This document shows, piece after piece, positions 1 through 64,000 of a DNA stretch of 64,000 nt. The translations under genes were made by a program, and so were the position numbers. Below the pieces are notes generated by a model. It saw only the letters and a list, made by a program, of their open reading frames with translations. It was not told the origin of the DNA and searched no databases. The DNA comes from a virus: positions 1 through 64,000 of the IMG/VR virus record IMGVR_UViG_3300035517_000183. One strand, 5' to 3'. Positions within the stretch are counted from its first letter, which is position 1. Each line of letters begins with the position of its first letter.

Positions 1-163
1 TATCTCAAAAAAGCAACATCAAAGCTGATGCGGTGATTGACTTTTACGATATTCGCCGATGTAACATACAGGGGGTGATTGATAAAATCTTTGAGTCGGT
101 TAAATAGCCGACTCACTCCCCCCCCCAATTAATCAAAAAAAACAACTCTAAATCAATACAACT

Positions 164-568
164 ATGTTATCAAAAAACTATGTTTTGCAGACAGCAAAAA
201 CCATACTTCAACAAATAGTCGCGGGTGTTGACAATATCAGTATCTTTTACTCGTGGGGTCCCTATAATTTCCGGCCGGTCGTGCAACATTGCATAATCGA
301 CGATAGTAATATTGACTTTGCCGGACTACGTTTTACGGTTAACGCTCGTGTATTCGTCGGCGATGTGGCAGTGATTTTAGATGACTGCAAAGACACGTAT
401 ATAGTCTATTTATACGGCCCCGACAACAGTAGCATTATACACAAAGTCGATGACGTCTACTGTGACGAGTTAGGCCGACTTATAGATGAGTTAGTGGAGT
501 ACCCGGCCGGGACTGACGCGGGCGAGTATCACCGGCAAGCTATTAACGACCTTATTACATCAATATGA
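164..568 (+). CDS. hypothetical protein
   Basis: 134-aa ORF preceded by a non-coding stretch; no recognisable motifs. Confidence 0.4.
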   Translation: MLSKNYVLQTAKTILQQIVAGVDNISIFYSWGPYNFRPVVQHCIIDDSNIDFAGLRFTVNARVFVGDVAVILDDCKDTYIVYLYGPDNSSIIHKVDDVYCDELGRLIDELVEYPAGTDAGEYHRQAINDLITSI

Positions 569-792
569 TTGGCAAAATTACATGGCTATTACATCTCGGT
601 GATGCGCTGACTAATTACGCTTATAGGGCGTTATTGGCCGGTGCAACCATTGACACAATACGCGATGTTATACGCGAGTCGTGGCGTGAGATAGCCTCAA
701 ATATGCACGATGACACAATACGCGATGTCATTATAGACGATGCGATTTTGGCCGCGAAAAAACGGTTTAAAAACGACGCGAAAAACAACTAA
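565..792 (+). CDS. hypothetical protein with internal duplication
   Basis: 75-aa ORF overlapping the previous stop. Contains a 17-bp direct repeat (gacacaatacgcgatgt at ~650 and ~710) encoding DTIRDVI twice. Confidence 0.35.
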   Translation: MIGKITWLLHLGDALTNYAYRALLAGATIDTIRDVIRESWREIASNMHDDTIRDVIIDDAILAAKKRFKNDAKNN

Positions 793-1023
793 AAACATTA
801 TATTTAACCCTCAAAAATCAAACAACTATGGCTATTATTATTGCAGCTTTTTTACTCGTTCCGTGGCTTATAGCGGCCGGACGCGACGGCGGACGTATGC
901 GATAGCGTATAACGCCCCTTAGGTAGGCTTAACCGATTTAATTAACCTTGACTCCTTAGGCAGTGGCGGTCTATATGGCTCCACTGCCGGGAGTCGTAAA
1001 GTCGTAAATTAGCAAAGAATAAA

Positions 1024-1914
1024 ATGAATAATCAAGGATATGTAATTGTGCCAAAATTCAACGACCTTTCGCCGGCGGCACGGTTGATAGTGTCTAAATT
1101 ACCGTCAGACTACACCATGTATAACGACTATCAAAAACTCGTGGAACAACTTGCGAGCGGTGGCAGTCCGGATGATGATTCGTTGTTACTGTTGCCGATG
1201 GAGATAGTGACACGATTAGTTAACGAACTCAACCGGCGCGACCCCGGAAAATACAGCGATGTGACTTTTACGGATATGTTTCAAGCGTCGTTATATTTGC
1301 GAGGGCAAATCATTGCGAAAATCGAAGAGCGCAAGAGTAAAACAAGGGACGAGGAAACGGCTCAAAAACGGCTTGAAATTTACAAGCAAATACAATCCGA
1401 ATACCCGCGATTGCGCGTTGTGAAAACATATAAGCGCGACGGCAAGCATTTAACCGACTTAAAATTAGCCTTGGTAGGCCTTGTCGATATGGCAGAGGCT
1501 AACGAAATATGCGAAAAATACGGCGTGTCACTCGTGGAATTGTGCAAGCGCAATAGTCATAAGTGTTACGAGCGACTACGCGATTGCACATTGTCAGGCA
1601 TTGATGTTGCAAGCATATTAGGTGACGGCTATATAGCGTATACCACTGAAAGTAGTGACGGTTACAGTTATTTTGATAAAATTTTCAAGCCGCGAATTGC
1701 AAGCATTGATAACATATACGACTTGACTAAAGCGGCGACGTATTGTGTTGATATAATATCCCACTTACAGTTATTGGATGATGACACGGTGTTTATAACT
1801 CAAATGTGTAATGGCAAATACGAGTTGGTAGTTGGGGAATACCCAAAACAAGCAGTCGAATTTAGCCATGGTGGCTATGACTACGCCGTAGGGATTATCG
1901 TAGACTTGTATTAG
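1024..1914 (+). CDS. hypothetical protein
   Basis: 296-aa ORF, no recognised motifs. Confidence 0.5.
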   Translation: MNNQGYVIVPKFNDLSPAARLIVSKLPSDYTMYNDYQKLVEQLASGGSPDDDSLLLLPMEIVTRLVNELNRRDPGKYSDVTFTDMFQASLYLRGQIIAKIEERKSKTRDEETAQKRLEIYKQIQSEYPRLRVVKTYKRDGKHLTDLKLALVGLVDMAEANEICEKYGVSLVELCKRNSHKCYERLRDCTLSGIDVASILGDGYIAYTTESSDGYSYFDKIFKPRIASIDNIYDLTKAATYCVDIISHLQLLDDDTVFITQMCNGKYELVVGEYPKQAVEFSHGGYDYAVGIIVDLY

Positions 1915-1943
1915 GTATTAATGGCTTATATAATTGATTAATC

Positions 1944-2699
1944 ATGACAACAGATAATAACAGCACTCGCCCTTACGTACTATGGCGCCGCGTATCTACC
2001 CGCGAACAGGGCGACAGTAAACTCGGACTTAAAGCGCAGTTGGCGATAGCACAACACTTCATGCGACGCGAACCGGCGAAGATATATACAGAGGTTTACT
2101 CGGGCACTAAACTCAGCGAATGTAAGCAACTATGGTTAGCGATAGAACATTGTAAGCGAACCGGCGACTTACTTGTAATTGCCAAAACAGACCGATTCAG
2201 AAACGTCCGCGAGGCACTTGACGTACTTGAAACTGTGGGCGAGGGTAATCTATCATTTTGTGACATCCCGACTACAGACAAATTCGTGCTGACGGTGATA
2301 TTCGCCATGTGGGAGCGTCAAGCGACTATGGGGCGTATAAATACCCGATTAGCACTGGCAGAGCGCGAAAAGGAACGTAAGAAAAACGGATTTTGGATAA
2401 GCAACGCCGGGAATGTATGTACACACTTCGGCAATGAGAAAGGATGTGACGTGACTCCAATGGTTAAGGCGGCGGCGAAAGCGAAAGCAGAACAGTCGGC
2501 GGAGTGGCGTGTAAACAGCAAAGCATATAACCGTGCCGTGCGTAAAAAGCGCGAGGGGTGGACCCTAATGCGTATAGTGGCCGACTTGTCAGAGTTGTAC
2601 GACGAAAACCCCGAAGATTACAGCACACGTAGTGGCGCGAGGCCATCGCCGGGAGTCGTGTCCCGTTGGATTCGCGAGGCGAATACGCTTGTAATTTAA
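1944..2699 (+). CDS. serine recombinase (resolvase/invertase family)
   Basis: N-terminal YVLWRRVSTREQ (catalytic Ser motif YxRVSTxxQ), LLVIAKTDRFRN (LVVxKLDRLxR-like) and a C-terminal HTH-like tail. Confidence 0.75.
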   Translation: MTTDNNSTRPYVLWRRVSTREQGDSKLGLKAQLAIAQHFMRREPAKIYTEVYSGTKLSECKQLWLAIEHCKRTGDLLVIAKTDRFRNVREALDVLETVGEGNLSFCDIPTTDKFVLTVIFAMWERQATMGRINTRLALAEREKERKKNGFWISNAGNVCTHFGNEKGCDVTPMVKAAAKAKAEQSAEWRVNSKAYNRAVRKKREGWTLMRIVADLSELYDENPEDYSTRSGARPSPGVVSRWIREANTLVI

Positions 2700-2775
2700 G
2701 CGATAATTTACTATCTTTGTGAGTAAGTTTTCAGCGCATGAAATATTGCGCATGAGTTTTTTAAGTTAGTTTTTA

Positions 2776-2806
2776 ACCGTTTCGACGAGAGTCGCGACGG
2801 TTTTTT
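2776..2806 (+). terminator. rho-independent terminator candidate
   Basis: Hairpin aaccgtttcgacgagagtcgcgacgg followed by T6, just downstream of the recombinase stop. Confidence 0.45.
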
Positions 2807-2944
2807 GTTGTCGTCAGATTTAATCGTTAACATTTATTTGCTATCCGCTTAACACTTATTAACCGATAAAATTATGTAATAGATTACATATTTCGTAACT
2901 TTACATCAACAAAAAACTAACAACAACCATAAAAACCACAGACT

Positions 2945-3394
2945 ATGGACTTTAAAAATCTAACCGCAGAAGAATTTAATGAGCAAACTAAAGGTTTGAA
3001 AACTCTAACTCTAACTCTCTATCAAGTGTGTATCGACTACCTTAACCGCGACTATGATTCAGTAATCATTTACTATGGCGACAGTTTAGAGGATGCGACG
3101 ACTGTCTTTAAAGAGGCTGTCAAGAACGCCGAAGAAAACGAAAAGGTTGAACATGAACGCCATGCAGTAGATGTGGAACATTTAGATATAAATGATGATT
3201 GTTTCGTTAATGACCCTTGGAACGGGAACTTTCCGTGTTGGGCGATTAGTTTAAACAAAGAACTATTGGAACGCGACGACGATAGCGAAGAATTTGACGC
3301 AGTGGACTTCGTTGGTATTGACGCGTCAAGGGGATTCTACAGTTGGGACGACGAAGATGAACCGTACTTTTTAAGAAACTACTACGATGTTTGA
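2945..3394 (+). CDS. hypothetical acidic protein
   Basis: 149-aa ORF rich in D/E; no motifs. Confidence 0.45.
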   Translation: MDFKNLTAEEFNEQTKGLKTLTLTLYQVCIDYLNRDYDSVIIYYGDSLEDATTVFKEAVKNAEENEKVEHERHAVDVEHLDINDDCFVNDPWNGNFPCWAISLNKELLERDDDSEEFDAVDFVGIDASRGFYSWDDEDEPYFLRNYYDV

Positions 3395-3602
3395 TAAGAA
3401 CCGCAACGACAAAGCACGCCGAATTGGCTCTCGCATTGCAGAACTACGCAAGATACAAGGACTCACACAAGCTCAATTGGCTGACAAGTCAGGGCTGTTG
3501 CAGAGTCAAATATCGCGAATTGAGCATGGCAAATACAACATCACGTATGAAACATTGACAACGCTTGCAAAGGCACTCAATTGCAGCGTCGAATTGATTT
3601 AA
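3387..3602 (+). CDS. XRE-family HTH transcriptional regulator
   Basis: LRKIQGLTQAQLADKSGLLQSQISRIEHG is a classic Cro/CI-type HTH. Confidence 0.6.
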   Translation: MFDKNRNDKARRIGSRIAELRKIQGLTQAQLADKSGLLQSQISRIEHGKYNITYETLTTLAKALNCSVELI

Positions 3603-3623
3603 GCGTGAATACTTACACAGAGA

Positions 3624-4883
3624 TTATTCCACAGTGGGGCGAACGAAAAAACTCGCTCCACTTTGTTTTTGCATATCATCGCCGTCCGACAGTGAGTAGT
3701 CGATAATAGTTCGTATCGCTACATCGGCGTGACTTCGCATGACACGGATATAATTAAATATAGGCCGGTGTGCTGCATCTTTGATTGTTTGGCCGATAGC
3801 ATATTCAAGTACAAAAAGGGGCACACCCAATTCAAAACCGAATTGACAGAATGTTTTACGAGCCGCGTAAAATGTAAGTTGCTTTTCAAAATTCAAGGCC
3901 TTGCCGATGCGGTTAAGCGAGTGCGTCACAGAACTACGGAAATACTCGTAATTGCTGAAATTATAGCCAAAATCCAACTTGCCATCCTTGCCTATGTAGT
4001 TCGCTATTATGCTACGTGCCTCCGGCTGTATGGTTATAGCGACTCGCTTTTCGCCTTGTTTTTTGTCGGCTGTCTTTTTGCGGATAAATAGCAGGCTGTC
4101 GCCGTCTAATCTTGCATCAACAATATCAGTAAGGTTAATCCCAGCGCAATAGAATGACAACATGAACAAATCACGCGCTACTACATATCTGCGCGGTTGG
4201 TCGAATTGTTGAAAATCCAACTCGCGTAACGCTTTTAATTCGGCCTTGGTAAGTGCTATATCTCTAACTGCCTTGCTTGGCATTTTATAAGCCGCGAATG
4301 GCGGTATATCGTATTTGACCGTGCCATCATTTGACGCCGCGTTGATTATTGCTTTTAAGTGGCTCATGCGTATATTTACAGTAGTCGACGAGTCGCCGCG
4401 CTTAAATAGATACTTTTCCCATGCTTTTATCACTGTTAGATTAATCTGACTTAACAGTAAGTTTTCGCCGAAACACTCCGTAAAGTATTTCAACGTGTAT
4501 TCAAGGTTACGCGCGTATGTTTTTTGGCCGTTCTCAACACACTGGGCGATATAGCGCAAAGCGTAAACGGAGAACACGCTTGAATCTTGGTTTGCGCGAA
4601 ATTTCATATACTCCTTGACTTCCGTTGCAGATAGTGGGGCTTGGCGCAAATCGTTGTAGTATTTTTCAAGGTAGCTGTTAAGCAAATTCGCCAGTTGTAA
4701 GTTCATCCATGCGGCGGACGGATTTTTGACAACTTTGCCGTTTTTCCACTCGCTTGTGGAGTTTACCTTAAACGGCGTATTAATATACGTCGTCTTACCA
4801 TTAGCCGCAATTGATATGCGGATAGTGTGTGTGCCATCTTTGTTTTGACGTGACGGCACGATGCAAAGAGAGATTACTGCCAT
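3624..4883 (-). CDS. tyrosine integrase/recombinase (Bacteroidota-type with N-terminal arm-binding domain)
   Basis: N-terminal arm-type DNA-binding-like region (NKDGTHTIRISIAANGK...). Box I ARDLFMLSFYCAGINLTDIVDAR. TFYAARKTF matches the HxxR-region pattern of IntDOT-like integrases. A tRNA 3' fragment lies adjacent. Confidence 0.75.
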   Translation of the reverse strand: MAVISLCIVPSRQNKDGTHTIRISIAANGKTTYINTPFKVNSTSEWKNGKVVKNPSAAWMNLQLANLLNSYLEKYYNDLRQAPLSATEVKEYMKFRANQDSSVFSVYALRYIAQCVENGQKTYARNLEYTLKYFTECFGENLLLSQINLTVIKAWEKYLFKRGDSSTTVNIRMSHLKAIINAASNDGTVKYDIPPFAAYKMPSKAVRDIALTKAELKALRELDFQQFDQPRRYVVARDLFMLSFYCAGINLTDIVDARLDGDSLLFIRKKTADKKQGEKRVAITIQPEARSIIANYIGKDGKLDFGYNFSNYEYFRSSVTHSLNRIGKALNFEKQLTFYAARKTFCQFGFELGVPLFVLEYAIGQTIKDAAHRPIFNYIRVMRSHADVAIRTIIDYSLSDGDDMQKQSGASFFVRPTVE

Positions 4884-5066
4884 TTTGGGTTAATGTTATG
4901 TTTGGTGTTACAAATGTGTTTCAAATTTAGGGTCAAATTTTTTAGACGCAATTTAGACGCAATTGATATGGTCCAAATTTGGACAAAAAAATAAAACTGC
5001 GCCAAATATTTAACACAGTTTAACTTTTGTGATTTCCGTAACTTGTTGAAAATCAGCCTATTTAAG

Positions 5067-5097
5067 TGGAGCCACAACGGGGACTCGAACCCCGGAC
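5067..5097 (-). other. partial tRNA 3' end (T-arm + acceptor 3' strand + CCA) - candidate attP core
   Basis: Minus strand reads CGGGGTTCGAGTCCCCGTTGTGGCTCCA (canonical T-loop GTTCGAGTC, acceptor 3' strand, encoded CCA). No complementary 5' acceptor (GCCACAA) within 100 nt, so it is a fragment typical of phage att cores next to integrases. Confidence 0.5.
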
Positions 5098-5285
5098 TTT
5101 TTCGTTACGAATGAAAATATTTGCAAAAATAATGTGTTGAAAATCAGCTAATTACAAAGGAGCGAAAAATCAAGACGCAATTAAGGCGCAAGCAAGCTTT
5201 TGCGGAGCCAAATATTTTAGTTGCGTGTTTGAAAACTTATGTATATTTTTGCCGTAGATTCTTTGACAGTGTTGTTTGAAATACG

Positions 5286-6251
5286 ATGTTAGACAGCTAT
5301 CGAATTAGCGCATCGACAAAGGCCTCGGACTCGCGGAGTGATTTCTTCCAGTCAATTCTTTTCTTCATCGTTTCTCTTGCGAGTCCGGGTCTTTTTTTTC
5401 AAGCAGGGTTATTAAAGACAGTCGCAAATTTACAAACAATAATGACACTCCAGTCTAACAACAGTTTATATCTTTCAGCAGTAAAAGCGAGCGCAGCAGT
5501 TCAGAGCAAATCCGAATTGGACTGCCTCGCTTTTGCTATTATGGGTAAACTGTTATTCGGTTGTTCTGTCATGGTAAAATCAACGGCGCGACAATACAAG
5601 TATATGTTTCGGATGGGCACCGCGAGATTTAATCGCATTTTCCGCGACTGCCTCAACCGTGGATATATAACCGATTGCGGAAATCATTACATCTTTGTTC
5701 CCATAAAAGCGCAAAAAGCCCAAAATATGGTCGTTGAACTGCCAAACGCATGGGGGCGAAACAAAGATAAGCGTTCCGCAATTACTCTAAATCAAGCAAA
5801 AGACTACATTCGCAAAGTTGCACAGTACGACAAGTTTGCGAAAAAAGCAGTAGTAGAGAATGTAAGTACAACTATGGCAAATCCTAAGTCCCGCAAGGCT
5901 TATCGACGCGCTCAAAAAATCTCCAAACGTATCTCACACAACGCTTTTTTCGACGGTCTACGACGTGGAACTTCTATGTCGCGTGTAGCACGGAATATGA
6001 ACACCTACAAAGCGAAAGCACGTAAACTCGTCCGCGAGATGGTGAGTGACGGTTGGATAACAAACAAGCCTGTCACAATCAAAACGGACTTCGCGGAATC
6101 GCAGTTTACACCACAAGCACTCATCATGCTTAACCGCGAATATGGTTGGTGCGGGTCGTACTTTCATTTGGGGCACGATATATTCTGTCGAGTGGCAAAT
6201 ATTTATGAACTTAACGACGTGAGCAAACTTCGTTTTTTGAACACAAAATAA
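5286..6251 (+). CDS. hypothetical basic protein (start uncertain)
   Basis: 321-aa ORF; the N-terminal ~90 aa are low complexity and contain a T8 tract at 5392-5399, so the true start may be downstream. A TAttTTTG -7 element lies at 5244-5251. Confidence 0.4.
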   Translation: MLDSYRISASTKASDSRSDFFQSILFFIVSLASPGLFFQAGLLKTVANLQTIMTLQSNNSLYLSAVKASAAVQSKSELDCLAFAIMGKLLFGCSVMVKSTARQYKYMFRMGTARFNRIFRDCLNRGYITDCGNHYIFVPIKAQKAQNMVVELPNAWGRNKDKRSAITLNQAKDYIRKVAQYDKFAKKAVVENVSTTMANPKSRKAYRRAQKISKRISHNAFFDGLRRGTSMSRVARNMNTYKAKARKLVREMVSDGWITNKPVTIKTDFAESQFTPQALIMLNREYGWCGSYFHLGHDIFCRVANIYELNDVSKLRFLNTK

Positions 6252-6310
6252 TTTTTTTTAAGCCGTTATGTTCTCGTTTTCTCACACATATAGTAAACTA
6301 TGTAAGTAGT

Positions 6311-6817
6311 ATGGATAGTATTACATTAGGGGTTATAGGGGGAGGGCGATACCCACAGCATCAACCCGGCAGAGTAGCAAGAAAGAGAAAACCTACTAAA
6401 AGAGAGTTATTCTTTGATAATTTTGCCGACGAAATTGATATTTTCGACTCGCCGACATCTTACCCGGATTGGATTTTGCGCATTCGCGAAGAACAACTTG
6501 CCAAAATAACGCCATGTTTGCAAAATTTTTCCGCTCGGCTCAAGTCCTACGGCCTCAACTTCAAAATCAAACAGCCGTTATGTGTCGACGGCAAATACAA
6601 ATTTGCTGATATTTATCTTCCGGACATAAACACCGTACTGATGCAGACTTCCATGTACACAAATTTTCGGCCGGTCGGACTACTAAGCGAGCGAGCCGAG
6701 TCCTTCCGTCGTGATTTCACCGTCTACGAGTTTGACCCCATCGACACGGAAACCGTTACGGAGCGACTTATCGAACGACTTTTGCAGATGGCCGAACAAA
6801 AACCATGTAACAGTTAA
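6311..6817 (+). CDS. hypothetical protein
   Basis: 168-aa ORF. Confidence 0.45.
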   Translation: MDSITLGVIGGGRYPQHQPGRVARKRKPTKRELFFDNFADEIDIFDSPTSYPDWILRIREEQLAKITPCLQNFSARLKSYGLNFKIKQPLCVDGKYKFADIYLPDINTVLMQTSMYTNFRPVGLLSERAESFRRDFTVYEFDPIDTETVTERLIERLLQMAEQKPCNS

Positions 6818-7157
6818 TCAACGACACGACAAGCAGTACAGCCACTACGATACGCACTGCGCTTGTATCTACAATCGGATGTAATGCACGGCAAATTGGG
6901 AGCATAATCGGCAGCGTCATGACCAAGCATTGCGCCCTATGCCAATGGCACAGAGATACGAGTCGCGACAGTCGCCAACAAAGCCATGTTGTCGGCGCCG
7001 ACGTAAAAGCGAGCAAGCCTATAATCTCCGCGATTTCTATCGGCAAAACAGCCTCAACGGGCAGAACGGCAAGCGCAAAAGCCGAATACATGAACGGGAA
7101 CAATTTTACAGTGCGCGTAACCGCACGAAGAACGCCTACAAGTCTATTTTCCGTCAT
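6768..7157 (-). CDS. possible small membrane protein
   Basis: 129-aa strongly hydrophobic ORF filling an otherwise empty 326-bp gap between convergent genes. No other support. Confidence 0.25.
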   Translation of the reverse strand: MTENRLVGVLRAVTRTVKLFPFMYSAFALAVLPVEAVLPIEIAEIIGLLAFTSAPTTWLCWRLSRLVSLCHWHRAQCLVMTLPIMLPICRALHPIVDTSAVRIVVAVLLVVSLINCYMVFVRPSAKVVR

Positions 7158-7536
7158 TTATACACTGCAAGTAAGCAATTACGCTGTCAAGTCTATTTAT
7201 CAGCCAATCATCGTTAGAAGCGAGTTTAATTGACTCTAAAATCGACACAGCCTTATCCGGCGAATTACAAGCAAGCAAGCGGCGCGGTGGCTGACGGCGG
7301 TAAGTTTTATTTAAAATATCATTTGCAGCCTTGATTTTATAACCCTTGACTTTAGTTAGGTCTTTGATGGTATGTAGCAAGGCGACTTCATCCGCAGAGT
7401 AGTTACGCCAACAGCCACAACACACTTTCCGACCCTCTTTAAGCAGGTCGAATCTTTTCTCCCATGTGTAGAGCGTAGATTTAGGCACGTCAAGTAATTC
7501 AAGCACTTCAGCGGTGCGATAGTAAAGTTTACTCAT
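7144..7536 (-). CDS. MerR/excisionase-like HTH DNA-binding protein
   Basis: TAEVLELLDVPKSTLYTWEKR is an HTH_17/MerR-type helix. Confidence 0.55.
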   Translation of the reverse strand: MSKLYYRTAEVLELLDVPKSTLYTWEKRFDLLKEGRKVCCGCWRNYSADEVALLHTIKDLTKVKGYKIKAANDILNKTYRRQPPRRLLACNSPDKAVSILESIKLASNDDWLINRLDSVIAYLQCINDGK

Positions 7537-7906
7537 GGCCGAGTTTTGTGGCGGTCAGTTTTTCTACCATAGTAAGTAACCGGTTTACTTGTTCGGAGTA
7601 GGACTTATTTTGCGCTTCCAGCCGTGTAACAGAGTTTGCCAACTCGTCAGTGTAAGCGATAATGCCATCTGACTTTTGGCTTTCGTTGCTATTACTGTTA
7701 TTGTTACTCTCTTTGATTTCCTCACCATAGAAAAAGCCGATAGGTACGTTATACAACTTCGCGACTCGCTCAATCATTCCGCTTTTAACGTCGGCTGATT
7801 TGAACACTTGATTTAACGTCTGAGGCAACATTTCTAATTTCCTTGCAAGGTTTGCCGTAGTATGCTCTAATTCAGCTACTTTGGCTTTAAAATCCGGTCC
7901 AGTCAT
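7529..7906 (-). CDS. HTH protein, candidate repressor
   Basis: LARKLEMLPQTLNQVFKS... is HTH-like, with a C-terminal coiled-coil. Sits divergent from the + strand genes across a 254-bp region carrying operator-like palindromes. Confidence 0.5.
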   Translation of the reverse strand: MTGPDFKAKVAELEHTTANLARKLEMLPQTLNQVFKSADVKSGMIERVAKLYNVPIGFFYGEEIKESNNNSNSNESQKSDGIIAYTDELANSVTRLEAQNKSYSEQVNRLLTMVEKLTATKLGHE

Positions 7907-7993
7907 ATTGGTTATAAGTGTAAACTAAATTAAAGATAAGTTAAATTTGTGTTAATGCTAAGTGATAATGCTTGTTATGTGAGTACAACTACT

Positions 7994-8022
7994 TATATTT
8001 GCAGTGTCATTCAATGAACGAC
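7994..8022 (+). promoter_or_regulatory. Bacteroidota-type -7 promoter element (TAtaTTTG) followed by an operator-like palindrome
   Basis: tatatttg at 7994-8001, then tcaTTCAaTGAAcga at 8008-8022. A second copy TTCAgTGAAcga lies at 8131-8143. Confidence 0.3.
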
Positions 8023-8160
8023 ACCAAAACAGTAAGCGACGAGGAGTAGTAAAACGATTTTTACCACACTCATTTTCAAGACAAAGTTAACTATTCCTCT
8101 CGCTTTTTGCAAATTTTCAAACTGACAAATTCAGTGAACGAGAACAAATAAAAAGATTAT

Positions 8161-8385
8161 ATGCCATTAATGATTAAACAGATTGAAATGTTAACGCCGG
8201 GTCAAACCTTGACAACCTTTTGCCCTACACCGGGTAAATGGGAGTCAACCAAGCGCACGGCTTACAATGGCCGCAAGCGTCTACTGTCCGCGCAAGAAGA
8301 TAAAACTTGCACCATCAGTCAGGATGTTATAGCACGGACAGTAAGCGTAAGCGTGGAGTTAAACACAGAATCTGAAACAATCTAA
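8161..8385 (+). CDS. hypothetical protein
   Basis: 74-aa ORF, first gene of the rightward early operon. Confidence 0.35.
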   Translation: MPLMIKQIEMLTPGQTLTTFCPTPGKWESTKRTAYNGRKRLLSAQEDKTCTISQDVIARTVSVSVELNTESETI

Positions 8386-8401
8386 ACAAGCAGAAATAAC
8401 C

Positions 8402-8641
8402 ATGTCGAAAGGCAAGAAGCATACCGAGAATAAGGATTACGACTTAACAGCACTGCCCGCGGTACTGGCTAAGCACCAAATCCAATTCAGCAAGACCCAA
8501 TCCGCCAAATTAGTAGGCGGACGGACTCGACTCTACGAGTTGATAAAGCAAGGCAAGATACGGTGTGGGAAGCCAAGCGACTCTAAAAACGGTAAGTGGT
8601 ATTGTGATGCGAGCGATGTAATAGCATACGCAACACTCTAA
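8402..8641 (+). CDS. HTH (excisionase/AlpA-like) DNA-binding protein
   Basis: SKTQSAKLVGGRTRLYELIKQGKI is an HTH_17-like helix. Confidence 0.5.
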   Translation: MSKGKKHTENKDYDLTALPAVLAKHQIQFSKTQSAKLVGGRTRLYELIKQGKIRCGKPSDSKNGKWYCDASDVIAYATL

Positions 8642-9213
8642 GCAACTTGCAAAAAAAGCCAACGCCGAGAGGCTTAAAAATATCGGCGCAAAAGTGATGC
8701 AGCACTATATCTGCAACGTGAGTCACCCCGCGAAGTGAACGCCTGTCGGCAAGGACTAAATGCCGCGTTAAGCTCAACCGCTGATTATATTGGGCGGATT
8801 TACATAGAGCAAGGCGAGAGATACCCAGGCAAGCAGATACGTAGACTTGTCCGTTGAGAGCGCTGGGGTGAAGATGGAATGACTCTCCGAGGCCAAAAAC
8901 GAGTCATATTCCGCGAAATAGACTGCAAGGGTGAGGTACTGCCACGGCGGAAACAATATAAGCAAACCAACAAAAGCAACTCAATATGGTAGTTCACGTA
9001 GTGTAACATGGATAAGCACGATTTAGGTCAAAGTGTGTTAACGTATAAAAGTAGTGAATGAAAAAGGATACCGATTAGCCAAACGCTTAAATTAATGCCG
9101 GTTCAATTCCGGCCGTGAACACAACCCCATCGCACTGTCATTGCGTTTCGATTATTATGTTATTTAGTTTAGGGTTTCAATGTTATGTGATATATAGCGA
9201 TGTGCGATGGGAT

Positions 9214-9289
9214 AGGTGGTTAATTTAATGGTAGAATGTCGGTGATTAGCAAGCTGATAGTGTCAGTTCGAGTCTGATACCACCAACCA
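9214..9289 (+). tRNA. tRNA-like element (canonical T-arm, acceptor stem, encoded CCA; atypical D/anticodon arms)
   Basis: T-stem GTCAG/CTGAT around T-loop TTCGAGT. Acceptor AGGTGGT/ACCACCA (6 bp), discriminator A, then CCA encoded. D-arm ATTT/GAAT. The anticodon arm only folds with a 9-nt loop (GATTAGCAA), so function is uncertain. Confidence 0.4.
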
Positions 9290-9319
9290 ATAATTTTTCA
9301 ACTAAATACTTAAATCAAA

Positions 9320-9622
9320 ATGGAAAAAGACAACAACATTGGCAAAAAAGTAATTGTCCGCGGTACCAACTCGGGCGTGTTCTTTGGGACTCTCTCCGAG
9401 CATGACGGTCAAGCGGTGACTCTTACAAACTGTCGCCGCCTATGGTATTGGGATGGCGCCGCTTCGGATTTTCAACTGGCTGTTGATGGCGTAAAAGCAC
9501 CGGCAAACTGCAAGTTTACAGTCACAGTAGCGCATATTGAAATCCTCGACGCAATAGAAATTATCCCCTGTACGGATAAAGCAGTTGAATCAATTGAATC
9601 GGTAGCCAAATGGGCAAGATAG
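9320..9622 (+). CDS. hypothetical protein
   Basis: 100-aa ORF, translationally coupled to the next gene. Confidence 0.45.
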   Translation: MEKDNNIGKKVIVRGTNSGVFFGTLSEHDGQAVTLTNCRRLWYWDGAASDFQLAVDGVKAPANCKFTVTVAHIEILDAIEIIPCTDKAVESIESVAKWAR

Positions 9623-10416
9623 AAGATTTTCTAAACATTAGCTCTGGCTCCGGCTCTGGCTATGGCTCTGGCTCCGGCTCTGGCTCTGGCGATGGCTCTG
9701 GCTCTGACTATGGCTCTGGCTCCGGCTCTGGCTATGGCTCTGGCTCCGGCTCTGGCTCTGGCGATGGCTCTGGCTCTGACTATGGCTCTGGCTCTGGCTC
9801 TGGCTCTGGCTCTGACTATGGCTATGGCGATGGCTCTGGCGATGGCTATGGCTCTGACTATGGCTATGGCTCCGGCTCTGGCTCTGGCGATGGCTCTGGC
9901 TCTGACTATGGCTATGGCTCCGGCTCTGGCTCTGGCTATGGCTTAAAATCTATAAATCACAAGCGCATATATAGGATAGACGGATGTCAAACTATTGTCG
10001 AGTCGGTTCATGGAAATCTCGCCAAAGGATATATTGTGCGGGATAATTTAACGCTCAAAGAGTGCTATATTGCTAAAGGCGAGAACTACTTTGCTCACGG
10101 ATATACAGCACACGAGGCGTTAAGTGCGCTTCGAGATAAGATTTTCAATCAACTGCCGATTGAAACTCGCATTGAAAAATTTAAGGCCGAATACCCCGAT
10201 TTTAACGCCAAAATCCCTGCCAAAGAGTTATTTGATTGGCACCACAGATTAACAGGCAGCTGTAAGGCCGGACGCATGGAATTTGTTCGACGGCATGACA
10301 TTGACCTCGACAAAGATAAGTTCACGGTCAACGAGTTTATCTCGCTTACATGTAACGACTATGGTGGTGATATCATCCAACAACTAAGTCAGAGTGATTA
10401 TGAAAACATTACTTAA
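9610..10416 (+). CDS. Gly/Ser/Tyr/Asp-repeat protein (disordered GSGSGY/GSGSGD array + C-terminal globular domain)
   Basis: N-terminal ~110 aa are tandem GSGSG(Y/D) units; C-terminal ~150 aa are non-repetitive. Confidence 0.55.
   Translation: MGKIEDFLNISSGSGSGYGSGSGSGSGDGSGSDYGSGSGSGYGSGSGSGSGDGSGSDYGSGSGSGSGSDYGYGDGSGDGYGSDYGYGSGSGSGDGSGSDYGYGSGSGSGYGLKSINHKRIYRIDGCQTIVESVHGNLAKGYIVRDNLTLKECYIAKGENYFAHGYTAHEALSALRDKIFNQLPIETRIEKFKAEYPDFNAKIPAKELFDWHHRLTGSCKAGRMEFVRRHDIDLDKDKFTVNEFISLTCNDYGGDIIQQLSQSDYENIT
9640..9940 (+). repeat. tandem hexanucleotide array (ggctct/ggctcc/ggctat/ggcgat), ~50 units
   Basis: Directly visible in the sequence. The mirror-frame ORF MALAPALALA is an artefact of this repeat. 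Confidence 0.85.
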
Positions 10417-10612
10417 TTACAGATATTATGTACTCGCAATTTTGTTGGGTGCAGCAATATTTTTTATATGTTGTGACAGCGACAGCGAGCTTTCATTTTG
10501 GTTGTCAAAGGTAGTTGGCATTATCGTAGCTTCCGCCTTTGTTTCGCTGTTTAAGTTTTGGTCGTCGAAAGACCAAATCCCCGCCCTCACAGATTTAGAC
10601 GATAATATTTGA
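10394..10612 (+). CDS. small membrane protein
   Basis: 72-aa ORF with two hydrophobic helices. Confidence 0.4.
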   Translation: MIMKTLLNYRYYVLAILLGAAIFFICCDSDSELSFWLSKVVGIIVASAFVSLFKFWSSKDQIPALTDLDDNI

Positions 10613-10613
10613 C

Positions 10614-11579
10614 ATGATTAAAGATACCATTTTAGACCTGTCCAACGAAGATTACCACAACGCGGCACCATACAACGAGTATTTAAGCTCCACGCAACTT
10701 AAATACTACGCTAAATCGCCGAAAGTGGCAAAATATATGCTGGATAACCCGCAACAAGAAAAGAGTGACGCAATGCAAGTTGGGTCACTCTTCCATTTAG
10801 CAATGGAGTTATATAAAAAGCATGGCTCGATTGATGCGTTCTACGACTCGGTGGCGATATTTATGCCACCGAAGAATCCAAAAACGGCGCAGCCTTACGG
10901 GACAACAACAAAAGCATACCAAGATGCACTGTGCAGTTTCAAAGAGTTAAACCCAAGTAAAAGCGTTGTCACCTACGAACTTGCAACCATGATTGACGAT
11001 ATGGTTGGAGTTTTAGTTAATAATGCAAGCGACACTTCCAAGCAGGTTAACAAGCTACTCCAGTGGGGTACTTCCGAAGTCAGCCACTTTGTTGAATACA
11101 AGGACTGTAAATTTAAGTATCGACCCGACCTTGAAACCAAGCAGAAGATTATCGACTGGAAAACCGTTAACACCGACGATTTAAGCGAGAAATCAATCAA
11201 TAGCATTATTTCCAAGTATGGCTACGACATAAGTGCAGCGTTCTATTTATTCATGGAACATCTCCGCACGGGAATATGGAAAACTTTCTACTGGTGTTTC
11301 GTTAGCAAGGCAATGCCTTACGACGCTGTTTTAGTCGACGCTTCGCGATGGACTTACGAGCATGACGGCGCAGATGTTGTAATGCCGCAGGTTGGGGCGA
11401 TAAAAATGAAGTCCTTGCTTGATTTACACGTCAAGTGTAGCAATGAACGTCAGTGGCCGGGTGCGGAAATCTATATACCGCAAGACCAGCATGGCCGACG
11501 CATCATGACGCCTACACCCCCACAATGGGAAATCTCGCAAGCGTCTGCAATAATTGACTTATTAGATATAGAACAATAA
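10614..11579 (+). CDS. PD-(D/E)XK family exonuclease (YqaJ/RecB-like)
   Basis: IIDWKTV matches the hhhDYKT nuclease motif. It sits immediately upstream of RecT, the classic exo + annealase pair. Confidence 0.6.
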   Translation: MIKDTILDLSNEDYHNAAPYNEYLSSTQLKYYAKSPKVAKYMLDNPQQEKSDAMQVGSLFHLAMELYKKHGSIDAFYDSVAIFMPPKNPKTAQPYGTTTKAYQDALCSFKELNPSKSVVTYELATMIDDMVGVLVNNASDTSKQVNKLLQWGTSEVSHFVEYKDCKFKYRPDLETKQKIIDWKTVNTDDLSEKSINSIISKYGYDISAAFYLFMEHLRTGIWKTFYWCFVSKAMPYDAVLVDASRWTYEHDGADVVMPQVGAIKMKSLLDLHVKCSNERQWPGAEIYIPQDQHGRRIMTPTPPQWEISQASAIIDLLDIEQ

Positions 11580-11582
11580 ACG

Positions 11583-12482
11583 ATGGAAACTGAAAATCAG
11601 CAAACAACAGAACAGCAGCCGACGCAAGCGCAAACGACTGTCATAGAGAAGAAAGAAACTTATACGCCCGAGCGAACAGCCGAAGCGATTAAAAAACTCC
11701 CGACGATTTTGCAGCCGATAAAAGGCTTGTTTGCTCAACCGTGGGAGTCATTCCGCAGTGCGTTTAAAGACCCCGCCGAAGCAGACCGCATAATGCAGCG
11801 CGAAGTGACGTATGCAGCACAAGCAATGACGAGTAACGGTTATTTAATAACTTGCGCTCAAAAATCGCCGCAACATTTCGTCGAAGCACTCAAAAACGTA
11901 GCACTGTCGGGGCTGTCACTTTCGCCGGTTTTAAAACAAGGCTACCTCGTACCGTTTAACGGCCTTGTATCATTCATACCCTCTTACATGGGTTTGATTG
12001 ACATACTCGTTAACGCCGGAATTGTCGCCAAAATAGAAGCACATTGTGTTTATAAGGGCGAGAATTACGAAATCTGTCACGGCACGGAAGAATATTTGCG
12101 ACACAATCCTAATTGGGAGAATCGCACGAAAGAAAATCTCGTAGGGTGCTACTGGATAGCTACGTTGTTAGATGGCACGAAAGTATTCGGCGACCTCTCG
12201 ATTGATGAAATCGAAGTCATTAGAAAACGTGCGCCGTCAGCAAAAAACAAATCTCCGTGGGATAGCGATTACACCGAAATGGCGCGTAAAACAGCCGTCC
12301 GACGTGGATTTAAAATGCTACCGAAGAAAGGAATCTCCGAGGATAAACTTAAATCGGTAGAAGCCGTTTTTGACTACGACGAGAAAGTTGTACAGTCATG
12401 GATTAAAAACCAAAAACAAGGTACTACCAAAAATGACTCGTTTGACGAAGATGAAACAGCAGATTATGAAGTAGTAGAATGA
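11583..12482 (+). CDS. recT: RecT-family single-strand annealing protein
   Basis: MARKTAVRRGFKMLP matches the RecT signature K-A-RR-K-LP. Size 299 aa and the position after the exonuclease fit. Confidence 0.7.
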   Translation: METENQQTTEQQPTQAQTTVIEKKETYTPERTAEAIKKLPTILQPIKGLFAQPWESFRSAFKDPAEADRIMQREVTYAAQAMTSNGYLITCAQKSPQHFVEALKNVALSGLSLSPVLKQGYLVPFNGLVSFIPSYMGLIDILVNAGIVAKIEAHCVYKGENYEICHGTEEYLRHNPNWENRTKENLVGCYWIATLLDGTKVFGDLSIDEIEVIRKRAPSAKNKSPWDSDYTEMARKTAVRRGFKMLPKKGISEDKLKSVEAVFDYDEKVVQSWIKNQKQGTTKNDSFDEDETADYEVVE

Positions 12483-12581
12483 GTTTTTCATAGTTTTCAT
12501 GTAACAGGTTTACAATAGATTTTTCATTTATAACACTTAGTTAGTTTCTCCCCGGCAGTTCGTGAGAATAGTCGGTCTTTC

Positions 12582-12767
12582 TTGTTTAATATGATTACCG
12601 AAAACGACAAACAACTAATACATAAAGCGTGGGCGATGCACCACTCCCAATGGGATGTTGTGTTGACCCTTGCAACGCAAACAGATACCGCCGAGGCTAA
12701 ACAACAAATAGTCGACATAGCCAGAATTAAGTATCATACTGACCAAGTGTACAACGACGAAACATAA
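12582..12767 (+). CDS. hypothetical protein
   Basis: 61-aa ORF on the operon strand; the opposite-strand alternative is less plausible. Confidence 0.3.
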   Translation: MFNMITENDKQLIHKAWAMHHSQWDVVLTLATQTDTAEAKQQIVDIARIKYHTDQVYNDET

Positions 12768-12912
12768 GCAATGGAAATCTCAAAAACCGACCTTCAAAAA
12801 GTCATTGCGTATCTTGATGATGCAGCAAGACTTTACGCAGCACTGCCGATGCAGAAATGCAAGTGCCGTGCCCACATGATAACTATGTTAATAGTCAAAC
12901 TTAAAAAGAGCC

Positions 12913-13557
12913 ATGACACCGGTAAATAGTATGTTCCAAATGCGAAAGCAGACGCATACACTCGCAGATGTACCACAAATGGAACTATATAAGATGGCGG
13001 TTAAGCAATATTTTTTAGGCGCGTTAGCGTGGGATTATGCCGATACGGTCAACGACTTAGCGGCCTCAATGAGGCTCGACGGCACTAAAAAAATATCGCG
13101 AGCGGTTAATAACTTACGCCGTGAATATAACAGCGTCCGAAGTTTAGACCTTGACGCCAAACACCGCGATAAAGAGTGGGAACTCGCACAGTTATTTGAG
13201 TCTATAAACAAGCAACATTTAAGCCGACTATATACGAGCCTCTGTAACGAGATACGGCGCGACCACACGAAACTCACCGACGAATATGTAACGCTCGTCG
13301 CCTCTACTTACGTTGCCTTGACGGTATTAGACACTGTAATGTTGTTTGCCCGTCAGTGTGACAGATATATCGAAATATACTACCCCGAAGCACCTCACAG
13401 CATATTGCCAGACCACTTTGTGCAGCTCGCCAAACTACTACCATTGTTTGCGGGTGATATATATAATCCAAATATGCAAGCGAGGACGCTGACGGCTAAA
13501 ATCCTACTTAACGAAGTAAACAGAATAGAACTATTTGACGAAGATGGAAAACAGTAA
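12913..13557 (+). CDS. hypothetical protein
   Basis: 214-aa ORF. Confidence 0.45.
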   Translation: MTPVNSMFQMRKQTHTLADVPQMELYKMAVKQYFLGALAWDYADTVNDLAASMRLDGTKKISRAVNNLRREYNSVRSLDLDAKHRDKEWELAQLFESINKQHLSRLYTSLCNEIRRDHTKLTDEYVTLVASTYVALTVLDTVMLFARQCDRYIEIYYPEAPHSILPDHFVQLAKLLPLFAGDIYNPNMQARTLTAKILLNEVNRIELFDEDGKQ

Positions 13558-13771
13558 TCCGATAATCCCTGAATCTTCAATCATTGAAATGATTAAAGAA
13601 ATCCAAGATGCGAAGCGAGCGAGTAAACAAGCTCCCGACTACGCTTCGATAATAGAGATTGAGAACTCGCTCAAAGTCGAGTTGAAAGAAACACTTAACA
13701 AACTTGTCAGCAAAGGCGCGGTTAAGTGGTTCAAGACACTCAACGGAACTCCAATGTTTAGTGCGACATGA
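13535..13771 (+). CDS. hypothetical protein
   Basis: 78-aa ORF overlapping neighbours. Confidence 0.4.
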   Translation: MTKMENSNPIIPESSIIEMIKEIQDAKRASKQAPDYASIIEIENSLKVELKETLNKLVSKGAVKWFKTLNGTPMFSAT

Positions 13772-14478
13772 AAAGTATAACACTGCCGATTGAAACTGTG
13801 AATGCCGGGCTTTTCCGCAAGCCTGAATACTTAGGACTTTGGATTAAACTCATAGCAACAGCAGACGACAACGGCGAAATCACCCGGCCAATTAGACGGC
13901 TTGCGGACGATTTAGATACGACTTATCAGAAGCTCCGCGACCTGCTTAACTACCTTGCCTCAACGCAACAAATAACGCAAGTGTATAACGCAAAAGCAAC
14001 GCAAATAACTATCTGTAACTATGAAAGTTACGAGGGGTCGCGCCGCAAAGATAACGCAACAAATAACGCAAGTCAAAAACGCAAAACTACCGACAAAAGT
14101 TCAAGTAATACTTTAAGTTTAGAACTACCACAAAAAACAACGCGCTTCATTCCTCCTACCCTTGATGAACTCCGCTCGTATATCCAACTGAAAGGCTACA
14201 ACGTAGACCCCGAAAAATTCTTAGCCTACTACGAGAGTAACGGCTGGATGGTCGGACGCAACAAGATGAAAAACTGGCGGAGTGCGCTTGTCACGTGGAA
14301 CAGAAGCCAATATGGAAAACCTTACAACTCACCAAGACCGCCACAAGGCCATTATTCGCGAATTAGAGATGCAGCCGCAGCATTGCTTCAATGTAATGGA
14401 AGTGTCAACACCTCAAATTATGATACGAGCGCACACGCCGACTTTGTGGGAACTGAAAGTGAAGATTGGCGACGTTAA
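13768..14478 (+). CDS. hypothetical protein (possible replication/DNA-binding role)
   Basis: 236-aa ORF in the replication/recombination module; N-terminal region is HTH-like. The functional call is only an inference. Confidence 0.3.
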   Translation: MKSITLPIETVNAGLFRKPEYLGLWIKLIATADDNGEITRPIRRLADDLDTTYQKLRDLLNYLASTQQITQVYNAKATQITICNYESYEGSRRKDNATNNASQKRKTTDKSSSNTLSLELPQKTTRFIPPTLDELRSYIQLKGYNVDPEKFLAYYESNGWMVGRNKMKNWRSALVTWNRSQYGKPYNSPRPPQGHYSRIRDAAAALLQCNGSVNTSNYDTSAHADFVGTESEDWRR

Positions 14479-14998
14479 AACCAAGGCAATAATAATTTAC
14501 GCGATTGCATGGATGGCTGAATTAGTCAACGTCGACAGAAACCTGACAGAGCCTCAAATACTCGAATTATCCAGCGACATTTTACGCGACTACGGTTATA
14601 TCAAAGTCGAAGAACTAAAGTACATACTCAAACGCGGAGTCAAGTCAAAAATATACGCACGACTCGACTACAACGTAGTGATGAATTGGTTTAAAGACTA
14701 CGATAACGAGCGCACCGAGATTGCGATGGATATTTCAGACCAAGAATCCTCACAACAAGAAAACGATATAACAGTTGCGCCCGACAGCATAACATGGGGT
14801 CAGTATTTAGAGCGACTTCAACGGCTCTCACAACAGGGCGATGCAACAGCCACAGCGCGACTCGATGAAATCAACAATCCACCACAACAAAAACTAACAC
14901 TTATCACAAACGAACAGCGACACCAACGCGATGTCGCTTTCAAAACATGGTATTACAGAGAATACCTAAGACGCAAAAATGGAACAGACCAAGAGTAG
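14420..14998 (+). CDS. hypothetical protein (start ambiguous: 14282/14396/14420/14513)
   Basis: The track ORF begins at 14282, overlapping the upstream gene by ~200 nt in another frame. 14420 limits the overlap to <60 nt. Confidence 0.35.
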   Translation: MIRAHTPTLWELKVKIGDVKTKAIIIYAIAWMAELVNVDRNLTEPQILELSSDILRDYGYIKVEELKYILKRGVKSKIYARLDYNVVMNWFKDYDNERTEIAMDISDQESSQQENDITVAPDSITWGQYLERLQRLSQQGDATATARLDEINNPPQQKLTLITNEQRHQRDVAFKTWYYREYLRRKNGTDQE

Positions 14999-15185
14999 AG
15001 TCAGAAAGAAATCGGTAAAGCCTTGTTTGGGCTTTCAATTTTCTAAAGCAGATGAAATAAAAATCAAACTCGCTTGCATTTCCGCTCGCAATTTCATGCG
15101 CAACTACGGCAAAGGCAAACGAATGCAAATGGTAGATTTAAGACATTACTGTAACACAATTAACGAATTAGATTATGCAAATTAA
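14979..15185 (+). CDS. hypothetical protein
   Basis: 68-aa basic ORF. Confidence 0.3.
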   Translation: MEQTKSRVRKKSVKPCLGFQFSKADEIKIKLACISARNFMRNYGKGKRMQMVDLRHYCNTINELDYAN

Positions 15186-15597
15186 GGTAAAGAGGCTCTC
15201 GCCTTATGCAGTATTGCCGTATAAGGCTCACGACTCGGATGCGGGATTTGACCTCACTGCGATTTCGCGCAAGACAGACAAAAACGAGAATATTGTTTAC
15301 GGCACCGGTCTTGCATTTGAAATCCCGGAGAATCACGTTGGCTTGATTTTTCCTCGTAGTTCAAACGCCACGACCGACTTACGGCTCACAAATTGCGTAG
15401 GCGTACTTGATAGTGGTTATCGTGGCGAAGTGCTGTTTAAATTCCGACCGACAGCGTTACCGACAAAGATATATGCCGTTGGCGATAGAATAGGGCAGTT
15501 AATTGTAATCCCCTATCCTAAAGTCGAATTTATTGAATCTAACGAATTAACCGACAGCGACCGCGGTGCCGGTGGTTATGGCAGCAGCGGGCGATAG
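15175..15597 (+). CDS. dut: dUTP diphosphatase (dUTPase)
   Basis: Motifs AGFDL, PRSS, LDSGYRGE and RGAGGYGSSG are the canonical dUTPase motifs I-V. Confidence 0.9.
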   Translation: MQIKVKRLSPYAVLPYKAHDSDAGFDLTAISRKTDKNENIVYGTGLAFEIPENHVGLIFPRSSNATTDLRLTNCVGVLDSGYRGEVLFKFRPTALPTKIYAVGDRIGQLIVIPYPKVEFIESNELTDSDRGAGGYGSSGR

Positions 15598-15802
15598 CGA
15601 TATGGATAAGATTACTCGACTTTTATTGTGGGCGGCAAGTTTCTGTGTCGCCATAACAGTTGCGGGTGGCTTGCTTTCACAAGCCAACACAATTTCTAAC
15701 ATAGCGGGAGTATTACTTACAATCTTCTGGCTGTGGTTTTCAATCAAAACAAGATGTTTTACTCAATTCTCCAATCTCCTAAAAAGAAAGAATAACAAAT
15801 GA
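15566..15802 (+). CDS. small membrane protein
   Basis: 78-aa ORF, two TM helices. Confidence 0.4.
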   Translation: MPVVMAAAGDSDMDKITRLLLWAASFCVAITVAGGLLSQANTISNIAGVLLTIFWLWFSIKTRCFTQFSNLLKRKNNK

Positions 15803-16584
15803 AAAAGTTTTTATTTCTCGCATTGGCCGCTTCGGCGATGTTAATTAATTCATCGTGCGCCGAACGCATTGACGCCGGGCATGAGGGTATTAAAGTCAAC
15901 CTTTATGGCGACGACAAAGGCATAGGCCAAGTATCAATGTGTACTGGTATGGTGTGGTACAATCCGATAACCACAGCCATTTACGAGTACCCTACATTTG
16001 TGCAAACGGTAGATTACGAGCCATTCACGATTAACGCAAAGGATGGTTCAGAGTTTACCGTAGACCCGACAATCTCACTCAAAATTATTGACGGAAAATC
16101 CCCCGAGGTTTTTAGGAAATACCGCAAAGAACTTAAAGATGTAGTCAATACGACTCTTTATAATTACGTTAAGAACGCTTTTCGTATTCAGTTGAATAAT
16201 TTTACAACCGATTATATTGTAAGCAACCGCGACAGTATTGAGTCGGCGATTGAGCGATATTTGACCGCAGACCTACTAAAAGAAAATTTTCAATTAGAGC
16301 AGTTGACATCAGGGCTCAAATATCCCGAAACAATCGTTAAGGCCGTCAACGAAAAGAATCGCAAAATCCAAGAAGCGCAAGCGGCTGAAAACGAAGTGCG
16401 AGTGGCCGAAGCAAAAGCCAAGTCAATACTCGTAGCAGCGCAAGCCGAGGCCGAAGCAAACCGAATTAAACAGCAAGCCTTGACGCCTCAAATTCTCGAA
16501 AAGATGTGGATAGACAAATGGGATGGTAAACTCCCCGTCTACGGTCAAACGCCGAACCTATTTAAGGATATAACGCGAAAATAA
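15799..16584 (+). CDS. SPFH/band-7 (stomatin/prohibitin-like) lipoprotein
   Basis: Signal peptide with lipobox (LINSSC). SPFH-like core followed by an Ala/Glu-rich coiled coil (AEAKAKSILVAAQAEAEANRIKQQ). Confidence 0.65.
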   Translation: MKKFLFLALAASAMLINSSCAERIDAGHEGIKVNLYGDDKGIGQVSMCTGMVWYNPITTAIYEYPTFVQTVDYEPFTINAKDGSEFTVDPTISLKIIDGKSPEVFRKYRKELKDVVNTTLYNYVKNAFRIQLNNFTTDYIVSNRDSIESAIERYLTADLLKENFQLEQLTSGLKYPETIVKAVNEKNRKIQEAQAAENEVRVAEAKAKSILVAAQAEAEANRIKQQALTPQILEKMWIDKWDGKLPVYGQTPNLFKDITRK

Positions 16585-16862
16585 TGGCAGGCACATATTT
16601 ACTCTCCGCGCTTTTAGTTGCCACTCTTTATTATGTGATTAAGAACTCCGAAAGAAGTTACGGAAAGAATAAAGAACTTGTAATTGAGCGGAAGTACGCC
16701 ATTGTAGTTCTTATAGTATTTGCACTTCCGGTCGTCAATGTCGTTTTCCCGCTTGTGGCTCTTGTCGCATTGTTTCTTGTAGCGCATGAGGGCGACATTA
16801 AGTTAAAAGACAACGGCTCAAAATTAAAGCAAATATCCGATTGGCTTTCCAAACCTTTATAA
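16584..16862 (+). CDS. small membrane protein (possible NfeD-like partner of SPFH)
   Basis: 92-aa ORF with two TM helices, start-stop coupled to the SPFH gene. Confidence 0.4.
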   Translation: MAGTYLLSALLVATLYYVIKNSERSYGKNKELVIERKYAIVVLIVFALPVVNVVFPLVALVALFLVAHEGDIKLKDNGSKLKQISDWLSKPL

Positions 16863-16941
16863 ACCATATTTTCAGAGGGTGGGGGTAATTTCGCTCCCGC
16901 CCTTTTCTCGCTAAACAATCAATCAACCAATATAAACAGAC

Positions 16942-19134
16942 ATGACATACCAAGACGTACTCGAAAAGAAGAAAGTTCACCGAGTAGACTTAGGATTTGA
17001 GCCTACAAACATGAATCCCGCCCTTTTCGATTTTCAGCAGTTTTGCGTTACCAAGATGTGCAAGATGGGCAAGGGCGCGGTCTTTGCAGGATGCGGTAAC
17101 GGCAAAACAAACATACAATTGGAGTGGGCGACGCAAGTTGCAAACCACGAAAACAAGCCGGTACTCATATTGGTGCCGCTATCCGTCAGTCGTCAGACGA
17201 TTGCCGAGGGTAAGAAATTCGGCTACACTGTCACGCCATATAAAGATATGGACGCCCACACCAAGATAGCGATAACGAATTACGAGCAAATTGAAAACAT
17301 AGACGTAAGTCAGTTTGTCGGCATTGTCCTTGATGAATCGGGAATCTTAAAAGCATTCACAGGGCATTATAAACGGCTACTGATAGAACGCTTCAAAGAT
17401 ACAAAATACAAACTTTGTTGCACCGCGACGCCCGCCCCGAATGACCTTAACGAATTGGGCAACCACTCCGAGTTTCTTGACGTTTTGGATGCACAAGATA
17501 TGCGCTCTAAATGGTTTGTTCGAGAAGAAGGCATGAACAACTATCGACTCAAACATCATGCCAAACAAGATTTCTACGGATGGATAGCTTCATGGGCGAT
17601 AATGTTTGAGAATCCCGCCGACATCGGATTTAAGGAAACCGGAGCAAAGTTTAAACTTCCGAAACTAAATTATTACCAGCACGAAATAACAACACAGCCG
17701 AAAGACGGGCAACTGTTTGCAAGCGGAATTGTCAACGCAACGAACTTCAACGCCGAACTCCGCAATACGATGGAGCAGCGACTACAATGTGTTAAGGAAA
17801 TAGCCGAGCAACACCCCGACGAGCAAATATTGATATGGGTTAAACAGAACGTCGAGGGCGAACGGTTACGCGAATTAATCCCCGAAGCAATTGAAGTCAA
17901 AGGCAGCGACAACGACGCAATTAAAGGACAACGCTTGCTTGATTTTGCAAGCGGTAAAATCAGAATACTAATATCCAAGGCGAAAATATGCGGCTACGGC
18001 ATGAACTTTCAGAGTTGTGGCTTGCAGATATTTTGCGCTCCCGACTTCTCCTTTGAGGACTTTTACCAACAAGTGCGTCGCAGTTACCGATTTGGGCGAC
18101 ATGGCGACGTGAATATTCATCTAATTGTGACAGATACAATGGCAAACGCTAAAGCGGTAATTGAAAAGAAACAAGCCGTATTTGATGAAATGTTGCGCGA
18201 GATTAACCGCAATGTTAACGAGAAACACTACGGATTACTTAATGACTACGAGTATAAAGAATACAGGGATGATAATGTATTCTTAATGAAAGGCGATACG
18301 ACGATTGAAATTAAGCGAATCCCCGACAATTCAGTGGACTTGATTATATTCTCGCCACCTTTCAGTTCATTGTTTACATACTCGAACTATATCCATGATA
18401 TGGGCAACAATGAATCTCACGAACAATTCTTTGAACAATACGCTTTCTTGCTGAAAGAACTCTACCGCGTATTAAAGCCGGGTCGCCTCATGTGCTGTCA
18501 TACAAAAGATTTGGGCGTTTACAAAAACTCGTCAGGTTATACGGGTATGTTTGATTTTACCGGCGAACACACACGAGCCGTTTTGGCGGAGAACTTTAAA
18601 CTGCACTCCAAGGTAACGATATGGACAGACCCCGTACTTGAAATGCAACGCACCAAAACGCAACGTCTATTATACAAGCAAGTAACGACGGATAGTTCAA
18701 AGACTGGAATTGGGATGGCGGAATATATAACAATATTCAAAAAGTGGGATGGCGACGAAGAAGATTACGAGCCTATCACCAACCTCAATAAATCCAACTT
18801 TCCGCTTGACGTATGGCAAAAGTGGGCGTCGCCCGTATGGATGGATATAAAACGTACTGACGTACTAAATGGTGCAGAGGGTACGGCGCAAGGCGACGAG
18901 AAACACATCTGCCCATTACAGTTAGGTGTAATAGAAAGGCTTGTTCAACTGTGGTCTAACGAGGGTGAAGTAATATTTACGCCGTTTTTAGGCATTGGCA
19001 GCGAAGTTTACGAGGCTGTCAGACTGGGGCGTAAAGGCATTGGCTGTGAACTCAAAGACAGCTACTTTGACGTCGCAGTCAAGAATATCAAGAAAGCGGA
19101 AGCGTTGCGATGTGAAAAATCATTATTCGACTAA
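16942..19134 (+). CDS. SNF2/DEAD-like helicase :: DNA methyltransferase (N4-C/N6-A beta class) fusion
   Basis: N-terminal helicase motifs GCGNGKT, LDESG, TATP and QQVRRSYRFG. C-terminal methyltransferase motif IV SPPF (IFSPPFS), then motif I FTPFLGIGSE...GRKGIGCE, the circularly permuted order typical of beta-class amino-methyltransferases. Confidence 0.75.
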   Translation: MTYQDVLEKKKVHRVDLGFEPTNMNPALFDFQQFCVTKMCKMGKGAVFAGCGNGKTNIQLEWATQVANHENKPVLILVPLSVSRQTIAEGKKFGYTVTPYKDMDAHTKIAITNYEQIENIDVSQFVGIVLDESGILKAFTGHYKRLLIERFKDTKYKLCCTATPAPNDLNELGNHSEFLDVLDAQDMRSKWFVREEGMNNYRLKHHAKQDFYGWIASWAIMFENPADIGFKETGAKFKLPKLNYYQHEITTQPKDGQLFASGIVNATNFNAELRNTMEQRLQCVKEIAEQHPDEQILIWVKQNVEGERLRELIPEAIEVKGSDNDAIKGQRLLDFASGKIRILISKAKICGYGMNFQSCGLQIFCAPDFSFEDFYQQVRRSYRFGRHGDVNIHLIVTDTMANAKAVIEKKQAVFDEMLREINRNVNEKHYGLLNDYEYKEYRDDNVFLMKGDTTIEIKRIPDNSVDLIIFSPPFSSLFTYSNYIHDMGNNESHEQFFEQYAFLLKELYRVLKPGRLMCCHTKDLGVYKNSSGYTGMFDFTGEHTRAVLAENFKLHSKVTIWTDPVLEMQRTKTQRLLYKQVTTDSSKTGIGMAEYITIFKKWDGDEEDYEPITNLNKSNFPLDVWQKWASPVWMDIKRTDVLNGAEGTAQGDEKHICPLQLGVIERLVQLWSNEGEVIFTPFLGIGSEVYEAVRLGRKGIGCELKDSYFDVAVKNIKKAEALRCEKSLFD

Positions 19135-19158
19135 CATAAATCAAACAACAGATTACTC

Positions 19159-19992
19159 ATGGAAACATCCAAACTAACAACACGAGTCGAGGTTATTACT
19201 CCCGAACAAGCGCGAGAATACCTCAAAATGAACACCACCAACCGACCACTCAGTAAGGGCTTAGTGGAACGATACGCCGCAGAAATGCGAGGGGGGGGGT
19301 GGAAAACCAACGGCGAGGCGATATGCTTTGCGGAGAACGGCGCACTCTTTGATGGGCAGCACCGACTCAGCGCGATAATAAAAGCGGGAGTGCCCGTTGA
19401 AATGCTTGTTGTCCGAGGCTGCGACAACGACAGTTTCATGACCTACGACTCAGGCAAGACAAGAACAGCCGCCGACGTGATGGGAGCGCTGGGCGTAGTA
19501 AGTTCCACGTGTGTGGCCGGAATTGTACGCCGCTATATCCTCATGCGCGACGGCCTTGCTTTAGCAACGATTGATGGGCGAAAAAAACAAAGTAAAAACC
19601 ATTGTAATGTTGCCGATTTGTATAAATTCTATCAGCGACATACTCAACTGGTAGAGTCAACATTAAGACTCGTCCAAAGGCTGAATAAAAAGGCACGTTT
19701 CTACCAAATACTCGAATTGGGCGGAATGGTGTTATATCTTGTCTTAGAAAAGAGTTACGACTTTGATTTTATCGCCGAATTTCTTGAACAGTTGCACACG
19801 GGTTATAATATCACCAACAATACAATCCTTGTCTTGCGCAACAGATTAATTCAAGACGGTTTCGCTACTAACAAGATGGATAAAGTCGCAAAATCGGCGT
19901 TGTTAGTCAAGACGTGGAACGCCTATGTTTCAAAGAAAGAGTATCAAAGATTGGCATATAACCCCGCAGATGAATTGCCTAAATTTATTTAA
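19159..19992 (+). CDS. ParB-like nuclease domain (DGQHR) protein; contains G9 tract
   Basis: GALFDGQHRLSAII is the ParB/Srx DGQHR motif. A G9 homopolymer at 19291-19299 encodes GGG in frame. Confidence 0.65.
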   Translation: METSKLTTRVEVITPEQAREYLKMNTTNRPLSKGLVERYAAEMRGGGWKTNGEAICFAENGALFDGQHRLSAIIKAGVPVEMLVVRGCDNDSFMTYDSGKTRTAADVMGALGVVSSTCVAGIVRRYILMRDGLALATIDGRKKQSKNHCNVADLYKFYQRHTQLVESTLRLVQRLNKKARFYQILELGGMVLYLVLEKSYDFDFIAEFLEQLHTGYNITNNTILVLRNRLIQDGFATNKMDKVAKSALLVKTWNAYVSKKEYQRLAYNPADELPKFI

Positions 19993-20001
19993 TATCAAAA
20001 T

Positions 20002-20277
20002 ATGGAAGAATCCACCGAGTATGGGCGCGAAGTAGCATATATTGCTGTTCCGCCGTATAAATCGGCACTTGAAACAGAGATTGGCGGTAATCATTATCGC
20101 CAATTCTCTATTCAGCCGATAGAGTTTATTCAGAAAAATAAACTTGACTTTCTGCAAGGGTGTATAATCAAATACATTTGCCGTTTCCGCCAAAAGAACG
20201 GTCAAGAAGATTTGTTGAAAGCCAAGCATTATATTGACTTATTGCTTGAATTAGAGTATGGCTGTCAACCATTGTAG
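20002..20277 (+). CDS. hypothetical protein
   Basis: 91-aa ORF between the ParB-like gene and the methyltransferase. Confidence 0.35.
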   Translation: MEESTEYGREVAYIAVPPYKSALETEIGGNHYRQFSIQPIEFIQKNKLDFLQGCIIKYICRFRQKNGQEDLLKAKHYIDLLLELEYGCQPL

Positions 20278-21016
20278 GCTCGTAACCTTGTTTTCGGGCT
20301 ACGACTCGCAAGCACTTGCAATGCAACGGCTTAAAAATAATTTCCCCGACGACTTTGATTTTGAACTCGTTGCGTGGTGCGAAGTCGATGCAGCGGCGAT
20401 TAAGGCTCATGATGCGCTGTTTCCTCAATGGAAAGACCGAAACTTAGGCGACATAACAAAGGTTAATCCCGCCGACGTCCCAGACTGCGACTGTATTACA
20501 TGGTCGTTCCCTTGCCAAGCAATTTCAACGGCGGGACAGCAGAAAGGCATGAAATCGGGCAGCGGTACAACATCATCGCTCGCATGGGAGTGCATCAAGA
20601 TTTTTAAGGCGAAGCGACCGAAATATCTACTCATGGAAAACGTCGCAGCGATAACGCACAGGCAATTCAAGTCTGACTTTGCCGAACTCCGCGAAACAAT
20701 AGCACAATTAGGCTATCGAAACTATTATCAGTTACTCAACGCAAAGGACTACGGAGTGCCACAAAATAGGCTACGTTGTTTCATGGTATCAGTCCGCGAC
20801 GATGGCGACAACCCAAGTTACACGTTCCCCGAGCCGATTAACAGTACGGTCGACTCGAAAGATGTAAGGGCGTTGTTAGAACCTGCGGAAGATGTTGACG
20901 AAAGCCAGTACATAGCCACTTTGCGAGTCACCGAAGATTCGTTGCTTGAAATCTTAGAGCAACCGGGCGTTTACGAGCAATTATTACAAGTGTACTACAT
21001 GGAAAACAACCGATAA
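20258..21016 (+). CDS. DNA cytosine-5 methyltransferase, N-terminal part (motifs I-VIII + start of the target recognition domain, TRD)
   Basis: LFSGYDS (motif I), FPCQAIS (PCQ, motif IV), ENV (VI), QNRLRCFMV (VIII). Ends with tandem stops TAA TGA. Confidence 0.8.
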   Translation: MAVNHCRLVTLFSGYDSQALAMQRLKNNFPDDFDFELVAWCEVDAAAIKAHDALFPQWKDRNLGDITKVNPADVPDCDCITWSFPCQAISTAGQQKGMKSGSGTTSSLAWECIKIFKAKRPKYLLMENVAAITHRQFKSDFAELRETIAQLGYRNYYQLLNAKDYGVPQNRLRCFMVSVRDDGDNPSYTFPEPINSTVDSKDVRALLEPAEDVDESQYIATLRVTEDSLLEILEQPGVYEQLLQVYYMENNR

Positions 21017-21052
21017 TGACAACACAGATACCTATAAACCTAACGAAAGGTA

Positions 21053-21280
21053 ATGATAAAACAGATACCAATAAATCTTTGTCGCGGAGTCAGTTGCATC
21101 GTAAGGGCAAATCCGGGTGTACAATCCGCTTACAACTTACTGACTGCCCCCCCCCAGATTCCGACAAACAGCCGTTCTGTGTGTAGATGTATCACGGCGC
21201 ATTATGCCAAATTCGGTTACAGCGAAATATTCGGGCGATACCTACCCCCCCCCGCAGTCCTAACTATTAAGAGTAGATAA
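21053..21280 (+). CDS. spacer ORF between the methyltransferase halves; both C9 tracts encode PPP
   Basis: 75-aa ORF in the same frame as the upstream methyltransferase ORF. Its stop overlaps the ATG of the downstream ORF (TAATG). Coding status uncertain. Confidence 0.25.
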   Translation: MIKQIPINLCRGVSCIVRANPGVQSAYNLLTAPPQIPTNSRSVCRCITAHYAKFGYSEIFGRYLPPPAVLTIKSR

Positions 21281-21828
21281 TGGCAAACGACATTTTTCCT
21301 ACGCCGATACATAAACTACGCTCGCAGCAATTAAAAGAACTCCGTAAGATGGGCGTTGAGAAATTCGGCAGAAGATTATTAGTACCGCGGTTTGACGGTG
21401 TATGCGGCACCATTACGGCAACTCAAACAGACAGTTTAATCATGGAACTCAAAGAACGAACAGACTCAAATAACTATGCCGGACAGCCGACCAAACAAGA
21501 GTTAATAGCCTACTTCGGCGACCGATTGCGAGTGCGCAAATTCACTCCCACGGAAGCCTTTAGGCTGATGGACTTAACTGATGCGGATATTGAGAAAATA
21601 CAAGCCTACCCATTTGCTACTATGGCGGAGCGCAAAGCGGTACTCTCGCAACTTTCTGAAAACTCTCCCGAGCGGCGCAAAATTACACGCGACAGTATTT
21701 GCAAGACGCAGCAATACCACCTTGCGGGCAATTCAATCGTTGTCAGTTGCTTGTATTACATCTTTAAGAGTATGTATATAGCGCAATCGGGTCAAGAGTC
21801 ACACCAACAGTTAACTCTTAGCCTATGA
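21280..21828 (+). CDS. DNA cytosine-5 methyltransferase, C-terminal part (TRD remainder + motifs IX-X)
   Basis: RKFTPTEAFRLMDLTD (motif IX) and HLAGNSIVVSCLYYIF (motif X). Confidence 0.7.
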   Translation: MANDIFPTPIHKLRSQQLKELRKMGVEKFGRRLLVPRFDGVCGTITATQTDSLIMELKERTDSNNYAGQPTKQELIAYFGDRLRVRKFTPTEAFRLMDLTDADIEKIQAYPFATMAERKAVLSQLSENSPERRKITRDSICKTQQYHLAGNSIVVSCLYYIFKSMYIAQSGQESHQQLTLSL

Positions 21829-22142
21829 CGGAAGAATCGACAGAAAGAACCCGGCACCGCCTTGCTTGTAAGCACTACTCGCTATCGTCGGGCGGTTGTT
21901 TCAAGCGTAGCCATAGCGGTAGCGGGTGGAGCGTAGAAATATGCTGTACCCCCGAAAGTCATTGCGAACGGCTACGGCGATACGATAAACGACAAAAACA
22001 TAAACAATAATTAAAACCTCTCTCCAAATGACAGACTACCAAATTTTAGCAATGCTTTTCATTGCGTACATCGCAGGATTGATAACGGCGATTATATGGA
22101 TAAGCGTAGACCAAAGAAACCTAAAACAGTAAAATTACAAGC

Positions 22143-22502
22143 ATGGCAAAAGAACTTGAAGTTAAAATAGGCGGAGTGTGGCTTATAGCGGACTACACTC
22201 ACTTGTTTGAGTTAACAAACCAAATCGAGGCTGTGAAAATTAACGGTCGCAGGTATGAACTCAACATCGCCAAATCACAAATGACCGCCTTTGTGGCACG
22301 AGATAAAAATCAAGATATATATCTATATCGAGCCAAGCCGCGAGAATGTAAGTCGGACTTTGTACCGAGCGTATTCAATGACGGCTTAAAATTATGTAGA
22401 GATGCATTCCCGACAGTATGCCCGATGGAGCAACGCACGGTTATAATTTCGTTGGGTGAAGAAACAAATATTGAAAAATTTAAATGGTTAAGCGATGAAT
22501 GA
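22143..22502 (+). CDS. hypothetical protein
   Basis: 119-aa ORF. Confidence 0.4.
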   Translation: MAKELEVKIGGVWLIADYTHLFELTNQIEAVKINGRRYELNIAKSQMTAFVARDKNQDIYLYRAKPRECKSDFVPSVFNDGLKLCRDAFPTVCPMEQRTVIISLGEETNIEKFKWLSDE

Positions 22503-22815
22503 AGATGATAATTTGTGGATTGCAAGAGATGGCGACGGCTGTCTGTTTATTTATTCAGTGAAGCCAACCCGCACGACATATTGCTTTCAGGCGGATAAAG
22601 CCGACCCACTCCGTTGTAGAATACCCGACAACCGCTACCGCGAAGTAACGTGGGAGAACTCTCCGCAAAGGCTGGTTTCGGCTGAACTTGTAACTGATGT
22701 AATGATGCGAAACGCCTATTTACGAGTGTCGCTGACTTCGGCAGTTGAACGTATAAATAAAATTGTAGACGACTTTAAGAAGAAAATCAACAAGTCGGAA
22801 ATTCCAATAAGTTAA
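22495..22815 (+). CDS. hypothetical protein
   Basis: 106-aa ORF. Confidence 0.4.
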   Translation: MNEDDNLWIARDGDGCLFIYSVKPTRTTYCFQADKADPLRCRIPDNRYREVTWENSPQRLVSAELVTDVMMRNAYLRVSLTSAVERINKIVDDFKKKINKSEIPIS

Positions 22816-22823
22816 ATGAGATT

Positions 22824-23096
22824 ATGAAACCGAACTATACCGTTAAAATCGTTCCCAATTACGCCAAGTTATCTTGTATGCTTAGTTATGCGCAAGCACT
22901 CGATAAACTTGTAAGTGAAATCTACGACGTGTATGACACTAACGACACCGACTACCGTGACGTCGTACAAAGCATAGTAAATAGAGTCAACGTCAACGCT
23001 CGTATGCTCGGACTCCCCGACATTGAGATTGAGTATAATTTCATCGACGACGTAGTAGAACAAAACCGTAAACAGCAAGACAATGAGAGAAATTAG
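22824..23096 (+). CDS. hypothetical protein
   Basis: 90-aa ORF. Confidence 0.4.
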   Translation: MKPNYTVKIVPNYAKLSCMLSYAQALDKLVSEIYDVYDTNDTDYRDVVQSIVNRVNVNARMLGLPDIEIEYNFIDDVVEQNRKQQDNERN

Positions 23097-23460
23097 ATTC
23101 CGAGGCAAAGAAAAAGGAACCGAAGAATGGGTCTACGGTTGCGCGGTGCAAGACTATAAACTCAGGTGGGGTATTATGAGTGACTGCTTTTATTTCGCCG
23201 AAGTCAACCCCGAATCCATAGGCCAATGCACGGGACTAACAGACGCCAATGGCATAGAAATATATGAGGGCGATATTCTTGAAAGCAAAAACAATACTAA
23301 GCACCAAGTTATCTACAACAGCAGTCTTGCTGCGTTTATGGCCAGAGGTGTTGGTAATTGGGCGTATTGTAGTCTTGATAAGGACTGGATTTTAAAGTTT
23401 GAAAGAAAGATTATCGGCAACACCTATGACAACCCCGAACTATTAAGCAAAACTTTATAG
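23083..23460 (+). CDS. YopX-family protein
   Basis: C-terminal IIGNTYDNPELL matches the YopX signature IGNIYENPELL. Confidence 0.6.
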   Translation: MREIRFRGKEKGTEEWVYGCAVQDYKLRWGIMSDCFYFAEVNPESIGQCTGLTDANGIEIYEGDILESKNNTKHQVIYNSSLAAFMARGVGNWAYCSLDKDWILKFERKIIGNTYDNPELLSKTL

Positions 23461-23468
23461 TTGAAAAC

Positions 23469-23918
23469 ATGACACAGATAACAACAACAATTCGACAAAG
23501 TAAAAGGCTACTCAATTATGGCGTAAAGCCTGAGTCTGCCGATTATTGCTGGCTTATATACAAGCCGGTTAACCCTAAATTGACTGACGAGTTTCCACCG
23601 CGGTTATTCGCGAAAAAAAACTTGCCATCAACCTACGCCAATAACGTCGACTTTTACACGCTTATCCCGGCATGGAGTTTGTCAAAGTTATTTAAACTAA
23701 TCCCCAAAAGCATTTGGCATCATCCCGAAGATTCTGACGACTACGACACTTATTGTTTGCGTCTGGCGTTTGACGAAGACGAAGAAGTGAGTTACTGTTA
23801 CGAGTCTGAATCGAATGGCGGTGTATATTATGACGACGCAGCAGACTTATTCGACGCGGGAACTTACATTATAGGTTGGCTGCTCCGCAATTTCCAAGCC
23901 CTTGATTATTTAGAATAA
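23469..23918 (+). CDS. hypothetical protein
   Basis: 149-aa ORF. Confidence 0.4.
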   Translation: MTQITTTIRQSKRLLNYGVKPESADYCWLIYKPVNPKLTDEFPPRLFAKKNLPSTYANNVDFYTLIPAWSLSKLFKLIPKSIWHHPEDSDDYDTYCLRLAFDEDEEVSYCYESESNGGVYYDDAADLFDAGTYIIGWLLRNFQALDYLE

Positions 23919-24547
23919 TGATAATCGTAGATAACTTTAAGCGGTTGTTAAATCCATTTATTGAGAATTTAGGCCGTCTAAATCGGCGCACAACCCCTAC
24001 GCATTTTATGCAGGTGCAGATTTTAAGGCGACACAAAGATGGCAACAGCACTAAATCTCACAAGTCCGAATTAGTGAAAGCGTATTACATTCGCGATGAA
24101 GCCGAGTATGAAGCCATTAACGATGAAGTGGTTAAAATCTGCCAAGTCCTAAACGCTCGCGCCTACATAAATCTAAATATCAAAGATTTCGACCAAGTTG
24201 CAAAACTCTGCGCGTTGGAAATGACAACAGCGATTTTCGACCACGAGAACCGCTCGCATAAAATGAGCGACTTGTATAACTCTTGCGCCAGCCGCGGGGG
24301 CATATATGGGTGGCCTGTATGGGTGATTGATGTAGACGATTTGAGCGAGAAAGACGACATTGTTGCCGCCGTTCAAACCATCTCCAAAGAAACAACAGCG
24401 ATACGCGGAATCATTCCCACGGTTAACGGCATTCACATTCTTACCTCGCCGTTCGACCGTCAGAAGTTTGCCGAGTATGGATTTATTTCCACGGTCGAAG
24501 CAAACAGAAACACACTGCTTTATGCAAGCATTGATGATGAACCGTAA
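23918..24547 (+). CDS. hypothetical protein
   Basis: 209-aa ORF. Confidence 0.4.
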   Translation: MIIVDNFKRLLNPFIENLGRLNRRTTPTHFMQVQILRRHKDGNSTKSHKSELVKAYYIRDEAEYEAINDEVVKICQVLNARAYINLNIKDFDQVAKLCALEMTTAIFDHENRSHKMSDLYNSCASRGGIYGWPVWVIDVDDLSEKDDIVAAVQTISKETTAIRGIIPTVNGIHILTSPFDRQKFAEYGFISTVEANRNTLLYASIDDEP

Positions 24548-24630
24548 AAATAAGCACGTCAAATAGGCTTGTTTTTACAATTTGAGATAATAATCTGTAA
24601 AAACAACAAATTAAAACAGCAAAACTGATT

Positions 24631-24822
24631 ATGACAAGTAGCCCACTACTCGCATTGGCTTGCCTCGTGATATTCACTACAGCCTACGGCGTGATATTCT
24701 TTCATCGACGTTTGCCACGTAAATACGAGGACTCATTAGTTGACATGGCGTTAGTCACGCTGGCAATGTTCTCCGTAGCCGGATTAACATTCCTACTCCA
24801 ACTATTTACAGACACCCTATAA
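24631..24822 (+). CDS. small membrane protein
   Basis: 63-aa hydrophobic ORF, last gene of the + strand module. Confidence 0.35.
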   Translation: MTSSPLLALACLVIFTTAYGVIFFHRRLPRKYEDSLVDMALVTLAMFSVAGLTFLLQLFTDTL

Positions 24823-24874
24823 CATGACACTCATGTATTATGATTGATTGATATTTTATAATTGGTATTGCATA

Positions 24875-24905
24875 GGGGTGACTGTGAAGTTACCCCTTTG
24901 CTTTA
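24875..24905 (+). terminator. terminator candidate at the convergent junction
   Basis: Hairpin ggggtgactgtgaagttacccc followed by tttgcttt. Confidence 0.35.
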
Positions 24906-25378
24906 TTAACCATGCTCATGTATTTGAAAATCTTATCAGACCCTTTGTAATCCTCATCCGCAAAGTAGAACATCCATCCGATTTCAAGCACCTTTGCATC
25001 CTCGAATTTAGCACCCCAATCATGCTTAGCCGCATTCATGGCTACCCACAAATCAAACTTAGTTACGTCAGAGGGGATTGACACACCCATAGATTTAACT
25101 GCCTCATAGGCTTGTTCGCACGACCAATATTCGCCGTCCAAGCCCTTAGAGTGCATCTGCTCAATTTCCCACTGTGCAAACTCTTTAGTCGCATAATGGT
25201 TAGAGTACAAACTGGCGTAGGTGCTTCGCAAAAAACCATAATACGCGCTTTCGTCAGTTTTCTTAACCATACATAAAAGGCTTTCAATAGCATCTATATT
25301 TTGCCACATAGCCTTTTCGCTTGTCACGCCCTTTTCTTTGGCGCGTGTCAGCATTTCTTTATAACTATAACTATTCAT
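24890..25378 (-). CDS. hypothetical protein
   Basis: 162-aa ORF, last gene of the leftward late operon. Confidence 0.45.
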   Translation of the reverse strand: MNSYSYKEMLTRAKEKGVTSEKAMWQNIDAIESLLCMVKKTDESAYYGFLRSTYASLYSNHYATKEFAQWEIEQMHSKGLDGEYWSCEQAYEAVKSMGVSIPSDVTKFDLWVAMNAAKHDWGAKFEDAKVLEIGWMFYFADEDYKGSDKIFKYMSMVNKAKG

Positions 25379-25444
25379 ATTTTGACTCTTTTTTCATGTG
25401 ATATTGGTTGTATAATAGTGTATTTAATGATGTTTCTCGGCCTA

Positions 25445-25678
25445 TTATAGGCCAAAACAATTCACGAATGTTCGTAGTGATACGCGCACCGTGTAATTAT
25501 CTATCGAAGTGACGGGGTAGTCGTAGTGATACGATTGCTCCGCTTTTCTTGTTTTCAGCAGTGTGGGCATTTCTTCGGAAAGACCGGAATCGGCTTGTAA
25601 TCTCCGAGTTGACCTATTTTCAAAGTCGGCAGCACGACCGCAGACTTCACTTGTTGCTTTTTTGCCATAGTTGCTCAT
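25445..25678 (-). CDS. hypothetical protein
   Basis: 77-aa ORF. Confidence 0.3.
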   Translation of the reverse strand: MSNYGKKATSEVCGRAADFENRSTRRLQADSGLSEEMPTLLKTRKAEQSYHYDYPVTSIDNYTVRVSLRTFVNCFGL

Positions 25679-25931
25679 AGATTTTATTTAAAAGTAAAAT
25701 GATGATACCGACAAAATTAGATAGATAAGCAGCAAATGCAGACAGCAACACGGCGATAACGACATCTGTTTTAAGATACAGCAGAGTCAGCAAGACACTC
25801 CAGAAAGCCAAACACATAGGGCATTGAAGAATCTTACTTGTGACTTCTGCAATCGCCTTGCCGAGTCCAAGGTTGACAACAATAACAGCTGCCACCATCA
25901 CACATATCGCCGTCTGCAAAAGCACCCACAT
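25647..25931 (-). CDS. small membrane protein (holin-like, ~3 TMD)
   Basis: 94 aa, three hydrophobic helices, charged C-terminus. Confidence 0.4.
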   Translation of the reverse strand: MWVLLQTAICVMVAAVIVVNLGLGKAIAEVTSKILQCPMCLAFWSVLLTLLYLKTDVVIAVLLSAFAAYLSNFVGIIILLLNKIYEQLWQKSNK

Positions 25932-25932
25932 A

Positions 25933-26508
25933 TCACGCTACTGTCAACGTACAAAAACTGTCGCTCACAAACCGACGGCTACAAATTTGGCAATTGGTAG
26001 TGTGAATCGCGTTCACAGTATTGCCCTTTGTTATGGTTACGCTTGTAGGCTGTGTAGCCGACGTGAACGGGATTGAGAATACCGCATTAATCGGCTCTGA
26101 CTTAGTTCCCGCGCATCCGCATCCACATTTGACGTAATCAACTGCGCCTTGTACCTGCACTTGCGCCATGTACTGCAAGTTGCCGACATTAGTAACGCTC
26201 AATACGCTGAACTGCGGAATAAACACCGGGGTATTCTCCTTGCATACCTTTGAGCATAGGCGCTGGCTGATACTCACTTGTAATTTGTAAGGCGTTGCCG
26301 TGCTACCCAGTGACGGTGTAACATTAATAATCGGCGTTGCGATGTTGGTTGAATCACAATTACAACTCATAGTTTCTAATTGGTTGCTTATATTACTACT
26401 CTCTACTGTCTTATCACTCATCTGTTTTCGCGCCGAGAGTATTAGGCTCGTTATTTTTCGGGAAAAGAATCTCGTGTATTTCGTGAATCTCCTTGAATAT
26501 AACCGCAA
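25933..26508 (-). CDS. Cys-rich hypothetical protein (CxC, CxxxC, CGCGC, CxxC)
   Basis: 191-aa ORF containing an internal YVKCGCGCAG motif. Confidence 0.4.
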   Translation of the reverse strand: MRLYSRRFTKYTRFFSRKITSLILSARKQMSDKTVESSNISNQLETMSCNCDSTNIATPIINVTPSLGSTATPYKLQVSISQRLCSKVCKENTPVFIPQFSVLSVTNVGNLQYMAQVQVQGAVDYVKCGCGCAGTKSEPINAVFSIPFTSATQPTSVTITKGNTVNAIHTTNCQICSRRFVSDSFCTLTVA

Positions 26509-26573
26509 TATCCTTTGAAATGTCGATGATATTGAGGTTAATAACCTCGAAGATATTACGTGGCTGTGGTTGC

Positions 26574-26777
26574 TTATTTTCTGCCATAGCGTTTTAGATA
26601 GTTGTTAACAAAGAAGTTATCTTTATATTTGCATAATAACTGCGTCAGCATATCGGCTGTAACGGCAATGCCTTGACTGCGTTTGCTTTCAACGAAATCG
26701 CGTAATGACTGCGATAACGCCGTTGCTTCGTCCGCCGAGTCTGCGTAAACATAAAACTCAATCTTAATCGGTTGCAT
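26574..26777 (-). CDS. hypothetical protein
   Basis: 67-aa ORF. Confidence 0.35.
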   Translation of the reverse strand: MQPIKIEFYVYADSADEATALSQSLRDFVESKRSQGIAVTADMLTQLLCKYKDNFFVNNYLKRYGRK

Positions 26778-26781
26778 CTAA

Positions 26782-27120
26782 CTAATTTGCGGGTAGTGGT
26801 GGAATATCCGTGACGGCTTGCATTTGTGTTGCGCCACCGCCATTTCTAAACATCTGCACCATGTTGTAGGCTTTCATAAACTTATCCTCATTTTGGTCTA
26901 TAAAGCCGAAAATGTTATTTACCGCATCACTAAATTGCTGCACGGCTGTCGGGCGTGGAACGTCGTAATCGGGGATATTTTCAATGCCGTCTGATAGAAA
27001 CTTGTAGAGTTTAGAGGCTCTGTCAATATCTCCGCGACATGACGCTAAACACGACATTTTAAGCGAGATTTTAGAACTTGGATTAATCATACGAATATCA
27101 ATTTTGCGAGTCCACCACAT
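26782..27120 (-). CDS. hypothetical protein
   Basis: 112-aa ORF. Confidence 0.4.
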   Translation of the reverse strand: MWWTRKIDIRMINPSSKISLKMSCLASCRGDIDRASKLYKFLSDGIENIPDYDVPRPTAVQQFSDAVNNIFGFIDQNEDKFMKAYNMVQMFRNGGGATQMQAVTDIPPLPAN

Positions 27121-27191
27121 TAATTATTTTTGAGTTGGTTTGAAATACTGAAAGGGGTAGGGGTAGCGCATATTTGCTACCCCTTTGGCGT

Positions 27192-27779
27192 TTAACCGCC
27201 GCAACCGCATCCGCAATCTTGTGTTGCAACGCGCTGAACGCGAAGCGCACAGTTTTGCTGAATGACCGAGCTTAGCGGATTGGTGCCGCCATTGCTGTTG
27301 TTGAGCAATGCCAATGCTTCGGCAGTTGCCAGTGCGTTTGCCCCTGCGGAAGCTGCACCGCCTGCGCCATAGGCCGCCGAAAGGCTGCGCTGTGTTTGGT
27401 TGACATCAATGTTAATGCCATCCTGTCGGACTGCCTCGCGGTTCATTGTGGCTGCAATAAGCTCAATAGTCTTGCCTTGTGCTGCAATGGCGTTTTCGTT
27501 GCCGCGAGCGCGTGACTTAGAGGCTTGATTTATGCCCCAAATTCCGGCAATAGCGAGCAGTAGCGCACCGCCGCCGAGTCCTGCGCCGAGTCCGATGGCG
27601 GTAGTTGCCGCACCATCGCGACGGTGGCAGTAGCCGTAACCGTAGCCATCATAGCCACAGCCGTAACCGCGTTGACCGCGAGCCGACTCCCACATCGCCA
27701 AATCCCCCGAAGTAAGATAGTTTGTTTCCATGTGATATAATAAAAAAGCGTTGCGACTCAATGTTGAATCGTAACGCAA
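27192..27779 (-). CDS. Gly/Tyr/Cys-rich membrane-anchored protein ending in CGCGCGG
   Basis: 195 aa with GYGCGYDGYGYGYC near the N-terminus, one TM helix (ALLLAIAGIWGI), Gly/Ala-rich regions, and a C-terminal DCGCGCGG. Confidence 0.45.
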   Translation of the reverse strand: MRYDSTLSRNAFLLYHMETNYLTSGDLAMWESARGQRGYGCGYDGYGYGYCHRRDGAATTAIGLGAGLGGGALLLAIAGIWGINQASKSRARGNENAIAAQGKTIELIAATMNREAVRQDGINIDVNQTQRSLSAAYGAGGAASAGANALATAEALALLNNSNGGTNPLSSVIQQNCALRVQRVATQDCGCGCGG

Positions 27780-27860
27780 ATTTGGTATTAAAAGTAAGGT
27801 AAAGAAAATTTATATCATCATAAACACATCTGCTTGTATTGTAGACAATTACATGATTGA

Positions 27861-30800
27861 CTATAACGCCACATATCCATTGCCGTCACCGCGATTAATA
27901 AACACTCCCGCCGCACCGACTCTTATGCCACAGCTGCCAACGTGAAGCATTATAGAGCCGTCACCGACATAACATACAGTCTTGTTCCAAATAGAACTGA
28001 AACCGTTCTTTGCGATTGTCGTGACGTTTGCAAAATCGGTTTTAACTTTGCCCGTGAGATTGACCCACCAAAATACGGGGATATTTGCGAGCCTTGCGCC
28101 ATCGGCACTTGTCGTTTCGTTGACGTTAAGTTTTATTTGATACGTTCCACTTGTATTTACACGGAAACTTAGCGTAAATGCCACGGTCGCAAAGAAACCA
28201 CCTATCGCTTCCGCTGCATTATCGGGATTAACAATAGAACCGTAATCCTCAAACTTACAGCGTTGCGACTCGGAAGTAACTACTGTGCTGTCTTTGAGTA
28301 ATTGCACGGTAAAATTAGGATAGTTAGTCGGCCATGGCTCCGGCGCAAAGTCAGTGATATTCGCCGATTCGTTGGGGATTAGTACCTTGAAACTTGCATT
28401 TAGAGTTACCGTCGTATTTGTCGGAAGTCCGCCAAGTAAGATTGTCTTGGCAATTTGATTACTGGCTTCATCTAACATACTGCCATCGTAGGTTGCAGAC
28501 AGTGTAAAATAGCCTCTCTGCGTGTCAAGTACATGGCTAACATCGAAGTCAACAACATCTAAGTAGGCGTTACCATCTTCAAGCGAGTCGGCTGCAATGC
28601 GCAATCTTTCTTCGCCGCCGGGACCAAGCATGAACAATCCATCTTCCGACACTTGTATTTTATCGCCGATTTCAAGTGAATTTTGCTTAATCCTTACCGT
28701 GTTGTTGGCTGCGTAGACAGAGCCATCCATCCTCACGCCGAAAGTAGACGGAGTTTTATCTGTGACAGTATCATCTTCGGGGTCGACCCTATCGCCACCC
28801 GCAAAGAACGCCAGTCCACCACCGACTTCATCTTCGCTGTAAGTACCGCTTGACCCGGCGCGAGTAGTAAACTCGCCGAGGCTGTTTTTATCGCCGAATC
28901 TAATGGCCGTAGTCTGAATTAGACCGCCGCTTATATCCGTGTCGTTTTCAAGTGCTTTGCGTAGATAATCATCGCCGATAACATCCGAGATATTTTCACC
29001 GTTGATTGTTGACTGAATAGAAATATCACCTTTGATTGTCAGTTTGCCATCCTGCCACTCCATGAAGTCATTTAATCTATCGCCTATAAACAACCGTGGA
29101 TTGGTGCCGCTCTGACGACCCACAAAGTAATACTCATCCCCGGTGGAAGTTACGCTGTTAAGGTTGGAGATATAAGCCTCATATCCACCGCCGATAACGT
29201 CACGTACTTTTACATACTGACGTTCAGAGTTGCTGTAATTACCATAATGGCAGATAACATCACCAACCTGCGGAATACCCGAGCCGTTAACGTCCGTGGT
29301 GCTTAACAAGATATAATCAACGCCAACGCCAATTACACGCCGCTTATAAAATTTGAGTTGCAAGTTTTCTGCATCAAACCGTTGCGACATAGCCACATCA
29401 TCAATCATAAATAGATTAACGACCGAGCCTTGTTTTTGGTCGAAGTAACAATAATAGCCATCGTCGGTTAACAGCACGTTAGTGACTGTCATTTGCGCTG
29501 CCGATGATATTTCTTTGCCACCCATGACGGATATTTGATTGACAACTAGATTATTGACCGAAAACTCTTGACGTGCTACGTATTTATCAGCTTCAATAAC
29601 GGTATTGCCATCGCCATCACGATAGACACCCCAACCAACGCCCGCGACGCTACCTTGTCGAAAATCGCTGCTTGTAATCTTCCCCGCGAACTGCGTAGGT
29701 GACAGTGATAATTCTTCAATGCCATCTTTGCGCAAATAAAGTTTGTCGCACACGATTTTGACTATCTGTTCTATGTTGGATATGCTTCCGAGTCGGCTGT
29801 AAATCGTGGAAATATCGCTCTGAATTGTGGTAACTGCATTTGTCGACGACTCCACCTCGTCAGACAGAGTGACTTCAACATCAGGCAATAATGCTGCACT
29901 TTCTGACGACGGTTCATTATAGGTGTATGTAATCGCTTGTAAATACAGCGTTTCAGTGGGCGTGTCGGTAATAAATCGCGAGTCTGCAATTCGGACGGAC
30001 GCGCCGACGGTCAGCGAGTCAATTAACTTGCTTGTGCCATCTTCGCCAACTTGATTAACGCGGTTTTTGTCAAGACTAACAACATACGTCGGCTTAATGT
30101 CCTTAACCTCGTCGAGTTCTGAATACTTGTCGTCGTCAAGATAGGACTCCGCCCACAATACATATTGGTGTGGTAGGTCTATGCCGATAAAATAGAAGTG
30201 GTCGCCCGCCTTGCCTTGCGTTTTCGTTGACGGCAAATACAAGCCCGTCGCGTCGTAATCTGCGTCAGACTTTTCGAGCGTGATACGCCAGTGTGACATA
30301 TAACTATGCTTGACTAATTTGCCATTCTCTGCGGTTTCCCACTCGCATAGTTGTTCTTCGTGAACCGGTATCTTTGTCAGTAAGAAGTCATAATCCTCTG
30401 ACGTTGATAATAATCCCGACGAAAAGGCAATTGCTGCCTCGCTGCCTAAGTGGTCGCCAAGTATAGGCTCCCATACGCGCCTTGCATAATCTTCCTCGGT
30501 TTCATTTGCGCGTTTCTCTGTCTGCCATATATTCTTGATAAGAATATCGAAAGTACGGCCAAATAAATCATCGTCGCCCGATACGCTTGCCATCGTAACA
30601 CGAGCCGAAGATACAGTAACCATAACTCGCGAGTAATCTTTGTCGGGGTAGTTGTTTTGCACCGTGCATTCCAACTTGTAATAATACGTACCCTCGGGGA
30701 AATTAGTTGCCGTGTATTCTTCTCCGCTATATTTGTTTACTATCGTGAATTTTTGGCTTTCAATGACAAAATAACCGCTGCTTATATCTTCGAGTTCGTC

Positions 30801-32207
30801 CGTGCGGCCACTGACGGAAACGACAGCTGAGAAGTTCGCTTTCTTATCCGGCGCAACAACAAACTCGGGGCCTATGATTTCAAAGTCTTGCGACTCGTTT
30901 TTCTTGACTCTGATAACTTTGGCGGTGTCGTCCATAGTTGACTCAACTGCGTCTGACGTCACACGCGAAGTAACATCATCGGATGTAACCTGCTCAACAT
31001 ATATCGCTTCATCGGCACGGCCTATGCCGTCAAGTTCAACGCCTTGTATTGTCGGGTAAATATCGTCGTTGTCGTCAAGTCCACCCATCAAAATACCGTA
31101 CAAGGCAATGCTACTACCCGCGGTAATCACAACTTCGCCGTTGTCGTTGACTTCGTATTTGTCGGCAACATATTCGACCGGATTAAAGCGTTCATCGGTA
31201 TGGCCTAAAACGTAAGCCCAACTCGTTTTCGCGTATTCCTCGTCGTAAGGCTCTACCGCGATAGGCTCTACTGTGTCGTCGTGTGGATATGGCGTAATTG
31301 CCGTGCCATCCGTTTCTGTGAGTTGTCGGTTGGGGTTGGTTTTCCATCCTTTGACGTAATCGCGGAATGTCTTGCCTCGCAGTTTGTCAAAGTAGATATT
31401 GCGTAGCTCGGGAATCCAATCCGGGTCGGCTGCAAATGTCGGGTTGTCGGGGTCGACGTCCTTAAAATATCTATAAGGCAAATTCTGGTCGCCCCCACGT
31501 CCGATAAGCATATTGCGAATATCGTCGCTCTGTACTTGACGCTCAAATTTAAGCAGACCGCCATCAAAACCATATTGAAAAATATGCGACACTTCCGTAG
31601 TGGGGTAGCCGACTCGTATAACATACTTTTCTCCGCCTTGTTTTGTGTTATCGTTATCCGTGTGAGGCTCAATCTGCCAACGTACCGACCATAACTCGTA
31701 GTATTTTTGCAAAACACCCCACAGCGTGGAGTGGCTTATCTCTACTGTCGTAGTTTCTACGTCCGACTGCCACTCCGGGTTTAAGTCAAGTGTAATGCTG
31801 TCGCCGTAGTAATAATACAATACGCGGTTAAACAGTTCGCAAAAATCGACCAAATTTAGGCTCACATCGGCTATATATTTGTCGGGTACTGCGGTACCTG
31901 CGTCAAGGGCTTGTATTGTAAAGAAAAACCAGCGCTTTAATTGATAGATTGCCCAATGCTGAAACGTCAACTCAACGGTTGATTTGCGGGATGAATACTC
32001 CTTTGACGCTTGTGGCTTGCGTAGTGGCATGATGTATTTCTCGCCCTTAAATGCAATTTCCCAGTCAAACGAGAAGTCAGGCGCGATTGTACCGTCAATT
32101 TTAATCTTCGCCGTGATATTTTTGTCGTCCATATCCTGCAATGTGCAAGTCGCTTGACTCAGCGTAGCATATTGAGGTAGGTTAAGTTCTGTTATTTCTC
32201 TAATCAT
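27861..32207 (-). CDS. host-specificity / central tail fibre protein (gpJ-like), 1448 aa
   Basis: Very large ORF in the tail module, rich in beta-strand-like content with Gly-rich C-terminal segments. Confidence 0.65.
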   Translation of the reverse strand: MIREITELNLPQYATLSQATCTLQDMDDKNITAKIKIDGTIAPDFSFDWEIAFKGEKYIMPLRKPQASKEYSSRKSTVELTFQHWAIYQLKRWFFFTIQALDAGTAVPDKYIADVSLNLVDFCELFNRVLYYYYGDSITLDLNPEWQSDVETTTVEISHSTLWGVLQKYYELWSVRWQIEPHTDNDNTKQGGEKYVIRVGYPTTEVSHIFQYGFDGGLLKFERQVQSDDIRNMLIGRGGDQNLPYRYFKDVDPDNPTFAADPDWIPELRNIYFDKLRGKTFRDYVKGWKTNPNRQLTETDGTAITPYPHDDTVEPIAVEPYDEEYAKTSWAYVLGHTDERFNPVEYVADKYEVNDNGEVVITAGSSIALYGILMGGLDDNDDIYPTIQGVELDGIGRADEAIYVEQVTSDDVTSRVTSDAVESTMDDTAKVIRVKKNESQDFEIIGPEFVVAPDKKANFSAVVSVSGRTDELEDISSGYFVIESQKFTIVNKYSGEEYTATNFPEGTYYYKLECTVQNNYPDKDYSRVMVTVSSARVTMASVSGDDDLFGRTFDILIKNIWQTEKRANETEEDYARRVWEPILGDHLGSEAAIAFSSGLLSTSEDYDFLLTKIPVHEEQLCEWETAENGKLVKHSYMSHWRITLEKSDADYDATGLYLPSTKTQGKAGDHFYFIGIDLPHQYVLWAESYLDDDKYSELDEVKDIKPTYVVSLDKNRVNQVGEDGTSKLIDSLTVGASVRIADSRFITDTPTETLYLQAITYTYNEPSSESAALLPDVEVTLSDEVESSTNAVTTIQSDISTIYSRLGSISNIEQIVKIVCDKLYLRKDGIEELSLSPTQFAGKITSSDFRQGSVAGVGWGVYRDGDGNTVIEADKYVARQEFSVNNLVVNQISVMGGKEISSAAQMTVTNVLLTDDGYYCYFDQKQGSVVNLFMIDDVAMSQRFDAENLQLKFYKRRVIGVGVDYILLSTTDVNGSGIPQVGDVICHYGNYSNSERQYVKVRDVIGGGYEAYISNLNSVTSTGDEYYFVGRQSGTNPRLFIGDRLNDFMEWQDGKLTIKGDISIQSTINGENISDVIGDDYLRKALENDTDISGGLIQTTAIRFGDKNSLGEFTTRAGSSGTYSEDEVGGGLAFFAGGDRVDPEDDTVTDKTPSTFGVRMDGSVYAANNTVRIKQNSLEIGDKIQVSEDGLFMLGPGGEERLRIAADSLEDGNAYLDVVDFDVSHVLDTQRGYFTLSATYDGSMLDEASNQIAKTILLGGLPTNTTVTLNASFKVLIPNESANITDFAPEPWPTNYPNFTVQLLKDSTVVTSESQRCKFEDYGSIVNPDNAAEAIGGFFATVAFTLSFRVNTSGTYQIKLNVNETTSADGARLANIPVFWWVNLTGKVKTDFANVTTIAKNGFSSIWNKTVCYVGDGSIMLHVGSCGIRVGAAGVFINRGDGNGYVAL

Positions 32208-32782
32208 ACAACACCGCCGTTAATAAATTCTTGTTCTGCGAGTATTAGTTTGCCATCCTCGGTTGCGAGTAGCTTACCATCTTCGGTAGTCAGAGTCAGA
32301 TATTGCTCTAAATCAAAGTCGCATTCCTGCGGTTTATTGACTCGCAATTTTAATTCAACCTGCACACAGTCAAGCACAGTGCCATCGCTGCGCCTGTAAA
32401 ACTCAGGTGGCTCGGCAATCGGCTCGGGTAGTCCGACAATTTTAACGCGGTTGTGGTCGTTATAAAATACCACATCCTTGTATTGTCGAATGTCGCTGCC
32501 GTTGGCTTGCGTGTATAGTGCTTTATTAAACGCTGCAATTTTGGCGTTGGCGTTAACTCTGTTTTTGTTGGGGCATTGAATCAAGAATTTAGCCGTGTAA
32601 TCAAATGCATCCTGCACGGTATTAGAGTCTATATGCTCCCCCGCTTCTTCTGCGTAAGAAGTAACGTCGCGTGTTTTTATCGGTGCTTCCGTGCGCTCGT
32701 CTGCGTCAAGATAGATAAACCCCCATTTGTCGTAAGTATCTTCAATGGCACCATCCCCGATTTTAATTCTTGCTCTAATCAT
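32204..32782 (-). CDS. tail-associated protein
   Basis: 192 aa, start-stop coupled to the host-specificity gene; C-terminal TEDGKLLATEDGKLILAE repeat. Confidence 0.4.
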   Translation of the reverse strand: MIRARIKIGDGAIEDTYDKWGFIYLDADERTEAPIKTRDVTSYAEEAGEHIDSNTVQDAFDYTAKFLIQCPNKNRVNANAKIAAFNKALYTQANGSDIRQYKDVVFYNDHNRVKIVGLPEPIAEPPEFYRRSDGTVLDCVQVELKLRVNKPQECDFDLEQYLTLTTEDGKLLATEDGKLILAEQEFINGGVV

Positions 32783-33315
32783 TCACTTGTAACTTCTTCG
32801 ATAGGTTCATATTTCAAAGGTGGATTTTGTGCGGGCTTACGCCGATTACACTTTTCGCCGCCGCGCCCGACTTCCCGAAAGCATTTCCAGCTACGGTAGT
32901 AAAGCAACTCCTTTTCGAGGGTTCCGATTTTGCGGGCGTCCGTCACTCGCGCCTCGTTCAACTCGCGTATTTTAGTTGTCTTATCCTCAATGGTGTCATT
33001 TAGTTGTGCTTGTATTTTTATTAACTCGGTATTAAATCTGTTCGCTTCTGACAGTGAGCTATGCAAGTCGTTAATTCGCGTAGTAAACTCCTTGCGCATA
33101 TCCCCGAGCGTTTCTTCATACATATCTCTGATAGACTTTTCCGCTGACACAGAACTTTCAATTGCCTCACTTTCGGCCTTATCCGCTTCTGCTGTCTTGA
33201 TACGCGAATTTGCCTTGCGGTGAATCCACGTGTTAATCGCCCACTTAACGCTCTCAAAGCCGCCTAATGCCACAACCATGGCTCCCGCGGCTTCCGCAAT
33301 TGTAGTTATATTCAT
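32779..33315 (-). CDS. membrane-anchored coiled-coil protein (holin/i-spanin-like candidate)
   Basis: N-terminal TM helix, long coiled coil, basic C-terminus. Confidence 0.35.
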   Translation of the reverse strand: MNITTIAEAAGAMVVALGGFESVKWAINTWIHRKANSRIKTAEADKAESEAIESSVSAEKSIRDMYEETLGDMRKEFTTRINDLHSSLSEANRFNTELIKIQAQLNDTIEDKTTKIRELNEARVTDARKIGTLEKELLYYRSWKCFREVGRGGEKCNRRKPAQNPPLKYEPIEEVTSE

Positions 33316-33806
33316 AGTATTGTTTCTGATTTGTATTTTAAGAATTTAGCATATCTGTTATCTCTTGCCGAAATGTCGTTTTTGCCGAAGATGTAAATTG
33401 GGAAACGTACTTGATTGTATTGATTTTCCGTTTGTCGGCAAACTACACGCATACGACAATTGTTTGCAAAATATAGCATGGGGATAGTGCATTTTTCATA
33501 GTCCATAGCCACACTAACAACACCCTTGCAATTATGGAATATATAAGTCTGCAATCCCGAAATTAACTCGCCGTTAAACTCGCGATTAATATACACTCCC
33601 TTGTCTTGAAAATCCCCAAATTCCCGACTTAGGATGTCGTAACTCGGAAAATTGCGCTCCAAACACCAGTCGGGATTTGCAACGTAATAATCCACGAGCG
33701 ACTTAATTTCGCGTTTTTGCATCTGCCGATTCCCTTGCAGGCAAATGCCTTTGTTTAATGCTTCTGCTATAAGCAAATCTTTCAGTTGCTTAGAATCCAT
33801 CCCCAT
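33312..33806 (-). CDS. hypothetical protein
   Basis: 164-aa ORF. Confidence 0.4.
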   Translation of the reverse strand: MGMDSKQLKDLLIAEALNKGICLQGNRQMQKREIKSLVDYYVANPDWCLERNFPSYDILSREFGDFQDKGVYINREFNGELISGLQTYIFHNCKGVVSVAMDYEKCTIPMLYFANNCRMRVVCRQTENQYNQVRFPIYIFGKNDISARDNRYAKFLKYKSETIL

Positions 33807-33815
33807 GCTATATTT

Positions 33816-34256
33816 TTATTTCCGATATTTTTTAATCAACCAAATAATCGCCACGATTACGAGCAAAACTGTAAGTGTGATACATACCTCACCGAAATTC
33901 ATTTTGGCTTTCTGCCACGATGTTAACTCTCGCTCTACGGGATATGGCACGGCCACAGAGTCCGTGCGTATTACCGTTGTCGTATCATGTACCGCCACGT
34001 ATTTAATCCTTACTCTGTCGCGGTAGACAATCACGGAGTCGCCTTTGATGTAGACGAAGTTATTGTCATGCACTGTGTCAGTCACTACGCGCTCAACTTC
34101 ATGGTCTTGATACTGCGTTTTTACCGTTTCGACCGGCACATAGGTAGTGCGCGAACACGAACACATAAAACACGCCGTAACGATAAACACCAGAGCCAGC
34201 AGGTACAGCAGGATAACCCCACCGCATCCGATTCGCCTTGTCGTTTTGTAATTCAT
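33816..34256 (-). CDS. u-spanin-like protein (N-terminal lipobox + C-terminal TMD)
   Basis: Lipobox VTAC after a signal helix, and a C-terminal TM helix VCITLTVLLVIVAIIWLIKKYRK. Lies immediately downstream of the endolysin. Confidence 0.45.
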   Translation of the reverse strand: MNYKTTRRIGCGGVILLYLLALVFIVTACFMCSCSRTTYVPVETVKTQYQDHEVERVVTDTVHDNNFVYIKGDSVIVYRDRVRIKYVAVHDTTTVIRTDSVAVPYPVERELTSWQKAKMNFGEVCITLTVLLVIVAIIWLIKKYRK

Positions 34257-34273
34257 AGGCTTATATTTGAAGG

Positions 34274-34669
34274 TTAAAACACTTGTCGACGGTTGCGCTT
34301 CGGGTCATAACTGACGTGTACCCAGCCGTACTTGTATTTCGCGCTGATAAGTTGGTCGTAAGGCAGTTTCAGTCGCTGTATTAACTCGTACAGAGCTTTG
34401 TTTTGTGCTGCCGTACCAACTGTAATGTCGGCCGCTTGTCCGCTCATGTGCTGTGAGCCGACAGCACCACCGACAGCCGTGTTGAGTCGGTTGCTGCGGT
34501 ACCCCGAAGTAACTGTTATCGGTCTGCCGTAGGCACTGCGCAGCGGGTCAAGGATATTTTCGACCAACGCTTTAAGGTTTGCCACGGCGATAGCGTCGGG
34601 AGTGTTGTCTATCCCCTTTCGCTGTGCCGTGTCGCTCACCGTGAGTTCGTCCAATGTAAAGTATTTCAT
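34274..34669 (-). CDS. endolysin, peptidase M15 (L-Ala-D-Glu / D-Ala-D-Ala peptidase family)
   Basis: SGYRS...SQHMSGQAADI...GWVHVSY carries the Zn ligands H, D, H of the M15/VanY fold; 131 aa. Confidence 0.75.
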   Translation of the reverse strand: MKYFTLDELTVSDTAQRKGIDNTPDAIAVANLKALVENILDPLRSAYGRPITVTSGYRSNRLNTAVGGAVGSQHMSGQAADITVGTAAQNKALYELIQRLKLPYDQLISAKYKYGWVHVSYDPKRNRRQVF

Positions 34670-34710
34670 AGGCTTATATTTGGGTAGTAATTACCTTTTT
34701 GTGACTCGCG

Positions 34711-35103
34711 TTATTGCGCAACGCTGTCCGATTGCGGCACTTGCGGCATTTCATATCCGCCGGCCGTGCCATCAATGAGATTCTGTTTAGCAGTAACTTT
34801 ACATTCATCAATATAAGCAAGATACTCCTTGTATTTCTCACCCGCTGAATCTTGCTCTCTCGCGAATTGAATCTCTTGTCCCGTGGAATATTTCAAGGCT
34901 ATAAGCCTCTCCACTTCTTTGTCGTACTGTGCTTTATTATAAGCAGGTTTTTCAGATGCATCGACTTCCGCCCAGTTGTCAACTTCTTCTGCCTTAATTG
35001 CAATTTCAGTCACCCAACTGTCGTTAATGCTGTTATACAGCACTTTACCATCATCGGCCTTAATGCTTAAAAACTTGCCATTATTAAATTCTCTTTGTTT
35101 CAT
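34711..35103 (-). CDS. hypothetical protein
   Basis: 130-aa ORF. Confidence 0.4.
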   Translation of the reverse strand: MKQREFNNGKFLSIKADDGKVLYNSINDSWVTEIAIKAEEVDNWAEVDASEKPAYNKAQYDKEVERLIALKYSTGQEIQFAREQDSAGEKYKEYLAYIDECKVTAKQNLIDGTAGGYEMPQVPQSDSVAQ

Positions 35104-35107
35104 TCTG

Positions 35108-35896
35108 TTATTCTTTACTAAATGTTATATTCTTCTCTGCCGCCGATTCCACCAATGCGAGCCATTGCGTCCTTTCATCTTCCGTTAGTGCTGCTGCTGC
35201 TGTGTTGTCATAGTCGCCCGTCAGTTTCGCGTAGACGTCGGCATGAACTACTACCTCACCCGTCGTAACGGTCTTGCTTTGCGCGATAAGTCTATATAAG
35301 CTGCCATACGATAATTCATCCGCAGACTTTAAATTAATTCCCGTATTTGCGTCCCATAAATTAAGCCCATACAATTCTTTAAGTCCACGTGCATACATTA
35401 AACCGCCAAAGTCCTTTTTTAGGTTTTTAAAACCGTTTAAAGCGTTTATGAAACATATTGTATGGCATTTATTGAAGCAAAACGACCACAAACCATAATT
35501 ACCTTCACCTGGTATTATCGCAGTTTCAAGATTTGCTCCATTAAAAGGAGCATACAATTCCATATTAGTTACCCAGCCCCCCACACCTGCGAGCATATTT
35601 GTTCTAATGTTGTCGTTGCCATAATAGCCGCAATATGACACATTGGCTGTCCCAAACCATAAAATAGATAGCATATCTTGCTCTGTCAGGTCTGTCAAGC
35701 CGTTCAGTTCAAAATACCCGGTCGCAGGATTATAATATGGATTGTTTCCACGATAATACCACCATGAGGGCAAATACTGGCTATTATAACCTAAAAAATA
35801 AGGTCGTTTCGGTAAACGGTCCATCAATAGCTTAGGTTCAACCCACGCAGCGTCATGCGCTTCCAGTTTCTCTCGTTCTTCGGCGGTCACTTCCAT
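35108..35896 (-). CDS. tail-fibre tip-like protein, paralogue of the 36049-37590 C-terminal domain
   Basis: Shares TGYFELNGLTD, VVHADVYAKLT and a C-terminal NITF motif with the adjacent fibre gene. Confidence 0.5.
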   Translation of the reverse strand: MEVTAEEREKLEAHDAAWVEPKLLMDRLPKRPYFLGYNSQYLPSWWYYRGNNPYYNPATGYFELNGLTDLTEQDMLSILWFGTANVSYCGYYGNDNIRTNMLAGVGGWVTNMELYAPFNGANLETAIIPGEGNYGLWSFCFNKCHTICFINALNGFKNLKKDFGGLMYARGLKELYGLNLWDANTGINLKSADELSYGSLYRLIAQSKTVTTGEVVVHADVYAKLTGDYDNTAAAALTEDERTQWLALVESAAEKNITFSKE

Positions 35897-36048
35897 AAAG
35901 TCAGACTCAGACTCCGTTTTGGTTAAAACTTTGCGCGTGTAAAATTGGTGGAAATTTGTGGGGTAGGATTGCGTGAGATACCCCCCCCATCGGTGTAAAG
36001 CTCTGTGTATGAGCCTATTGTGCGTGATAATATTGCCATGATAATAAT

Positions 36049-37590
36049 TTATGAGATTGTTGCAAATGCGATTTTTCTATTCAGTGCTTGGTCAAACAGG
36101 GCGTACCATGTTGTGTTGCTTTCATCTGTCAGTTTGGCATACACATCTGCGTGTACATACACTGTAATATCAGTCGAATTGACCGCTTTATCAATGAGCC
36201 ATTTCAAAGAGTCATACGAAAGTTTCGGACTGTAGCCGAAACCCGCGCTTTGATTCAGCCCCGACATTCTTACTTCTTCAAGGCTTTTACAACCGTAGAA
36301 TCCATCGTTAATTATAGCGTTGCGGACATTAAACACACCGCGCACCTCGCGTAACTTACTGTCCGAGTGGAATGTTCTGTCAAAATTACTAAGAGATAAG
36401 ATGTCAGCATACGAAGTAAACTGTATCACTTCAAGATTAGGCCAGCCTGAAAAGGAAGATGAAAAATTCATGTCCACTCCTATTGTCACATAAATAGGCA
36501 ACATAGTCCTACAAGTGTTGTTTTCCGAGCCGAAGTGATAGTAAGATGTTTCGCAGTTGTTGGCTCGAGCATACGAGCGTTTATTCAAAGCCATAATCTC
36601 AACAGCTTCGGAGTAGGGAATATCTGTTATGCCATTCAGTTCAAAGTACCCCGTTTTCGAATTATACGTTCCGAGCTGACCTGCACGATATTTACATACG
36701 GCGTTCCACTCGTCAATGAAACACTGTGGAATGTTGCTGCCATCAGCACCGACTTGTATTAGGCCTATATTATTAGACGCTATTTGCTGCTGTGAACTTG
36801 TAAACGTCTGTTTCTTTGTGCTAACATAATTGTCTATAACACTGCTCAACTCCCCCGCCACATATTTCAGTTCTGAGTCGTCCGCTTTGGTTTCAGCATA
36901 ACTTTGCAACTCCTGCAACGCCGTGACGTCGGCTTTCAGTTCAAGTTGATTTTTAAGCCCCTCGGTTTCAGAGTCGCTGAATCCTTGCAGAAAGTTTTCG
37001 ACATCCTTGAACGTGTCAATCACACCCTCTACGCCCGTGCCGCTTACAAGCGCGTCAAGCGAATTTGAAGTGCTTTCTGCTGCTTCCTCAACTTCTTTGA
37101 CTCGCTTTTTAAGTTCCTTGAAATCCGAGTAGTCGGTCTTGGTGTCTACGGTTTCTGTCAGTGCATCAAGTTTGGTCTGCACGTTGTCCTCGACATCCTG
37201 CTGCAAGGCCTCTAAGTCTGTTTTGTCGGCTTTTAAGTCTAACTGCGATTTTAAGCCCTCGGCTTCACTGTCTGAAAAACCGCTCAAAAATGTTTCGACA
37301 TCCTTAAACGTGTCAATCACGCCCGCTGTACCCTCGCTGTTAAGTAGCGTGTCGAGTCGTCCGTTAACGTCGTTGACTGCGCTGTCTACGTCTGTTTTGT
37401 TGGCTTTCAAGCCGATAGCCTCGTAAGTCGTAGTCTTGTCTGCTTTTGCGTCAAGCTGCAAGTTGACCTTGCTAAACTGCTTTGTATAGTCGGCGTAAAT
37501 CGTCATCCACATCTGGTTAACTACGGTGTTAATGTAAGTCCCCAGTTGCTCCAATGTTCGCTTTAAGCCGTCTGAATTAAGAAATTTCAT
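36049..37590 (-). CDS. tail fibre protein (coiled-coil shaft with ~75-aa tandem repeat + conserved C-terminal domain)
   Basis: Internal duplication GVIDTFKDVE(T/N)FL(S/Q)GFSDSE(A/T)EGLK(S/N)QL. C-terminal domain shared with the 35108-35896 gene. Confidence 0.6.
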   Translation of the reverse strand: MKFLNSDGLKRTLEQLGTYINTVVNQMWMTIYADYTKQFSKVNLQLDAKADKTTTYEAIGLKANKTDVDSAVNDVNGRLDTLLNSEGTAGVIDTFKDVETFLSGFSDSEAEGLKSQLDLKADKTDLEALQQDVEDNVQTKLDALTETVDTKTDYSDFKELKKRVKEVEEAAESTSNSLDALVSGTGVEGVIDTFKDVENFLQGFSDSETEGLKNQLELKADVTALQELQSYAETKADDSELKYVAGELSSVIDNYVSTKKQTFTSSQQQIASNNIGLIQVGADGSNIPQCFIDEWNAVCKYRAGQLGTYNSKTGYFELNGITDIPYSEAVEIMALNKRSYARANNCETSYYHFGSENNTCRTMLPIYVTIGVDMNFSSSFSGWPNLEVIQFTSYADILSLSNFDRTFHSDSKLREVRGVFNVRNAIINDGFYGCKSLEEVRMSGLNQSAGFGYSPKLSYDSLKWLIDKAVNSTDITVYVHADVYAKLTDESNTTWYALFDQALNRKIAFATIS

Positions 37591-37606
37591 GCGCTTCTAT
37601 TTTTTA

Positions 37607-38167
37607 TTAGAGTTCATCTTCATCATCCATCCCCAACGAAACGGCCATTGCTGTCATCGCGGCCTCGGCTGCTGTCGAAGTCATGCCGACATCTTGAAAT
37701 ACCGAGTCCACATCGTCGTCACTCATCGGTAGCGGTCTGTCCTCGTAGTCAAGCAATAATCGCATTTCGTCGCCCGTCCACTGCCATAGTGCGCTGCCAC
37801 ATAGATACAGCACATCTTGGCGTATCTTGCCGCTGTCGTCGTAGTACCACCAACGAGTCGCCCATTTTTGCCAATACTTACCGTCGGAAGTTTTCAGCAT
37901 GAAACCGCAAGTCGCGTAATACTCAACCGCGCCACCCTCGTCGGTTTCGCCCATCTCCGTAGCCACTGCAACGTCCTCGCTCAACTCTACGGCATTTACT
38001 TGCCGTATGCTTTTATACGTAGTATCTTCCTGCTGAATTTGGTCGATAATGTCGAGCGGAATTTTCACGGTTTTGTTGTCGGGGCTTATTCCGAGTGCGA
38101 AAGCTCCCGTGTATTCCTGCGAGAGTGGTAACTGCGAGCCATAAATTACATTTGAATCATCTGCCAT
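37607..38167 (-). CDS. hypothetical acidic protein (tail module)
   Basis: 186-aa ORF. Confidence 0.4.
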   Translation of the reverse strand: MADDSNVIYGSQLPLSQEYTGAFALGISPDNKTVKIPLDIIDQIQQEDTTYKSIRQVNAVELSEDVAVATEMGETDEGGAVEYYATCGFMLKTSDGKYWQKWATRWWYYDDSGKIRQDVLYLCGSALWQWTGDEMRLLLDYEDRPLPMSDDDVDSVFQDVGMTSTAAEAAMTAMAVSLGMDDEDEL

Positions 38168-38173
38168 CTATAT

Positions 38174-38470
38174 CTAAACTTTAATACTGTTTACAAATTT
38201 AGTTTTCCATGATTTGGGGATTATATTTGCAACTTTGCAGAAATCATAGTAAACTCTGCGCCGTGGTTTCCCTACGAAATTACGCGATAGTACGTTGCGC
38301 ATATTAGCCTCGTTTTGTCCGTAGAAATCAGCCATATCCGTAGCGGTGGCGTCGATTTTCAACTGCTGTGTCAGAACGTCAGCCACCGACCGTAATTCTT
38401 CCATTGTACAGCGGTCATTTTCCACTTGATAACGTAAGTAATCTAATATGTTAAGCACCAATCTTTTCAT
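38174..38470 (-). CDS. hypothetical protein (tail module)
   Basis: 98-aa ORF. Confidence 0.4.
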   Translation of the reverse strand: MKRLVLNILDYLRYQVENDRCTMEELRSVADVLTQQLKIDATATDMADFYGQNEANMRNVLSRNFVGKPRRRVYYDFCKVANIIPKSWKTKFVNSIKV

Positions 38471-38521
38471 ATCGCAAAGTTAATGTTTTACTGCAAAATT
38501 GCAAATATATTTTGTTGTATA

Positions 38522-41500
38522 TTAGACGAGTTGGACGTTGACAACCTTTGACGCCTTTGAGTTTCGCGCGGATATAACCTTGCTTACATCGTCTGCAATA
38601 TTCTCGCAATGTTGGGCGATAAGTTTGCACTGTGTCAACGACTCCGCTGTGTGTCGCTCAATCATCTGTAATTGAGTGACTGACTGTTGTTGCAAGGCGA
38701 TAGCGTCTGCAAAATCAACATCAGACTTGCTGCTGATGCTGCTTTCAAGCAAGGCACGTATCGTAGCGACGTTCGCAGCAATACCCGGCACAAAACTTAC
38801 GTAGTAATTGTTCGTGTTCGTCATTGCTGCAAGGCCGTTAACGCTTTCTTCTGACGCTTCGGCAAAGTTGCGTGTAATACCGCTCGTATCACTGTCGCTT
38901 GAAAGTGAACTTACGTCAACGCCCGCCGCCTTGAGGCTTGCAATTGTTGTGCGGAGTCCGCTGTCTATGTTGTCAATCGCATCGGGTATTCCCGCTGTTA
39001 CGGCTTGTATTTCCGCTGCCGTGAGTTCTCCATCTTTGGCGAGTTCGTCAATTTGGTCGAAAAACGGCTGCAACTGTGCTTCAACAACTTTAGCCATGAG
39101 TGATTTAACGACCATGCTTTGAATCATGTCGTTGAATTGTTCTTTAATGGCGTCCGTTGTGCTTGAAAATGACAAATACGCATCGAGCCACGCTTCGGCG
39201 AAGTCTTGTGCTGCCGAGGCTAAATCCGAGTCGGTAAAATACTCCGATAACTCGCTTGCCATGTCTTTTATCTCATCGGCTGCGTCACGCGCACTTTCGA
39301 GATAGTCTTGGATTTTATCATCATCGGCTTTCTTGCCCTTACTGCGCTCTGCTTCGGCTTGTGCCAAATACGCCTTTTGCTGCGCTTGTAGGCTCGCAAG
39401 GCGTTGCTTGTAATTGCGTATATAGTCCGAGCCAAATGCTTTGTCTTGTGCGTTTTCAAGCCTATCATAAGCGTAAGACAATTGGTCGATTAAGTCTTGC
39501 TGCCGTTCAATTTCTTCATTGGCTTTCTTGACTTTTCGGCTTGAAATTACGGATACAATGGCCGTTAATGCACCTACTGCGGCACCAATTGCAGTGACCC
39601 ACCACATAGTCGAGCTGATGGCGACCGCGATAGCCAAAATCGCAGACATGACAGCCGACATTGTTTGTAGTCCCGTGACAGCTCCGTTAATCAATATTCC
39701 TATTTCGCTGTCGGAAGCTACATCCAATGCGTCAGAAACTTTCTGTATTGCGTCAGCCATAGAATTACAAGCACTCGAAGCGTCCGTAAGGCTCTGCTGG
39801 AACTCCGACATATATTTACGCGCTTCATCTTCTGCATTAGTGATGTTTTGGCTTGACTTTTCTTCTTTTTTCTTGGCCTTGCTGACTTTCTGCTCCGCTT
39901 TCAGTGTATTTGCAACCGCCGTATTAAGTGCCAATTGCGCTTGTAGTCCTTCTTCGGTGTCGATTAAGCCTTGCTCGCGAAGTTGGTTGACTTTGCTTTG
40001 CGCCGCTTCTTGCTGCTGCATCGCAGTGCTGTATTCGAGTTCGGCTGTTAGCGTTTCTTCCGAGTCGACCGAAAATGACTTACGTGCGTCACTCGCTTTT
40101 TTGAGTGCATCGCGATAGCCTTTGACGCTCGCAATGACGTGTTTTATCGGGTTGCGCGATAATTGTTCTTCGTTGATTTTGTCAAGGGCAGATACAAGCG
40201 TTTTTAAGTTTGTTGCATCCTCCAAATCTTTCTTGGAGTCAATTAACTCTTTGAGCTTTGTCTTGATACGAGCCAGTGTTGCGGATGAAACTTTATCTAA
40301 GTCTTGGAAGATTTTCACATAATCGTCCGAGGCTTTAAATTCCGCTTCGTCCACCCCTGCAAGTTGCTGTTGCTCGCGCTGTCGCGATAATGCAAGCCAT
40401 CTCTGCTTTTCTTCGTCCGCGAGATTGGACTTGATAATATCGGCACGTTGCTTCTCCGCTGCTTCTATAATCTCTGTGCGCTGCTGTTCAAAGTCTTTCG
40501 CCTTTGCGAGTTCTTTCTGCCATGTAGATATTCTGTTGGCGTACTCCGACATACCGCTCTGGATAATCGACTCTGCTGTTGGTTGATTGTCCTTTGTGAT
40601 AAAATCTTTGTAGGTTTCGTAGATTTTTTGCAGTTTGGCATAGTCTACCGTTCCGAGTCTGCGGTTGATAGCCTCGCTTACATCTACACCCTTAAAGACT
40701 TCCTTGATTTGGTCTATTATCGACTGCTTTAAATCTTCGCCGTTAGTGCCGTAAACGGCAACTGTGAGTTTTGCCGAGAGTTCTCTATTACCTGTCGACT
40801 CAAAGATTTTCTCAAAAAACTCATTGGCTGTTTTAAGCCGTGAAACTCGCGACTGCAATGCTTTAAGTCGTTTTTCCGCTGCCTTGGTCACTTCATCAAT
40901 GCTTATATTTTCGAGTTGAAAAACAGCCTCGTCAATATCTTTGCCCAATGACGGAAATAAATTCTTGCCCTTTGCGCCTTTCAGGCCTTGCAGTTTGCGC
41001 ATTTGAGCGATGAAATTCTGTAAGTTCTGTTGTAGCGTAGCCGAATCAAACGGAGTCTTAAACTCGAAGCCGTATTTACGCGCTTTCGCTTGTAACTCTT
41101 TGATGGTATTACCAAACGCCGACTGTATCTGACTTTTGGCTGCTACTTCACCGATTTTATCTTTGAGTTTGTCGTACTCGTTATAGAGTTTTGTCGTAAG
41201 GCTTATTTCCTCTTTGAGATTTTGTAAGCGTGGGTCTTGCGTGTTACCGCCGCTTTTTGAGCCTTTGGCGAAGCCTTTAATCAAGTCAAATAGAGCCGAA
41301 AGCATTTTGACTTCATTAGACGCATTTTCAAGTTCTTCGTCCGACACGGGCTTTAATATGCCTACGCCAATACCGCTATTCATTTGCGCCTTGTCGAGTT
41401 GCAGTTCTTTGACCTTGCTTTTAGCCTCATCCAGCGAGGTCTTTATGCGGTCTGCGTATGCGTCAATTTCCTCTGTCGCTTCCATTAGATACTGCTTCAT

Positions 41501-44107
41501 TTGGTCGGGCAGTATGCTGTATTGTGCTGCAAGCAACGATACTCTCTCGCGTAAAATGTTCACGGTTCTGTCGGTCGGCACTAAGTTTTCGTACTCTTTG
41601 ATAACCTGACGCACCGCGTTTTTCTGTGCGATAGATAGTTTACTCCACACTTTCTCGTCCTTGATTTTGTCGAAGAAAATTGCGGATATACGCGAAGTTG
41701 CATCTTTAACGTCCGACTCTGTGCTCGCAAATGCGTCGCTCCATGCCGTACCGAGGACTTCTTTAAGGAAATTGGTGTATTCGTTGATGGTGGCGTTTGT
41801 TGTCTTGCGAGAAAAAAGCAAGCTACCCGGTTGTGCGCCCGTGATAGTCAGATTTTCGACTTTCTTTCCGACATCTTCCCATGCTTTTGAATACTCCTGC
41901 AACTCACCCGTCTGACGTGCCATGCTTTGCGTTGTGTTGCGGATTTCTGCGTCCATGTTGCGCTGCATTTCAACAATTTGGGCGAGGTTTTTACCATCTG
42001 CAAGTTTTACAGCTTGTAATACACCTAATTGTCGCTCGCTTAGATAGCCGAATGTTTCATCAATAGACTGACGAACGACTTGAAATGCAGATTTAGTTGT
42101 CGTAGATGAAAGTGTTTTTATCCGCGAGAATAAGTCGCTGATTTGGTCGTCCGTGATTTGCATCTCTTTTATTTCGTTGCGATACTCCATTGGCCACCCC
42201 GGCGATTTGAGGTTGGATCTTGCCTTGCGCTCAAACGTCGTTATTTCTCCGCTTCGTTCTTCAATAATCGCATCAACTTGCTGCTGCATGGTACGCTTGG
42301 CAATGTACTGCTCTATCGCTGCTGTGAGTTCTGCGTAGCCATCTTTTTGTTTGCGTAGATTTTCGATAGTCAGTTCTTCGACGGGGATTATATTCTGATA
42401 CGTGCGTTGCAATTCTTCAAGCGCATCTCGTTGCTGCTTGCTGCCATCGGCTGCGTTTACTGCCTCATCCGCGAGCCGCTTGAAATTGTAGACCGACTGC
42501 GCCGACTCTGCTGCACCGCTCTTTTGAATGTTTTCGAGGTTTTCCCTGAATCGTTTGGCCTTGTCGTCAGCAAACACGAGATATGTAACGATTTCGCTCA
42601 ATGCCAAAATTACCCACATCCACGGATGGGCTAAAAACGCAGCTTTAAGGCTGTACATCGCTTTTGAGAATATATTAGTCGCGCTCGCCGCTTGTATCTG
42701 CGCTTTTATATACATTGCGTCCAGCATAATATTTGTTCGCTTCCATGCTGCGGCGTTTTTTGTTGCGATAATCTCTCGATTAGCGGCGACAAGTTTCGCG
42801 TTTAGTGTGGCGATATGTGCTTTGTTGGCTGCGCTTGCGGCGTTTGTTGCGATATTAGCGTTAAGCACGGCGAGTTTGTAAACGCCAAAAGTTACAGCCG
42901 CCTGCCCAATCACAAGGCCGACATTACGCCAGTTTTTCATTAAGTCTGTCGCCCACTGTATGGCGATTTTCATACCGCTGTTGACTACGCCTGTATTACC
43001 GATAGAGTCGTACATCACCGAAGCTGCATCACCGAGTTTCGCCCATAAACCGTAAAGTGTATTGCCTTGCTTTTCCTGCATATTATAGAATATGCCGCCT
43101 TTTTCGGTCATGTCGTTAAACACGTCGGCCACAACATCGAAGTGTACCATGCGCTTTTTAATCATCTCAAAGGTTTCGCCCGTGCTGATGGTTTTACCTT
43201 TGATTTCCGATAGTTTCTCCGACAGTAATTCAAGCATAGGAATACCCATCATGGCAAACTGACGTAACTCTTTGGCGTTCATTACGTTTGACGCCTTAGT
43301 TTCACCGTATGCCAAAATAAGCCTATCCATGTCAACACCCAGACCGACCGAAACATCTGCGAGTCGCTTGGTGGTTTCAAATAGCTTGTCGGTTTCAACG
43401 CGGTATGCTGCCAATCGCTTGGTGTATGTCGTTAAGTCGAGAATCTTAACCGGGGATTTAAGCGCGAATGACTTAATTTCGCCGAAGATAGAGTTGGCCT
43501 TTGATTGGTCTTGAATGATAGCCCCCAACGACACTTTTTGCAGTTCAAACTGTGCTGTAACCTCGCGCACTTGCGTTAGGAAATTACCCAGTGTAGCCAC
43601 CGACGCATAAACGCCCATACGCTGGATTAATCGCGAAATATAAGTTGATTGGTTGGCGTATGCTCGGTTAACCTTACTTGCTGCATCCGCTTGTTTTTTT
43701 GCGGCTGCCTCAGCCTTTTGCGCTGCCTTGATTTCCGCGTCGACTGCTCGCTGTGAGGCTTTTTCGATATTCGACAACTCTTTATGTGTCGACTGTAAGG
43801 CTCCGCGAAGTCGTACATACTCACTTAGAATTTGCCTTGCACGCCCCGTATATCTTCCCTCGGCGTCGACCGCCGTAAGTTCTGCTTTTGATAGCGAGTT
43901 CCACTCCTTGGTGAGTTCCTTGACGCGCTTTTTAATATCCTTGATATTATCATCCGTATTTTTGATATTCAAGATTAACGGATTGGCGTTGATTTCCGCT
44001 TGCCACGTTTTTAGCAATTTGCGCGAATCTCCGCTTGCTCGTTTGATAGCATTATCAAGGTCAAAGTTAACAGGGAAAACAAGACTATCGGTACTTGTTG
44101 TTGCCAT
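38522..44107 (-). CDS. tail tape measure protein (1861 aa)
   Basis: Huge A/K/E/Q-rich coiled-coil ORF with hydrophobic segments, preceded by overlapping chaperone ORFs. Confidence 0.8.
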   Translation of the reverse strand: MATTSTDSLVFPVNFDLDNAIKRASGDSRKLLKTWQAEINANPLILNIKNTDDNIKDIKKRVKELTKEWNSLSKAELTAVDAEGRYTGRARQILSEYVRLRGALQSTHKELSNIEKASQRAVDAEIKAAQKAEAAAKKQADAASKVNRAYANQSTYISRLIQRMGVYASVATLGNFLTQVREVTAQFELQKVSLGAIIQDQSKANSIFGEIKSFALKSPVKILDLTTYTKRLAAYRVETDKLFETTKRLADVSVGLGVDMDRLILAYGETKASNVMNAKELRQFAMMGIPMLELLSEKLSEIKGKTISTGETFEMIKKRMVHFDVVADVFNDMTEKGGIFYNMQEKQGNTLYGLWAKLGDAASVMYDSIGNTGVVNSGMKIAIQWATDLMKNWRNVGLVIGQAAVTFGVYKLAVLNANIATNAASAANKAHIATLNAKLVAANREIIATKNAAAWKRTNIMLDAMYIKAQIQAASATNIFSKAMYSLKAAFLAHPWMWVILALSEIVTYLVFADDKAKRFRENLENIQKSGAAESAQSVYNFKRLADEAVNAADGSKQQRDALEELQRTYQNIIPVEELTIENLRKQKDGYAELTAAIEQYIAKRTMQQQVDAIIEERSGEITTFERKARSNLKSPGWPMEYRNEIKEMQITDDQISDLFSRIKTLSSTTTKSAFQVVRQSIDETFGYLSERQLGVLQAVKLADGKNLAQIVEMQRNMDAEIRNTTQSMARQTGELQEYSKAWEDVGKKVENLTITGAQPGSLLFSRKTTNATINEYTNFLKEVLGTAWSDAFASTESDVKDATSRISAIFFDKIKDEKVWSKLSIAQKNAVRQVIKEYENLVPTDRTVNILRERVSLLAAQYSILPDQMKQYLMEATEEIDAYADRIKTSLDEAKSKVKELQLDKAQMNSGIGVGILKPVSDEELENASNEVKMLSALFDLIKGFAKGSKSGGNTQDPRLQNLKEEISLTTKLYNEYDKLKDKIGEVAAKSQIQSAFGNTIKELQAKARKYGFEFKTPFDSATLQQNLQNFIAQMRKLQGLKGAKGKNLFPSLGKDIDEAVFQLENISIDEVTKAAEKRLKALQSRVSRLKTANEFFEKIFESTGNRELSAKLTVAVYGTNGEDLKQSIIDQIKEVFKGVDVSEAINRRLGTVDYAKLQKIYETYKDFITKDNQPTAESIIQSGMSEYANRISTWQKELAKAKDFEQQRTEIIEAAEKQRADIIKSNLADEEKQRWLALSRQREQQQLAGVDEAEFKASDDYVKIFQDLDKVSSATLARIKTKLKELIDSKKDLEDATNLKTLVSALDKINEEQLSRNPIKHVIASVKGYRDALKKASDARKSFSVDSEETLTAELEYSTAMQQQEAAQSKVNQLREQGLIDTEEGLQAQLALNTAVANTLKAEQKVSKAKKKEEKSSQNITNAEDEARKYMSEFQQSLTDASSACNSMADAIQKVSDALDVASDSEIGILINGAVTGLQTMSAVMSAILAIAVAISSTMWWVTAIGAAVGALTAIVSVISSRKVKKANEEIERQQDLIDQLSYAYDRLENAQDKAFGSDYIRNYKQRLASLQAQQKAYLAQAEAERSKGKKADDDKIQDYLESARDAADEIKDMASELSEYFTDSDLASAAQDFAEAWLDAYLSFSSTTDAIKEQFNDMIQSMVVKSLMAKVVEAQLQPFFDQIDELAKDGELTAAEIQAVTAGIPDAIDNIDSGLRTTIASLKAAGVDVSSLSSDSDTSGITRNFAEASEESVNGLAAMTNTNNYYVSFVPGIAANVATIRALLESSISSKSDVDFADAIALQQQSVTQLQMIERHTAESLTQCKLIAQHCENIADDVSKVISARNSKASKVVNVQLV

Positions 44108-44538
44108 TATTTATTACTCTTGTTGTTAGTTGTTCCACTTCGTTTTGCTTGTATATCACCCATAACTACGCGCTGTAAATCCTCTGCGCTGTCAGTCGGC
44201 TTGCTTTCAGACTTGTGTATGTCCTTGACTTTACCGAATCCCATGCGGGTGAACAGTGATTGTGTCTGCTCTTTCGTGCGCTTGCGTTTGACGGTCTTTC
44301 GCTTCGGTTTTGGTGGCTCGTAGTCATAGTCGTAATAACTCTTGTCGGCCAACATCATTACGGTGTAATTTGCGGTATCTAACAGCCAATAACGTAGCCA
44401 CGACCATAAACCGTAGTTGCCGTAAATTGCTTTTATCCGCTCGTTGTCGGTCGCTTCTTCAAACAGTGAAGCTACTTGTTGTCCGCCTCGCTTTTCTTCG
44501 TAGCGTCCTCTTCCGCTTGCTGCTCCGCTATCGCCCAT
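44107..44538 (-). CDS. tail assembly chaperone, T-like extension frame
   Basis: Overlaps the upstream chaperone ORF by 67 nt in the -1 frame, and overlaps the tape measure start (ATGA). Confidence 0.4.
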   Translation of the reverse strand: MGDSGAASGRGRYEEKRGGQQVASLFEEATDNERIKAIYGNYGLWSWLRYWLLDTANYTVMMLADKSYYDYDYEPPKPKRKTVKRKRTKEQTQSLFTRMGFGKVKDIHKSESKPTDSAEDLQRVVMGDIQAKRSGTTNNKSNK

Positions 44539-45095
44539 CGCTTTAGCGTCTGCCTTACGCCGTCGCCAACTGGTTTCATAGAATATGCGAGTCGACTTTT
44601 TGAGATTTCCCAGTTGGCCAAAGAAAAATTTATCTCTTTATTCCACCCCCCTGCCTCGTTGATTCGGTAACAATCTTCTTCGTCTTGTAGCATGAGCCTA
44701 CGCCACGTCAGCCAAAACAAGCCCGGGATAAACAACGCCTTATTGTTTAGCAGATAATAAGCCGCAGTCTTAGCGTGTAGCGTGTCGAGTTTATGCGCTA
44801 TCGCTTGCGCTTGTTTGAGTTTCATAGGCTCTTTCTGCTTACCCGAAAGCGAGTATGCTTCGAGTTCAAGGCTGTGTATGCGCGTGGCTATCCACTTGCT
44901 TACTTGCTTTACTTTGTAGGTGCGCTTGCCTACGCTTATTACTGTCGGTAGACGTTGAATTATCTGCTGCTTGGTTGACAGTAGTGCGTCAAGTTCTTCG
45001 TCAGTGAGTTCTTGGGGGTCTTTTTCTTCTTCTGCCATGAGATTTGCGGTAGTTGGGTTAATAAACAAGGGGTGACGGTCAATACCTACCACCAC
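44472..45095 (-). CDS. tail assembly chaperone, G-like
   Basis: 207-aa ORF between the major tail and tape measure genes. The A-rich overlap gaagaaaag lies just before its stop. Confidence 0.45.
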   Translation of the reverse strand: MVVGIDRHPLFINPTTANLMAEEEKDPQELTDEELDALLSTKQQIIQRLPTVISVGKRTYKVKQVSKWIATRIHSLELEAYSLSGKQKEPMKLKQAQAIAHKLDTLHAKTAAYYLLNNKALFIPGLFWLTWRRLMLQDEEDCYRINEAGGWNKEINFSLANWEISKSRLAYSMKPVGDGVRQTLKRWAIAEQQAEEDATKKSEADNK

Positions 45096-45120
45096 CCCTC
45101 GTTATCTGTTTATACTCGTA

Positions 45121-45717
45121 TTATTCTGCTTCGGTTGCAGCAACGGGAGTACCCTTGCCCCACATACAAGTACCGAGAGTATCGGTGTCGATGTATTCGG
45201 CAGTAGCACTCAGGTGAATACGCCACAGTTTGCTATCAAGAGTCAAGTTGCCGACGATTTTGGCTTTCGGCAGGAAAATCCATTTGTTGGCCTCGTCGTT
45301 GAGAATAGCAATAGGAGCGGTAGTCACGGGGAGTTCCACGAACTTAACTACGTTGCTGATGTTAGTAAACGAGTTAGAAGTAATTTCGGCGGTCACTTTG
45401 GTGGCTTTCATAATAGCCATCGCCATCTCGTCAGAGAGGTCGGCGACTTCACACTCGAAAGCGTAAGTACCTGCGGTTACTGACGATGCAATGGGGTCGC
45501 CTTGCTCATCTTTAATGGTGTCAATGGATGGCTCATCGCCCGTCCATCCGGTTGAATCTTCTACAACCTGACCCAGCGACATACCGAGAGTAGTCACATC
45601 TGCAAATGAAGTCTTTGCGGTGTAACCGTCGGTGGGCGCATCGAAAAGCACGATGTCACTCTGACCGTTAAATACTTCTGATACCTTTTTGGGAACAATA
45701 CCTTTTTTAGTTGCCAT
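45121..45717 (-). CDS. major tail protein
   Basis: 198 aa, sits immediately upstream of the chaperone pair. Confidence 0.5.
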   Translation of the reverse strand: MATKKGIVPKKVSEVFNGQSDIVLFDAPTDGYTAKTSFADVTTLGMSLGQVVEDSTGWTGDEPSIDTIKDEQGDPIASSVTAGTYAFECEVADLSDEMAMAIMKATKVTAEITSNSFTNISNVVKFVELPVTTAPIAILNDEANKWIFLPKAKIVGNLTLDSKLWRIHLSATAEYIDTDTLGTCMWGKGTPVAATEAE

Positions 45718-45766
45718 GGTTTATAAGGTTTTAATCACAATTCCACATTAAATTTCAAATCTCTTA

Positions 45767-46198
45767 TTATGTATGCCATGCGACATTTAAAACTGTCGTT
45801 GCATATCCAATACTTAAATTGACTGTCGGGGGTGTAATAACATTGGTGGGGTCAAACTCAAAGAAATAATCGCCGTAACGCTTACCGTCTATCAAGGCCT
45901 CACACTGTCGGGTAATCTCTTTTAAGCGCGTAGTTTTCGCCGTGTCGTTGGCATTATTCACGCAGTAGATTGTAAGCGCGATGTTTCCCGAATACAAGCC
46001 ACGTGGTTTTGTAATCGAAGCAACTACGCCGTTAATCTGCGTCGTGATAAACTCGTCAGGGAGTTTTGACGACGGCTTTTTGGCTACCGAGTAGGCTTTG
46101 ACGGAGTGCGACTCGTTGCCGATTTGCACTGCCGTCTGACCGTCAAGTGCTTGCGCCAATACTTCTTCGGGGTTGAGGTCTGATATATTTAAAACCAT
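45767..46198 (-). CDS. tail completion / terminator-like protein
   Basis: 143 aa; position only. Confidence 0.35.
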   Translation of the reverse strand: MVLNISDLNPEEVLAQALDGQTAVQIGNESHSVKAYSVAKKPSSKLPDEFITTQINGVVASITKPRGLYSGNIALTIYCVNNANDTAKTTRLKEITRQCEALIDGKRYGDYFFEFDPTNVITPPTVNLSIGYATTVLNVAWHT

Positions 46199-46704
46199 AT
46201 GTCGTCAGTTTTTACTACTTGGAGTTTTGAGAGTATCTTTGTTGTGAGTTCATCTTTTGTGTATTCAAAGAAATATTGCCCACGGTGGCGCGGTGAGCCG
46301 ACTTCGTTGACGCGATATGCGTAAGGAACAGCGGAGAAAACTACAATCCAAATCCCGGACGAAAACATTGAAGCGGCTTCGCTGATAGCGTTTGTTAAAA
46401 ACAGAGTGCCATCAATGTTTGTCCAATTAAAGCCTTGGGTACCGTACCTTTGATTCGTCGTGGCTCGCTTTGTTGGAATATAACTTGCAATTCGCCCATC
46501 GGTATATACGGCTACGCCCGTTGCGTCGTGCAAGTTGGCCGTCCATTCCGGGATAACGCCCGAGTCGATGTATTGCACCATTTCATTGGCTACTTCAGTA
46601 AGTTTGCTGATAATCGCCGGCTTTACATTCTGTCGCAAGAACATTTGCATACCACGTTCAACAACATCTTGATTAAAGCCTATCCACCCGCTTACGTCTG
46701 CCAT
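46189..46704 (-). CDS. head-tail joining (neck) protein
   Basis: 171 aa; position only. Confidence 0.35.
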   Translation of the reverse strand: MADVSGWIGFNQDVVERGMQMFLRQNVKPAIISKLTEVANEMVQYIDSGVIPEWTANLHDATGVAVYTDGRIASYIPTKRATTNQRYGTQGFNWTNIDGTLFLTNAISEAASMFSSGIWIVVFSAVPYAYRVNEVGSPRHRGQYFFEYTKDELTTKILSKLQVVKTDDIWF

Positions 46705-46705
46705 G

Positions 46706-47038
46706 CTAATCTTCCGTTACGTCAGTATCGTACTTCAACTCAATCCTCGTAAAAGCGTTGTTCGACAGCGGCAATTGAACATTTCTCACGGTGTTTACTT
46801 TGCCCTCTTTTGCAACTCCGCAAACTGCGACTACTCTTACCGTGTCATTCTCTTTTATCCTTACAAAACCGGGGATGAATACCACGCTGTTACGCTGTGA
46901 TATGCCTTGATACGTCTGTACGCCTTGTTGATAAGCGCAGGCGCCTGAATACACATCGGTAGTGTACTCCGTGTCGTGTGCGTCAATCTCCGTCACGCGG
47001 CTTACAATACAAGTATCCTCAAATTTAAGTAAGTCCAT
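46706..47038 (-). CDS. head-tail adaptor / head closure protein
   Basis: 110 aa; position only. Confidence 0.35.
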   Translation of the reverse strand: MDLLKFEDTCIVSRVTEIDAHDTEYTTDVYSGACAYQQGVQTYQGISQRNSVVFIPGFVRIKENDTVRVVAVCGVAKEGKVNTVRNVQLPLSNNAFTRIELKYDTDVTED

Positions 47039-47048
47039 AGATTACTGA

Positions 47049-47471
47049 CTAATAAGTTTTTCTACACAGTCGCATTTCGCTTGCATCAAACATTCCGCCC
47101 TGCTCTGTCACGGATTCTTCGACTTCTGCGCCGATTTCTTCGCGGAGTTTATCAGCCATAGCGCGATAGTTTTCGCGGTCGCTCTGTGTAATGACAAATC
47201 CCGAAACTGACGCAGAAATGTCGCCAATCTGCTCGCTTCTACTTCCGCCTGAAAACACACCCGAAGCAGAATAGAATAATGTAGATGTCGCGTACTTTAG
47301 AGCTGCCAAAAAATCCGCGTCAGTAGCCCTGTCCTCGATGTTATCTTGGAGATTTAAGGCTTGAAACGCCGTCGGTTTGGCAAAAATCGGAGAAAGTGCG
47401 GCGTTTGCTACGACGTTGGAATCAAACGGATAGCCGGGTACTTGCGCTCTCAAATAGGCTTCAACTGTCAT
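47049..47471 (-). CDS. head-tail connector protein
   Basis: 140 aa; position only. Confidence 0.35.
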   Translation of the reverse strand: MTVEAYLRAQVPGYPFDSNVVANAALSPIFAKPTAFQALNLQDNIEDRATDADFLAALKYATSTLFYSASGVFSGGSRSEQIGDISASVSGFVITQSDRENYRAMADKLREEIGAEVEESVTEQGGMFDASEMRLCRKTY

Positions 47472-47498
47472 ATTCTATTCTGTTTTTATTCTTGTTGT

Positions 47499-48755
47499 TT
47501 AGTTGTATTGGCCGGAACTTACCGTCTGACCCGTTTTGTCAATCTGCACAGTATTATAGTAGTACATATCTTTAGGACGAGTAAGCACGGGCAGCACAGT
47601 GAGTTCGGAAATCCACTCCTGAGTGCGTGTCTTAGCGTCGTAACGATATTCTACAATGCCGTGACCGCCGAAAATATCAGCAGTAATAGCAGAACTGTCG
47701 GGTCGGAGCGGTGCCACGTTTTTAAGGCTTATAATTGTGCCGAGCGGTGAAACGGAAATAACGCCGAAGTCGAACGCTTTAAGTCGTTCAGTCTTATAAA
47801 CCTTGTTGACGGTATCAAGAATATCTACGCCGCACACTGTGTTGTAGTATTCAATTTCGTCAGCACCAACTGCGATACGGAACGCCTCTTTGAGTGCCTC
47901 AAATGTTGCACCACCTGCAACGGCAGCGGCTTGACTGTCGATTTTTGAGCCACCGTTAAGACGGAGTGCGGGATTGATGATGTAACCCAATTCGGTGAGT
48001 ACATTGGGGTGATGTACAAGATGGTAGGCGTATTCATCGTCCATGCGGAGCTTAAATCCCGAGTAATACTTCCATTTAAGTTCAAGCAGTTTTTGAGCGA
48101 TTACCTTGATGGGGTAAACGTCAGTATTGGCTGTGAGTTCGCCGTTAACCGAGTCTTGATAGAAGAATGTTACGTCGATAAAGTTATCTTCGGGGACGTG
48201 CAAGTCAAAGGTTACACCTTTCAGACCGCGAGGATTATTCTTGTCGTTGAGTGTGACTTTGCCCTTACATTTGGCTTGACCGACAGCGTAATTCAGTGAG
48301 TTGCGGTGTCCGTCTGCGATGGGGGCTTGGGTGTCAAATAGATAGCCTTCAAGATAACTGCGAACGGCAACAGTCGAGTTGATGTTGCGCAAGTCGGCAA
48401 CACTCATGACGTCGTTGAGGTCGTTGAGTTGGTTGCGGTAATCTTCTTCGGTACGACGTACAAGTACGCGCTGACGAGGAATCGAGCCTGTAAGTTTTTC
48501 AAGCGGTGCTTGTGCGCCTACGGCCAATGGCTCTGAACTGATGGAAACGTAAGTTGCCATTGCGGTAACTTTTTCCTGCAATTCAAGCATTTCATAAGTG
48601 AACTTTGTTTGCGGACGCGCCCACTCTGCGTCGGTGATATTCAAACCTTGGTTTTCAACCAAAGTCATGATGCGATTCCAATATGCGTCGTAGCTGGTGG
48701 CGTTGTTATAACCCAGCGTAGACATAATGGAGTCTATTCCAAATAGTCTATCCAT
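47499..48755 (-). CDS. major capsid protein (HK97-fold candidate)
   Basis: 418 aa, between the scaffold/decoration genes and the connector genes. Confidence 0.6.
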   Translation of the reverse strand: MDRLFGIDSIMSTLGYNNATSYDAYWNRIMTLVENQGLNITDAEWARPQTKFTYEMLELQEKVTAMATYVSISSEPLAVGAQAPLEKLTGSIPRQRVLVRRTEEDYRNQLNDLNDVMSVADLRNINSTVAVRSYLEGYLFDTQAPIADGHRNSLNYAVGQAKCKGKVTLNDKNNPRGLKGVTFDLHVPEDNFIDVTFFYQDSVNGELTANTDVYPIKVIAQKLLELKWKYYSGFKLRMDDEYAYHLVHHPNVLTELGYIINPALRLNGGSKIDSQAAAVAGGATFEALKEAFRIAVGADEIEYYNTVCGVDILDTVNKVYKTERLKAFDFGVISVSPLGTIISLKNVAPLRPDSSAITADIFGGHGIVEYRYDAKTRTQEWISELTVLPVLTRPKDMYYYNTVQIDKTGQTVSSGQYN

Positions 48756-48758
48756 GCG

Positions 48759-49124
48759 TTAAGCCTCTTTAATGAAAGTGATACGTGTAAGCTTGTTTTC
48801 TTGGGCTGTGGTGACGGTAGCCTTAGAAAGCGACGCATAAAATTCTCCGGCCACAACGATGTCGACGGTTGCGCCATTCTCGCCGATAACCACGTCTTGG
48901 TACAGCAGACCAATAGGGGAAGTGGCGTTAAAGGTTACAGTACCGCCCACTTTGTCAATAGATACGGGCGTTCCTGCGGGGTATTCCTTGCCGACTGTAT
49001 TTGTCGAGTCGACGGGAACATACGCGCCAGCCGGGTAAAGTTGGATGTTACCGCCAAAGACCGGCATACGACCCAACGTAGCTTCGGAGCGCGAATTACT
49101 TAGTGAATTTCCATGTACTGCCAT
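48759..49124 (-). CDS. head decoration-like protein
   Basis: 121 aa, beta-rich, directly upstream of the capsid gene. Confidence 0.4.
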   Translation of the reverse strand: MAVHGNSLSNSRSEATLGRMPVFGGNIQLYPAGAYVPVDSTNTVGKEYPAGTPVSIDKVGGTVTFNATSPIGLLYQDVVIGENGATVDIVVAGEFYASLSKATVTTAQENKLTRITFIKEA

Positions 49125-49153
49125 AGTTCTTCAAAAATGTATTAGACTTATAT

Positions 49154-49867
49154 TCAACTCTCTTTGGGTAAACGGCCGGATTCGCGCAAGGCTTTAATTG
49201 TTGCGTCTAAATCCACGCTGTTTTGACCCCCGCCGTCACTCGCAATCGGCTTACCAACTTCGCCGCCTTTATCCAACACTGCGCGTTCAAAGAAATAGTC
49301 AAATTCCTTACGGAGTTCATCTTTTGACAACTTTCTTCCGCCTTGATCGAAGTTCCTCATAGCGAAATCCCACGAGTTTTTTTTCTCTTTCGAGTAGGAG
49401 TTAATCCACGCTTCTTTGTTGATGTCTGCAAGTACAGAGTCGATAACCGACTGAGAATTTCTCTCGGACTCGTATTTATCGAGTCTTTCTGTTATTGAAC
49501 TTACAGCCTTAGAAACCGACTCGGCAATCATTGCTGCCATGTTAGGGTATTCCGGCTCTTTCGACTGCGGTGTGACTTGTTCTTGCTGCGGATTAGTTTT
49601 GATAGTTTCAACCGGAGTTGACTGCGGTTTTAGCGTGTCAATTTGAGTTTCCAAATCTTTAATGCGTTGAGAATACTCGCCGCGTAATTTGTCTGTTTCG
49701 CCTTGAAACGCCTTTAGCATAGGTTCAGCCCCTTTTACAAAGTTCTCAATCTGTGCTTCGTCTGTTATGAAAGTTGTTGCGAAAGTAGCTACCCCTTCAA
49801 AAGCCTTTTCACTAATCCCCAAGTTTTTATACCCTTGTTGCAGTGCTTCCTTGATTTTCTGTTTCAT
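49154..49867 (-). CDS. scaffolding protein
   Basis: 237 aa, coiled-coil and charged, first gene of the head module. Confidence 0.5.
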   Translation of the reverse strand: MKQKIKEALQQGYKNLGISEKAFEGVATFATTFITDEAQIENFVKGAEPMLKAFQGETDKLRGEYSQRIKDLETQIDTLKPQSTPVETIKTNPQQEQVTPQSKEPEYPNMAAMIAESVSKAVSSITERLDKYESERNSQSVIDSVLADINKEAWINSYSKEKKNSWDFAMRNFDQGGRKLSKDELRKEFDYFFERAVLDKGGEVGKPIASDGGGQNSVDLDATIKALRESGRLPKES

Positions 49868-50035
49868 TATACAACTATATTAATATTCACAAATCCCTTG
49901 AAAATCCCGAATGTTCGGAGTCATGGTATTTTTTAAGTTTTTCACTTGCCGCAAATATATGATACTTAATTGAATTATGCAACAAATTTAAATAAAAACT
50001 TTAATAAAATTATTGTATATTTGTCGCGTAAATAA

Positions 50036-52822
50036 TTGGGAATGGCGTTTAAATTTGTTAACAACAGTATTTCATTACCGAATCTATACCCGACAGTCAC
50101 TCGAAAACTCCCCACGGTTAAAGATAAAAACGGCTGGGCGCAGGTCGGTGACTTCAAGTTGCGCAACTCGGTAGACCTAATTCCGCAGCCGGGATTACAA
50201 GAGAATCTTTGTGCTTGCGAAGCAAACCTTGTATTCATTTGTGGTGCAGCCACATCAGGCAAGGCACAGCCATACGATGCAAAAGTGCTTACACCGCGCG
50301 GTTTCGTAGAGATGGGGTCGCTTCGGGTTGGCGACACAATAACCGGCTCAAACGGGAAGCCTCAAACGATATTGCGCATATTTGAGCAAGGCGAGCGGGA
50401 TGTCTGTGAGTTGAAATTCGCGGATGGCAGCGTTGTTGAGTGTGACTACGAACACTTGTGGAATGTCACAGCGACAAGGGCTAAATGTTCACACATTAAT
50501 ACAATTCTAACTACAAATCAAATAATAGAAGAGCTTAAAGGTCGTGGCGTAGATTATGGCAGTATTAGAAATATATACGTACCACTGCCCAATCCAATAG
50601 AGTTTGACTGCAACGAAAACTTGCCGCTTAGCCCATATTTGCTGGGCGCGATACTCGGTGATGGTTGCACCCGTATAAAAGATTGTAAGCCTCGAATATA
50701 CACGCCAGATACAGAGATATTAGACCGAATTAGGGCTGATGGGTACGATGTCAAACGCATCCCGTCCTCTGATTGCGGCTGGACTTTTGAAAATCACAGT
50801 GTGAAAGACTCGCTTGTAACTTTAGGACTTTGGAATTGCCTGTCTTACGACAAGTTTGTCCCGGACGCGTATTTAAAAGCGAGCGTTTACGATAGGCTTG
50901 CACTATTGCAGGGTTTATTAGATACAGACGGGAGTGTTTCATACAAGAGTTTGGCGGAGTATTCCACTTCAAGTTGCAAACTGGCAACGCAAGTCAGGGA
51001 TTTGGTGTTTTCCTTGGGTGGGTATTGTTATATGTCAGCACGAATACCCAAATATACCTACAATGGCAATAAAAAAGATGGGCATAAATCATACAGGTTG
51101 TTTATTTCATTCGCCAATCAGCAGCAAGCGTTCTCTATTAGCCGCAAAAAAGACAAATGCACGACACAGAGAAACACTCGATATTGCAACGGCAGAAGAA
51201 TAGTCGATTACAAGTATATCGGCAAAAAGCAGTGCAGGTGCTTGCTTGTGTCTAACCCCGACCACTTATACATCACTAACGATTATATTGTCACGCATAA
51301 TACTTTTGGAATGTATATGACAGCACTCTACGGCGTTGACAAAAACGGATTTACGTCTATTCTATTCTCGTTCCGCGAAAAAGATAGCAAAAAAGGCTCA
51401 TCAATCTTCCGTGACGGCGTTGAGGTGCTGGGGAAAATGAAAGGCTGTGAGTATGCCTCATCAGACAATATTAGTTTCCGTTTCCCAAAATCAAACTCGC
51501 AGTTGCAACTTGCGAATTTCAATTATAATGTTGCGAATCCCACCGAGTGGAGCGACTTCAAAGAGGATATGAAGAAAAAGCAGGCGAGCCTTATCATGGT
51601 CGACGAAGCAACGAAGATGCAAGAAAAGGCCTTGCTTTATATCTTCTCGCGTAACCGTGACGGCTCGGGAATGCAACCGCAAATGATTTGTTCTTTTAAT
51701 CCCGAAAACGAGCATTTTACTACTGACGTAATAAAAGCGGCGGGCTTTCTTGATAGCGGATGGCACGTGCGTAAAGAAATGGAGGGTAGGCTTATATATT
51801 TCTTTATGAAAGGTAAGTCGTTCAAAGATGCAGTCTGGGGATTAACACCCGAAGATGTCGCGGCTCGAGCGGGTATTGAAATCTCGCAAAAAGACCGCGA
51901 AGCAGGACTGACAGAAGCCGACATGGTTAAGTCATTCACGGTGTTTACGGGCGAGGCGTCTGAAAACAGAATCCTTGTAGCCATTACCGGCGGTCAGTCG
52001 GTTGCGAATCTATATGCTGTCGGCAAAGAGCAGAGCGACATTTTGAAACGCGCATATTTCGGCCCCATCCAAAAAGAGGATATAAACGTCAGCAAACAGA
52101 TGATTTTACAGTTATGGGAGAATCCTATTGACGACGATGAAAATATGTACGCCACATTGGACGTTTCAGGCGGTTCGCTTGAAAGTGATAATACTCCGAT
52201 GGTGATATGGCGAGGCTCGCAAGTCATTGATATTAAATTCTTCCGAGGCGACTCGAAGCAATTAGTCGATTGGATAGACGCAATGTTAAACACTTACAAT
52301 ATTCCCGTTGAGAATTTTGCATACGACGCAACGGGCATAGGTTACTATCTACGCGCTTACACTTCGGGGCGACCGATAACAGCCAATAAACGGTGCTTGC
52401 AAGAGTATGACAGCAATGGCAATCCGGTGCAAATTGACGAGTATTTTAATCTTCGCTCGCAATTACTCGGCAAAACAGAGGTCATGCTTAAAAAGGGTGA
52501 AATCTCGTTTGCTATCGACCAAAATAGCGTAATCCCCTACGGCAAAAACGGTCAGTCGCGTAGGCTTATAGATGTGCTTTCGGATGAAATAGCCGTGTTC
52601 TCTACGTCTACGCGCAACAAGAAAATATACTACCGTTCAAAGGATGAATACAAGGCAAAATACGGCTCGTCGCCCGACTTGATAGACGCCATTTCATACA
52701 AGGCCGTATTCATGCTTGACACGCGAGGCAGAAAACAGCCCGCAACAGTCAACTCTGACGAAGCTTATAACGCCCTTTGGAGTGGATATGCTCCGCGCTC
52801 GGTTGGTCGTGGATGGTGGTAG
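50036..52822 (+). CDS. terL: terminase large subunit interrupted by an intein
   Basis: Removing residues 77-422 reconstitutes the Walker A motif GAATSGK|T. A TAtaTTTG promoter element lies at 50008-50015. Confidence 0.85.
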   Translation: MGMAFKFVNNSISLPNLYPTVTRKLPTVKDKNGWAQVGDFKLRNSVDLIPQPGLQENLCACEANLVFICGAATSGKAQPYDAKVLTPRGFVEMGSLRVGDTITGSNGKPQTILRIFEQGERDVCELKFADGSVVECDYEHLWNVTATRAKCSHINTILTTNQIIEELKGRGVDYGSIRNIYVPLPNPIEFDCNENLPLSPYLLGAILGDGCTRIKDCKPRIYTPDTEILDRIRADGYDVKRIPSSDCGWTFENHSVKDSLVTLGLWNCLSYDKFVPDAYLKASVYDRLALLQGLLDTDGSVSYKSLAEYSTSSCKLATQVRDLVFSLGGYCYMSARIPKYTYNGNKKDGHKSYRLFISFANQQQAFSISRKKDKCTTQRNTRYCNGRRIVDYKYIGKKQCRCLLVSNPDHLYITNDYIVTHNTFGMYMTALYGVDKNGFTSILFSFREKDSKKGSSIFRDGVEVLGKMKGCEYASSDNISFRFPKSNSQLQLANFNYNVANPTEWSDFKEDMKKKQASLIMVDEATKMQEKALLYIFSRNRDGSGMQPQMICSFNPENEHFTTDVIKAAGFLDSGWHVRKEMEGRLIYFFMKGKSFKDAVWGLTPEDVAARAGIEISQKDREAGLTEADMVKSFTVFTGEASENRILVAITGGQSVANLYAVGKEQSDILKRAYFGPIQKEDINVSKQMILQLWENPIDDDENMYATLDVSGGSLESDNTPMVIWRGSQVIDIKFFRGDSKQLVDWIDAMLNTYNIPVENFAYDATGIGYYLRAYTSGRPITANKRCLQEYDSNGNPVQIDEYFNLRSQLLGKTEVMLKKGEISFAIDQNSVIPYGKNGQSRRLIDVLSDEIAVFSTSTRNKKIYYRSKDEYKAKYGSSPDLIDAISYKAVFMLDTRGRKQPATVNSDEAYNALWSGYAPRSVGRGWW
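50264..51301 (+). mobile_element. intein with LAGLIDADG homing-endonuclease domain (346 aa) in the terminase P-loop
   Basis: Hint N-block AQPYDAKVLTPRG...VGDTI. Two LAGLIDADG motifs (LLGAILGDG, LQGLLDTDG). C-terminal IVTHN followed by extein Thr. Unusual Ala at intein position 1. Confidence 0.8.
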
Positions 52823-52829
52823 CTAAACA

Positions 52830-54512
52830 GTGAGTTTTATAAAACAGAGAGTGAATATGTACATATCAGAACTATTAGTAAAAGATTTTTGGTATCGGCG
52901 CGTAAATGCCGACGCCGTTACAATTCCAAATCCGACAAATCCAAATGGCTATCGTCACGTGAATTTTACGGATGGAATCCGCAGACGCGCCCTTACTAAC
53001 GATGATTTTATCAACGAGTTAGAACTTACGGCGCACGAAATCAACTCGCGCTATTGGTCGACTCGTCCTATTCGCGAAATACGAGAGCGTGATGTCGTGC
53101 TTGAAGATGGCGCAAAAAAGAAAGTCAAAGAGTGGGCGGTTACAGGCTATGACGACATGGAAACAGTCCGACTCGGTTTTCAAAAGCGTTTTTCAATGGC
53201 GAAAGCGTCCTTTTTTGCGGCCAACGGCTTTAATATAAGCAACGAAACCACCGACAGCAAGAGTTATGATACTTTGATGTCATGGAAAGATATCGCAGGG
53301 CTTGACGTGGGCTTTTTCGAGTTGGTTCAGTCGTGCTTCCAAAGCGGCGACGCAGCAATCTATCTTTACCAGACCGGCAACACGATAGAATACAAGGTTT
53401 TTTCGTCACTCTATGGTGATAAACTGTATTTTCACTATGACGAGAATTTTAACCCGGTCGGCGTAAGGGAATATACGTTGCGAGGCCAACGCGCAGTCGA
53501 TATTTACCGCGTATCTTCCGTTGAAACATGGGTGCAAATCAACCCCGAGGACGAAAAGACAAAATCATGGGTAAACAAAGTCGGCGGATGGTTTGCGCGT
53601 GGTATAGACTGGCATACTTCCGCTGTTAGCGAGGATGGATGGCGCAGAATTGCTAACCGAGAGAATCAGATAGGAGACAAACTCAATCCGTTTATCTATT
53701 TCAGAATTAACGATGTTGTGTGGGGGTCGGCGCAAGAAGATATAAGCGGACTTGAACGAGCAATGAGTTATGTTGCAGAGGAAAGCAAAAACATCGCATT
53801 TCCAGATATGTTCGTCAAGGCTACTAAAATTGACAATATGCCCGCTATCGGAGCGCACGGACGCACATGGGCAGCTCGCGGAACGGCAGATGAAATAAAA
53901 GCGGCTGACGTTAAGGCGATTGAAAAACCAAACATGAGCGACATTGCCACCGTAGACCTCAAAAACCGTCTTGACAGTATTCTACGCACCACCATGAGCG
54001 TATTTATTGACCCCGAGATAGTCAAATCAAGCGATATAAGCGGCGTGGGAATTAAAGTCTTGTACGGTCCCGAAATTCAGTTTGCACAAAATATGTGGCC
54101 GCAATTCTATTCGCAACTCAAATATATGGTCGAAGTGTTTAAGGCTTTAGTTGCCAAGATAGAGAAAAACGGCGCAATCGCAACGCTGCGGACTTCTATT
54201 TGGCAAGAGATTTATCTACCCGAAGATGAAGCAGCCAAAGTAAAACTCGAACTCGACCAATTATACGCAAGAGCAAAATCGCGTAAGGCTGTCATGGCCG
54301 ACTTGAATAACCAGCATTTGGGCGACGCAGAGCAAATCATCAAAGAATGGATTGAAGAACTTGACATTAAGGCTCGCATTCCAGCCATTGCTTCCGCGGA
54401 AGTACAAGCGGAGTACGGTGAGGGCGACCAATCGGCTCAGGTTAATGATGAAATCGACCCCAATAGGCCTAATATAACAAATCAAGCCGCAGGAATCTCC
54501 GTATTGGAGTGA
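52830..54512 (+). CDS. portal protein
   Basis: 560 aa immediately downstream of terL. Confidence 0.6.
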   Translation: MSFIKQRVNMYISELLVKDFWYRRVNADAVTIPNPTNPNGYRHVNFTDGIRRRALTNDDFINELELTAHEINSRYWSTRPIREIRERDVVLEDGAKKKVKEWAVTGYDDMETVRLGFQKRFSMAKASFFAANGFNISNETTDSKSYDTLMSWKDIAGLDVGFFELVQSCFQSGDAAIYLYQTGNTIEYKVFSSLYGDKLYFHYDENFNPVGVREYTLRGQRAVDIYRVSSVETWVQINPEDEKTKSWVNKVGGWFARGIDWHTSAVSEDGWRRIANRENQIGDKLNPFIYFRINDVVWGSAQEDISGLERAMSYVAEESKNIAFPDMFVKATKIDNMPAIGAHGRTWAARGTADEIKAADVKAIEKPNMSDIATVDLKNRLDSILRTTMSVFIDPEIVKSSDISGVGIKVLYGPEIQFAQNMWPQFYSQLKYMVEVFKALVAKIEKNGAIATLRTSIWQEIYLPEDEAAKVKLELDQLYARAKSRKAVMADLNNQHLGDAEQIIKEWIEELDIKARIPAIASAEVQAEYGEGDQSAQVNDEIDPNRPNITNQAAGISVLE

Positions 54513-54533
54513 CTTGTATTACCTTGAAGGTTC

Positions 54534-54562
54534 GACTCCGTGCGTTGTGTACGGAGTTTTTT
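54534..54562 (+). terminator. rho-independent terminator (+ strand)
   Basis: gactccgt-gcgttgtgt-acggag followed by TTTTTT. Confidence 0.6.
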
Positions 54563-54568
54563 GCGCAC

Positions 54569-54606
54569 AAAAAAAAGTAAGCAGCGTTTCCCAACGCCAC
54601 TTACTT
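54569..54606 (-). terminator. rho-independent terminator (- strand)
   Basis: On the minus strand: symmetric hairpin aagtaag tg gcgtt ggga aacgc tg cttactt followed by T8. Confidence 0.6.
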
Positions 54607-54858
54607 GCCTGAATCGTTGTTGTCGCTAAACCAATTCATTCAGATATAACACACAAACTTTATAAACAAATAATGCGATTATGATTCAAATATAACACTT
54701 TATTCTTAATTACAAAAATTTAAGTTAACTAATTTTGAACACCAAATTGACTTGCTGTTCATAAATCGCCATTTTGTGAACACAAAAAAGCCCAAGTATG
54801 AAACTCGGGCACAACCACTACTAATCTGCCAATTGTTAATACTTTTTCTCTGTGTTCT

Positions 54859-55143
54859 CTAAAAATTTATATTTGCCTGATAACTAAATTCATTGTAATC
54901 TTCTTGCATACCAATCCAAAAACCGCGAGGGATATTCAAGTGTTTTTCAAGTTTGACAGCCAAATTATTATCAACGTCATAATTGCCCCTTAAAAAGGCC
55001 TTGAATTGCCCTATCGGCATTTCAATCGCTTTTGCGAAGTGTTTTTGCTTGATACCGCGTTGCATTAACTCCAAGCGCACAATTTCGCCCGGATGCACAT
55101 TGCTTGCAGGTTTTCTTCGCTGTCTACTATTGCTGTCTGTCAT
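54859..55143 (-). CDS. HigA-like HTH (XRE) protein
   Basis: HPGEIVRLELM...FW...Q..Y pattern characteristic of HigA antitoxin-type HTH proteins. No recognisable HigB/RelE partner adjacent. Confidence 0.55.
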   Translation of the reverse strand: MTDSNSRQRRKPASNVHPGEIVRLELMQRGIKQKHFAKAIEMPIGQFKAFLRGNYDVDNNLAVKLEKHLNIPRGFWIGMQEDYNEFSYQANINF

Positions 55144-55170
55144 GGTCTATATAAGATTACGAGTTAATAA

Positions 55171-55542
55171 CTAAAATGGTAAGCCGTCGTCGCTTGTAGC
55201 CTGAGTTTGAGGTTGAGGCGTTGGCGTGATGGGTGCCGGCGTCTGTAAGGACTGTACTCCGGGCTGCACCGTTTCGCGCCGTGTGGCTCGCCATGCAATA
55301 ATAGAGTTATACCACTTTCCCTTGTACTCGGATGCGTCAAAGTCGACTGAAATTTCATACTCCGCACCCTCTTGAATGTTGAGTTTTTCAATGTTGTCGC
55401 CCATGACTTGAAATGCACACCGACGCGGATATTGGCCGGGCATTTCGAGTACATACTCTCTTTTGCGCCACTGTTTACCCGACTTAGCGGATGTTCCACT
55501 CTGCTCGGGTAGCGCATGGATAATTTTGCCTATAATTTCCAT
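55171..55542 (-). CDS. hypothetical protein (possibly DUF3127/OB-fold-like)
   Basis: 123 aa; N-terminal MEIIGKIIHALPEQSG...KREYVLE pattern and a Pro/Thr/Gln-rich tail. The family assignment is a weak recollection. Confidence 0.35.
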   Translation of the reverse strand: MEIIGKIIHALPEQSGTSAKSGKQWRKREYVLEMPGQYPRRCAFQVMGDNIEKLNIQEGAEYEISVDFDASEYKGKWYNSIIAWRATRRETVQPGVQSLQTPAPITPTPQPQTQATSDDGLPF

Positions 55543-55570
55543 TTATCTGTAAATAATAAAATTAATACTA

Positions 55571-55807
55571 TCAATCTTTTATCTCGTCTATGTCGATATA
55601 GAAATGCTCTGTTTGATTTTGAGCAAATGCGAAGTTGCTGAAAATATTATGAATGTCGCCGTCGTAGTTTTTAAGCGCGTAATGACCGCATATTTCTATC
55701 AGTCTACCGCAATAAAAGTACGCGATTTTGTTGAACATTACTTTTACAAGCAACTTTTTACCGACCATATTCGGCTGTGGTTCAAGTTTTCTCCAATTTG
55801 TTGTCAT
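55571..55807 (-). CDS. hypothetical protein
   Basis: 78-aa ORF. Confidence 0.3.
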   Translation of the reverse strand: MTTNWRKLEPQPNMVGKKLLVKVMFNKIAYFYCGRLIEICGHYALKNYDGDIHNIFSNFAFAQNQTEHFYIDIDEIKD

Positions 55808-55809
55808 TA

Positions 55810-56037
55810 TTATTCTGTTTTGCTTTTGCGTTCTAATTTTCCAAAGATATGTGAACGTGGCACTACGTCAACTCGCTCGGCGGATGTCGTCTTGATATAG
55901 AACTTATCACCGCATATGGCTTTGATATAGCCATGTAAATACATACGGCTGCGCTTGATTATTAAGCCGTGCCATTTGAATCCCGCATAAGCGTAGTAGT
56001 CCACCTTGTCGTTAATTTGATAATCTTCTGCTTTCAT
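55810..56037 (-). CDS. hypothetical protein
   Basis: 75-aa ORF. Confidence 0.3.
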   Translation of the reverse strand: MKAEDYQINDKVDYYAYAGFKWHGLIIKRSRMYLHGYIKAICGDKFYIKTTSAERVDVVPRSHIFGKLERKSKTE

Positions 56038-56048
56038 TGCTTAGATTT

Positions 56049-56726
56049 TTAAGGATTTATAATTTGCTGTTGCTCGGGCGCAACCTCGGGCGGCAAGTCG
56101 AGGTTTTTGCAAGCGTCGTATAACCAGCCGTTTTGTTCTGCAAATTTACGAGTACGACAGTAGTCACACTCGTTAATCGCTTCGCCCTGCTTGATGGCTT
56201 GCTCTACACAGAGTCGATAACTACACTCCGAGTAACATCTTGCGGGGAGATAGCGGCGCGGCGCCTCGGTTTCTTCGACTTCATCTTTGAGAATGCCGAG
56301 TCGCTTAAAAATTTCAGCCACAGTTTTAAGCGTGTCCGGGTCTAATTCCGAGCCATTTTCGACTAATTGCATGGCTTGATTTAACAGGCTATTCAAGGCC
56401 TTGTCTTTGCGCTCGTCCTCTGTCAAAACATTAGGCTCGTCCGTAGGCTGTTTTTTGGTGCGTTTTCGCTGCGCAAACTCGGCCAGAGTAGAAATATAAG
56501 CGTCGCGGTACTCGCGGTTCTTAGCGTAAGCGAAAAAGGCCTTGCACTGTGTTTCGCCCATGCGGCTTAACTTTCCCTGCGTAGTTAGATATTCGGGATG
56601 AAAGCGAGCAAACGCCGTAGCGTTGTCGCAGCCAAACAGCACGGCAAACGCTATAATATCTTTATCTTCTTTGGGGATAACAAAATTATCCTCGGTAGGT
56701 CTTAACGGGATGTATCTATCTGCCAT
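56049..56726 (-). CDS. hypothetical protein with C-terminal Cys cluster (putative zinc ribbon)
   Basis: CYSECSYRLC...CDYCRTRKF. Confidence 0.4.
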   Translation of the reverse strand: MADRYIPLRPTEDNFVIPKEDKDIIAFAVLFGCDNATAFARFHPEYLTTQGKLSRMGETQCKAFFAYAKNREYRDAYISTLAEFAQRKRTKKQPTDEPNVLTEDERKDKALNSLLNQAMQLVENGSELDPDTLKTVAEIFKRLGILKDEVEETEAPRRYLPARCYSECSYRLCVEQAIKQGEAINECDYCRTRKFAEQNGWLYDACKNLDLPPEVAPEQQQIINP

Positions 56727-56728
56727 TA

Positions 56729-57142
56729 TTAAATTTCCTCACTCGCTTTATATACGCATCTGACGGCGATAGCGTGAAAATAGCGCATAAGTTTGACTTT
56801 AAGCCTAAACTCTTTGGGAAGCATTTTTTGTGAGATTTTCACATCTTCAACCACATACTCATCGCCCTTGTAATAACTAAAATCAGCCGTGTAAGTAATC
56901 GGCAACTGCACGGTTTTTAATACAATCTTATCTCTGGTTTTAAGGTGTTTAATTTCTTGACGCTTAATAGCCGGCACCAGCTCAAATTTAGGCTGTAATT
57001 TCAGTTCCGTGATTTTACCCTCGTCGGCAGCTTTTTTAAGCATCAAGTATCTGTCACGCTCCCGTGCGGAGTCAAACTTAAATCCATCGTACTCGACTTT
57101 CTTGTTGCCGTACTTGTTTTTACTGCGAAGTTTAAACAGCAT
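56729..57142 (-). CDS. hypothetical basic protein
   Basis: 137-aa ORF. Confidence 0.4.
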   Translation of the reverse strand: MLFKLRSKNKYGNKKVEYDGFKFDSARERDRYLMLKKAADEGKITELKLQPKFELVPAIKRQEIKHLKTRDKIVLKTVQLPITYTADFSYYKGDEYVVEDVKISQKMLPKEFRLKVKLMRYFHAIAVRCVYKASEEI

Positions 57143-57160
57143 AGTATTATAATTTTAGGT

Positions 57161-57586
57161 TTATATTTTTGTTTTATGCTCACGTGCAATACGCTCATTA
57201 CGCGCTTTCAGCATTTTCAATTCTTCTAAATACTGCGTTTTATCATACTCTTTAACCTCTATCATCAGGCACTCGTCAGGCGAAAACGCCTTACGCCCAT
57301 AGCCCTCAATTACCGCTTTCATCTCCCAACTGTTTCTAATATCTTCCCACCGCGTTCTTTCGCCGTAGATAGATTTAAGCATGAAGTCAAATGCCGAGGT
57401 GTTCACGCTTATACGACAAGTGCGCACAAGGACTTTATCGTCTTTACGCCAGCCGTTAAGAAATCTGATAATATCATACGGCTTCGCTTTTAGTAGTGCG
57501 GCGTTCATATATAAGCCGAACGGCACAATGGCATATCGGCATGGCTCTTTAGGTGCGTCAGCGAGTATCTTGATGGTCTTAGGCAT
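57161..57586 (-). CDS. hypothetical protein
   Basis: 141-aa ORF. Confidence 0.4.
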   Translation of the reverse strand: MPKTIKILADAPKEPCRYAIVPFGLYMNAALLKAKPYDIIRFLNGWRKDDKVLVRTCRISVNTSAFDFMLKSIYGERTRWEDIRNSWEMKAVIEGYGRKAFSPDECLMIEVKEYDKTQYLEELKMLKARNERIAREHKTKI

Positions 57587-57593
57587 AGAAAAT

Positions 57594-58214
57594 TCAAGTC
57601 ATTGAGTCAAACCTAACTACGGACGCAATGCCGATAGCCTTAATAAACGCCTCGTAATGGCGTGGAAGTAGAGTCACGTGCGAAACTCCCGCATCGGTAT
57701 CTCTACGGCGTAACTTAAAGCAATAATCCTGCGCCATACAGACAACATCAAGTTTACGCCATTGATGGTATGGCCGTTTCGCCCAGCGTAAATGTAAGTC
57801 GGAGTTGAATACCTGCATATCCAGTAATCCCGGCTCGTCGTTGTATTCGACAAGGCCGAGATTATAGAATGACTGGCACACAGGCCACAGTACGCTTAAA
57901 TAATTGCGTCCGTATTTGCCCGCTCTGCGTATATATGCAAGGAAGCGGTTATAACAGTTCATGGCTATAATTTCACGCTGTAAAACCAACTGCCAGTAAA
58001 CAACATCATGCGAAGTGTCGTCGGTGATACGTCCGAACACTCCGGGCTGTGAGCAGTAGTCTATCCACTGACGTACTCGGCCACTGTCGTCAACCTCGTA
58101 AGCGTCGTTGACTCCAAGTTGATATACGCGCATAAACAGCCGTACAAGCATAGTCGCATCGGCGGAAGATATGCCCAACTGCCTTTCGGTGTTGTTTTTT
58201 ATACGCATAGCCAT
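57594..58214 (-). CDS. hypothetical protein
   Basis: 206-aa ORF. Confidence 0.4.
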   Translation of the reverse strand: MAMRIKNNTERQLGISSADATMLVRLFMRVYQLGVNDAYEVDDSGRVRQWIDYCSQPGVFGRITDDTSHDVVYWQLVLQREIIAMNCYNRFLAYIRRAGKYGRNYLSVLWPVCQSFYNLGLVEYNDEPGLLDMQVFNSDLHLRWAKRPYHQWRKLDVVCMAQDYCFKLRRRDTDAGVSHVTLLPRHYEAFIKAIGIASVVRFDSMT

Positions 58215-58224
58215 AAGTCAAGAA

Positions 58225-58677
58225 TTATTTGTTGTCGTTGTTATTATTATCTTCTATAATGCTGTCAAACAGAACTTCATCGGTTTTAATCTGCTCCGGC
58301 GTAGTGTTTTCGGCTTCGGATTCGGCTTTTTCAAGTAATTTCTCCGTGTATTTATTCACAGCGGCGATAATATCACCACAGAAAGACTCATCTCGGTAAA
58401 TGCCGGAAATAATTACCCAAAGCATGGAGCAGAAAGCCTTAATTTCAGATTCTCTGTCCTGCGTAACAGCAGCCAGTAAATAGCCGTAAGTAAAGCAACG
58501 CCCGTCGAGTTTCAGCCTGAAAACATCATGCTTTGGCTTGCGTTTCTCGTCGGGTAGATACTTACCGCGTAAGTCTAAGTAAGTGCCGTCGATTCGCTTC
58601 TCGTCGTAGTAAAATTCAGCCTGATAGATTCCGGTGTCAACCGAGCAAATCGGCTTGTTTTTCTTAAATTTACTCAT
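58225..58677 (-). CDS. hypothetical protein
   Basis: 150-aa ORF. Confidence 0.4.
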   Translation of the reverse strand: MSKFKKNKPICSVDTGIYQAEFYYDEKRIDGTYLDLRGKYLPDEKRKPKHDVFRLKLDGRCFTYGYLLAAVTQDRESEIKAFCSMLWVIISGIYRDESFCGDIIAAVNKYTEKLLEKAESEAENTTPEQIKTDEVLFDSIIEDNNNNDNK

Positions 58678-58697
58678 AGTGATTTAATTTTTAGAGA

Positions 58698-58988
58698 TTA
58701 ATAATTAGAAATGCGAGCGAGAACGCCCTGATAACGCTGATTTATAGCACGGTCGGTTTCAATCAAGCCCGTTATGCGTTTGATGGCAGCACTAATAGTA
58801 GAAACACTCTTACGACATAGTAACTTGGAAATTTCAGCCTGAGTCAAGCCCAGTTCGCGCGAAAGAATAAGCATAAGCACGTGCCGAGCTATCGTAATAC
58901 AACGTAGCCGAGAGTCACCGCATAAGGCCGTAAACGTCACGTTATACTCACTACAAATAATCTCAATGATTTGTTCTTTGGTTATCAT
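58698..58988 (-). CDS. small HTH protein resembling DnaA C-terminal domain IV
   Basis: DSRLRCITIARHVLMLILSRELGLTQAEISKLLCRKSVSTISAAIKRI matches the R-x-ARQ-AMYL-R-LT-S-IG-RDHSTV-KI pattern of the DnaA DNA-binding domain. Confidence 0.5.
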   Translation of the reverse strand: MITKEQIIEIICSEYNVTFTALCGDSRLRCITIARHVLMLILSRELGLTQAEISKLLCRKSVSTISAAIKRITGLIETDRAINQRYQGVLARISNY

Positions 58989-58993
58989 AATAT

Positions 58994-60544
58994 TTAAGCA
59001 TTTTCAATTAAATTACCCAAGTCGTCAGTGTCTATGCCGAGCCGACCGACACAGTATTCATAGCCGGCTGACATTCGGCGTATATTGCCGAGTTTAACGT
59101 CAAAGCCCTTACTTTTAAGCATATCGGCAATCTCCCGTCGGCGTTTAATCACCGTGTAGCCACACTCGTCGGCATAAGCGCGATACTCCTCATAAAGCGA
59201 GCCTAAAGAACGCCATCGAGGGTCTTTCTCACGCGGAGTTTCAACGCGCGTATAATTATACTCGCTCCACCAACAACGGCCACTGTTACTATGGTCTTGA
59301 AGTGCCCTTTGAGCGGCCAAAACATCCTCGCCGAGAATTATATTACCGCCGTTTCTAATCAACTTGCGATACCCCTCGTAAATCCACGTAAAAATATACT
59401 GACGCGCATCGTCAGTGGTTAACTTAAAAGCCAAATACGGGTCTTTATCTTTTTCGCCCCATTGATAGCTCGTAGTATAAATCCCCAACTGCCTACGGTG
59501 ATGACCCCAGCTATCATCCGACGACTCGGGAATCTCATTGGCGCAGCATAGAATAGGCGGAAAATCAACCGAAATAGGGTCGCCATAGTTTCTACGCCCT
59601 TGAAATTTCTCACCCGAAATAGCGCGTTTAAAATCACCGCCACTAATATCTTTGGCGTCTAAATCTCCAACAAGATTTATAAGCTTGCCCTGAAGTGCAG
59701 CGATATTAACCCTCGCATCAGAGTCTTTAAATAACTGTTTAAGCGAAAAATGGCTTATATATTCCTCACCGAAAACACCCGTAATGGCACTGGCTAAAAC
59801 CGACTTGCCGTTACTGCCGGGGCCGACAAGATAAGCAATATACTCAAACTTAACCTCGTTTCTATCCGCTAACAAAATGCCACAAAACATCTGAAACGCA
59901 TCGCGCATATCTTTATTGGGCAAAATCTCAGTGATTTTACGCTCCCAAAGACGAGCCGGATTATTATCATTCAAGCCATACTTGCTCGCATAGTCTTTGA
60001 CTAATACAGCCGAATCTTTACAGTCTATGTTAAGTGCAATATGCGGCTTATAATTAATGCTGAAATCCCTGACACGACCATCTTTTAAGTCAAAAACGCC
60101 GTTCTTAAAAGCAATATAGCGTTTATTAGGCCTATAAGCAAACTCATCAGAACTGGTAAGCGTATAACAACATATCTTTGCGATTTTTTCAGAAGCATTA
60201 TACTGATAATTAGACCCGACTTCAAGCAGCCTGAACGCACGGCGTATTAACTCTTGAAGAAATCTAATAGGATTTAAATTAATCTTCTCAAAATATGCGC
60301 CGTTATAAGCGTATATCGTCTGATTGTCATCGCCGACTAAAATCCTGCGCTCGGTGTCGTAGCATATAAAATTCTCAATTAACTCGGTTAATAATAATTC
60401 GCGCCACGGCTGATAAACTTTATCATACATTCCGAATCTACGCAACTCGGGATATTTGCCTTTGCTATGCGTGGCTTTATATTTGGCGGTCATGCTGTCG
60501 GCTAACCACCGCGATAAATACTCGTATGTCTTTGCAGATGTCAT
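58994..60544 (-). CDS. SF3 helicase (D5 / P4-primase C-terminal family NTPase)
   Basis: LVGPGSNGKS Walker A in the context typical of P4/D5-family replicative NTPases; 516 aa. Confidence 0.7.
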   Translation of the reverse strand: MTSAKTYEYLSRWLADSMTAKYKATHSKGKYPELRRFGMYDKVYQPWRELLLTELIENFICYDTERRILVGDDNQTIYAYNGAYFEKINLNPIRFLQELIRRAFRLLEVGSNYQYNASEKIAKICCYTLTSSDEFAYRPNKRYIAFKNGVFDLKDGRVRDFSINYKPHIALNIDCKDSAVLVKDYASKYGLNDNNPARLWERKITEILPNKDMRDAFQMFCGILLADRNEVKFEYIAYLVGPGSNGKSVLASAITGVFGEEYISHFSLKQLFKDSDARVNIAALQGKLINLVGDLDAKDISGGDFKRAISGEKFQGRRNYGDPISVDFPPILCCANEIPESSDDSWGHHRRQLGIYTTSYQWGEKDKDPYLAFKLTTDDARQYIFTWIYEGYRKLIRNGGNIILGEDVLAAQRALQDHSNSGRCWWSEYNYTRVETPREKDPRWRSLGSLYEEYRAYADECGYTVIKRRREIADMLKSKGFDVKLGNIRRMSAGYEYCVGRLGIDTDDLGNLIENA

Positions 60545-61735
60545 ATTGCAAATATACTGAAATTATTGTAATTATCAATAGAAAAAGCAAACAATAGTCT
60601 ACGTTTTTACGCGCCGTGTAACTTTAAGCCCAAAACAACCCAAAAACACACTGAAAACAACTGAAAATAGCCCGAAAACAAGCCGAAAATGTGCAAAATG
60701 TCGGATTTTTGCGGCGCGTTTCTGCACTAAACAAGCAAAATGCACTGTTATAACTTGCTGTTATTTAGTTGATTATATTATTTAGTGTAGTAGTTATATA
60801 AATTTATAATTTTATTTTCAACCCCGTCAAAGACTTATCATATATTGGTTCTATCGCGTATTTTTATCCAAAAATAATTACACTTGTACACAAAGTTAAT
60901 TAACTTGCTGTAAATTAATAAAATATAAGTGGTGTAGATTTAGTGTAGTATGCTTTAAAATACTCGTATTCTACACTAAAACAGCTATTTTGTAACAGAA
61001 ATGTAACGCGATTTTTTGAGTTGAAAAATTTTCAAAAAAAATTAAAAAAAAATTGTTGAGGGTGTAACCTACCACGTTTCGCGCGTATTTTTTTTATCCC
61101 TGCCACCCTTCGGCGCGTATCCGCCCCGCTTTTAACCGGGCGTGCCACTGTTAGATATTGAATATCACCTATTTACATATCGGTGACGGTCATCACTGAC
61201 GCGAAAATCGCTATTTTTTGGCCGTTTTTGGTTAACTCGCTGACGGTCAATATTTTAGACCCCTAAAATAAGTAATTTTCGGCGCCACCTTTTCACCCTT
61301 TTTCCCTTAAAATCTCCCGTCCTTTCTCCCTTGAAAATCACCCCGCCGGTCGTGCTGTCAGACTACCGGCCTTGAAAAATCCGGGCGCGAATACTTACCC
61401 GGGCGTTCATCGGCGGCGCCGTTGTTTTTCAGTCGTTCCGGCCGGCGGTCGCTTACAATATCGACGGCTTGCAATTTTCCGGCCGTTGGATTTTTCGTCC
61501 GGCGGTTGCATCGCGTTCCCGGCCGGGTCGGCCCCGGTTGGCCGTGTTTTTAGTCGACGGCGCCGGCGGTTTTTGGCTCAACTTTGACCGGTGAAACGGC
61601 GTATTTGTGTTAACACTTTTTAAGGCAAATGACTGTAAAATAATTGCTTAAAAATTTGCATGGATTTTGAAAAATCCGTAACTTAGTAGTGTTGAAAGAA
61701 ACATTAATAACTAACTAATAAAAACTCAAAGAAAA
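60545..61735. promoter_or_regulatory. 1.2-kb non-coding region: candidate origin/regulatory hub
   Basis: Seven A-tracts phased at ~10.5 bp (60631-60699). TTTAGTGTAG three times (60781, 60939, inverted at 60971). Palindrome TTGAAAAaTTTTCAA (61021-61035). TGACGGTCA twice. TCCCTT(A/G)AAAATC twice. Three GC-rich repeats TTTTTnGTC...CCGGCGGT (61426-61575). Confidence 0.45.
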
Positions 61736-62008
61736 ATGGAAACTAACAAATTAATCTACACAACTCCCTGTAACGTAACTTTCGCGCTTGAGGCTCAAAC
61801 TGTTTCGCTTAAGGCGTCCGGGTTTACATTGATTTACGACAACGACCGGAATATCCTTAACGCCATTATCGAAAGTAGCGACACAACTATTTGGGTATTA
61901 AATCAAATAGACGGAATACTCGGTGCATCGGTCAATCACGCCACTGGAAAATCTCACATCGTAACACTACGTGGTAACATTGAGCTTATCGGAATTGAAA
62001 ATTGCTAA
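61736..62008 (+). CDS. hypothetical protein
   Basis: 90-aa ORF. Confidence 0.35.
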   Translation: METNKLIYTTPCNVTFALEAQTVSLKASGFTLIYDNDRNILNAIIESSDTTIWVLNQIDGILGASVNHATGKSHIVTLRGNIELIGIENC

Positions 62009-62041
62009 TCAAAAATACTCACAACTTAAAAACTCGCAACA

Positions 62042-62377
62042 ATGAAAACTAACAAAGACTACAGTCACAAACATTTTGAAGAACTCAGTCACGCTGCATG
62101 GAATATCGTGTTAACCGCGCAAAATGACTACGACGTATATAAAAATTTAGGATGGCTACACGACTGTATTGTTAAGCGTGTACGCGCCAATAAGTCAATA
62201 AACTTTCGACAGTTAGTTGACTGTTCAACGCTTAAATCAGTTGTCGGCGTCGCTGCCTATAAAATGAGGGTTAACGGTTTTGATGACGCGGTTACGAGTC
62301 AAGATAGATTCGATGCACGTGTATATTTGGCCTACGCCGTCATTGATGGCGCCGTATATGATGCAATTAAGGATTAA
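62042..62377 (+). CDS. hypothetical protein
   Basis: 111-aa ORF. Confidence 0.4.
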   Translation: MKTNKDYSHKHFEELSHAAWNIVLTAQNDYDVYKNLGWLHDCIVKRVRANKSINFRQLVDCSTLKSVVGVAAYKMRVNGFDDAVTSQDRFDARVYLAYAVIDGAVYDAIKD

Positions 62378-62391
62378 TAAAATCAAACATC

Positions 62392-62580
62392 ATGAAACAT
62401 CTAACAACTGAAACAAGATTCGCGATTGCATTTTGCGTAACTGTCAGTGCCTTTGCACTCGCTTTAGACATCGCCACCGGGTGGCGGTTTACCAATAGCG
62501 ATGTTATAAGTGCCGGGTCAATAATCGTCGGAATATACGCCGCCGAATATACTTGGAAATGCTTAAAAAGCATAATCTAA
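62392..62580 (+). CDS. small membrane protein
   Basis: 62-aa ORF with two hydrophobic helices. Confidence 0.3.
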   Translation: MKHLTTETRFAIAFCVTVSAFALALDIATGWRFTNSDVISAGSIIVGIYAAEYTWKCLKSII

Positions 62581-62678
62581 TTAAATAGCCGCTGCCATGT
62601 GACGTTAAGTGATAGCAATAATCACGGCGGCACTAACAACTAACATAATTACTAACAACTCAAAAAAAACTTACTCAA

Positions 62679-64000
62679 ATGAAACTTACAAAACTTTACA
62701 TCAGTGGTGTTAAACCTAATGGCGGCGTCTACAACAACAAAATATCGGCGTATTACGTTGATGGAAACGACCAAACATGGCTACTACACAACATCAAAGA
62801 CTTTAACGCCGGCACGGCGCCGCTTAATAAGCGCGGGTATTTGTTTAGCACTTACGTCGGTGAAACGAAATCACCGGCCGACGTCGAACGCTTTTTTGAG
62901 CAATACTACGGCGCCATGGAATTTAATTGGGAAGGCTCCCAAAAATACGCCGAAATCGACGCGGCCAAAAGTGCATACCGTAAAACCGCTACTGCTCCCG
63001 TGGCTACTGTTTTGGCGGCGCCGACTACTACGACTGTAACGAGTTCCGCCCCCGCTTCGACCCCGGCGGCCGTTACATCTGCAATTGATACGGCCGTAGT
63101 CGATGAACCTCAACCGACTATCAGCACGACGGCACCGGCGGCGCCGGTCAAATCTACTGACCCCAATCTCAATCAACTTATAAATCTACTTTTCGGCGGA
63201 ATGAAAAGCGAGATGATAGACGAGTGTGTTAACCGTGTACTACCGACAGTCAAGGAAATAGCGGCGGCGAATGTTATCAAAAAAGAATACACTATCAAGA
63301 CTGACGAGGGTACCCGAGTGCTTCCGGCTGATACGTACCACAACGATTTTGATTTTGTACTTAACGTTGTACGGGCGGGCGTTAACGTGTACCTATACGG
63401 CCCCGCCGGCACCGGCAAAACTCACATGGCACGTCAGATTGCTAACATTTTGTGCGAAGATTTCTATTACGTAGGATGCGTATATAACCCCTACGAGTTG
63501 TTAGGGACTCAGGACATTCACGGAAACTACGTACCTACTGAATTTTACAGGGCTTTCGCTTTCGGCGGTCGTTGCTTTTTTGACGAAATAGACACTTACG
63601 CCGCCGAGTGTATGAAATGTCTAAGTGCTGCACTTTCCAACGGCTACTGTGTTTTCCCGGTTATCGGCCGCGTCGAAATGCATCCTAATTTCAAGCCTAT
63701 GGCGGCGGCTAATACTTTAGGTTTGGGGCGCGACCGTGACTATGTGGCGGCGCAACGACTTGACGCCTCAACGCTTGACCGATTCCCGGCGCGCATCTAC
63801 ATCGACTACGACGAGGAGTTAGAGTCGGCCATGGCAGACAGTCAGATTACTAACTTTATTCACGATTTACGTAAATCGGCCGCGACTCGTGAAATTAAGA
63901 TTAGGCTTTCGATGCGAGTCATCAAGGCGATGCAGGCGTATCGTAGTGCGGGTATTGCTGACGAAAAAGCCGTTGAACAAATACTATTCGCCGGTATTAG
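62679..64000 (+). CDS. AAA+ ATPase, AAA_5 (MoxR/McrB-like) family, 5'-partial (runs off the window)
   Basis: Manual translation from ATG 62679 is open to the window end. Walker A YLYGPAGTGKTHMARQIA, Walker B CFFDEIDTY, an N-terminal ~100-aa domain and a Thr/Pro/Ala-rich linker. Not in the ORF track because no stop falls inside the window. Confidence 0.7.
   Translation, partial: MKLTKLYISGVKPNGGVYNNKISAYYVDGNDQTWLLHNIKDFNAGTAPLNKRGYLFSTYVGETKSPADVERFFEQYYGAMEFNWEGSQKYAEIDAAKSAYRKTATAPVATVLAAPTTTTVTSSAPASTPAAVTSAIDTAVVDEPQPTISTTAPAAPVKSTDPNLNQLINLLFGGMKSEMIDECVNRVLPTVKEIAAANVIKKEYTIKTDEGTRVLPADTYHNDFDFVLNVVRAGVNVYLYGPAGTGKTHMARQIANILCEDFYYVGCVYNPYELLGTQDIHGNYVPTEFYRAFAFGGRCFFDEIDTYAAECMKCLSAALSNGYCVFPVIGRVEMHPNFKPMAAANTLGLGRDRDYVAAQRLDASTLDRFPARIYIDYDEELESAMADSQITNFIHDLRKSAATREIKIRLSMRVIKAMQAYRSAGIADEKAVEQILFAGI

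Follow-up and report, generated by a model that had tools for sequence, protein, structure and literature searches.

Long G/C homopolymer tracts in a temperate Bacteroidales phage: a conserved poly-G tract in a tail-fibre tip gene as a very likely slipped-strand switch

The occurrence of several long G/C homopolymers in one phage genome posed a question: are such runs selected switches, or are they products of neutral drift or of sequencing? The window (the entire 64-kb stretch of DNA analyzed here) comes from a phage that is circular (roughly 64.8 kb), temperate, siphovirus-like, and of Bacteroidales. An integrase of the Bacteroidota type is encoded in it, and its relatives are prophages in the genomes of Muribaculaceae, Barnesiella, Porphyromonadaceae, and other Bacteroidales; a megablast search of the window against phage records returned no match. 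Scanning the window revealed exactly five G/C homopolymers of at least eight bases, four of them within ORFs and one intergenic (Table 1). A preliminary description of this DNA had listed all five, and four of its positions were accurate; the fifth tract, which it placed at 35980-35987, was off by one base.

Table 1. Coordinates of the tracts and of the genes and sequence elements around them in the window.
Feature	Position	Strand	Basis
Perfect 7-bp hairpin (gagtcgg/ccgactc); loop holds the upstream gene's stop codon (105-107)	93-114		Read from sequence
Intergenic C9	118-126	+	Window scan
ParB/Srx-like gene: 277 aa, DGQHRL motif, putative N-terminal ParB/Srx-like fold, helical C-terminal domain; phrog_5931 (function unknown)	19159-19992	+	Profile and fold model
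In-frame G9 in the ParB/Srx-like gene (codons for Gly45-Gly47)	19291-19299	+	Window scan
C5 cytosine methyltransferase alpha subunit, motifs I-VIII	20258-21016	+	Pfam DNA_methylase (PF00145), E = 1e-46, profile positions 2-208 of 324; phrog_116
Imperfect 28-nt direct repeat, copies 21014-21041 and 21051-21078 (TAATGA..ACAGATACC.ATAAA.CT)	21014-21078	+	Read from sequence
75-aa ORF with two target-recognition-domain-like modules (..GVSCIVRAN.., ..IPTN..CRCITAHYAKFGYSEIF..)	21053-21280	+	Motif and homology
C9 in the 75-aa ORF, separating its two recognition modules	21147-21155	+	Window scan
C9 after the second recognition module, 27 nt ahead of the 75-aa ORF stop/beta start	21245-21253	+	Window scan
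C5 methyltransferase beta subunit: recognition module GVCGTITATQTDS, motif IX FTPTEAFRLMDL, motif X AGNSIVV	21280-21828	+	Motifs
Tail-fibre tip paralogue gene, 310 aa from ATG 36039 at G9	35108-36039	-	ORF reading
Poly-G tract in codons 18-20 of the tip paralogue (G8 on the coding strand, C8 as given)	35981-35988	-	Window scan, ORF reading, homologue alignment
Putative tail fibre, 513 aa, coiled-coil N-terminus	36049-37590	-	C-terminal domain common to the tip paralogue

The number of tracts far exceeds chance. Markov models of order 0-3 predicted 0.14-0.59 runs of at least eight bases vs. the five observed (Poisson probability ≤4e-4) and 0.03-0.13 runs of at least nine bases vs. four observed (≤1e-5); the preliminary estimate of well below one such tract per 64 kb thus held. 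The tract-length distribution is bimodal, because the only other G/C runs of six or more bases in the window are two C6 runs. As controls, 80 unrelated viral loci (660 kb) contained four runs of at least eight bases (0.006 per kb), none of them longer than eight. All five tracts exceed the length of about seven G/C bases taken as sufficient for slippage. DNA replication through a run of 8-9 G or C bases would often add or drop a base, shifting the downstream frame, and a one-base change in length alters the reading frames of the tip gene, the ParB-like gene, and the 75-aa ORF of the methyltransferase locus. We consider the five tracts to be real, selected simple-sequence repeats that as a set constitute a contingency-locus system, with a probability of roughly 70%.

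The tract in the tail-fibre tip gene is the most informative. The gene for the 513-aa fibre ends 9 nt ahead of the tip ATG, and the same fibre-then-tip order is found in loci L006-L012 and L118-L126. The C-terminal ~210 residues of the tip protein are paralogous to the C-terminus of the fibre; from this paralogy and the gene's position, the protein is presumably receptor-binding. A PDB search with its fold model (pLDDT 74) returned weak LRR-like matches only, none of them significant. The tract had been described as a G8 upstream of the tip paralogue, but it lies inside the true coding sequence, and the gene is frameshifted in the window assembly: G9 is in frame, and the assembled G8 is not. 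A homologue (P0121, 47% identity) aligns through the tract continuously and in one frame, which indicates that the CDS broken by the tract is a real one. At G8, the ORF from ATG 36039 ends after 38 aa (36039-35923) and leaves a 262-aa ORF from ATG 35896; at G7 or G10, an ORF of 293/294 aa opens from an ATG adjoining the tract. Translation would accordingly be expected to give the full-length protein at G9 and, at G8, a 38-aa stop plus a 262-aa product from the internal ATG. Because the products would depend on tract length, a phage population would be a mix of virions with and without the alternative tip, or with differing N-terminal forms of it. Such a mixture might serve as bet-hedging against variable host surfaces.

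Does the tract persist in other phages? Poly-G was found at the same codon in all 49 homologous tip loci examined (sets of 8, 9, 5, and 27), which were assembled independently (sources: IMG/VR, ENA, Logan, and GTDB genomes) and include one isolate. The tracts range from G6 to G16, in loci whose GC content spans 40-58% and whose products are 31-61% identical to the window's protein in the N-terminal region. GGG is the rarest glycine codon in the window (10.3%), yet the tract is kept in these homologues. About half of the loci are frameshifted with respect to the canonical start (8 of 17 loci in one count, about 14-16 of 27 in another), and an out-of-frame length is also carried by the prophage of an isolate. 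Closely related phages differ in tract length as well. L011 and L122 have no mismatches over 6,694 bp, and their sole two differences are poly-G lengths (G9/G7 and G7/G8); L214 (G8) and L216 (G9) are 96.8% identical; and L010 has G8 where its close relatives L009 and L012 have G9. The protein calls of one lineage comprise full-length as well as truncated or alternative-start forms, i.e., both states. Slipped-strand switching of the tip gene is strongly supported by the retention of the tract in every locus, the out-of-frame state of about half of them, and the near-identical phages that differ in tract length only. The tip tract is thus very likely a conserved on/off switch of this kind, i.e., a contingency locus. 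The preliminary description had proposed slipped-strand phase variation for the tracts; that proposal finds strong support here and family-level support at the methyltransferase, while at the ParB-like G9 the evidence is codon usage. It had also called such variation unusual for a temperate tailed phage; in the present group of temperate phages of Bacteroidales, it is the norm.

These comparisons bear on the possibility that homopolymer miscalls or two-colour poly-G artefacts created or mis-sized the tracts. Runs of 8-9 identical bases are error-prone on several platforms, and the window's G8 is one base below the in-frame G9. An independent Logan assembly of SRR11794475 is base-identical to the window at all five tracts, which speaks against an assembly quirk of a single record, but it possibly represents the same sample; two assemblies only, possibly of the same reads, are available for the window itself. 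However, miscalls could change the length of a conserved tract but not create one at a homologous codon in 49 independent assemblies, an isolate among them. Two-colour chemistry yields long terminal poly-G rather than internal, in-frame 9-mers; the tip G8 is the only one of the five that is neither intergenic nor exactly in frame; and control phage loci from like data are without such runs. We regard an artefactual origin as extremely improbable.

A second explanation invokes RNA: the G/C runs could be programmed transcriptional-slippage or ribosomal-frameshift sites, such that each DNA length gives a mix of in-frame and out-of-frame products (long and short tip isoforms, for instance) and the length itself is of minor importance. 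Runs of nine identical bases are known slippage sites of bacterial RNA polymerase, as established for A/T runs. Roughly half of the genomes, including the isolate's prophage, carry an "OFF" tip length, and start codons are present in all three frames around the window's tip tract. L011/L122 and L215 carry two tip genes in tandem, and each of these genes has a separate tract; neither gene of the pair is in frame in L011 or in L122, a state more easily tolerated if RNA polymerase slippage rescues expression. Against RNA recoding as the sole explanation, DNA slippage certainly occurs, because DNA tract lengths differ between otherwise identical genomes; the two mechanisms can nevertheless coexist. 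Recoding as the principal role of the tracts appears rather unlikely to us, and we favor switching at the DNA level.

The double-OFF state in L011/L122 could alternatively mean that these tip genes are dispensable or decaying instead of switching. More generally, the runs might be neutral by-products of Gly-Gly-Gly or Pro-Pro-Pro codons, i.e., fragile sites in accessory genes that are dispensable and decaying, such as additional fibre tips and excess recognition modules. The many out-of-frame tip copies comport with this notion. It leaves unexplained, however, why all 49 loci, with such divergent proteins, retain the tract at a single position and in the rarest glycine codon; further, in the "OFF" copies, the codons flanking the tract on either side are still open and conserved.

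The notion of decay has to be weighed at the methyltransferase locus as well. There, the preliminary description had spoken of two halves of the C5 methyltransferase. Dulem virus 40 has the same alpha/beta split, and by this comparison the two "halves" are a naturally split C5 enzyme rather than a broken gene; no combination of C8-C10 at both tracts joins the three methyltransferase ORFs. The two C9 tracts do lie between alpha and beta, as had been described, but not in a spacer: both are in frame within the 75-aa ORF, where they encode APPQ and LPPPA. The ORF shares homology with the N-terminal part of beta from Dulem virus 40 (MIPIN..CAKTLLAHYHKAGG) and with modules of L114 and L128, and by motif and these homologies the locus has three recognition-domain-like modules, two of them on the 75-aa ORF. 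The TAA stop of this ORF overlaps the beta ATG (TAATG). The direct repeat doubles the stop/start junction and the 'QIPIN' codons, providing alternative starts at 21016 and 21053 in different frames. The second recognition module of the 75-aa ORF lies between the C9 runs. Presumably, this ORF is translationally coupled to beta; slippage would then alter the set of recognition modules produced, as well as whether ribosomes that finish the 75-aa ORF reach the beta start. In this manner, the specificity or level of methylation that protects the phage from restriction could vary. Alternatively, the 75-aa ORF may be a vestige, and alpha plus beta could function with or without it.

Relatives of this locus are rich in tracts. 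Homologous methyltransferase regions contain 0.37 tracts of at least eight bases per kb vs. 0.035 in the flanks and 0.006 in controls, an enrichment of about 60-fold over the latter; L132 has 14 tracts within 2.7 kb. Tract lengths differ among relatives that are 97-98% identical, and polymorphism within the family was seen among L161, L162, L170, L168, and L169. A G8/G9/G10 tract sets alpha in or out of frame in L161, L162, and L170, and at a second tract in the same three loci, G7 vs. G8 determines whether recognition modules extend alpha. In L114, a change from G7 to G8 would fuse the middle ORF with the C-terminal ORF. From these family-level comparisons, we judge that the methyltransferase tracts are probably contingency loci. 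Several features here also accord with neutral decay: the arrays of L128, L132, and L133 are split into many short ORFs, some junctions being without a tract; the 75-aa ORF of the window cannot be joined to alpha or to beta by any tract length; and a GGG motif belongs naturally to the recognition domains of C5 methyltransferases. The 60-fold local enrichment of runs of at least eight bases and the near-lack of 6-7-base runs in the window are not accounted for by decay, and we deem it improbable for the tracts as a whole.

The G9 in the ParB/Srx-like gene was, as had been claimed, located inside the CDS, and G8 or G10 would cut the product to 72 or 64 aa vs. 277 aa. G9 would hence be the ON state, with one-base changes truncating the protein to 64-72 aa. 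From codon usage, 0.008 G9-encoded GGG tripeptides are expected. The G9 is present in none of the homologues; the nearest (43% identical) has K/R-G-Q at this location, and 80 further loci are without the tract. The DGQHRL motif is invariant among homologues. The fold model (pLDDT 87) had 5k5a (ParB N-domain), 3cyi, and 1xw3 (sulfiredoxin) as its top three PDB matches, at E = 0.1-0.4 only. A Pfam search with the window's protein gave no match, and two homologues match GmrSD_N weakly. On the basis of codon usage, we propose this G9 only tentatively as a contingency tract.

How do these tracts compare with known systems? Phase variation in Bacteroidales is known mainly through DNA inversion. Slippage in phages has its closest counterpart in Campylobacter Fletchervirus, where the genes for receptor-binding proteins contain hypermutable polyG tracts (Sorensen et al. 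2021, Cell Rep 35:109214, as cited in PMC12633550, PMC10877375, and PMC12823448). Both systems have G runs of ~7-11 bases in receptor-binding or tail-fibre genes (here, the putative fibre tip), frame slippage yields, or in the present phages would yield, populations mixed for binding proteins, and more than one such gene per genome is possible (here, the tandem pairs of L011/L122 and L215). Fletchervirus comprises virulent myoviruses of a polyG-rich Campylobacter host, in contrast to the temperate, siphovirus-like Bacteroidales prophages studied here; the window's integrase and its prophage relatives in Bacteroidales set it apart from that background. Also unlike Fletchervirus, the tract has a conserved place, at about codon 17-20 of a small tip gene that stands alone and is a paralogue of the fibre C-terminus. 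The slippage mechanism is known from Campylobacter phages, whereas the Bacteroidales host clade, the conserved tract position, and the methyltransferase arrays appear undescribed. The tip switch would extend to temperate gut phages a device for which Campylobacter phages have so far been the main example.

In T2/T4 and other coliphages, homopolymer repeats form contingency loci whose reversible frameshifts generate population heterogeneity, as in agt of T2 (Gomez, Barrick & Waters 2025 preprint, PMC12633550). Those repeats are mostly short runs (six or more) of any base and are depleted in tail-fibre genes (PMC12633550). Like them, the window's repeats reside in phage genes that include DNA-modification genes; unlike them, the runs are long (8-9 bases; up to 16 in relatives), confined to G/C, strongly over-represented, and concentrated in fibre-tip and methyltransferase genes. 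Bordetella phage BPP-1 has a polyG tract in its methylase gene, which according to the citing paper was not followed up (Liu et al. 2004, as cited in PMC12633550). BPP-1 and the window share a G tract in a phage-encoded DNA methyltransferase gene, but BPP-1 has a single tract in a different enzyme; the window has two in the split C5 recognition region, and relatives have up to 14 per array.

Split and multispecific C5 methyltransferases have precedents in M.AquI alpha/beta and in the enzymes of Bacillus phages SPR, phi3T, and rho11s, which have tandem recognition domains. As in M.AquI, two neighbouring ORFs encode motifs I-VIII and motifs IX-X separately, and the break falls in the variable region; as in the Bacillus phage enzymes, there are several tandem recognition-domain-like modules. 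The window differs in having an additional, stand-alone ORF of 75 aa for recognition modules, placed between the alpha and beta genes, and homopolymer tracts or slippage variation are not known from these precedents. Phasevarions, in which repeats reside in Type III mod genes of Haemophilus, Neisseria, Helicobacter, and Moraxella, also feature a DNA methyltransferase that repeats can switch ON or OFF. Those chromosomal N6-adenine mod genes regulate host expression; the present enzyme is an orphan phage C5 cytosine methyltransferase, presumably anti-restriction, with tracts in its specificity region and not just at the 5' end.

The remaining tract, the intergenic C9, begins 11 nt past the stop codon of a DUF7192 gene and lies 38 nt ahead of the ATG (164) of a 134-aa ORF. 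Any length of this tract leaves all ORFs unaltered, although it may affect expression of the downstream gene. Searches for relatives of either flanking gene found none, and the status of this C9 as a contingency tract is doubtful. The perfect hairpin reported ahead of it is indeed present and is terminator-like by score on the minus strand only.

Exactly five G/C homopolymers of at least eight bases occur in the window (44.4% GC), the number given in the preliminary description; the fifth tract, placed there at 35980-35987, is present but lies one base further on (see the table). Because the only other G/C runs of six or more bases are two C6 runs, the distribution of run lengths is bimodal. 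Could such tracts have arisen by chance? The earlier estimate of fewer than one was confirmed: Markov models of order 0–3 predict 0.14–0.59 runs of at least eight bases and 0.03–0.13 of at least nine, with Poisson probabilities for the observed numbers of ≤4e-4 and ≤1e-5, respectively. A scan of 80 unrelated viral loci, 660 kb in total, served as the empirical control and turned up four G/C runs of eight bases and none longer. The Logan assembly of the same phage (SRR11794475), which may derive from the same sample, is base-identical to the window wherever the two are shared, all five tracts included. Exact-protein look-ups for copies of this phage with other tract lengths returned that contig alone. 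Inspection by eye of the tract flanks revealed no common motif that might represent a target site or a mobile-element scar.

Coordinates of the homopolymer tracts and other features in the window
Feature	Position	Strand	Context
C9	118-126		intergenic
tRNA gene	9214-9286	+	early/recombination region
SNF2-type helicase + N6/N4 DNA methyltransferase fusion (730 aa)	16942-19134	+	directly upstream of ParB/Srx-like gene
G9	19291-19299		ParB-like gene
Methyltransferase alpha ORF	20258-21016	+	split C5 enzyme
Imperfect 28-nt direct repeat	21014-21078		between alpha and 75-aa ORF
75-aa ORF	21053-21280		between alpha and beta
C9	21147-21155		methyltransferase region, 75-aa ORF
C9	21245-21253		methyltransferase region, 75-aa ORF
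Methyltransferase beta ORF	21280-21828	+	split C5 enzyme
262-aa ORF	35108-35896		part of tip gene
Tip gene (310 aa)	35108-36039	-	adjoins putative fibre
C8 (G8 on coding strand)	35981-35988		fibre-tip gene
Putative fibre (513 aa)	36049-37590	-	directly upstream of tip gene
Large terminase (928 aa)	50036-52822	+	
A8, A9 and T8 runs	61034-61095		between divergent gene blocks

At the fibre locus, the product of the 262-aa ORF is paralogous to the last ~210 aa of the putative fibre. The tract had been described as lying upstream of this gene; instead, an ATG at 36039, 9 nt past the fibre stop codon, opens a frame that runs through it. With G9 (or G6), this frame joins the 262-aa ORF to give a protein of 310 aa; with G8, it ends after 38 aa; with G7 or G10, an ORF of 293/294 aa begins at an ATG abutting the run. 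The sole close database relative of the corrected N-terminus, the homologous tip protein P0121, is 47% identical and aligns across the tract without a break (..TELYTDGGGYLTQSYPTNFH.. in the tip protein vs. ..TEIYVGGGNFMTESEPTYFH.. in P0121), and its DNA carries G9 at the tract position. A fold search with the tip protein gave no significant match.

Homologous tip loci were collected from IMG/VR (n = 6), GTDB genomes (n = 9), ENA and Logan (n = 6; L006 and five others) and metagenomes (n = 27). A poly-G run is found at the same codon in 49 of 49 loci, the window included, with lengths from G6 to G16, at locus GC contents of 40–58% and N-terminal protein identities to the window of 31–61%. Of the glycine codons, GGG is the one least used in the window (10.3%). 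Because the tract is conserved across 49 independent assemblies, we reject a sequencing artefact as very unlikely: miscalling would not hold it at one codon across such divergence. Nor would neutral decay, which is one of the two main rival explanations. The reading frame, as set by the conserved start codon, is broken in 8 of the first 17 loci and in about 14–16 of the 27 metagenome loci, and public gene calls within one lineage include full-length tip products along with truncated or alternative-start ones.

Close relatives were then compared at the DNA level. The decisive comparison is between a viral contig (L011) and the prophage of isolate C34_57_MI_BP (L122, a region of CAJTEX010000001.1): over 6,694 bp they differ by 0 substitutions and two indels. 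Both indels are length differences in poly-G, one in each of two tandem tip genes (G9 vs. G7 and G7 vs. G8). Tract length also differs between L214 (G8) and L216/L217 (G9), which are 96.8% identical; between the close relatives L010 (G8) and L009/L012 (G9); and between L221 (G9) and L230 (G8), whose flanks are the same. Slippage at the RNA level, the other main rival, is compatible with DNA-level switching. Taken as a comparative pattern, these data argue strongly that the tip tract is a hypermutable switch, and the slipped-strand phase variation first proposed for the five tracts, upheld only in part overall, is strongly upheld for this gene. The G16 run at the tip-gene position is at 417-432 of L218 (Logan contig ERR11569025). 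The ENA homologue L006 has a second G8 (1206-1213) near the end of a 195-aa ORF, its relatives being about 290–310 aa; this run may be an additional tract, one that cuts the protein short.

The preliminary description placed two C9 tracts between the two halves of the methyltransferase. These halves are not the remains of one broken gene but a naturally split enzyme: the alpha ORF holds motifs I–VIII (Pfam E = 1e-46), and the beta ORF holds one recognition module and motifs IX and X. The alpha/beta division recurs in Dulem virus 40, where beta (373 aa) carries about six recognition modules in one frame. Rather than a spacer, the 264 nt separating alpha from beta contain a 75-aa ORF that is in frame through both C9 tracts; its two recognition-type modules have homologues at the start of the Dulem beta and in the homologous loci L114 and L128, and its TAA overlaps the beta ATG. 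Rejoining of the pieces by slippage was considered, and the broken-gene reading was dropped because all nine C8–C10 combinations leave three separate ORFs. At the two C9 tracts, slippage affects nothing but what the small ORF encodes, how long it is and whether it ends on the beta start codon. Both the TAATGA stop/start junction and the 'QIPIN' codons occur twice owing to the 28-nt repeat, which supplies a second start at 21016, resulting in alternative starts in two frames.

Tracts of at least eight bases were counted in 80 IMG/VR loci with alpha homologues. Their density was 0.37 per kb in the methyltransferase region, 0.035 per kb in the flanks of the same loci and 0.006 per kb in control loci; this family-level pattern is strong. 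In a group that is 95–98% identical (L161, L162, L170 and L168), the alpha tract is in frame as G8 and out of frame as G9 or G10, and a second tract (G7 or G8) determines whether alpha ends or runs on into two more modules; in L168, all are in frame. The alpha tract is the sole net frame-changing indel between L161 and L162 in the aligned 7.8 kb, just beyond the end of which sits a C10/C8 tract. The poly-C in question, at ~7828 and about 3.8 kb downstream of the alpha match, is C10 in L161 and L170, C8 in L162 and C7 in L163. In L114, one added base (G7 to G8) would join the middle and C-terminal ORFs into one. These comparisons make a good case, at the family level, that the C9 tracts of the window are instances of a feature that recurs and varies across this C5 enzyme family, and to that extent the proposal of phase variation holds here as well; the effect of the tracts in the window genome itself we infer.

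Locus L132 (= L134; IMGVR_UViG_3300031867_000067) has 14 tracts in 2.7 kb of array, where about 15 recognition-type modules in mixed frames follow alpha. Its alpha homologue (1702-3552) contains a ~380-aa intein-like insertion within catalytic motif IV (..STPC[FVAGSLV...IVNGCMVKN]CQSISAAG..). Nine tracts occur in L133 (IMGVR_UViG_2885358051_000002), in which one ORF (2665-3822) encodes a related, circularly permuted C5 methyltransferase whose motifs IX and X precede motif I; the recognition-module array that comes after it is fragmented and contains tracts up to G11. A G14 run is found in the array of L172 (5375-5388).

The ParB-like protein (277 aa; phrog_5931) has the invariant DGQHRL motif; its structural model is confident (pLDDT 87), and the top PDB matches, with weak E-values, are a ParB N-domain and sulfiredoxin. 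The G9 tract codes for Gly45–47. Homologues have K/R-G-Q at the same spacing, and the gene is therefore ON. G8 or G10 would cut the protein to 72 or 64 aa, and a GGG-GGG-GGG tripeptide is expected 0.008 times from codon usage. No tract was found in ParB-like homologues (0/18 aligned, 0/80 viral loci), the nearest of which is 43% identical. Phase variation at this site is plausible, but with no tract in any homologue the case for it is weak. The intergenic C9 lies 11 nt past the stop codon of a DUF7192 gene and 38 nt ahead of the next ATG, and no ORF is altered by any length of it. The nearby hairpin is terminator-like on the minus strand only, according to a sigma-70 promoter and terminator scan that is ill-suited to Bacteroidota promoters. 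Rfam gave no match at this tract, and no relatives of the flanking genes were found among viral or metagenome contigs.

Surface variation in gut Bacteroidales relies chiefly on invertible promoters, and Bacteroidales phages respond with diversity-generating retroelements and invertible fibre segments. The present results point to a third mechanism, slippage at conserved poly-G. It appears to be routine in the fibre-tip genes of a widespread prophage family of Muribaculaceae, Barnesiella and Porphyromonadaceae, and it appears to affect the DNA methyltransferases of that family too. Taking the two together, we tentatively propose (at a probability of roughly 0.35) that G/C homopolymers serve a general, two-level diversification in a broad and so far undescribed group of Bacteroidales-type phages from gut and rumen. 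At the first level, one or two stand-alone fibre-tip genes would each have a poly-G at a constant place, codon ~18, that toggles alternative receptor-binding tips. At the second, split C5 methyltransferase arrays of up to ~15 recognition modules would be punctuated by up to 14 tracts; slippage would pick the modules to be linked with the catalytic parts, so that methylation specificity, as a defence against host restriction systems, would be both combinatorial and phase-variable. The window would represent a modest case of this, having two tracts and three modules.

The slippage mechanism is of a known kind. Hypermutable polyG tracts are established in receptor-binding genes of Campylobacter Fletchervirus phages (Sorensen et al. 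2021); contingency loci were recently reported in T2/T4 in a preprint that also mentions a methylase gene with polyG in Bordetella phage BPP-1 (PMC12633550). A long-read study of gut prophages from 2025 treats polyG tracts only as a possible host-range determinant, citing the Campylobacter work alone (PMC12823448). Full-text literature searches for such tracts, whether in phages of Bacteroidales or in multi-domain C5 methyltransferases, returned no report. Novelty appears to lie in the host clade and the temperate lifestyle, in the tract's constant site within a stand-alone tip gene and in the methyltransferase arrays studded with tracts. When such phages are assembled to a consensus, fibre and methyltransferase genes that look "frameshifted" will often be switch states, which annotation pipelines will truncate or label as pseudogenes. 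Single lysogens may release mixed virions that differ in host range and methylation-based protection, a matter that bears on gut phage-host coexistence and the design of phage therapy.

The window is a nearly complete temperate tailed phage, whose genome the Logan assembly shows to be circular, at about 64,810 bp. It encodes a terminase, portal, major capsid protein and tape measure; a tyrosine integrase with the Bacteroidota-type domains Phage_int_SAM_5 and Arm-DNA-bind_5; and RecT, an exonuclease and a serine recombinase. It also has an SNF2-helicase/N6-methyltransferase fusion, which makes up a DNA-modification gene cluster with the split C5 enzyme. Megablast found no DNA-level relative among phage records. 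The fibre module has prophage relatives in genomes of Muribaculaceae, Sangeribacter, Barnesiella, Porphyromonadaceae and other Bacteroidales, and one host is a cultured isolate, C34_57_MI_BP (MGBC000159). The large terminase has a LAGLIDADG_3 homing-endonuclease domain (residues 288–357) between terminase-like segments and probably carries an intein. The tRNA gene matches Rfam RF00005 at 39 bits. The Logan contig spans 18505 round the circle to 4965, without 4966-18504; one break lies within the SNF2/N6-methyltransferase gene, and the other, just past the integrase gene, may mark attP or a junction between integrated and free forms. The region of lowest GC (39.5%), at 60-62 kb, is home to the A8/A9/T8 cluster, which may be a regulatory or origin region.

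Follow-up and report, generated by a model that had tools for sequence, protein, structure and literature searches.

The window analysed here, a stretch of 64,000 nucleotides from an IMG/VR virus record, carries a gene that joins a helicase to a DNA methyltransferase, followed by a ParB-like gene and a split C5-cytosine methyltransferase. The locus raises two questions: what the fusion protein does, and whether these neighbouring genes belong to it. An earlier note, made from the sequence alone, read the fusion as a DarB-like protein with a ParB-like partner and the three genes as an epigenetic island. The source of the window is a Bacteroidales temperate siphophage or prophage of ~65 kb; as to hosts, prophages occur in genomes of Prevotellaceae, Muribaculaceae, Bacteroides, Tannerellaceae and relatives. 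The fusion gene and its two halves are placed as follows.

16942–19134, + strand: 'DNA helicase/methylase' fusion gene, 730 aa (PF00176, PF00271, PF01555; phrog_16 at 2.8e-76)
16942–18237, + strand: SNF2-like SF2 ATPase/translocase half, aa 1–432 (Pfam SNF2-rel_dom, Helicase_C and, below cutoff, ResIII)
18238–19134, + strand: beta-class amino-methyltransferase half, aa 433–730 (PF01555; PADLOC MTase_II at 6.8e-33; PDB 2zie at 4.8e-16)

With Pfam N6_N4_Mtase (PF01555) the methyltransferase half scores 76.5 bits (cutoff 26.7), the alignment covering aa 465–713 and profile positions 1–220 of 221. The helicase half exceeds the cutoff for Helicase_C (27.9 bits, cutoff 23.5) and, marginally, that for SNF2-rel_dom (25.0 bits, cutoff 24.9), and the PHROG family phrog_16, 'DNA helicase', aligns over the whole length of the protein. 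Helicase motifs I (GCGNGKT, nt 17089–17109), II (LDESG, nt 17329–17343), III (TATPAPN) and VI (QQVRRSYRFGR) are kept among 73–77 relatives. The protein thus has what defines SWI2/SNF2 ATPases, namely an N-lobe match (the marginal one), Helicase_C and motifs I, II, III (TxTPxxN) and VI (QxxxRxxRxGQ). In the other half, motif IV, SPPF (aa 471–474, nt 18352–18363), lies N-terminal to motif I, FLGIGS (aa 682–687, nt 18985–19002), and this order, (D/S)PP(Y/F) ahead of the SAM-binding FxGxG, is that of the beta class (PMC7544214, PMC10406627). The spacing between the halves is just ~30–50 residues, and neither a nuclease nor any further domain was detected in the 730-aa protein with Pfam, NCBIfam, PHROG or PADLOC. 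The domain searches and the motif order therefore agree with the earlier description of an SF2/SNF2-like helicase fused to a beta-class amino-methyltransferase with no nuclease domain between them. A Type III or Type ISP restriction–modification enzyme was rejected as an identity for the protein, which has no PD-(D/E)XK or other nuclease domain and scores 19.4 bits with ResIII against a cutoff of 22.5.

The SPPF motif had also been taken as a pointer to N4-cytosine methylation, a subgroup marked by Ser in place of Asp or Asn at the start of motif IV. In the two closest solved structures, 2zie (TTHA0409) and N4CMT (8s9n), motif IV reads S-P-P-Y, and N4-cytosine activity has been verified for N4CMT (PMC10406627). 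Judged from these motifs m4C is a plausible product, but the weak, sub-threshold NCBIfam matches of this half are to adenine-specific families.

The protein adds one more member to the phage 'DNA helicase/methylase' family, which is very common and counts more than 7,748 homologues of the same architecture. Full-length metagenomic relatives reach 75–84% identity, and 306 isolated phages, infecting Actinobacteria, Bacteroidota, Cyanobacteria and Proteobacteria, have a match spanning at least 80% of it, labelled 'DNA helicase/methylase' or 'DNA methylase N-4'. Named relatives in phrog_16 are found in the Arthrobacter phages BillyTP (gp76) and Seahorse (gp83), the Mycobacterium phages Saal (gp68, 'DNA methylase N-4') and Ramsey (gp65 and gp66), Synechococcus phage S-CBS3 and Flavobacterium phage FCV-1; they are 30–42% identical to the fusion across 95–100% of the protein. 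The family shares with it the SNF2-like ATPase followed by a beta-class N6_N4 methyltransferase and the same motifs, and differs in host, that of the window being Bacteroidales. Unlike the window protein, some mycobacteriophage members contain inteins or are two adjacent separate genes, and the finding of separate adjacent halves in cluster-F mycobacteriophages (e.g. Ramsey gp65/66) argues for a functional dyad. Homologues of the helicase half only are present in phages of Staphylococcus, Streptococcus and Paenibacillus. Among close relatives conservation is higher in the methyltransferase half (83–92%) than in the helicase half (68–81%), 75 of 75 relatives have SPPF, and FxGxG is invariant as well; we therefore conclude that catalysis is under selection. 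No functional characterisation of any member of the family was found in the literature.

Directly downstream of the fusion is the gene proposed as its partner.

19159–19992, + strand: ParB/Srx-fold protein, phrog_5931, 277 aa, with an N-domain at ~aa 1–100 and an all-helical C-domain at aa 104–257

Both the fold and the DGQHR motif of this gene were confirmed. The N-domain has the alpha/beta ParB/Srx fold with a conserved Arg at the phosphate-binding (Box II-equivalent) motif, and DGQHR (nt 19351–19365) is invariant. Family searches proposed earlier gave a different result: Pfam ParB_N (PF02195) has no match even at E ≤ 10, and TIGR03187 (DGQHR/DndB) has no NCBIfam match at E ≤ 0.01. The neighbours across 80 loci are genes of replication, recombination and regulation, and the link to DndB was not borne out. 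A profile-versus-PDB search was negative, and none of the genes annotated in the window resembles ParA. Mycobacteriophage proteins named 'ParB-like nuclease domain protein' or 'HTH DNA binding protein' (WIVsmall gp36, Avocado gp42 and others) are 25–34% identical to the window protein, and annotators have labelled the helical C-terminal domain of its homologues as DNA-binding. With stand-alone phage ParB/Srx proteins it shares the N-domain fold, the Arg motif at the phosphate-binding position and an early-gene context; it carries no fused methylase, unlike the common phage ParB–N6_N4 methyltransferase fusions (PMC12704722). From fold and context, the N-domain is presumably an NTP-binding switch.

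Gene order across other loci separates the two genes. The ParB-like gene is found at none of 98 other fusion loci, and the fusion occurs at 1 of 80 ParB-like loci, where it is ~8 kb away. Across those 80 loci, and so in many unrelated phages, the genes around the ParB-like gene serve replication, recombination and regulation; the 25 leading Pfam families of its 147 immediate neighbours include no methyltransferase. From its sequence and surroundings we read it as a separate early gene that is unrelated to the fusion and whose adjacency would be an accident of gene order. Of the supposed three-gene island the ParB-like member is therefore lost; what stands is a looser association, since a C5 methyltransferase lies near the fusion at 19 of 98 loci and the loose methylase cluster is therefore real.

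The C5 methyltransferase itself, split and with tract-punctuated cassettes between its parts, is an unusual feature near the fusion and the more interesting lead. The features of this region, including the homopolymer in the ParB-like gene, are these.

19291–19299, + strand: G9 homopolymer in the ParB-like ORF, encoding Gly-Gly-Gly within 'MRGGGW'
20002–20277, + strand: DUF3310 small protein, 91 aa, between the ParB-like gene and the C5 methyltransferase (PF11753 at 1.7e-13)
20258–21016, + strand: C5-cytosine methyltransferase N-half, motifs I–VIII, 252 aa (PF00145, 160 bits; TIGR00675, 155 bits)
21016–21280, + strand: cassette region between the C5 halves, a remnant unit and a 75-aa ORF
21147–21155, + strand: first C9 tract in the cassette ORF, homologous to a tract that is C9 in locus L004 and C8 in locus L005
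21245–21253, + strand: second C9 tract in the cassette ORF
21280–21828, + strand: C5-cytosine methyltransferase C-half, motifs IX–X, 182 aa (phrog_116 at 1.8e-12)

The split reported earlier is upheld by both halves. The N-half covers PF00145 profile positions 2–208; the C-half has a TRD-like 'GVCGTITATQ', motif IX 'RKFTPTEAFRLMDL' and motif X 'GNSIVV', and its PF00145 match is weak (profile positions 299–322, E = 0.035). Between them the remnant unit begins at 21016 ('MTTQIPINL..') and the 75-aa ORF (21053–21280) contains two TRD-like cores, VSCIVRANPGVQSAYNLL and CRCITAHYAKFGYSEIF, with TAATG stop/start overlaps at both ends of the region. Split C5 methyltransferases are known, as in M.AquI with its alpha and beta subunits and M.EcoHK31I with a beta subunit of 61 aa. 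With motifs I–VIII and IX–X on separate polypeptides, the window locus is predicted to be of the M.AquI-like form, and the split is maintained in relatives that are just 45% (N-half) and 37% (C-half) identical. The tandem TRD-like modules between motifs VIII and IX are also a feature of the SPR-type multispecific enzymes of Bacillus phages (M.SPRI, M.Rho11sI, SPbeta), and the motif IX–X region of the C-half matches the SPR, rho11s and SPbeta methylases at E ~1e-4, among weaker phage matches. Unlike either type, the modules here are mini-ORFs of ~45–75 aa, each with its own ATG, and the cassettes have dual-coded junctions and frame-setting G/C homopolymers. Homologous cassette arrays lie between the C5 halves in loci L002 and L004/L005; a literature description of C5 halves with an intervening array of cassette mini-ORFs was not found.

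The homopolymers are not a trivial feature of the sequence. The window has four G/C runs of at least 9 nt where ~0.13 would be expected under an iid model, and three of the four fall inside 2 kb. The G9 tract that had been noticed in the ParB-like gene is written in GGG, which makes up 10.2% of Gly codons, whereas mixed codons encode the other three GlyGlyGly sites; a change of one nucleotide in either direction is predicted to truncate the protein at ~50 aa. No tract of this type is present in the ParB-like genes of the 80 other loci. In relatives of the C5 locus, 3–14 G/C tracts occupy the same position between the halves, and two pairs of assemblies differ at a tract only: L001 and L002 have no substitution over 7,126 bp and differ as G7 and G10, and L004 and L005 have none over 4,685 bp and differ as C9 and C8. 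In the C8 allele a cassette and motifs IX–X are joined in one natural ORF of 140 aa, which the C9 allele truncates.

These observations make it possible, though we put it forward tentatively, that the interval 19.2–21.8 kb is a phase-variable contingency locus, in which the tracts would change length at high frequency: G9 would switch the ParB-like gene ON and OFF and the C9 tracts would select the TRD-like cassette that is expressed or joined to the C5 methylase, diversifying methylation within a phage population. The clustering of the tracts, the rare GGG codon, the tracts between the C5 halves of relatives, the paired assemblies and the effect of C8 against C9 on cassette joining are all in its favour. 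There is also a phage precedent in the poly-G phase variation of Campylobacter phages (Sorensen et al. 2021, Cell Rep 35:109214, cited in PMC12823448). On the other side, the window's own tracts are identical in L180, the only other assembly, which may derive from the same reads, and noise in consensus calling or assembly could account for the length differences seen elsewhere between assemblies. Homology does not back the identification of the cassettes as TRDs: the Pfam search was negative, alignments to Dcm gave z < 2.5, and a cassette HMM, which matches the window units at 1.5e-14 and 2.7e-08 with those units in its training set, recovered only the cassettes' own lineage. The arrays could, moreover, be decaying remnants of multispecific methylases.

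The coding-region G/C homopolymers of 8–10 nt are like those of the Campylobacter phages and of the phase-variable Mod and Type IIG methylases of Campylobacter, Helicobacter and Neisseria, and a length that differs between otherwise identical genomes is common to the Campylobacter phage tracts and the relatives of the C5 locus. The Campylobacter phage tracts are in receptor-binding genes, whereas here they are in an array of recognition-domain-like cassettes in a Bacteroidales phage; the bacterial methylases have one tract with a simple ON/OFF effect, whereas here many tracts punctuate the cassettes. The split C5 locus may therefore be an undescribed phage architecture, a proposal we hold with reserve, in which the N- and C-halves flank an array of TRD-like mini-cassettes gated by hypermutable homopolymers, the ParB-like G9 perhaps belonging to it, and slippage samples C5 specificities. 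If so, replicative or transcriptional slippage in the tracts would let a phage population hedge against diverse Bacteroidales restriction systems. This reading of the tracts is compatible with the explanation that we favour for the fusion.

The role of the fusion is best approached from its genomic setting.

3624–4883: integrase
10614–11579: RecE-like gene, early replication/recombination operon
11583–12482: RecT gene, early replication/recombination operon
15175–15597: dUTPase gene, early replication/recombination operon
58994–60544: D5_N/DUF5906 primase–helicase, distinct from the fusion gene

The fusion gene is in the early operon with the RecE-like, RecT and dUTPase genes, and the structural genes, at 24–50 kb on the opposite strand, are distant from it and from the ParB-like gene. 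We consider it probable, at roughly 0.6, that the protein is an early phage dsDNA translocase and amino-methylase that methylates replicating phage DNA against restriction, the ParB-like gene being separate. The SNF2-like half would be a dsDNA translocase and not a replicative helicase, because the phage has its own D5-type primase–helicase. We infer that methylation is coupled to translocation, with ATPase and methylase acting jointly on the same DNA: the ATPase would track newly replicated or recombining phage DNA and bring the methylase to one site after another in a processive manner. In this way all of the phage genome could be methylated before packaging, probably to N4-methylcytosine, and would then be shielded from whatever restriction systems the next host carries, with the adjacent C5 methylase perhaps adding a second, independent protective mark. 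Protection is the classical role of orphan phage methylases. Translocation-coupled protective methylation has been proposed for DarB, and the coupling of a SNF2 ATPase to a DNA methylase has precedent in phages (PMC5512222).

The helicase could also serve replication or recombination in its own right. An explanation along these lines, which we regard as unlikely but the most serious competitor for the fusion, is that the protein is mainly a replication/recombination motor, acting for example in fork remodelling or in branch migration with RecE/RecT, and that the methylase marks or recognises phage DNA for replication timing, packaging or self/non-self discrimination and not for restriction evasion. 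The fusion gene lies beside the RecE-like and RecT genes, PHROG groups the protein with 'DNA helicase' families in the nucleotide-metabolism category, its helicase motifs are intact and conserved, and the helicase-only homologues speak for the same role. Yet the methyltransferase is the more conserved half with invariant catalytic motifs, the phage already encodes another helicase, and the protective role usual for orphan phage methylases favours the translocase–methylase that guards replicating DNA.

DarB-type anti-restriction, with a packaged methylase–helicase and a ParB-like partner (cf. P1 DarB and DdrB) injected with the DNA to protect it in cis, is very improbable and largely refuted on membership. 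The resemblance is real in that P1 DarB, too, unites a SNF2-clade ATPase with a DNA amino-methylase in a single polypeptide that has no nuclease, and P1 itself combines DarB with a ParB-domain protein, DdrB (PMC5512222). The DarB methyltransferase, however, is gamma-class (N6_Mtase/Eco57I, PF02384 and PF07669, aa 145–290) and precedes the SNF2 domain (from aa 849), whereas the window fusion matches PF01555 only and has the reverse order. DarB is a protein of 2,255 aa with extra polyvalent-protein domains, for which there is no room in 730 aa; it is a late-gene-encoded head protein, packaged in the virion, that requires DarA, Hdf, DdrA and DdrB, and darB adjoins the portal gene, whereas the window genes are in an early operon far from the structural genes. 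BLASTP of the fusion against DarB gave a helicase match at the level of motif I only (E = 1.5e-4) and no methyltransferase similarity (E = 0.14 for the methyltransferase halves). The ParB-like protein gave no BLASTP alignment with P1 DdrB at E ≤ 10 and has no match to the DdrB-like ParB family PF18763, with which DdrB itself scores 2.1e-39; nor does it keep company with the fusion at other loci. Iyer et al. 2017 (PMC5512222) describe DarB-type dyads by an EcoKI/TaqI-like methyltransferase that precedes the SNF2 ATPase in a large polyvalent protein with an LPD36 N-domain. By these criteria the methyltransferase family and domain order, together with the gene context, place the fusion outside the DarB-type dyads, and the earlier label of 'DarB-like' does not hold.

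It is just as improbable that, rather than protecting phage DNA by translocation-coupled methylation, the fusion is the motor–methylase core of a prophage restriction or defence system (Type III, Type ISP, DISARM/BREX-like) with its nuclease encoded elsewhere: the sub-cutoff ResIII match, a very weak dnd-restriction match and the helicase–methylase pairing typical of Type I/III/ISP enzymes (PMC5512222) hint at it, but there is no nuclease domain in the fusion or its conserved neighbours, PADLOC finds a generic MTase_II for the methyltransferase half only and no defence-system helicase, and the fusion is a core gene of lytic and temperate phages across many phyla, a poor fit to host-defence cargo.

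Of the three adjoining genes that the earlier note had joined into one epigenetic island, it is the C5 methylase, through the array of short cassettes lying between its two halves, that offers a lead worth following. What the note described is confirmed, and its interpretation is supported in part. The finding as first stated matters little, since the helicase–methyltransferase (MTase) fusion is common and already named and its ParB-like neighbour is not part of the same unit. The genes concerned and their surroundings are as follows.

Features of the window (strand where assigned)
1944–2699, resolvase
3624–4883, integrase, Bacteroidota-type
10614–11579, +, RecE-like PDDEXK gene, early block
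11583–12482, +, RecT, early block
15175–15597, +, dUTPase, early block
15799–16584, +, SPFH protein, early block
16942–19134, +, helicase–MTase fusion, 730 aa
19159–19992, +, ParB-like gene, 277 aa
19291–19299, G9 tract inside the ParB-like gene, encoding GGG of MRGGGW
20002–20277, +, DUF3310 gene, 91 aa
20258–21016, +, C5-methylase N-half
21016–21280, gap of 264 bp between the C5 halves, with two C9 tracts and a 75-aa ORF
21053–21280, 75-aa ORF in the gap
21147–21155 and 21245–21253, the two C9 tracts
21280–21828, +, C5-methylase C-half
58994–60544, D5_N/DUF5906 primase-helicase, separate from the fusion

The window represents a temperate phage, uncultured in that none of 50,697 phage records matched the region by megablast. 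Past the SPFH gene the plus-strand early block continues with the fusion, the ParB-like gene, DUF3310, the C5 methylase and YopX. Between 16942 and 21828 the genes are spaced by 24 nt or 9 nt, or overlap, and we infer from this tight packing that they are co-transcribed; a simple sigma-70 scan for promoters and terminators gave no signal over shuffles, the sigma-70 model being inappropriate for Bacteroidota. The phage has a D5_N/DUF5906 primase-helicase of its own, so the role of replicative helicase does not fall to the fusion. Just upstream of it (15799–16862) lie the SPFH/Band-7 protein of 261 aa and a small 92-aa protein, which looks hydrophobic when its translation is judged by eye; the pair is unusual in a phage replication operon.

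The domain composition read from the motifs of the fusion holds. Pfam N6_N4_Mtase matches residues 465–713 with 76.5 bits (cutoff 26.7), Helicase_C scores 27.9 against a cutoff of 23.5, SNF2-rel_dom is marginal at 25.0 against 24.9, ResIII scores under its cutoff, and phrog_16 ‘DNA helicase’ spans the entire protein (PHROG, 2.8e-76). SPPF at residues 471–474 precedes FLGIGS at 682–687, the beta-class order, and neither a nuclease nor any further domain was detected using Pfam, NCBIfam and PADLOC. The position of the junction between helicase and MTase is identical throughout 80 related loci. SPPF is invariant in 75 of 75 relatives, conservation also extends to FxGxG and helicase motifs I, II, III and VI, and in close relatives the MTase half is the better conserved (83–92% identity, against 68–81% for the helicase half).

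Two further observations concern the genes of the relatives, whose loci carry L-numbers here. In several close relatives SPPF is spelled TCC-CCC-CCC-TTC, giving a C8 run at the active site (L094:7415–7422, L096, L103, L195:5415–5422, L198 and L199:4478–4485); the window has TCG-CCA-CCT. Inteins (Hint/Intein_splicing, some with LAGLIDADG) split the helicase or the methylase half in some homologues, namely P0218, L113/L114/L117 (an insert of ~930 nt past helicase residue ~130) and L143 (insert in the MTase half), and the C5-methylase N-half of L175 is likewise interrupted (L175:1702–3552); they echo the mycobacteriophage methylase inteins reported in PMC5050341. In the window itself a 928-aa ORF at 50036–52822 (+) has a LAGLIDADG_3 match at residues 288–357 and may be an intein-containing packaging or structural gene, adjoining a 560-aa ORF at 52830–54512.

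A search of 5.8 billion proteins gave at least 7,748 significant homologues of the fusion, with more than 100 full-length relatives at 75–84% identity and unchanged Pfam architecture. The close relatives in genome collections are prophages of Prevotellaceae, Muribaculaceae, Sodaliphilus, Bacteroides, Mediterranea, Tannerellaceae and Dysgonomonadaceae. Isolated phages contribute 409 matching records, of which 306 extend over at least 80% of the protein; these include phages of Mycobacterium (147), Flavobacterium (85), Arthrobacter (27), Pseudomonas (23) and Synechococcus (14). Few genes of phage replication modules are as common as the fusion, and curated annotations already give it a name: ‘DNA helicase/methylase’ in Arthrobacter phages BillyTP, Seahorse and Anekin, ‘DNA methylase N-4’ in Mycobacterium phages Saal, Cornie and Spartacus, and elsewhere ‘SNF2 family helicase’. 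Separate genes, side by side, encode the two halves in cluster-F mycobacteriophages such as Ramsey, an arrangement that speaks for a functional dyad and against a chance fusion. Literature searches turned up no functional study of this very widespread family; both the fusion and the ParB-like protein belong to known, widespread, functionally uncharacterised kinds.

The likeness to P1 DarB proposed in the earlier note does not stand. By the description of Iyer et al., a DarB dyad has an SNF2-clade ATPase joined to the C terminus of an EcoKI/TaqI-like adenine MTase, an LPD36 N-domain and a location among polyvalent virion proteins (PMC5512222). In P1 DarB (2,255 aa) N6_Mtase/Eco57I is found at residues 145–290, SNF2-rel_dom at 849–911 and Helicase_C at 1455–1517. 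It differs from the fusion in MTase class, domain order, size and gene context. BLASTP aligned the two over a single 80-residue stretch round helicase motif I (E = 1.5e-4) and gave nothing for the MTase (E = 0.14); no alignment was returned between the ParB-like protein and P1 DdrB. DarB and the fusion have in common the broad principle of coupling an SNF2 translocase to a DNA amino-methylase, a principle that is widespread in phages outside polyvalent proteins (PMC5512222).

The conserved SNF2 motor together with the invariant catalytic motifs of the MTase suggests that ATP-driven tracking on dsDNA is coupled to methylation, and the early replication and recombination context and the conservation of the halves as fused or adjacent genes lend further support. 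Replicating phage DNA would in this way be self-methylated quickly and completely, against host restriction. N4-cytosine is the probable target base: the two solved structures closest to the MTase carry S-P-P-Y, and one of them, N4CMT, is a verified m4C enzyme (PMC10406627). The weak NCBIfam matches are to adenine-specific families, and the assignment is thus not proven. The invariant SPPF yields a testable prediction: phages of gut Bacteroidales, actinobacteria and cyanobacteria would place m4C on their own DNA in a reaction coupled to the translocase.

The ParB-like protein had no match in Pfam at E ≤ 10 or in NCBIfam and PADLOC at E ≤ 0.01, nor in the PDB by phmmer or with a 49-sequence family profile. 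It is a member of phrog_5931 (PHROG, 2.4e-61), to which no function is assigned there, in a family of 473 or more proteins that all lack Pfam domains and in which G66, H68 and R69 of the DGQHR motif are invariant. Among its neighbours in BFVD are proteins of mycobacteriophages with the annotations ‘ParB-like nuclease domain protein’ and ‘HTH DNA binding domain protein’, so the fold proposed at first reading was right at the superfamily level; the ParBc (Pfam ParB_N) and TIGR03187/DGQHR models gave no match, and nor did the DdrB-ParB model, which P1 DdrB does match. The G9 tract described within the gene is present.

The ParB-like gene is not a partner of the fusion. It occurs in none of 80 fusion loci (825 kb) and in none of 18 Bacteroidales genome loci with the fusion, and 80 loci of its own (1.03 Mb) hold a fusion homologue once, ~8 kb away, with N6_N4-like sequences and C5 methylases twice each. 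Elsewhere it adjoins integrases, NinG and a DEAD helicase, RecE/RecT, or immunity genes. When the 147 genes immediately beside it on the same strand were classed by Pfam, no partner dominated and the top 25 families included no methyltransferase; the recurrent families were AAA_25/DnaB_C, YqaJ, DUF3799, ANT, HTH and a second ParB_N. What follows the fusion in its closest relatives is either a TROVE protein and a C5 methylase or an SMC-like ATPase. The TROVE-domain (Ro60-like) protein, of 479 aa (L001:10653–12092, L002:4264–5703), holds the slot of the ParB-like and DUF3310 genes of the window, and the site downstream of the fusion therefore looks like one for variable cargo. Among 98 fusion loci (L001–L005, L094–L212), 19 have a C5 methylase no more than a few kb from the fusion, frequently directly downstream of it; this indicates loose clustering of methylases and not a three-gene island. 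ParB folds of this kind bind CTP, ATP or GTP in phage proteins according to recent work (PMC12704722). The most fitting reading of the ParB-like protein is as an independent early protein that acts on DNA, a putative NTP-binding ParB-fold switch with a helical domain.

The C5 methylase is split as described, with motifs I–VIII in the N-half and IX–X in the C-half. The gap between the halves is not junk; TAATG stop/start overlaps connect the region of the 75-aa ORF with both. The methylase of the closest relatives is likewise split (N-halves 45% and C-halves 37% identical to those of the window), with three or four G/C 8–10-mers, ~130 bp apart, in the gap. Six-frame analysis resolves tandem units of ~130 bp whose junctions are dual-coded, ‘..AILVIDDTDTD*’ in one frame and ‘M-I-Q-I-P-I-N..RGG’ in another, followed by a homopolymer and then the core ‘[VI]xx[CT][VI]xxH[YW]xKxGxxx[IL]L..AILV[IV]D’. 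The G/C homopolymers, of 7–11 nt, set the reading frame: the core is usually one base out of frame from the unit's own ATG, and one added G gives intact cassette ORFs of 49–57 aa. Distant phage C5 methylases have the same layout (L175, L171, L176, L177 and L178), with up to 14 tracts. A strict IMG/VR scan that required three G8 tracts at cassette spacing gave 12 loci; about five are low-complexity artefacts, and the scan added clean arrays between C5 halves at L184, L186, L188 and L193.

Cassette arrays
window, 21016–21280
L002:6716–7110
L004:7054–7560
L175:3478–6200
L178:3526–4520
L184, L186, L188 and L193, from the strict scan

The tracts vary in length between otherwise identical phage genomes. 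L001 and L002 show zero substitutions over 7,126 bp and differ solely in one tract, G7 versus G10; L004 and L005 show zero over 4,685 bp and differ solely in C9 versus C8. With the C8 allele a cassette is naturally joined to motifs IX–X in one ORF of 140 aa; with the C9 allele that ORF is cut off at 44 aa. The tracts of the window itself are identical in the only other assembly. By position and pattern, rather than by demonstrated homology, the cassettes appear like target recognition domains (TRDs): they had no Pfam match, PDB alignments end at motif VIII, local alignment with E. coli Dcm chose the TRD segment for three of eight units (z ≤ 2.4), and significant matches of a cassette HMM were confined to its own lineage.

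That such a homopolymer-gated array is a true specificity-switching device we consider possible but doubtful, with a probability of roughly 0.3. The arrays could instead be decaying remnants of multispecific enzymes. The homopolymers are not a by-product of codon usage, since the phage uses GGG least of all Gly codons (10.2%) and the Gly-Gly-Gly of the ParB-like gene is the only one encoded by a G9. An intron or other RNA in the gap was rejected, Rfam giving over 16–23 kb an L20-leader match alone, sub-threshold, as was stop-codon recoding, there being several different stops past the N-half and TAA serving as a normal stop elsewhere.

Literature searches turned up no account of TRD arrays gated by homopolymers. 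The nearest precedents are the poly-G tracts of Campylobacter phages (Sorensen 2021, as cited in PMC12823448), phase-variable bacterial methylases, split enzymes such as M.AquI and M.EcoHK31I, and the multispecific SPR-type phage C5 methylases, whose motif IX–X region matches the C-half of the window at E about 1e-4, ranking among its weaker phage matches. Should the recurring TRD-like arrays work as switches, viruses would have a new means of varying their epigenetic camouflage, and the specificity of phage methylases would join Campylobacter phage receptor-binding proteins and bacterial Mod genes as a target of homopolymer phase variation. Further C runs are found outside the methylase region of the window, a C9 at 118–126 just upstream of the ORF at 164–568 and a C8 at 35981–35988 between structural-gene ORFs on the minus strand.

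Follow-up and report, generated by a model that had tools for sequence, protein, structure and literature searches.

Methyltransferases are a main route by which phages escape restriction, and split or targeted methyltransferases are already in use in engineering. The multispecific C5-methyltransferases of Bacillus phages described by Trautner and colleagues (M.SPRI, M.Phi3TI, M.Rho11sI and M.H2I) are single polypeptides without slippery tracts that serve in self-protection, and M.AquI (CYCGRG) is a natural two-polypeptide C5-methyltransferase. Phase variation through SSRs is familiar from the Type III mod 'phasevarions' and from homopolymer-bearing R-M genes of Helicobacter, Campylobacter and Neisseria. 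To our knowledge, a free-standing target recognition domain (TRD) peptide working with a C5-methyltransferase core has never been shown, and no C5-methyltransferase is established as having a separate specificity peptide; nor, as far as we know, is it understood how phage methyltransferases match the diverse restriction of gut Bacteroidales. The large subunit of M.AquI comprises motifs I–VIII as well as a portion of the variable region, and its small piece the distal variable region with motifs IX–X (PMC3404938). Non-covalent assembly has precedents in M.AquI and M.EcoHK31I, and in the fragment complementation of M.BspRI, M.BsuRI, M.HhaI and M.SssI. Switching of C-terminal sequences by homopolymers is known (PMC2823697), and the specificity of Type I R-M hsdS is switched by shufflons or invertons (PMC7672463).

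We analysed a 64,000-nucleotide stretch of viral DNA (positions 1 to 64,000 of IMG/VR record IMGVR_UViG_3300035517_000183; hereafter the window), which contains a C5-cytosine methyltransferase locus of three conserved coding pieces on the plus strand: an alpha piece (motifs I–VIII), a second ORF with two TRD-type modules, and a beta piece (one TRD-type module and motifs IX–X). The alpha piece (ORF1, 20258..21016, 252 aa) is the catalytic large-domain half. It matches PF00145 over profile positions 2–208 of 324 (E=1e-46), and M.HhaI residues 53–198 align with it (E=5e-25), with FPCQA, MENV and PQNR visible in the alignment. All four motifs sought in this half are present, namely the FxGxG-like motif I (LFSGYDSQ, 20288-20311), motif IV with its PCQ (SFPCQAIS, 20504-20527), motif VI with its ENV (LLMENV, 20627-20644) and motif VIII with its QxRxR (GVPQNRLRCFMV, 20753-20788). 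Downstream of motif VIII, ORF1 continues with the proximal part of the variable region and has a helix at its C-terminus (..LLEILEQPGVYEQLLQVYYMENNR), and it ends 59 residues past the FPEP that comes after this motif, at the tandem stops TAA (21014-16) and TGA (21017-19). A gap of 263 nt (21017-21279) separates ORF1 from ORF3.

The beta piece (ORF3, 21280..21828, 182 aa) carries a TRD-type module (..RFDGVCGTITATQTDSLIMEL, 21397-21450) and then the C5-methyltransferase motifs IX (LRVRKFTPTEAFRLMDL, 21526-21576) and X (QQYHLAGNSIVV.., 21709-21765). As a single sequence its Pfam match is weak (E=0.035, profile 299–322, 14 bits against a 22-bit threshold); a profile of its homologues matches solved C5-methyltransferases over motifs IX–X (4dkj 296–397, E=1.8e-6; M.HhaI 294–314). 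RVRKFTPTEAFRLMD and LAGNSIVV are invariant across 13 ORF3 homologues, and omega for ORF3 between two related loci (L001 and L002) is 0.15. The PHROG family phrog_116 covers ORF1 at profile positions 207–388 and ORF3 at 414–499, in collinear order. An IMG/VR scan with the ORF3 sequence alone gave no matches; with an alignment as query it succeeded, with 80 matches kept and 416 more beyond these. At the DNA level, a similarity search against 50,697 GenBank phages gave no match, and a promoter and terminator scan of 19900-22200 found nothing above shuffles. The ORFs, the motifs, the TAA TGA, the TAATG overlap and the two in-frame C9 runs that an earlier, sequence-only reading had listed are all in place. 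That reading had also put the split between motifs VIII and IX and within the target recognition domain, and this holds: the break lies inside the variable region, and ORF3 opens with a TRD-type module.

The ORF between the two halves had been taken for a spacer, and here the earlier reading has to be revised. ORF2 (21053..21280, 75 aa, annotated 'hypothetical protein' at JGI) lies in the ORF1 frame, consists of a pair of TRD-type modules that the first C9 run connects in frame (module 1a, about 21053-21155, MIKQIPINLCRGVSCIVRANPGVQSAYNLLTAPP; module 1b, about 21156-21277, QIPTNSRSVCRCITAHYAKFGYSEIFGRYLPPPAVLTIKSR), and ends in a TAA that overlaps the ORF3 ATG (TAATG). A word-indexed protein search with ORF2 alone returned only its self-match; its homologues came from an exhaustive HMMER scan and a profile search. 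There are 38 of them, every one a small ORF of 41–160 aa that retains its own start and stop, and several occur on 11–22 contigs. Homologous mini-ORFs are found in the related loci L001, L002, L006, L008 and L085. The ORF2-type profile, at module 1b, aligns with residues 13–54 of P0007 (hhalign probability 93%, E=3e-7). P0007, a relative of 312 aa, has motifs IX–X as well, and its first module is the module 1b homologue; the same module is fused N-terminally in long beta proteins of L045, L090 and L092. Omega is 0.28 for module 1a (against L008) and 0.36 for module 1b (against L006), with synonymous sites near saturation; it is 0.33 for the ORF2-type module between L001 and L002, and modules of other types give 0.07–0.21 when related loci are compared. 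Judged by these comparisons, ORF2 is coding, and its TRD-type modules are under purifying selection. The three TRD-type modules of the window, 1a and 1b of ORF2 and the module in beta, can be recognised from their homology with the repeated modules of fused relatives. Since ORF2 encodes such modules, the enzyme would be in at least three pieces, not two.

The pieces are tightly packed through stop/start overlaps (TAATGA, TAATG). At the end of ORF1, the junction of alpha stop and next-module start is duplicated head to tail in two 37-nt copies (21005-21041 and 21042-21078, plus strand; 78% identical in a repeat search), both of which retain TAATGA and then ..ACAGATACCwATAAAyCT (M-x-x-Q-I-P-I-N-L). 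The ORF2 start is the second copy and, as 37 = 1 mod 3, it shares the ORF1 frame. A 26-nt pattern of this junction has two copies in the window against 0 expected (100 shuffles), and the same junction is present in L001, L002, L004, L045, L090, L092 and L127. The methionine of M-x-Q-I-P is kept also in long ORFs that contain the motif internally, so its conservation is no proof of start use. An ATG that overlaps the alpha stop (TAATG) opens a 56-codon ORF (21016..21186, plus strand), which reads an 'empty' module (MTTQIPINLTKGND..) and then crosses the ORF2 start and the first C9 run out of frame. It is probably a by-product of the junction duplication, and it may be relevant to translational coupling.

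The relatives of this enzyme are a large set of C5-methyltransferase loci from gut phages (mostly of Bacteroidales), in which overlapping, out-of-frame TRD mini-ORFs, sometimes 5–12 of them, are arrayed to make up the variable region, and the enzyme comes in up to seven or more pieces. Among the nonredundant related loci, 75 of 123 (~60%) are split at the same point as in the window, and 48 are fused. Fused relatives have 4–7 TRD-like repeats within 460–710 aa. The homologues of ORF3 are shorter than 300 aa in 23 cases out of 25 (117–274 aa), and two reach 300 aa. Lineages with 42%–58% protein identity, between which synonymous sites are saturated, retain the break points of the window. On these comparisons the split after motif VIII is real and old, and the homologue set, with its short ORF3 proteins and its majority of split loci, does not bear out the recent disruption that the sequence-only reading had named as a possible refutation. 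Homopolymers follow the split form. Runs of at least seven G or C occur at 1.70/kb in split arrays versus 0.13/kb in fused genes (13-fold), and 189 such runs lie in variable regions (1.29/kb) versus 31 in flanks (0.035/kb; ~37-fold, Fisher p=2e-125), with up to 15 tracts per locus. Fused genes show no preference for GGGGGG in encoding Gly-Gly (6/91), so tract enrichment is a trait of split arrays and not of the protein family per se. A frame-continuity heuristic across tracts gave a near-uniform distribution (67/48/65), mis-assigned the window's own tract, and was discarded.

ORF2 reads its two C9 runs as PP/PPP. Tract 1 (21147-21155, plus strand) forms the boundary between modules 1a and 1b; tract 2 (21245-21253, plus strand) stands just ahead of the terminal strand of ORF2, AVLTIKSR, where 19 nt directly repeat the context of tract 1 (CTGC9AGATTCC / CTAC9GCAGTCC, 98 nt apart). 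At the C content of the window (22.6%), a run of at least nine C has a chance of ~1.2e-6 per position, and two such runs within one 228-nt ORF are not chance; as in a contingency locus, homopolymers are present within an ORF far above expectation. The predicted product of tract 1 is a 1a–1b hybrid at C9, module 1a with a canonical end strand (..PPRFRQTAVLCV..) at C8 or C11, and a truncated product of 43–44 aa at C7 or C10. A one-base change in tract 2 is predicted to replace the terminal strand and to place the ORF2 stop 12–18 nt upstream of the ORF3 ATG. Relatives have REP, HEP or KEP at the position of tract 2, not PPP, and this tract is therefore specific to the window's lineage. Tract lengths are the same in a second assembly of the window's phage (L166, Logan SRR11794475; 0 mismatches in 5012 nt), and tract 2 is also C9 in the JGI contig L165. 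No tract-length variants of this phage were found, the independent assemblies agreeing on C9/C9, so the case for switching is drawn from homologous tracts elsewhere. None of the nine predicted alternative-length products, nor the 56-aa ORF of 21016-21186, occurs among 15 billion proteins, and the exact 28-mer upstream of tract 1 has no occurrence in JGI metagenome contigs.

Such homologous tracts do vary. Five contigs of one related phage (L167 and L169–L172) are identical across 2.5 kb save four tracts (G11/G7, G10/G7, C10/C9 and G9/G10), and a sixth contig (L168) has G8 at the G10/G7 site and G11 at the G9/G10 site. One of the variable tracts is the homologue of the window's tract 1: C10 (L167/L169) versus C9 (L170–L172) gives P0041 versus P0061, and toggles the product between a two-module 1a–1b hybrid and a single module 1a. 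This is length variation that alters a product, the other mark of a contingency locus. P0041 and P0061, like P0046 and P0062, have identical N-termini and diverge exactly at the PP tract. Elsewhere the tract-1 homologue has eight C in L006, where it is out of frame, and in L008, and seven in L085; tract 1 is a conserved module boundary at which relatives use both downstream frames. At one site in the L020 group, G6, G7, G8 and G9 all occur and the ORF is fused at G8 only, and three other clusters also have polymorphic tracts. From these homologues, the window's C tracts are very probably switches. The suggestion that C-tract length controls the C-terminal subunit is thereby half sustained: a homologous tract does vary in length, but what tract 1 switches is the ORF2 product. 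It would decide which of the recognition modules is read in frame and would not act chiefly on ORF3; tract 2 alone could affect ORF3, by shifting the ORF2 stop off the TAATG overlap.

The reading we lean toward, as somewhat the better bet on the sequence comparisons, is that the locus encodes a multi-TRD (multispecific-type) phage anti-restriction C5-cytosine DNA methyltransferase made in pieces, with a switchable recognition part; its multispecificity is proposed by analogy. The pieces would be co-translated by coupling and would come together as an active enzyme by non-covalent assembly, in the manner of M.AquI and of artificially split C5-methyltransferases, the ORF2 peptide supplying recognition surface in trans. 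Replication slippage at tract 1 would generate phage subpopulations that differ in the ORF2 product, and slippage at tract 2 would remove the last ORF2 strand and uncouple ORF2 termination from ORF3 initiation. With a start and stop of its own, each TRD could be switched without destroying the catalytic halves, and the phage population would carry a changing mix of specificities against both classical and methylation-dependent host restriction. A bolder version, which we put forward tentatively and hold at somewhat less than an even chance, has the TRDs as free-standing, exchangeable specificity subunits of 45–90 aa, such that an alpha plus beta core would work with a stochastic subset of n peptides, for up to 2^n states. 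In this version each subunit would have its own overlapping mini-ORF, many with their own slippery G/C tract.

A different role for the mini-ORFs, which we consider unlikely, is that alpha and beta alone form an M.AquI-like heterodimer that uses the TRD of beta, and that the mini-ORFs are a reservoir of recognition cassettes, exchanged by recombination at the conserved junction repeats and expressed only if fused to beta in other genomes, or leftovers of an OFF state. Beta does carry its own TRD-type module, module 1b is fused to long beta proteins in P0007, L045, L090 and L092, the junction repeats show nucleotide-level conservation, L168 differs from L167 by a cassette replacement with identical flanks, and AlphaFold2 predicts no confident fold for ORF2 alone (15 sequences, mean pLDDT 41). 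However, omega values of 0.07–0.36 at near-saturated synonymous divergence are unexpected for silent cassettes, a start and stop are retained by 38 of 38 ORF2-type homologues, and the predicted products in the window show ORF2 fusible to alpha or to ORF3 at no tract length. We give still less credit, and regard as improbable, the proposal of a two-subunit M.AquI-type enzyme whose C-terminal subunit is regulated by a nonenzymatic spacer ORF translated according to C-tract length. The position of the M.AquI split, the TAATG overlap and the predicted upstream displacement of the ORF2 stop by one-base changes in tract 2 are all in its favor, but ORF2 is homologous to the TRD modules of related methyltransferases and under purifying selection, tract 1 is a conserved module boundary with both downstream frames in use, and relatives lack tract 2.

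Decay would seem very improbable. On that view frameshifts and a small duplication would have broken a methyltransferase that was once fused and left it functionless. The stops between the pieces, the duplication of the junction and the 'empty' module would fit, and homopolymer runs promote frameshifts. Yet the two breaks in the window (21016 and 21280) are away from homopolymers, break points are shared by the diverged lineages described above, omega is well below 1 for all pieces, and every piece has its start codon and stop/start overlaps intact. We hardly credit that a single polypeptide is restored, whether through an intron or protein splicing or through translational bypass or programmed frameshifting. 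The direct repeats at the end of alpha, spaced by 37 nt, do look like take-off and landing sites, and successive modules in the window's subfamily are offset by +1: module lengths of 37, 133, 136, 136 and 247 nt are all 1 mod 3, as they are in L039. A programmed +1 frameshift was nonetheless rejected, as the junctions share no slippery site and L005 and L007 use +2; overall, a crude automatic tiling of the 75 split loci gives mixed offsets of 145 (+1), 107 (+2) and 64 (in-frame stop). ORF1 and ORF2 are also separated by four in-frame stops, the intervening stretch is conserved and coding in its own right, and intein-like termini are absent. An Rfam scan for introns returned a single chance-level match, to a CRISPR repeat (E=2.8; none other at E<=10), and as RNA, 21005-21290 folds with no greater stability than shuffled sequence does (z=+1.21), in agreement with the sequence-only reading, which had seen no group I intron core.

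If the locus is in fact a switchable enzyme in pieces, it suggests, together with its relatives, that phages can place the recognition part of a methyltransferase in small modules under hypermutable switches, and that their populations sample methylation repertoires continuously, which would avoid permanent exposure to methylation-dependent nucleases. Small peptides acting in trans, if confirmed, would make this the first C5-methyltransferase with separate specificity subunits, an arrangement relevant to enzyme engineering, and the 2^n scheme would give phages a combinatorial equivalent of what the phasevarion and Type I HsdS switching are in bacteria. We found no published description of such a multi-piece, phase-variable C5-methyltransferase in the literature. 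Gene callers and annotation pipelines render these loci as broken genes and hypothetical proteins, and the phage methylation capacity of gut viromes is therefore probably under-counted.

Compared with known systems, the locus is like M.AquI (compared here by its published description) and M.EcoHK31I, in which the split also falls in the variable region, alpha holding motifs I–VIII and beta IX–X, in adjacent, coupled genes. The earlier comparison with M.AquI is right as to position, which resembles that description (PMC3404938), but its two-subunit picture gives way to at least three pieces: where the M.AquI type has exactly two polypeptides, a third conserved ORF here carries variable-region modules. 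That middle piece consists of recognition modules only and has probable homopolymer switches, and the locus is phage-borne with no adjacent cognate nuclease gene. With the multispecific enzymes of Bacillus phages it shares a phage origin and would share a role in self-protection; those have several independent, exchangeable TRD modules in tandem between motifs VIII and IX, to which the TRD-type modules of the window may correspond. There the modules form a single polypeptide, whereas stops and frame changes separate the pieces in the window and its modules are separate overlapping ORFs. In phase-variable methyltransferases, too, homopolymers within ORFs vary between near-identical genomes and alter the frame to give ON/OFF states or alternative C-termini. 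Those, however, are cellular genes in which one tract switches the whole enzyme, whereas the gut-phage loci have several tracts in and between recognition modules, so that specificity would switch. The hsdS systems have separately encoded, exchangeable TRD units and populations heterogeneous in methylation specificity, as would the phages here; they belong to the N6-adenine class, with a dedicated S subunit and recombinase-driven inversion, in place of which the window would rely on slippage.

The two catalytic pieces of a C5-cytosine methyltransferase lie on the + strand of the window. ORF1 (20258–21016) encodes the N-terminal half, or alpha (PF00145, E = 1e-46, profile positions 2–208 of 324; aligned with M.HhaI over residues 53–198, E = 5e-25), with motifs I (20288–20311), IV (20504–20527), VI (20627–20644) and VIII (20753–20788), and ends in TAA TGA. 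ORF3 (21280–21828), or beta, carries motifs IX (21526–21576) and X (21709–21765); its single sequence is sub-threshold in Pfam, and a profile of its homologues matches motifs IX–X of solved C5-methyltransferases (4dkj residues 296–397, E = 1.8e-6). Both match the PHROG profile phrog_116 collinearly, ORF1 at positions 207–388 and ORF3 at 414–499. Within the 263-nt interval, ORF2 (21053–21280, + strand) shares the frame of ORF1, reads two C9 runs in frame and ends in TAATG, overlapping the ORF3 start. The sequence-only reading had the ORFs, motifs, stops, overlap and C9 runs right, and its view that no group I intron core is visible also held, with no intron-like feature found between ORF1 and ORF3 by Rfam or by RNA folding (z = +1.21).

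The genes on either side add some context. Just upstream, at 16942–19134, the phage encodes a second, different methyltransferase: a 730-aa protein in which an SNF2-type helicase (PF00176, PF00271) is fused to an N6/N4 DNA methyltransferase domain (PF01555, E = 4e-21). Downstream, a Cys-rich 61-aa ORF (21825–22010), to which Pfam and PHROGs assign no family, extends the coupled-gene chain, its ATG overlapping the stop of ORF3 (ATGA).

IMG/VR and GTDB genomes yielded at least 164 related loci, the majority from Bacteroidales and some from Clostridia. Of these, 123 are non-redundant and have both halves: the coding sequence breaks after motif VIII in 75 and is fused in 48, and the distance between alpha and beta ranges from a 127-nt overlap to a 2.5-kb gap. 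ORF3 itself has 25 homologues in the databases, and most of these too are stand-alone, at 117–190 aa. The split is old and widespread, not the recent disruption that would have undercut the sequence-only reading. At five loci (L064, L102, L108, L145 and L149) the halves share a frame and are separated by one in-frame stop (TAG, TAA, TAA, TGA and TGA, respectively), which could reflect nonsense mutation, read-through or stop-codon reassignment. In the multi-piece subfamily, a helix at the alpha C-terminus, ..DILDQPNVRxEMExLYHEEW.., is common to the window (20942–21013) and to L001, L002, L006, L008, L085 and L167; fused relatives lack it and have ..ILEHCERKQAEGCGF.. instead. Docking is one possible role; alternatively, the helix may simply be the end motif of a module, over which the next start lies.

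ORF2 had been described as a spacer, but homology suggests that it encodes a recognition part of the enzyme. Its second half (QIPTNSRSVCRCITAHYAKFGY) matches, by profile comparison (probability 93%, E = 3e-7), the N-terminus (MKQIPLNALCGGEIAPCITAHYHKAGG) of P0007, a 312-aa relative that overlaps its own alpha gene by ATGA and has motifs IX–X at its end. The first half (MIKQIPINLCRGVSCIVRANPGVQSAYNLLTAPP) has separate homologues of its own. Searching with a profile gave 38 relatives of ORF2-type target-recognition (TRD) modules, all of them small ORFs of 41–160 aa and none inside a long methyltransferase (0 of 38); some are present on 11–22 contigs each. ORF2-type modules are under purifying selection despite near-saturated synonymous sites: omega is 0.28 for window module 1a versus L008, 0.36 for module 1b versus L006 and 0.33 for L001 versus L002, compared with 0.07–0.21 for other module types among related loci, 0.20 for alpha and 0.15 for beta.

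In six relatives (L001, L002, L005, L006, L008 and L085) the alpha–beta interval is a row of ORF2-like modules, each starting M-x-(K)-Q-I-P/A-x-N and ending in a hydrophobic strand and D-D/E. Neighboring modules are always in differing frames. Because each ATG falls within the final codons of the preceding module (GATGA: ..I-x-D-E / M-K-Q..), about 25 nt at each junction are read in two frames. In the window's subfamily every distance from one junction to the next is 1 mod 3; the offset is +2 in L005 and L007, and the L039 subfamily has about 12 modules with end ..EYEE and start MKK from TATGAAGAA; the general rule is one of overlapping out-of-frame mini-ORFs, with no single particular shift. 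The window has two copies of the junction, in a 37-nt tandem duplication (21005–41 and 21042–78, + strand, 78% identical), which accounts for the tandem stops of ORF1, an "empty" ORF at 21016 and the frame that ORF2 shares with ORF1. Cassette exchange is directly evident in two contigs of the same phage: in L168 one module of ~200 nt is swapped for an unrelated one relative to L167 (alignment columns 1786–2008), with identical flanks. Other genes also lie in or beside the arrays: a complete N6/N4 methyltransferase gene inside that of L001 (3166–3825), flanking HNH/NUMOD homing-endonuclease genes in L002 (2606–3577) and L004 (2612–3307), and, in L167-type loci, where beta is divided into a TRD piece of 96 aa and a piece of 110 aa that holds motifs IX–X, an unrelated Cys-rich 226-aa gene of unknown function between the two (L167 3541–4221).

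G/C runs of at least 7 nt are densest in the variable regions (1.29/kb); the catalytic half has 0.14/kb and the flanks 0.035/kb (p = 2e-125). They are a feature of split arrays (1.70/kb, with runs in 56 of the 75 loci); in fused genes they are sparse (0.13/kb), and no preference for GGGGGG at Gly-Gly codons was found there. At the extreme, L059 has 15 runs of 7–11 nt in 3 kb of one array (2320–4917), spaced roughly every 100–370 nt (median ~160). These runs are very probably switches. Five contigs of one phage from different samples (L167, L169–L172) are identical over 2.5 kb save four runs (G11/G7, G10/G7, C10/C9 and G9/G10); a sixth, L168, has G8 at the G10/G7 site and G11 at the G9/G10 site. 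The L020 group has G6, G7, G8 or G9 at one site, with a fused ORF only at G8, and three other clusters likewise have polymorphic runs.

At 22.6% C, two C9 runs within 228 nt lie far outside chance expectation. The first (21147–55, + strand), at the 1a/1b boundary, is homologous to the C10/C9 site; its equivalents are C8 in L006 (out of frame), C8 in L008 and C7 in L085. Both frames downstream of it make sense. One class (P0039–P0049 and the window) continues Q-I-P/R-x-N/D.. into module 1b; the other (P0031, P0032, P0050, P0054–P0062) reads R-F-R/A-Q-T-A-F-h-h-h, the strand with which module 1a canonically ends. Pairs such as P0046/P0062 and P0041/P0061 are identical for the first 33–35 residues, precisely up to the PP tract, and differ from there on. 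The predicted window products are a 1a–1b hybrid at C9, 1a with ..PPRFRQTAVLCV.. at C8 or C11, and a 43–44-aa stump at C7 or C10. The second run (21245–53, + strand), within a 19-nt repeat of the first's context, encodes PPP where relatives have REP/HEP, and hence is restricted to the window's lineage. The proposal that tract length controls expression of the C-terminal piece could hold only for this run, where a one-base change is predicted to remove the final strand of ORF2 and move its stop off the TAATG overlap; the first would instead select the ORF2 product, and no length of either would join ORF2 to ORF3.

Other assemblies of the window's phage have the same C9 lengths (L166 for both tracts, L165 for the second). 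L165, an independent JGI contig, begins at 21225, between the tracts; heterogeneous reads or low coverage at the tracts may have caused the break. A further slippery tract may lie two genes upstream of ORF1, where a G9 run (19291–19299; ..EMRGGGWK.., in frame; same length in L166) sits in a 277-aa gene of unknown function (19159–19992, phrog_5931). Elsewhere, near the left end (93–126), a short hairpin (GAGTCGG..CCGACTC) is immediately followed by a C9 run, apparently intergenic, and a C8 run (35981–35988) lies between ORFs.

Architecture, conservation and tract behavior are matters of observation; the working of the enzyme we infer. The overlaps would couple translation of the pieces, the products would assemble non-covalently, and small TRD peptides would contribute recognition in trans. 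That tracts occur with split arrays suggests a logic in which its own start and stop let each module switch independently; in a fused gene with several TRDs, a frameshift would cost the enzyme motifs IX–X. The main rival holds that the active enzyme consists of alpha and beta only, with the mini-ORFs kept as a reservoir for recombination; the strong purifying selection on the mini-ORFs and their retention of starts and stops weaken this explanation, which we consider rather unlikely.

Assembly of alpha with beta is well precedented by M.AquI, M.EcoHK31I and fragment complementation in four monomeric enzymes; for a free TRD peptide we know of no precedent, and AlphaFold on ORF2 alone was uninformative. 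Each ingredient of the system is known on its own: split C5-methyltransferases, multispecific phage methyltransferases and repeat-driven phase-variable methyltransferases. In openly accessible full text we found no account of TRD mini-ORF arrays in phages with several slippery tracts, and it is this combination, rather than any of its ingredients, that appears to be new.
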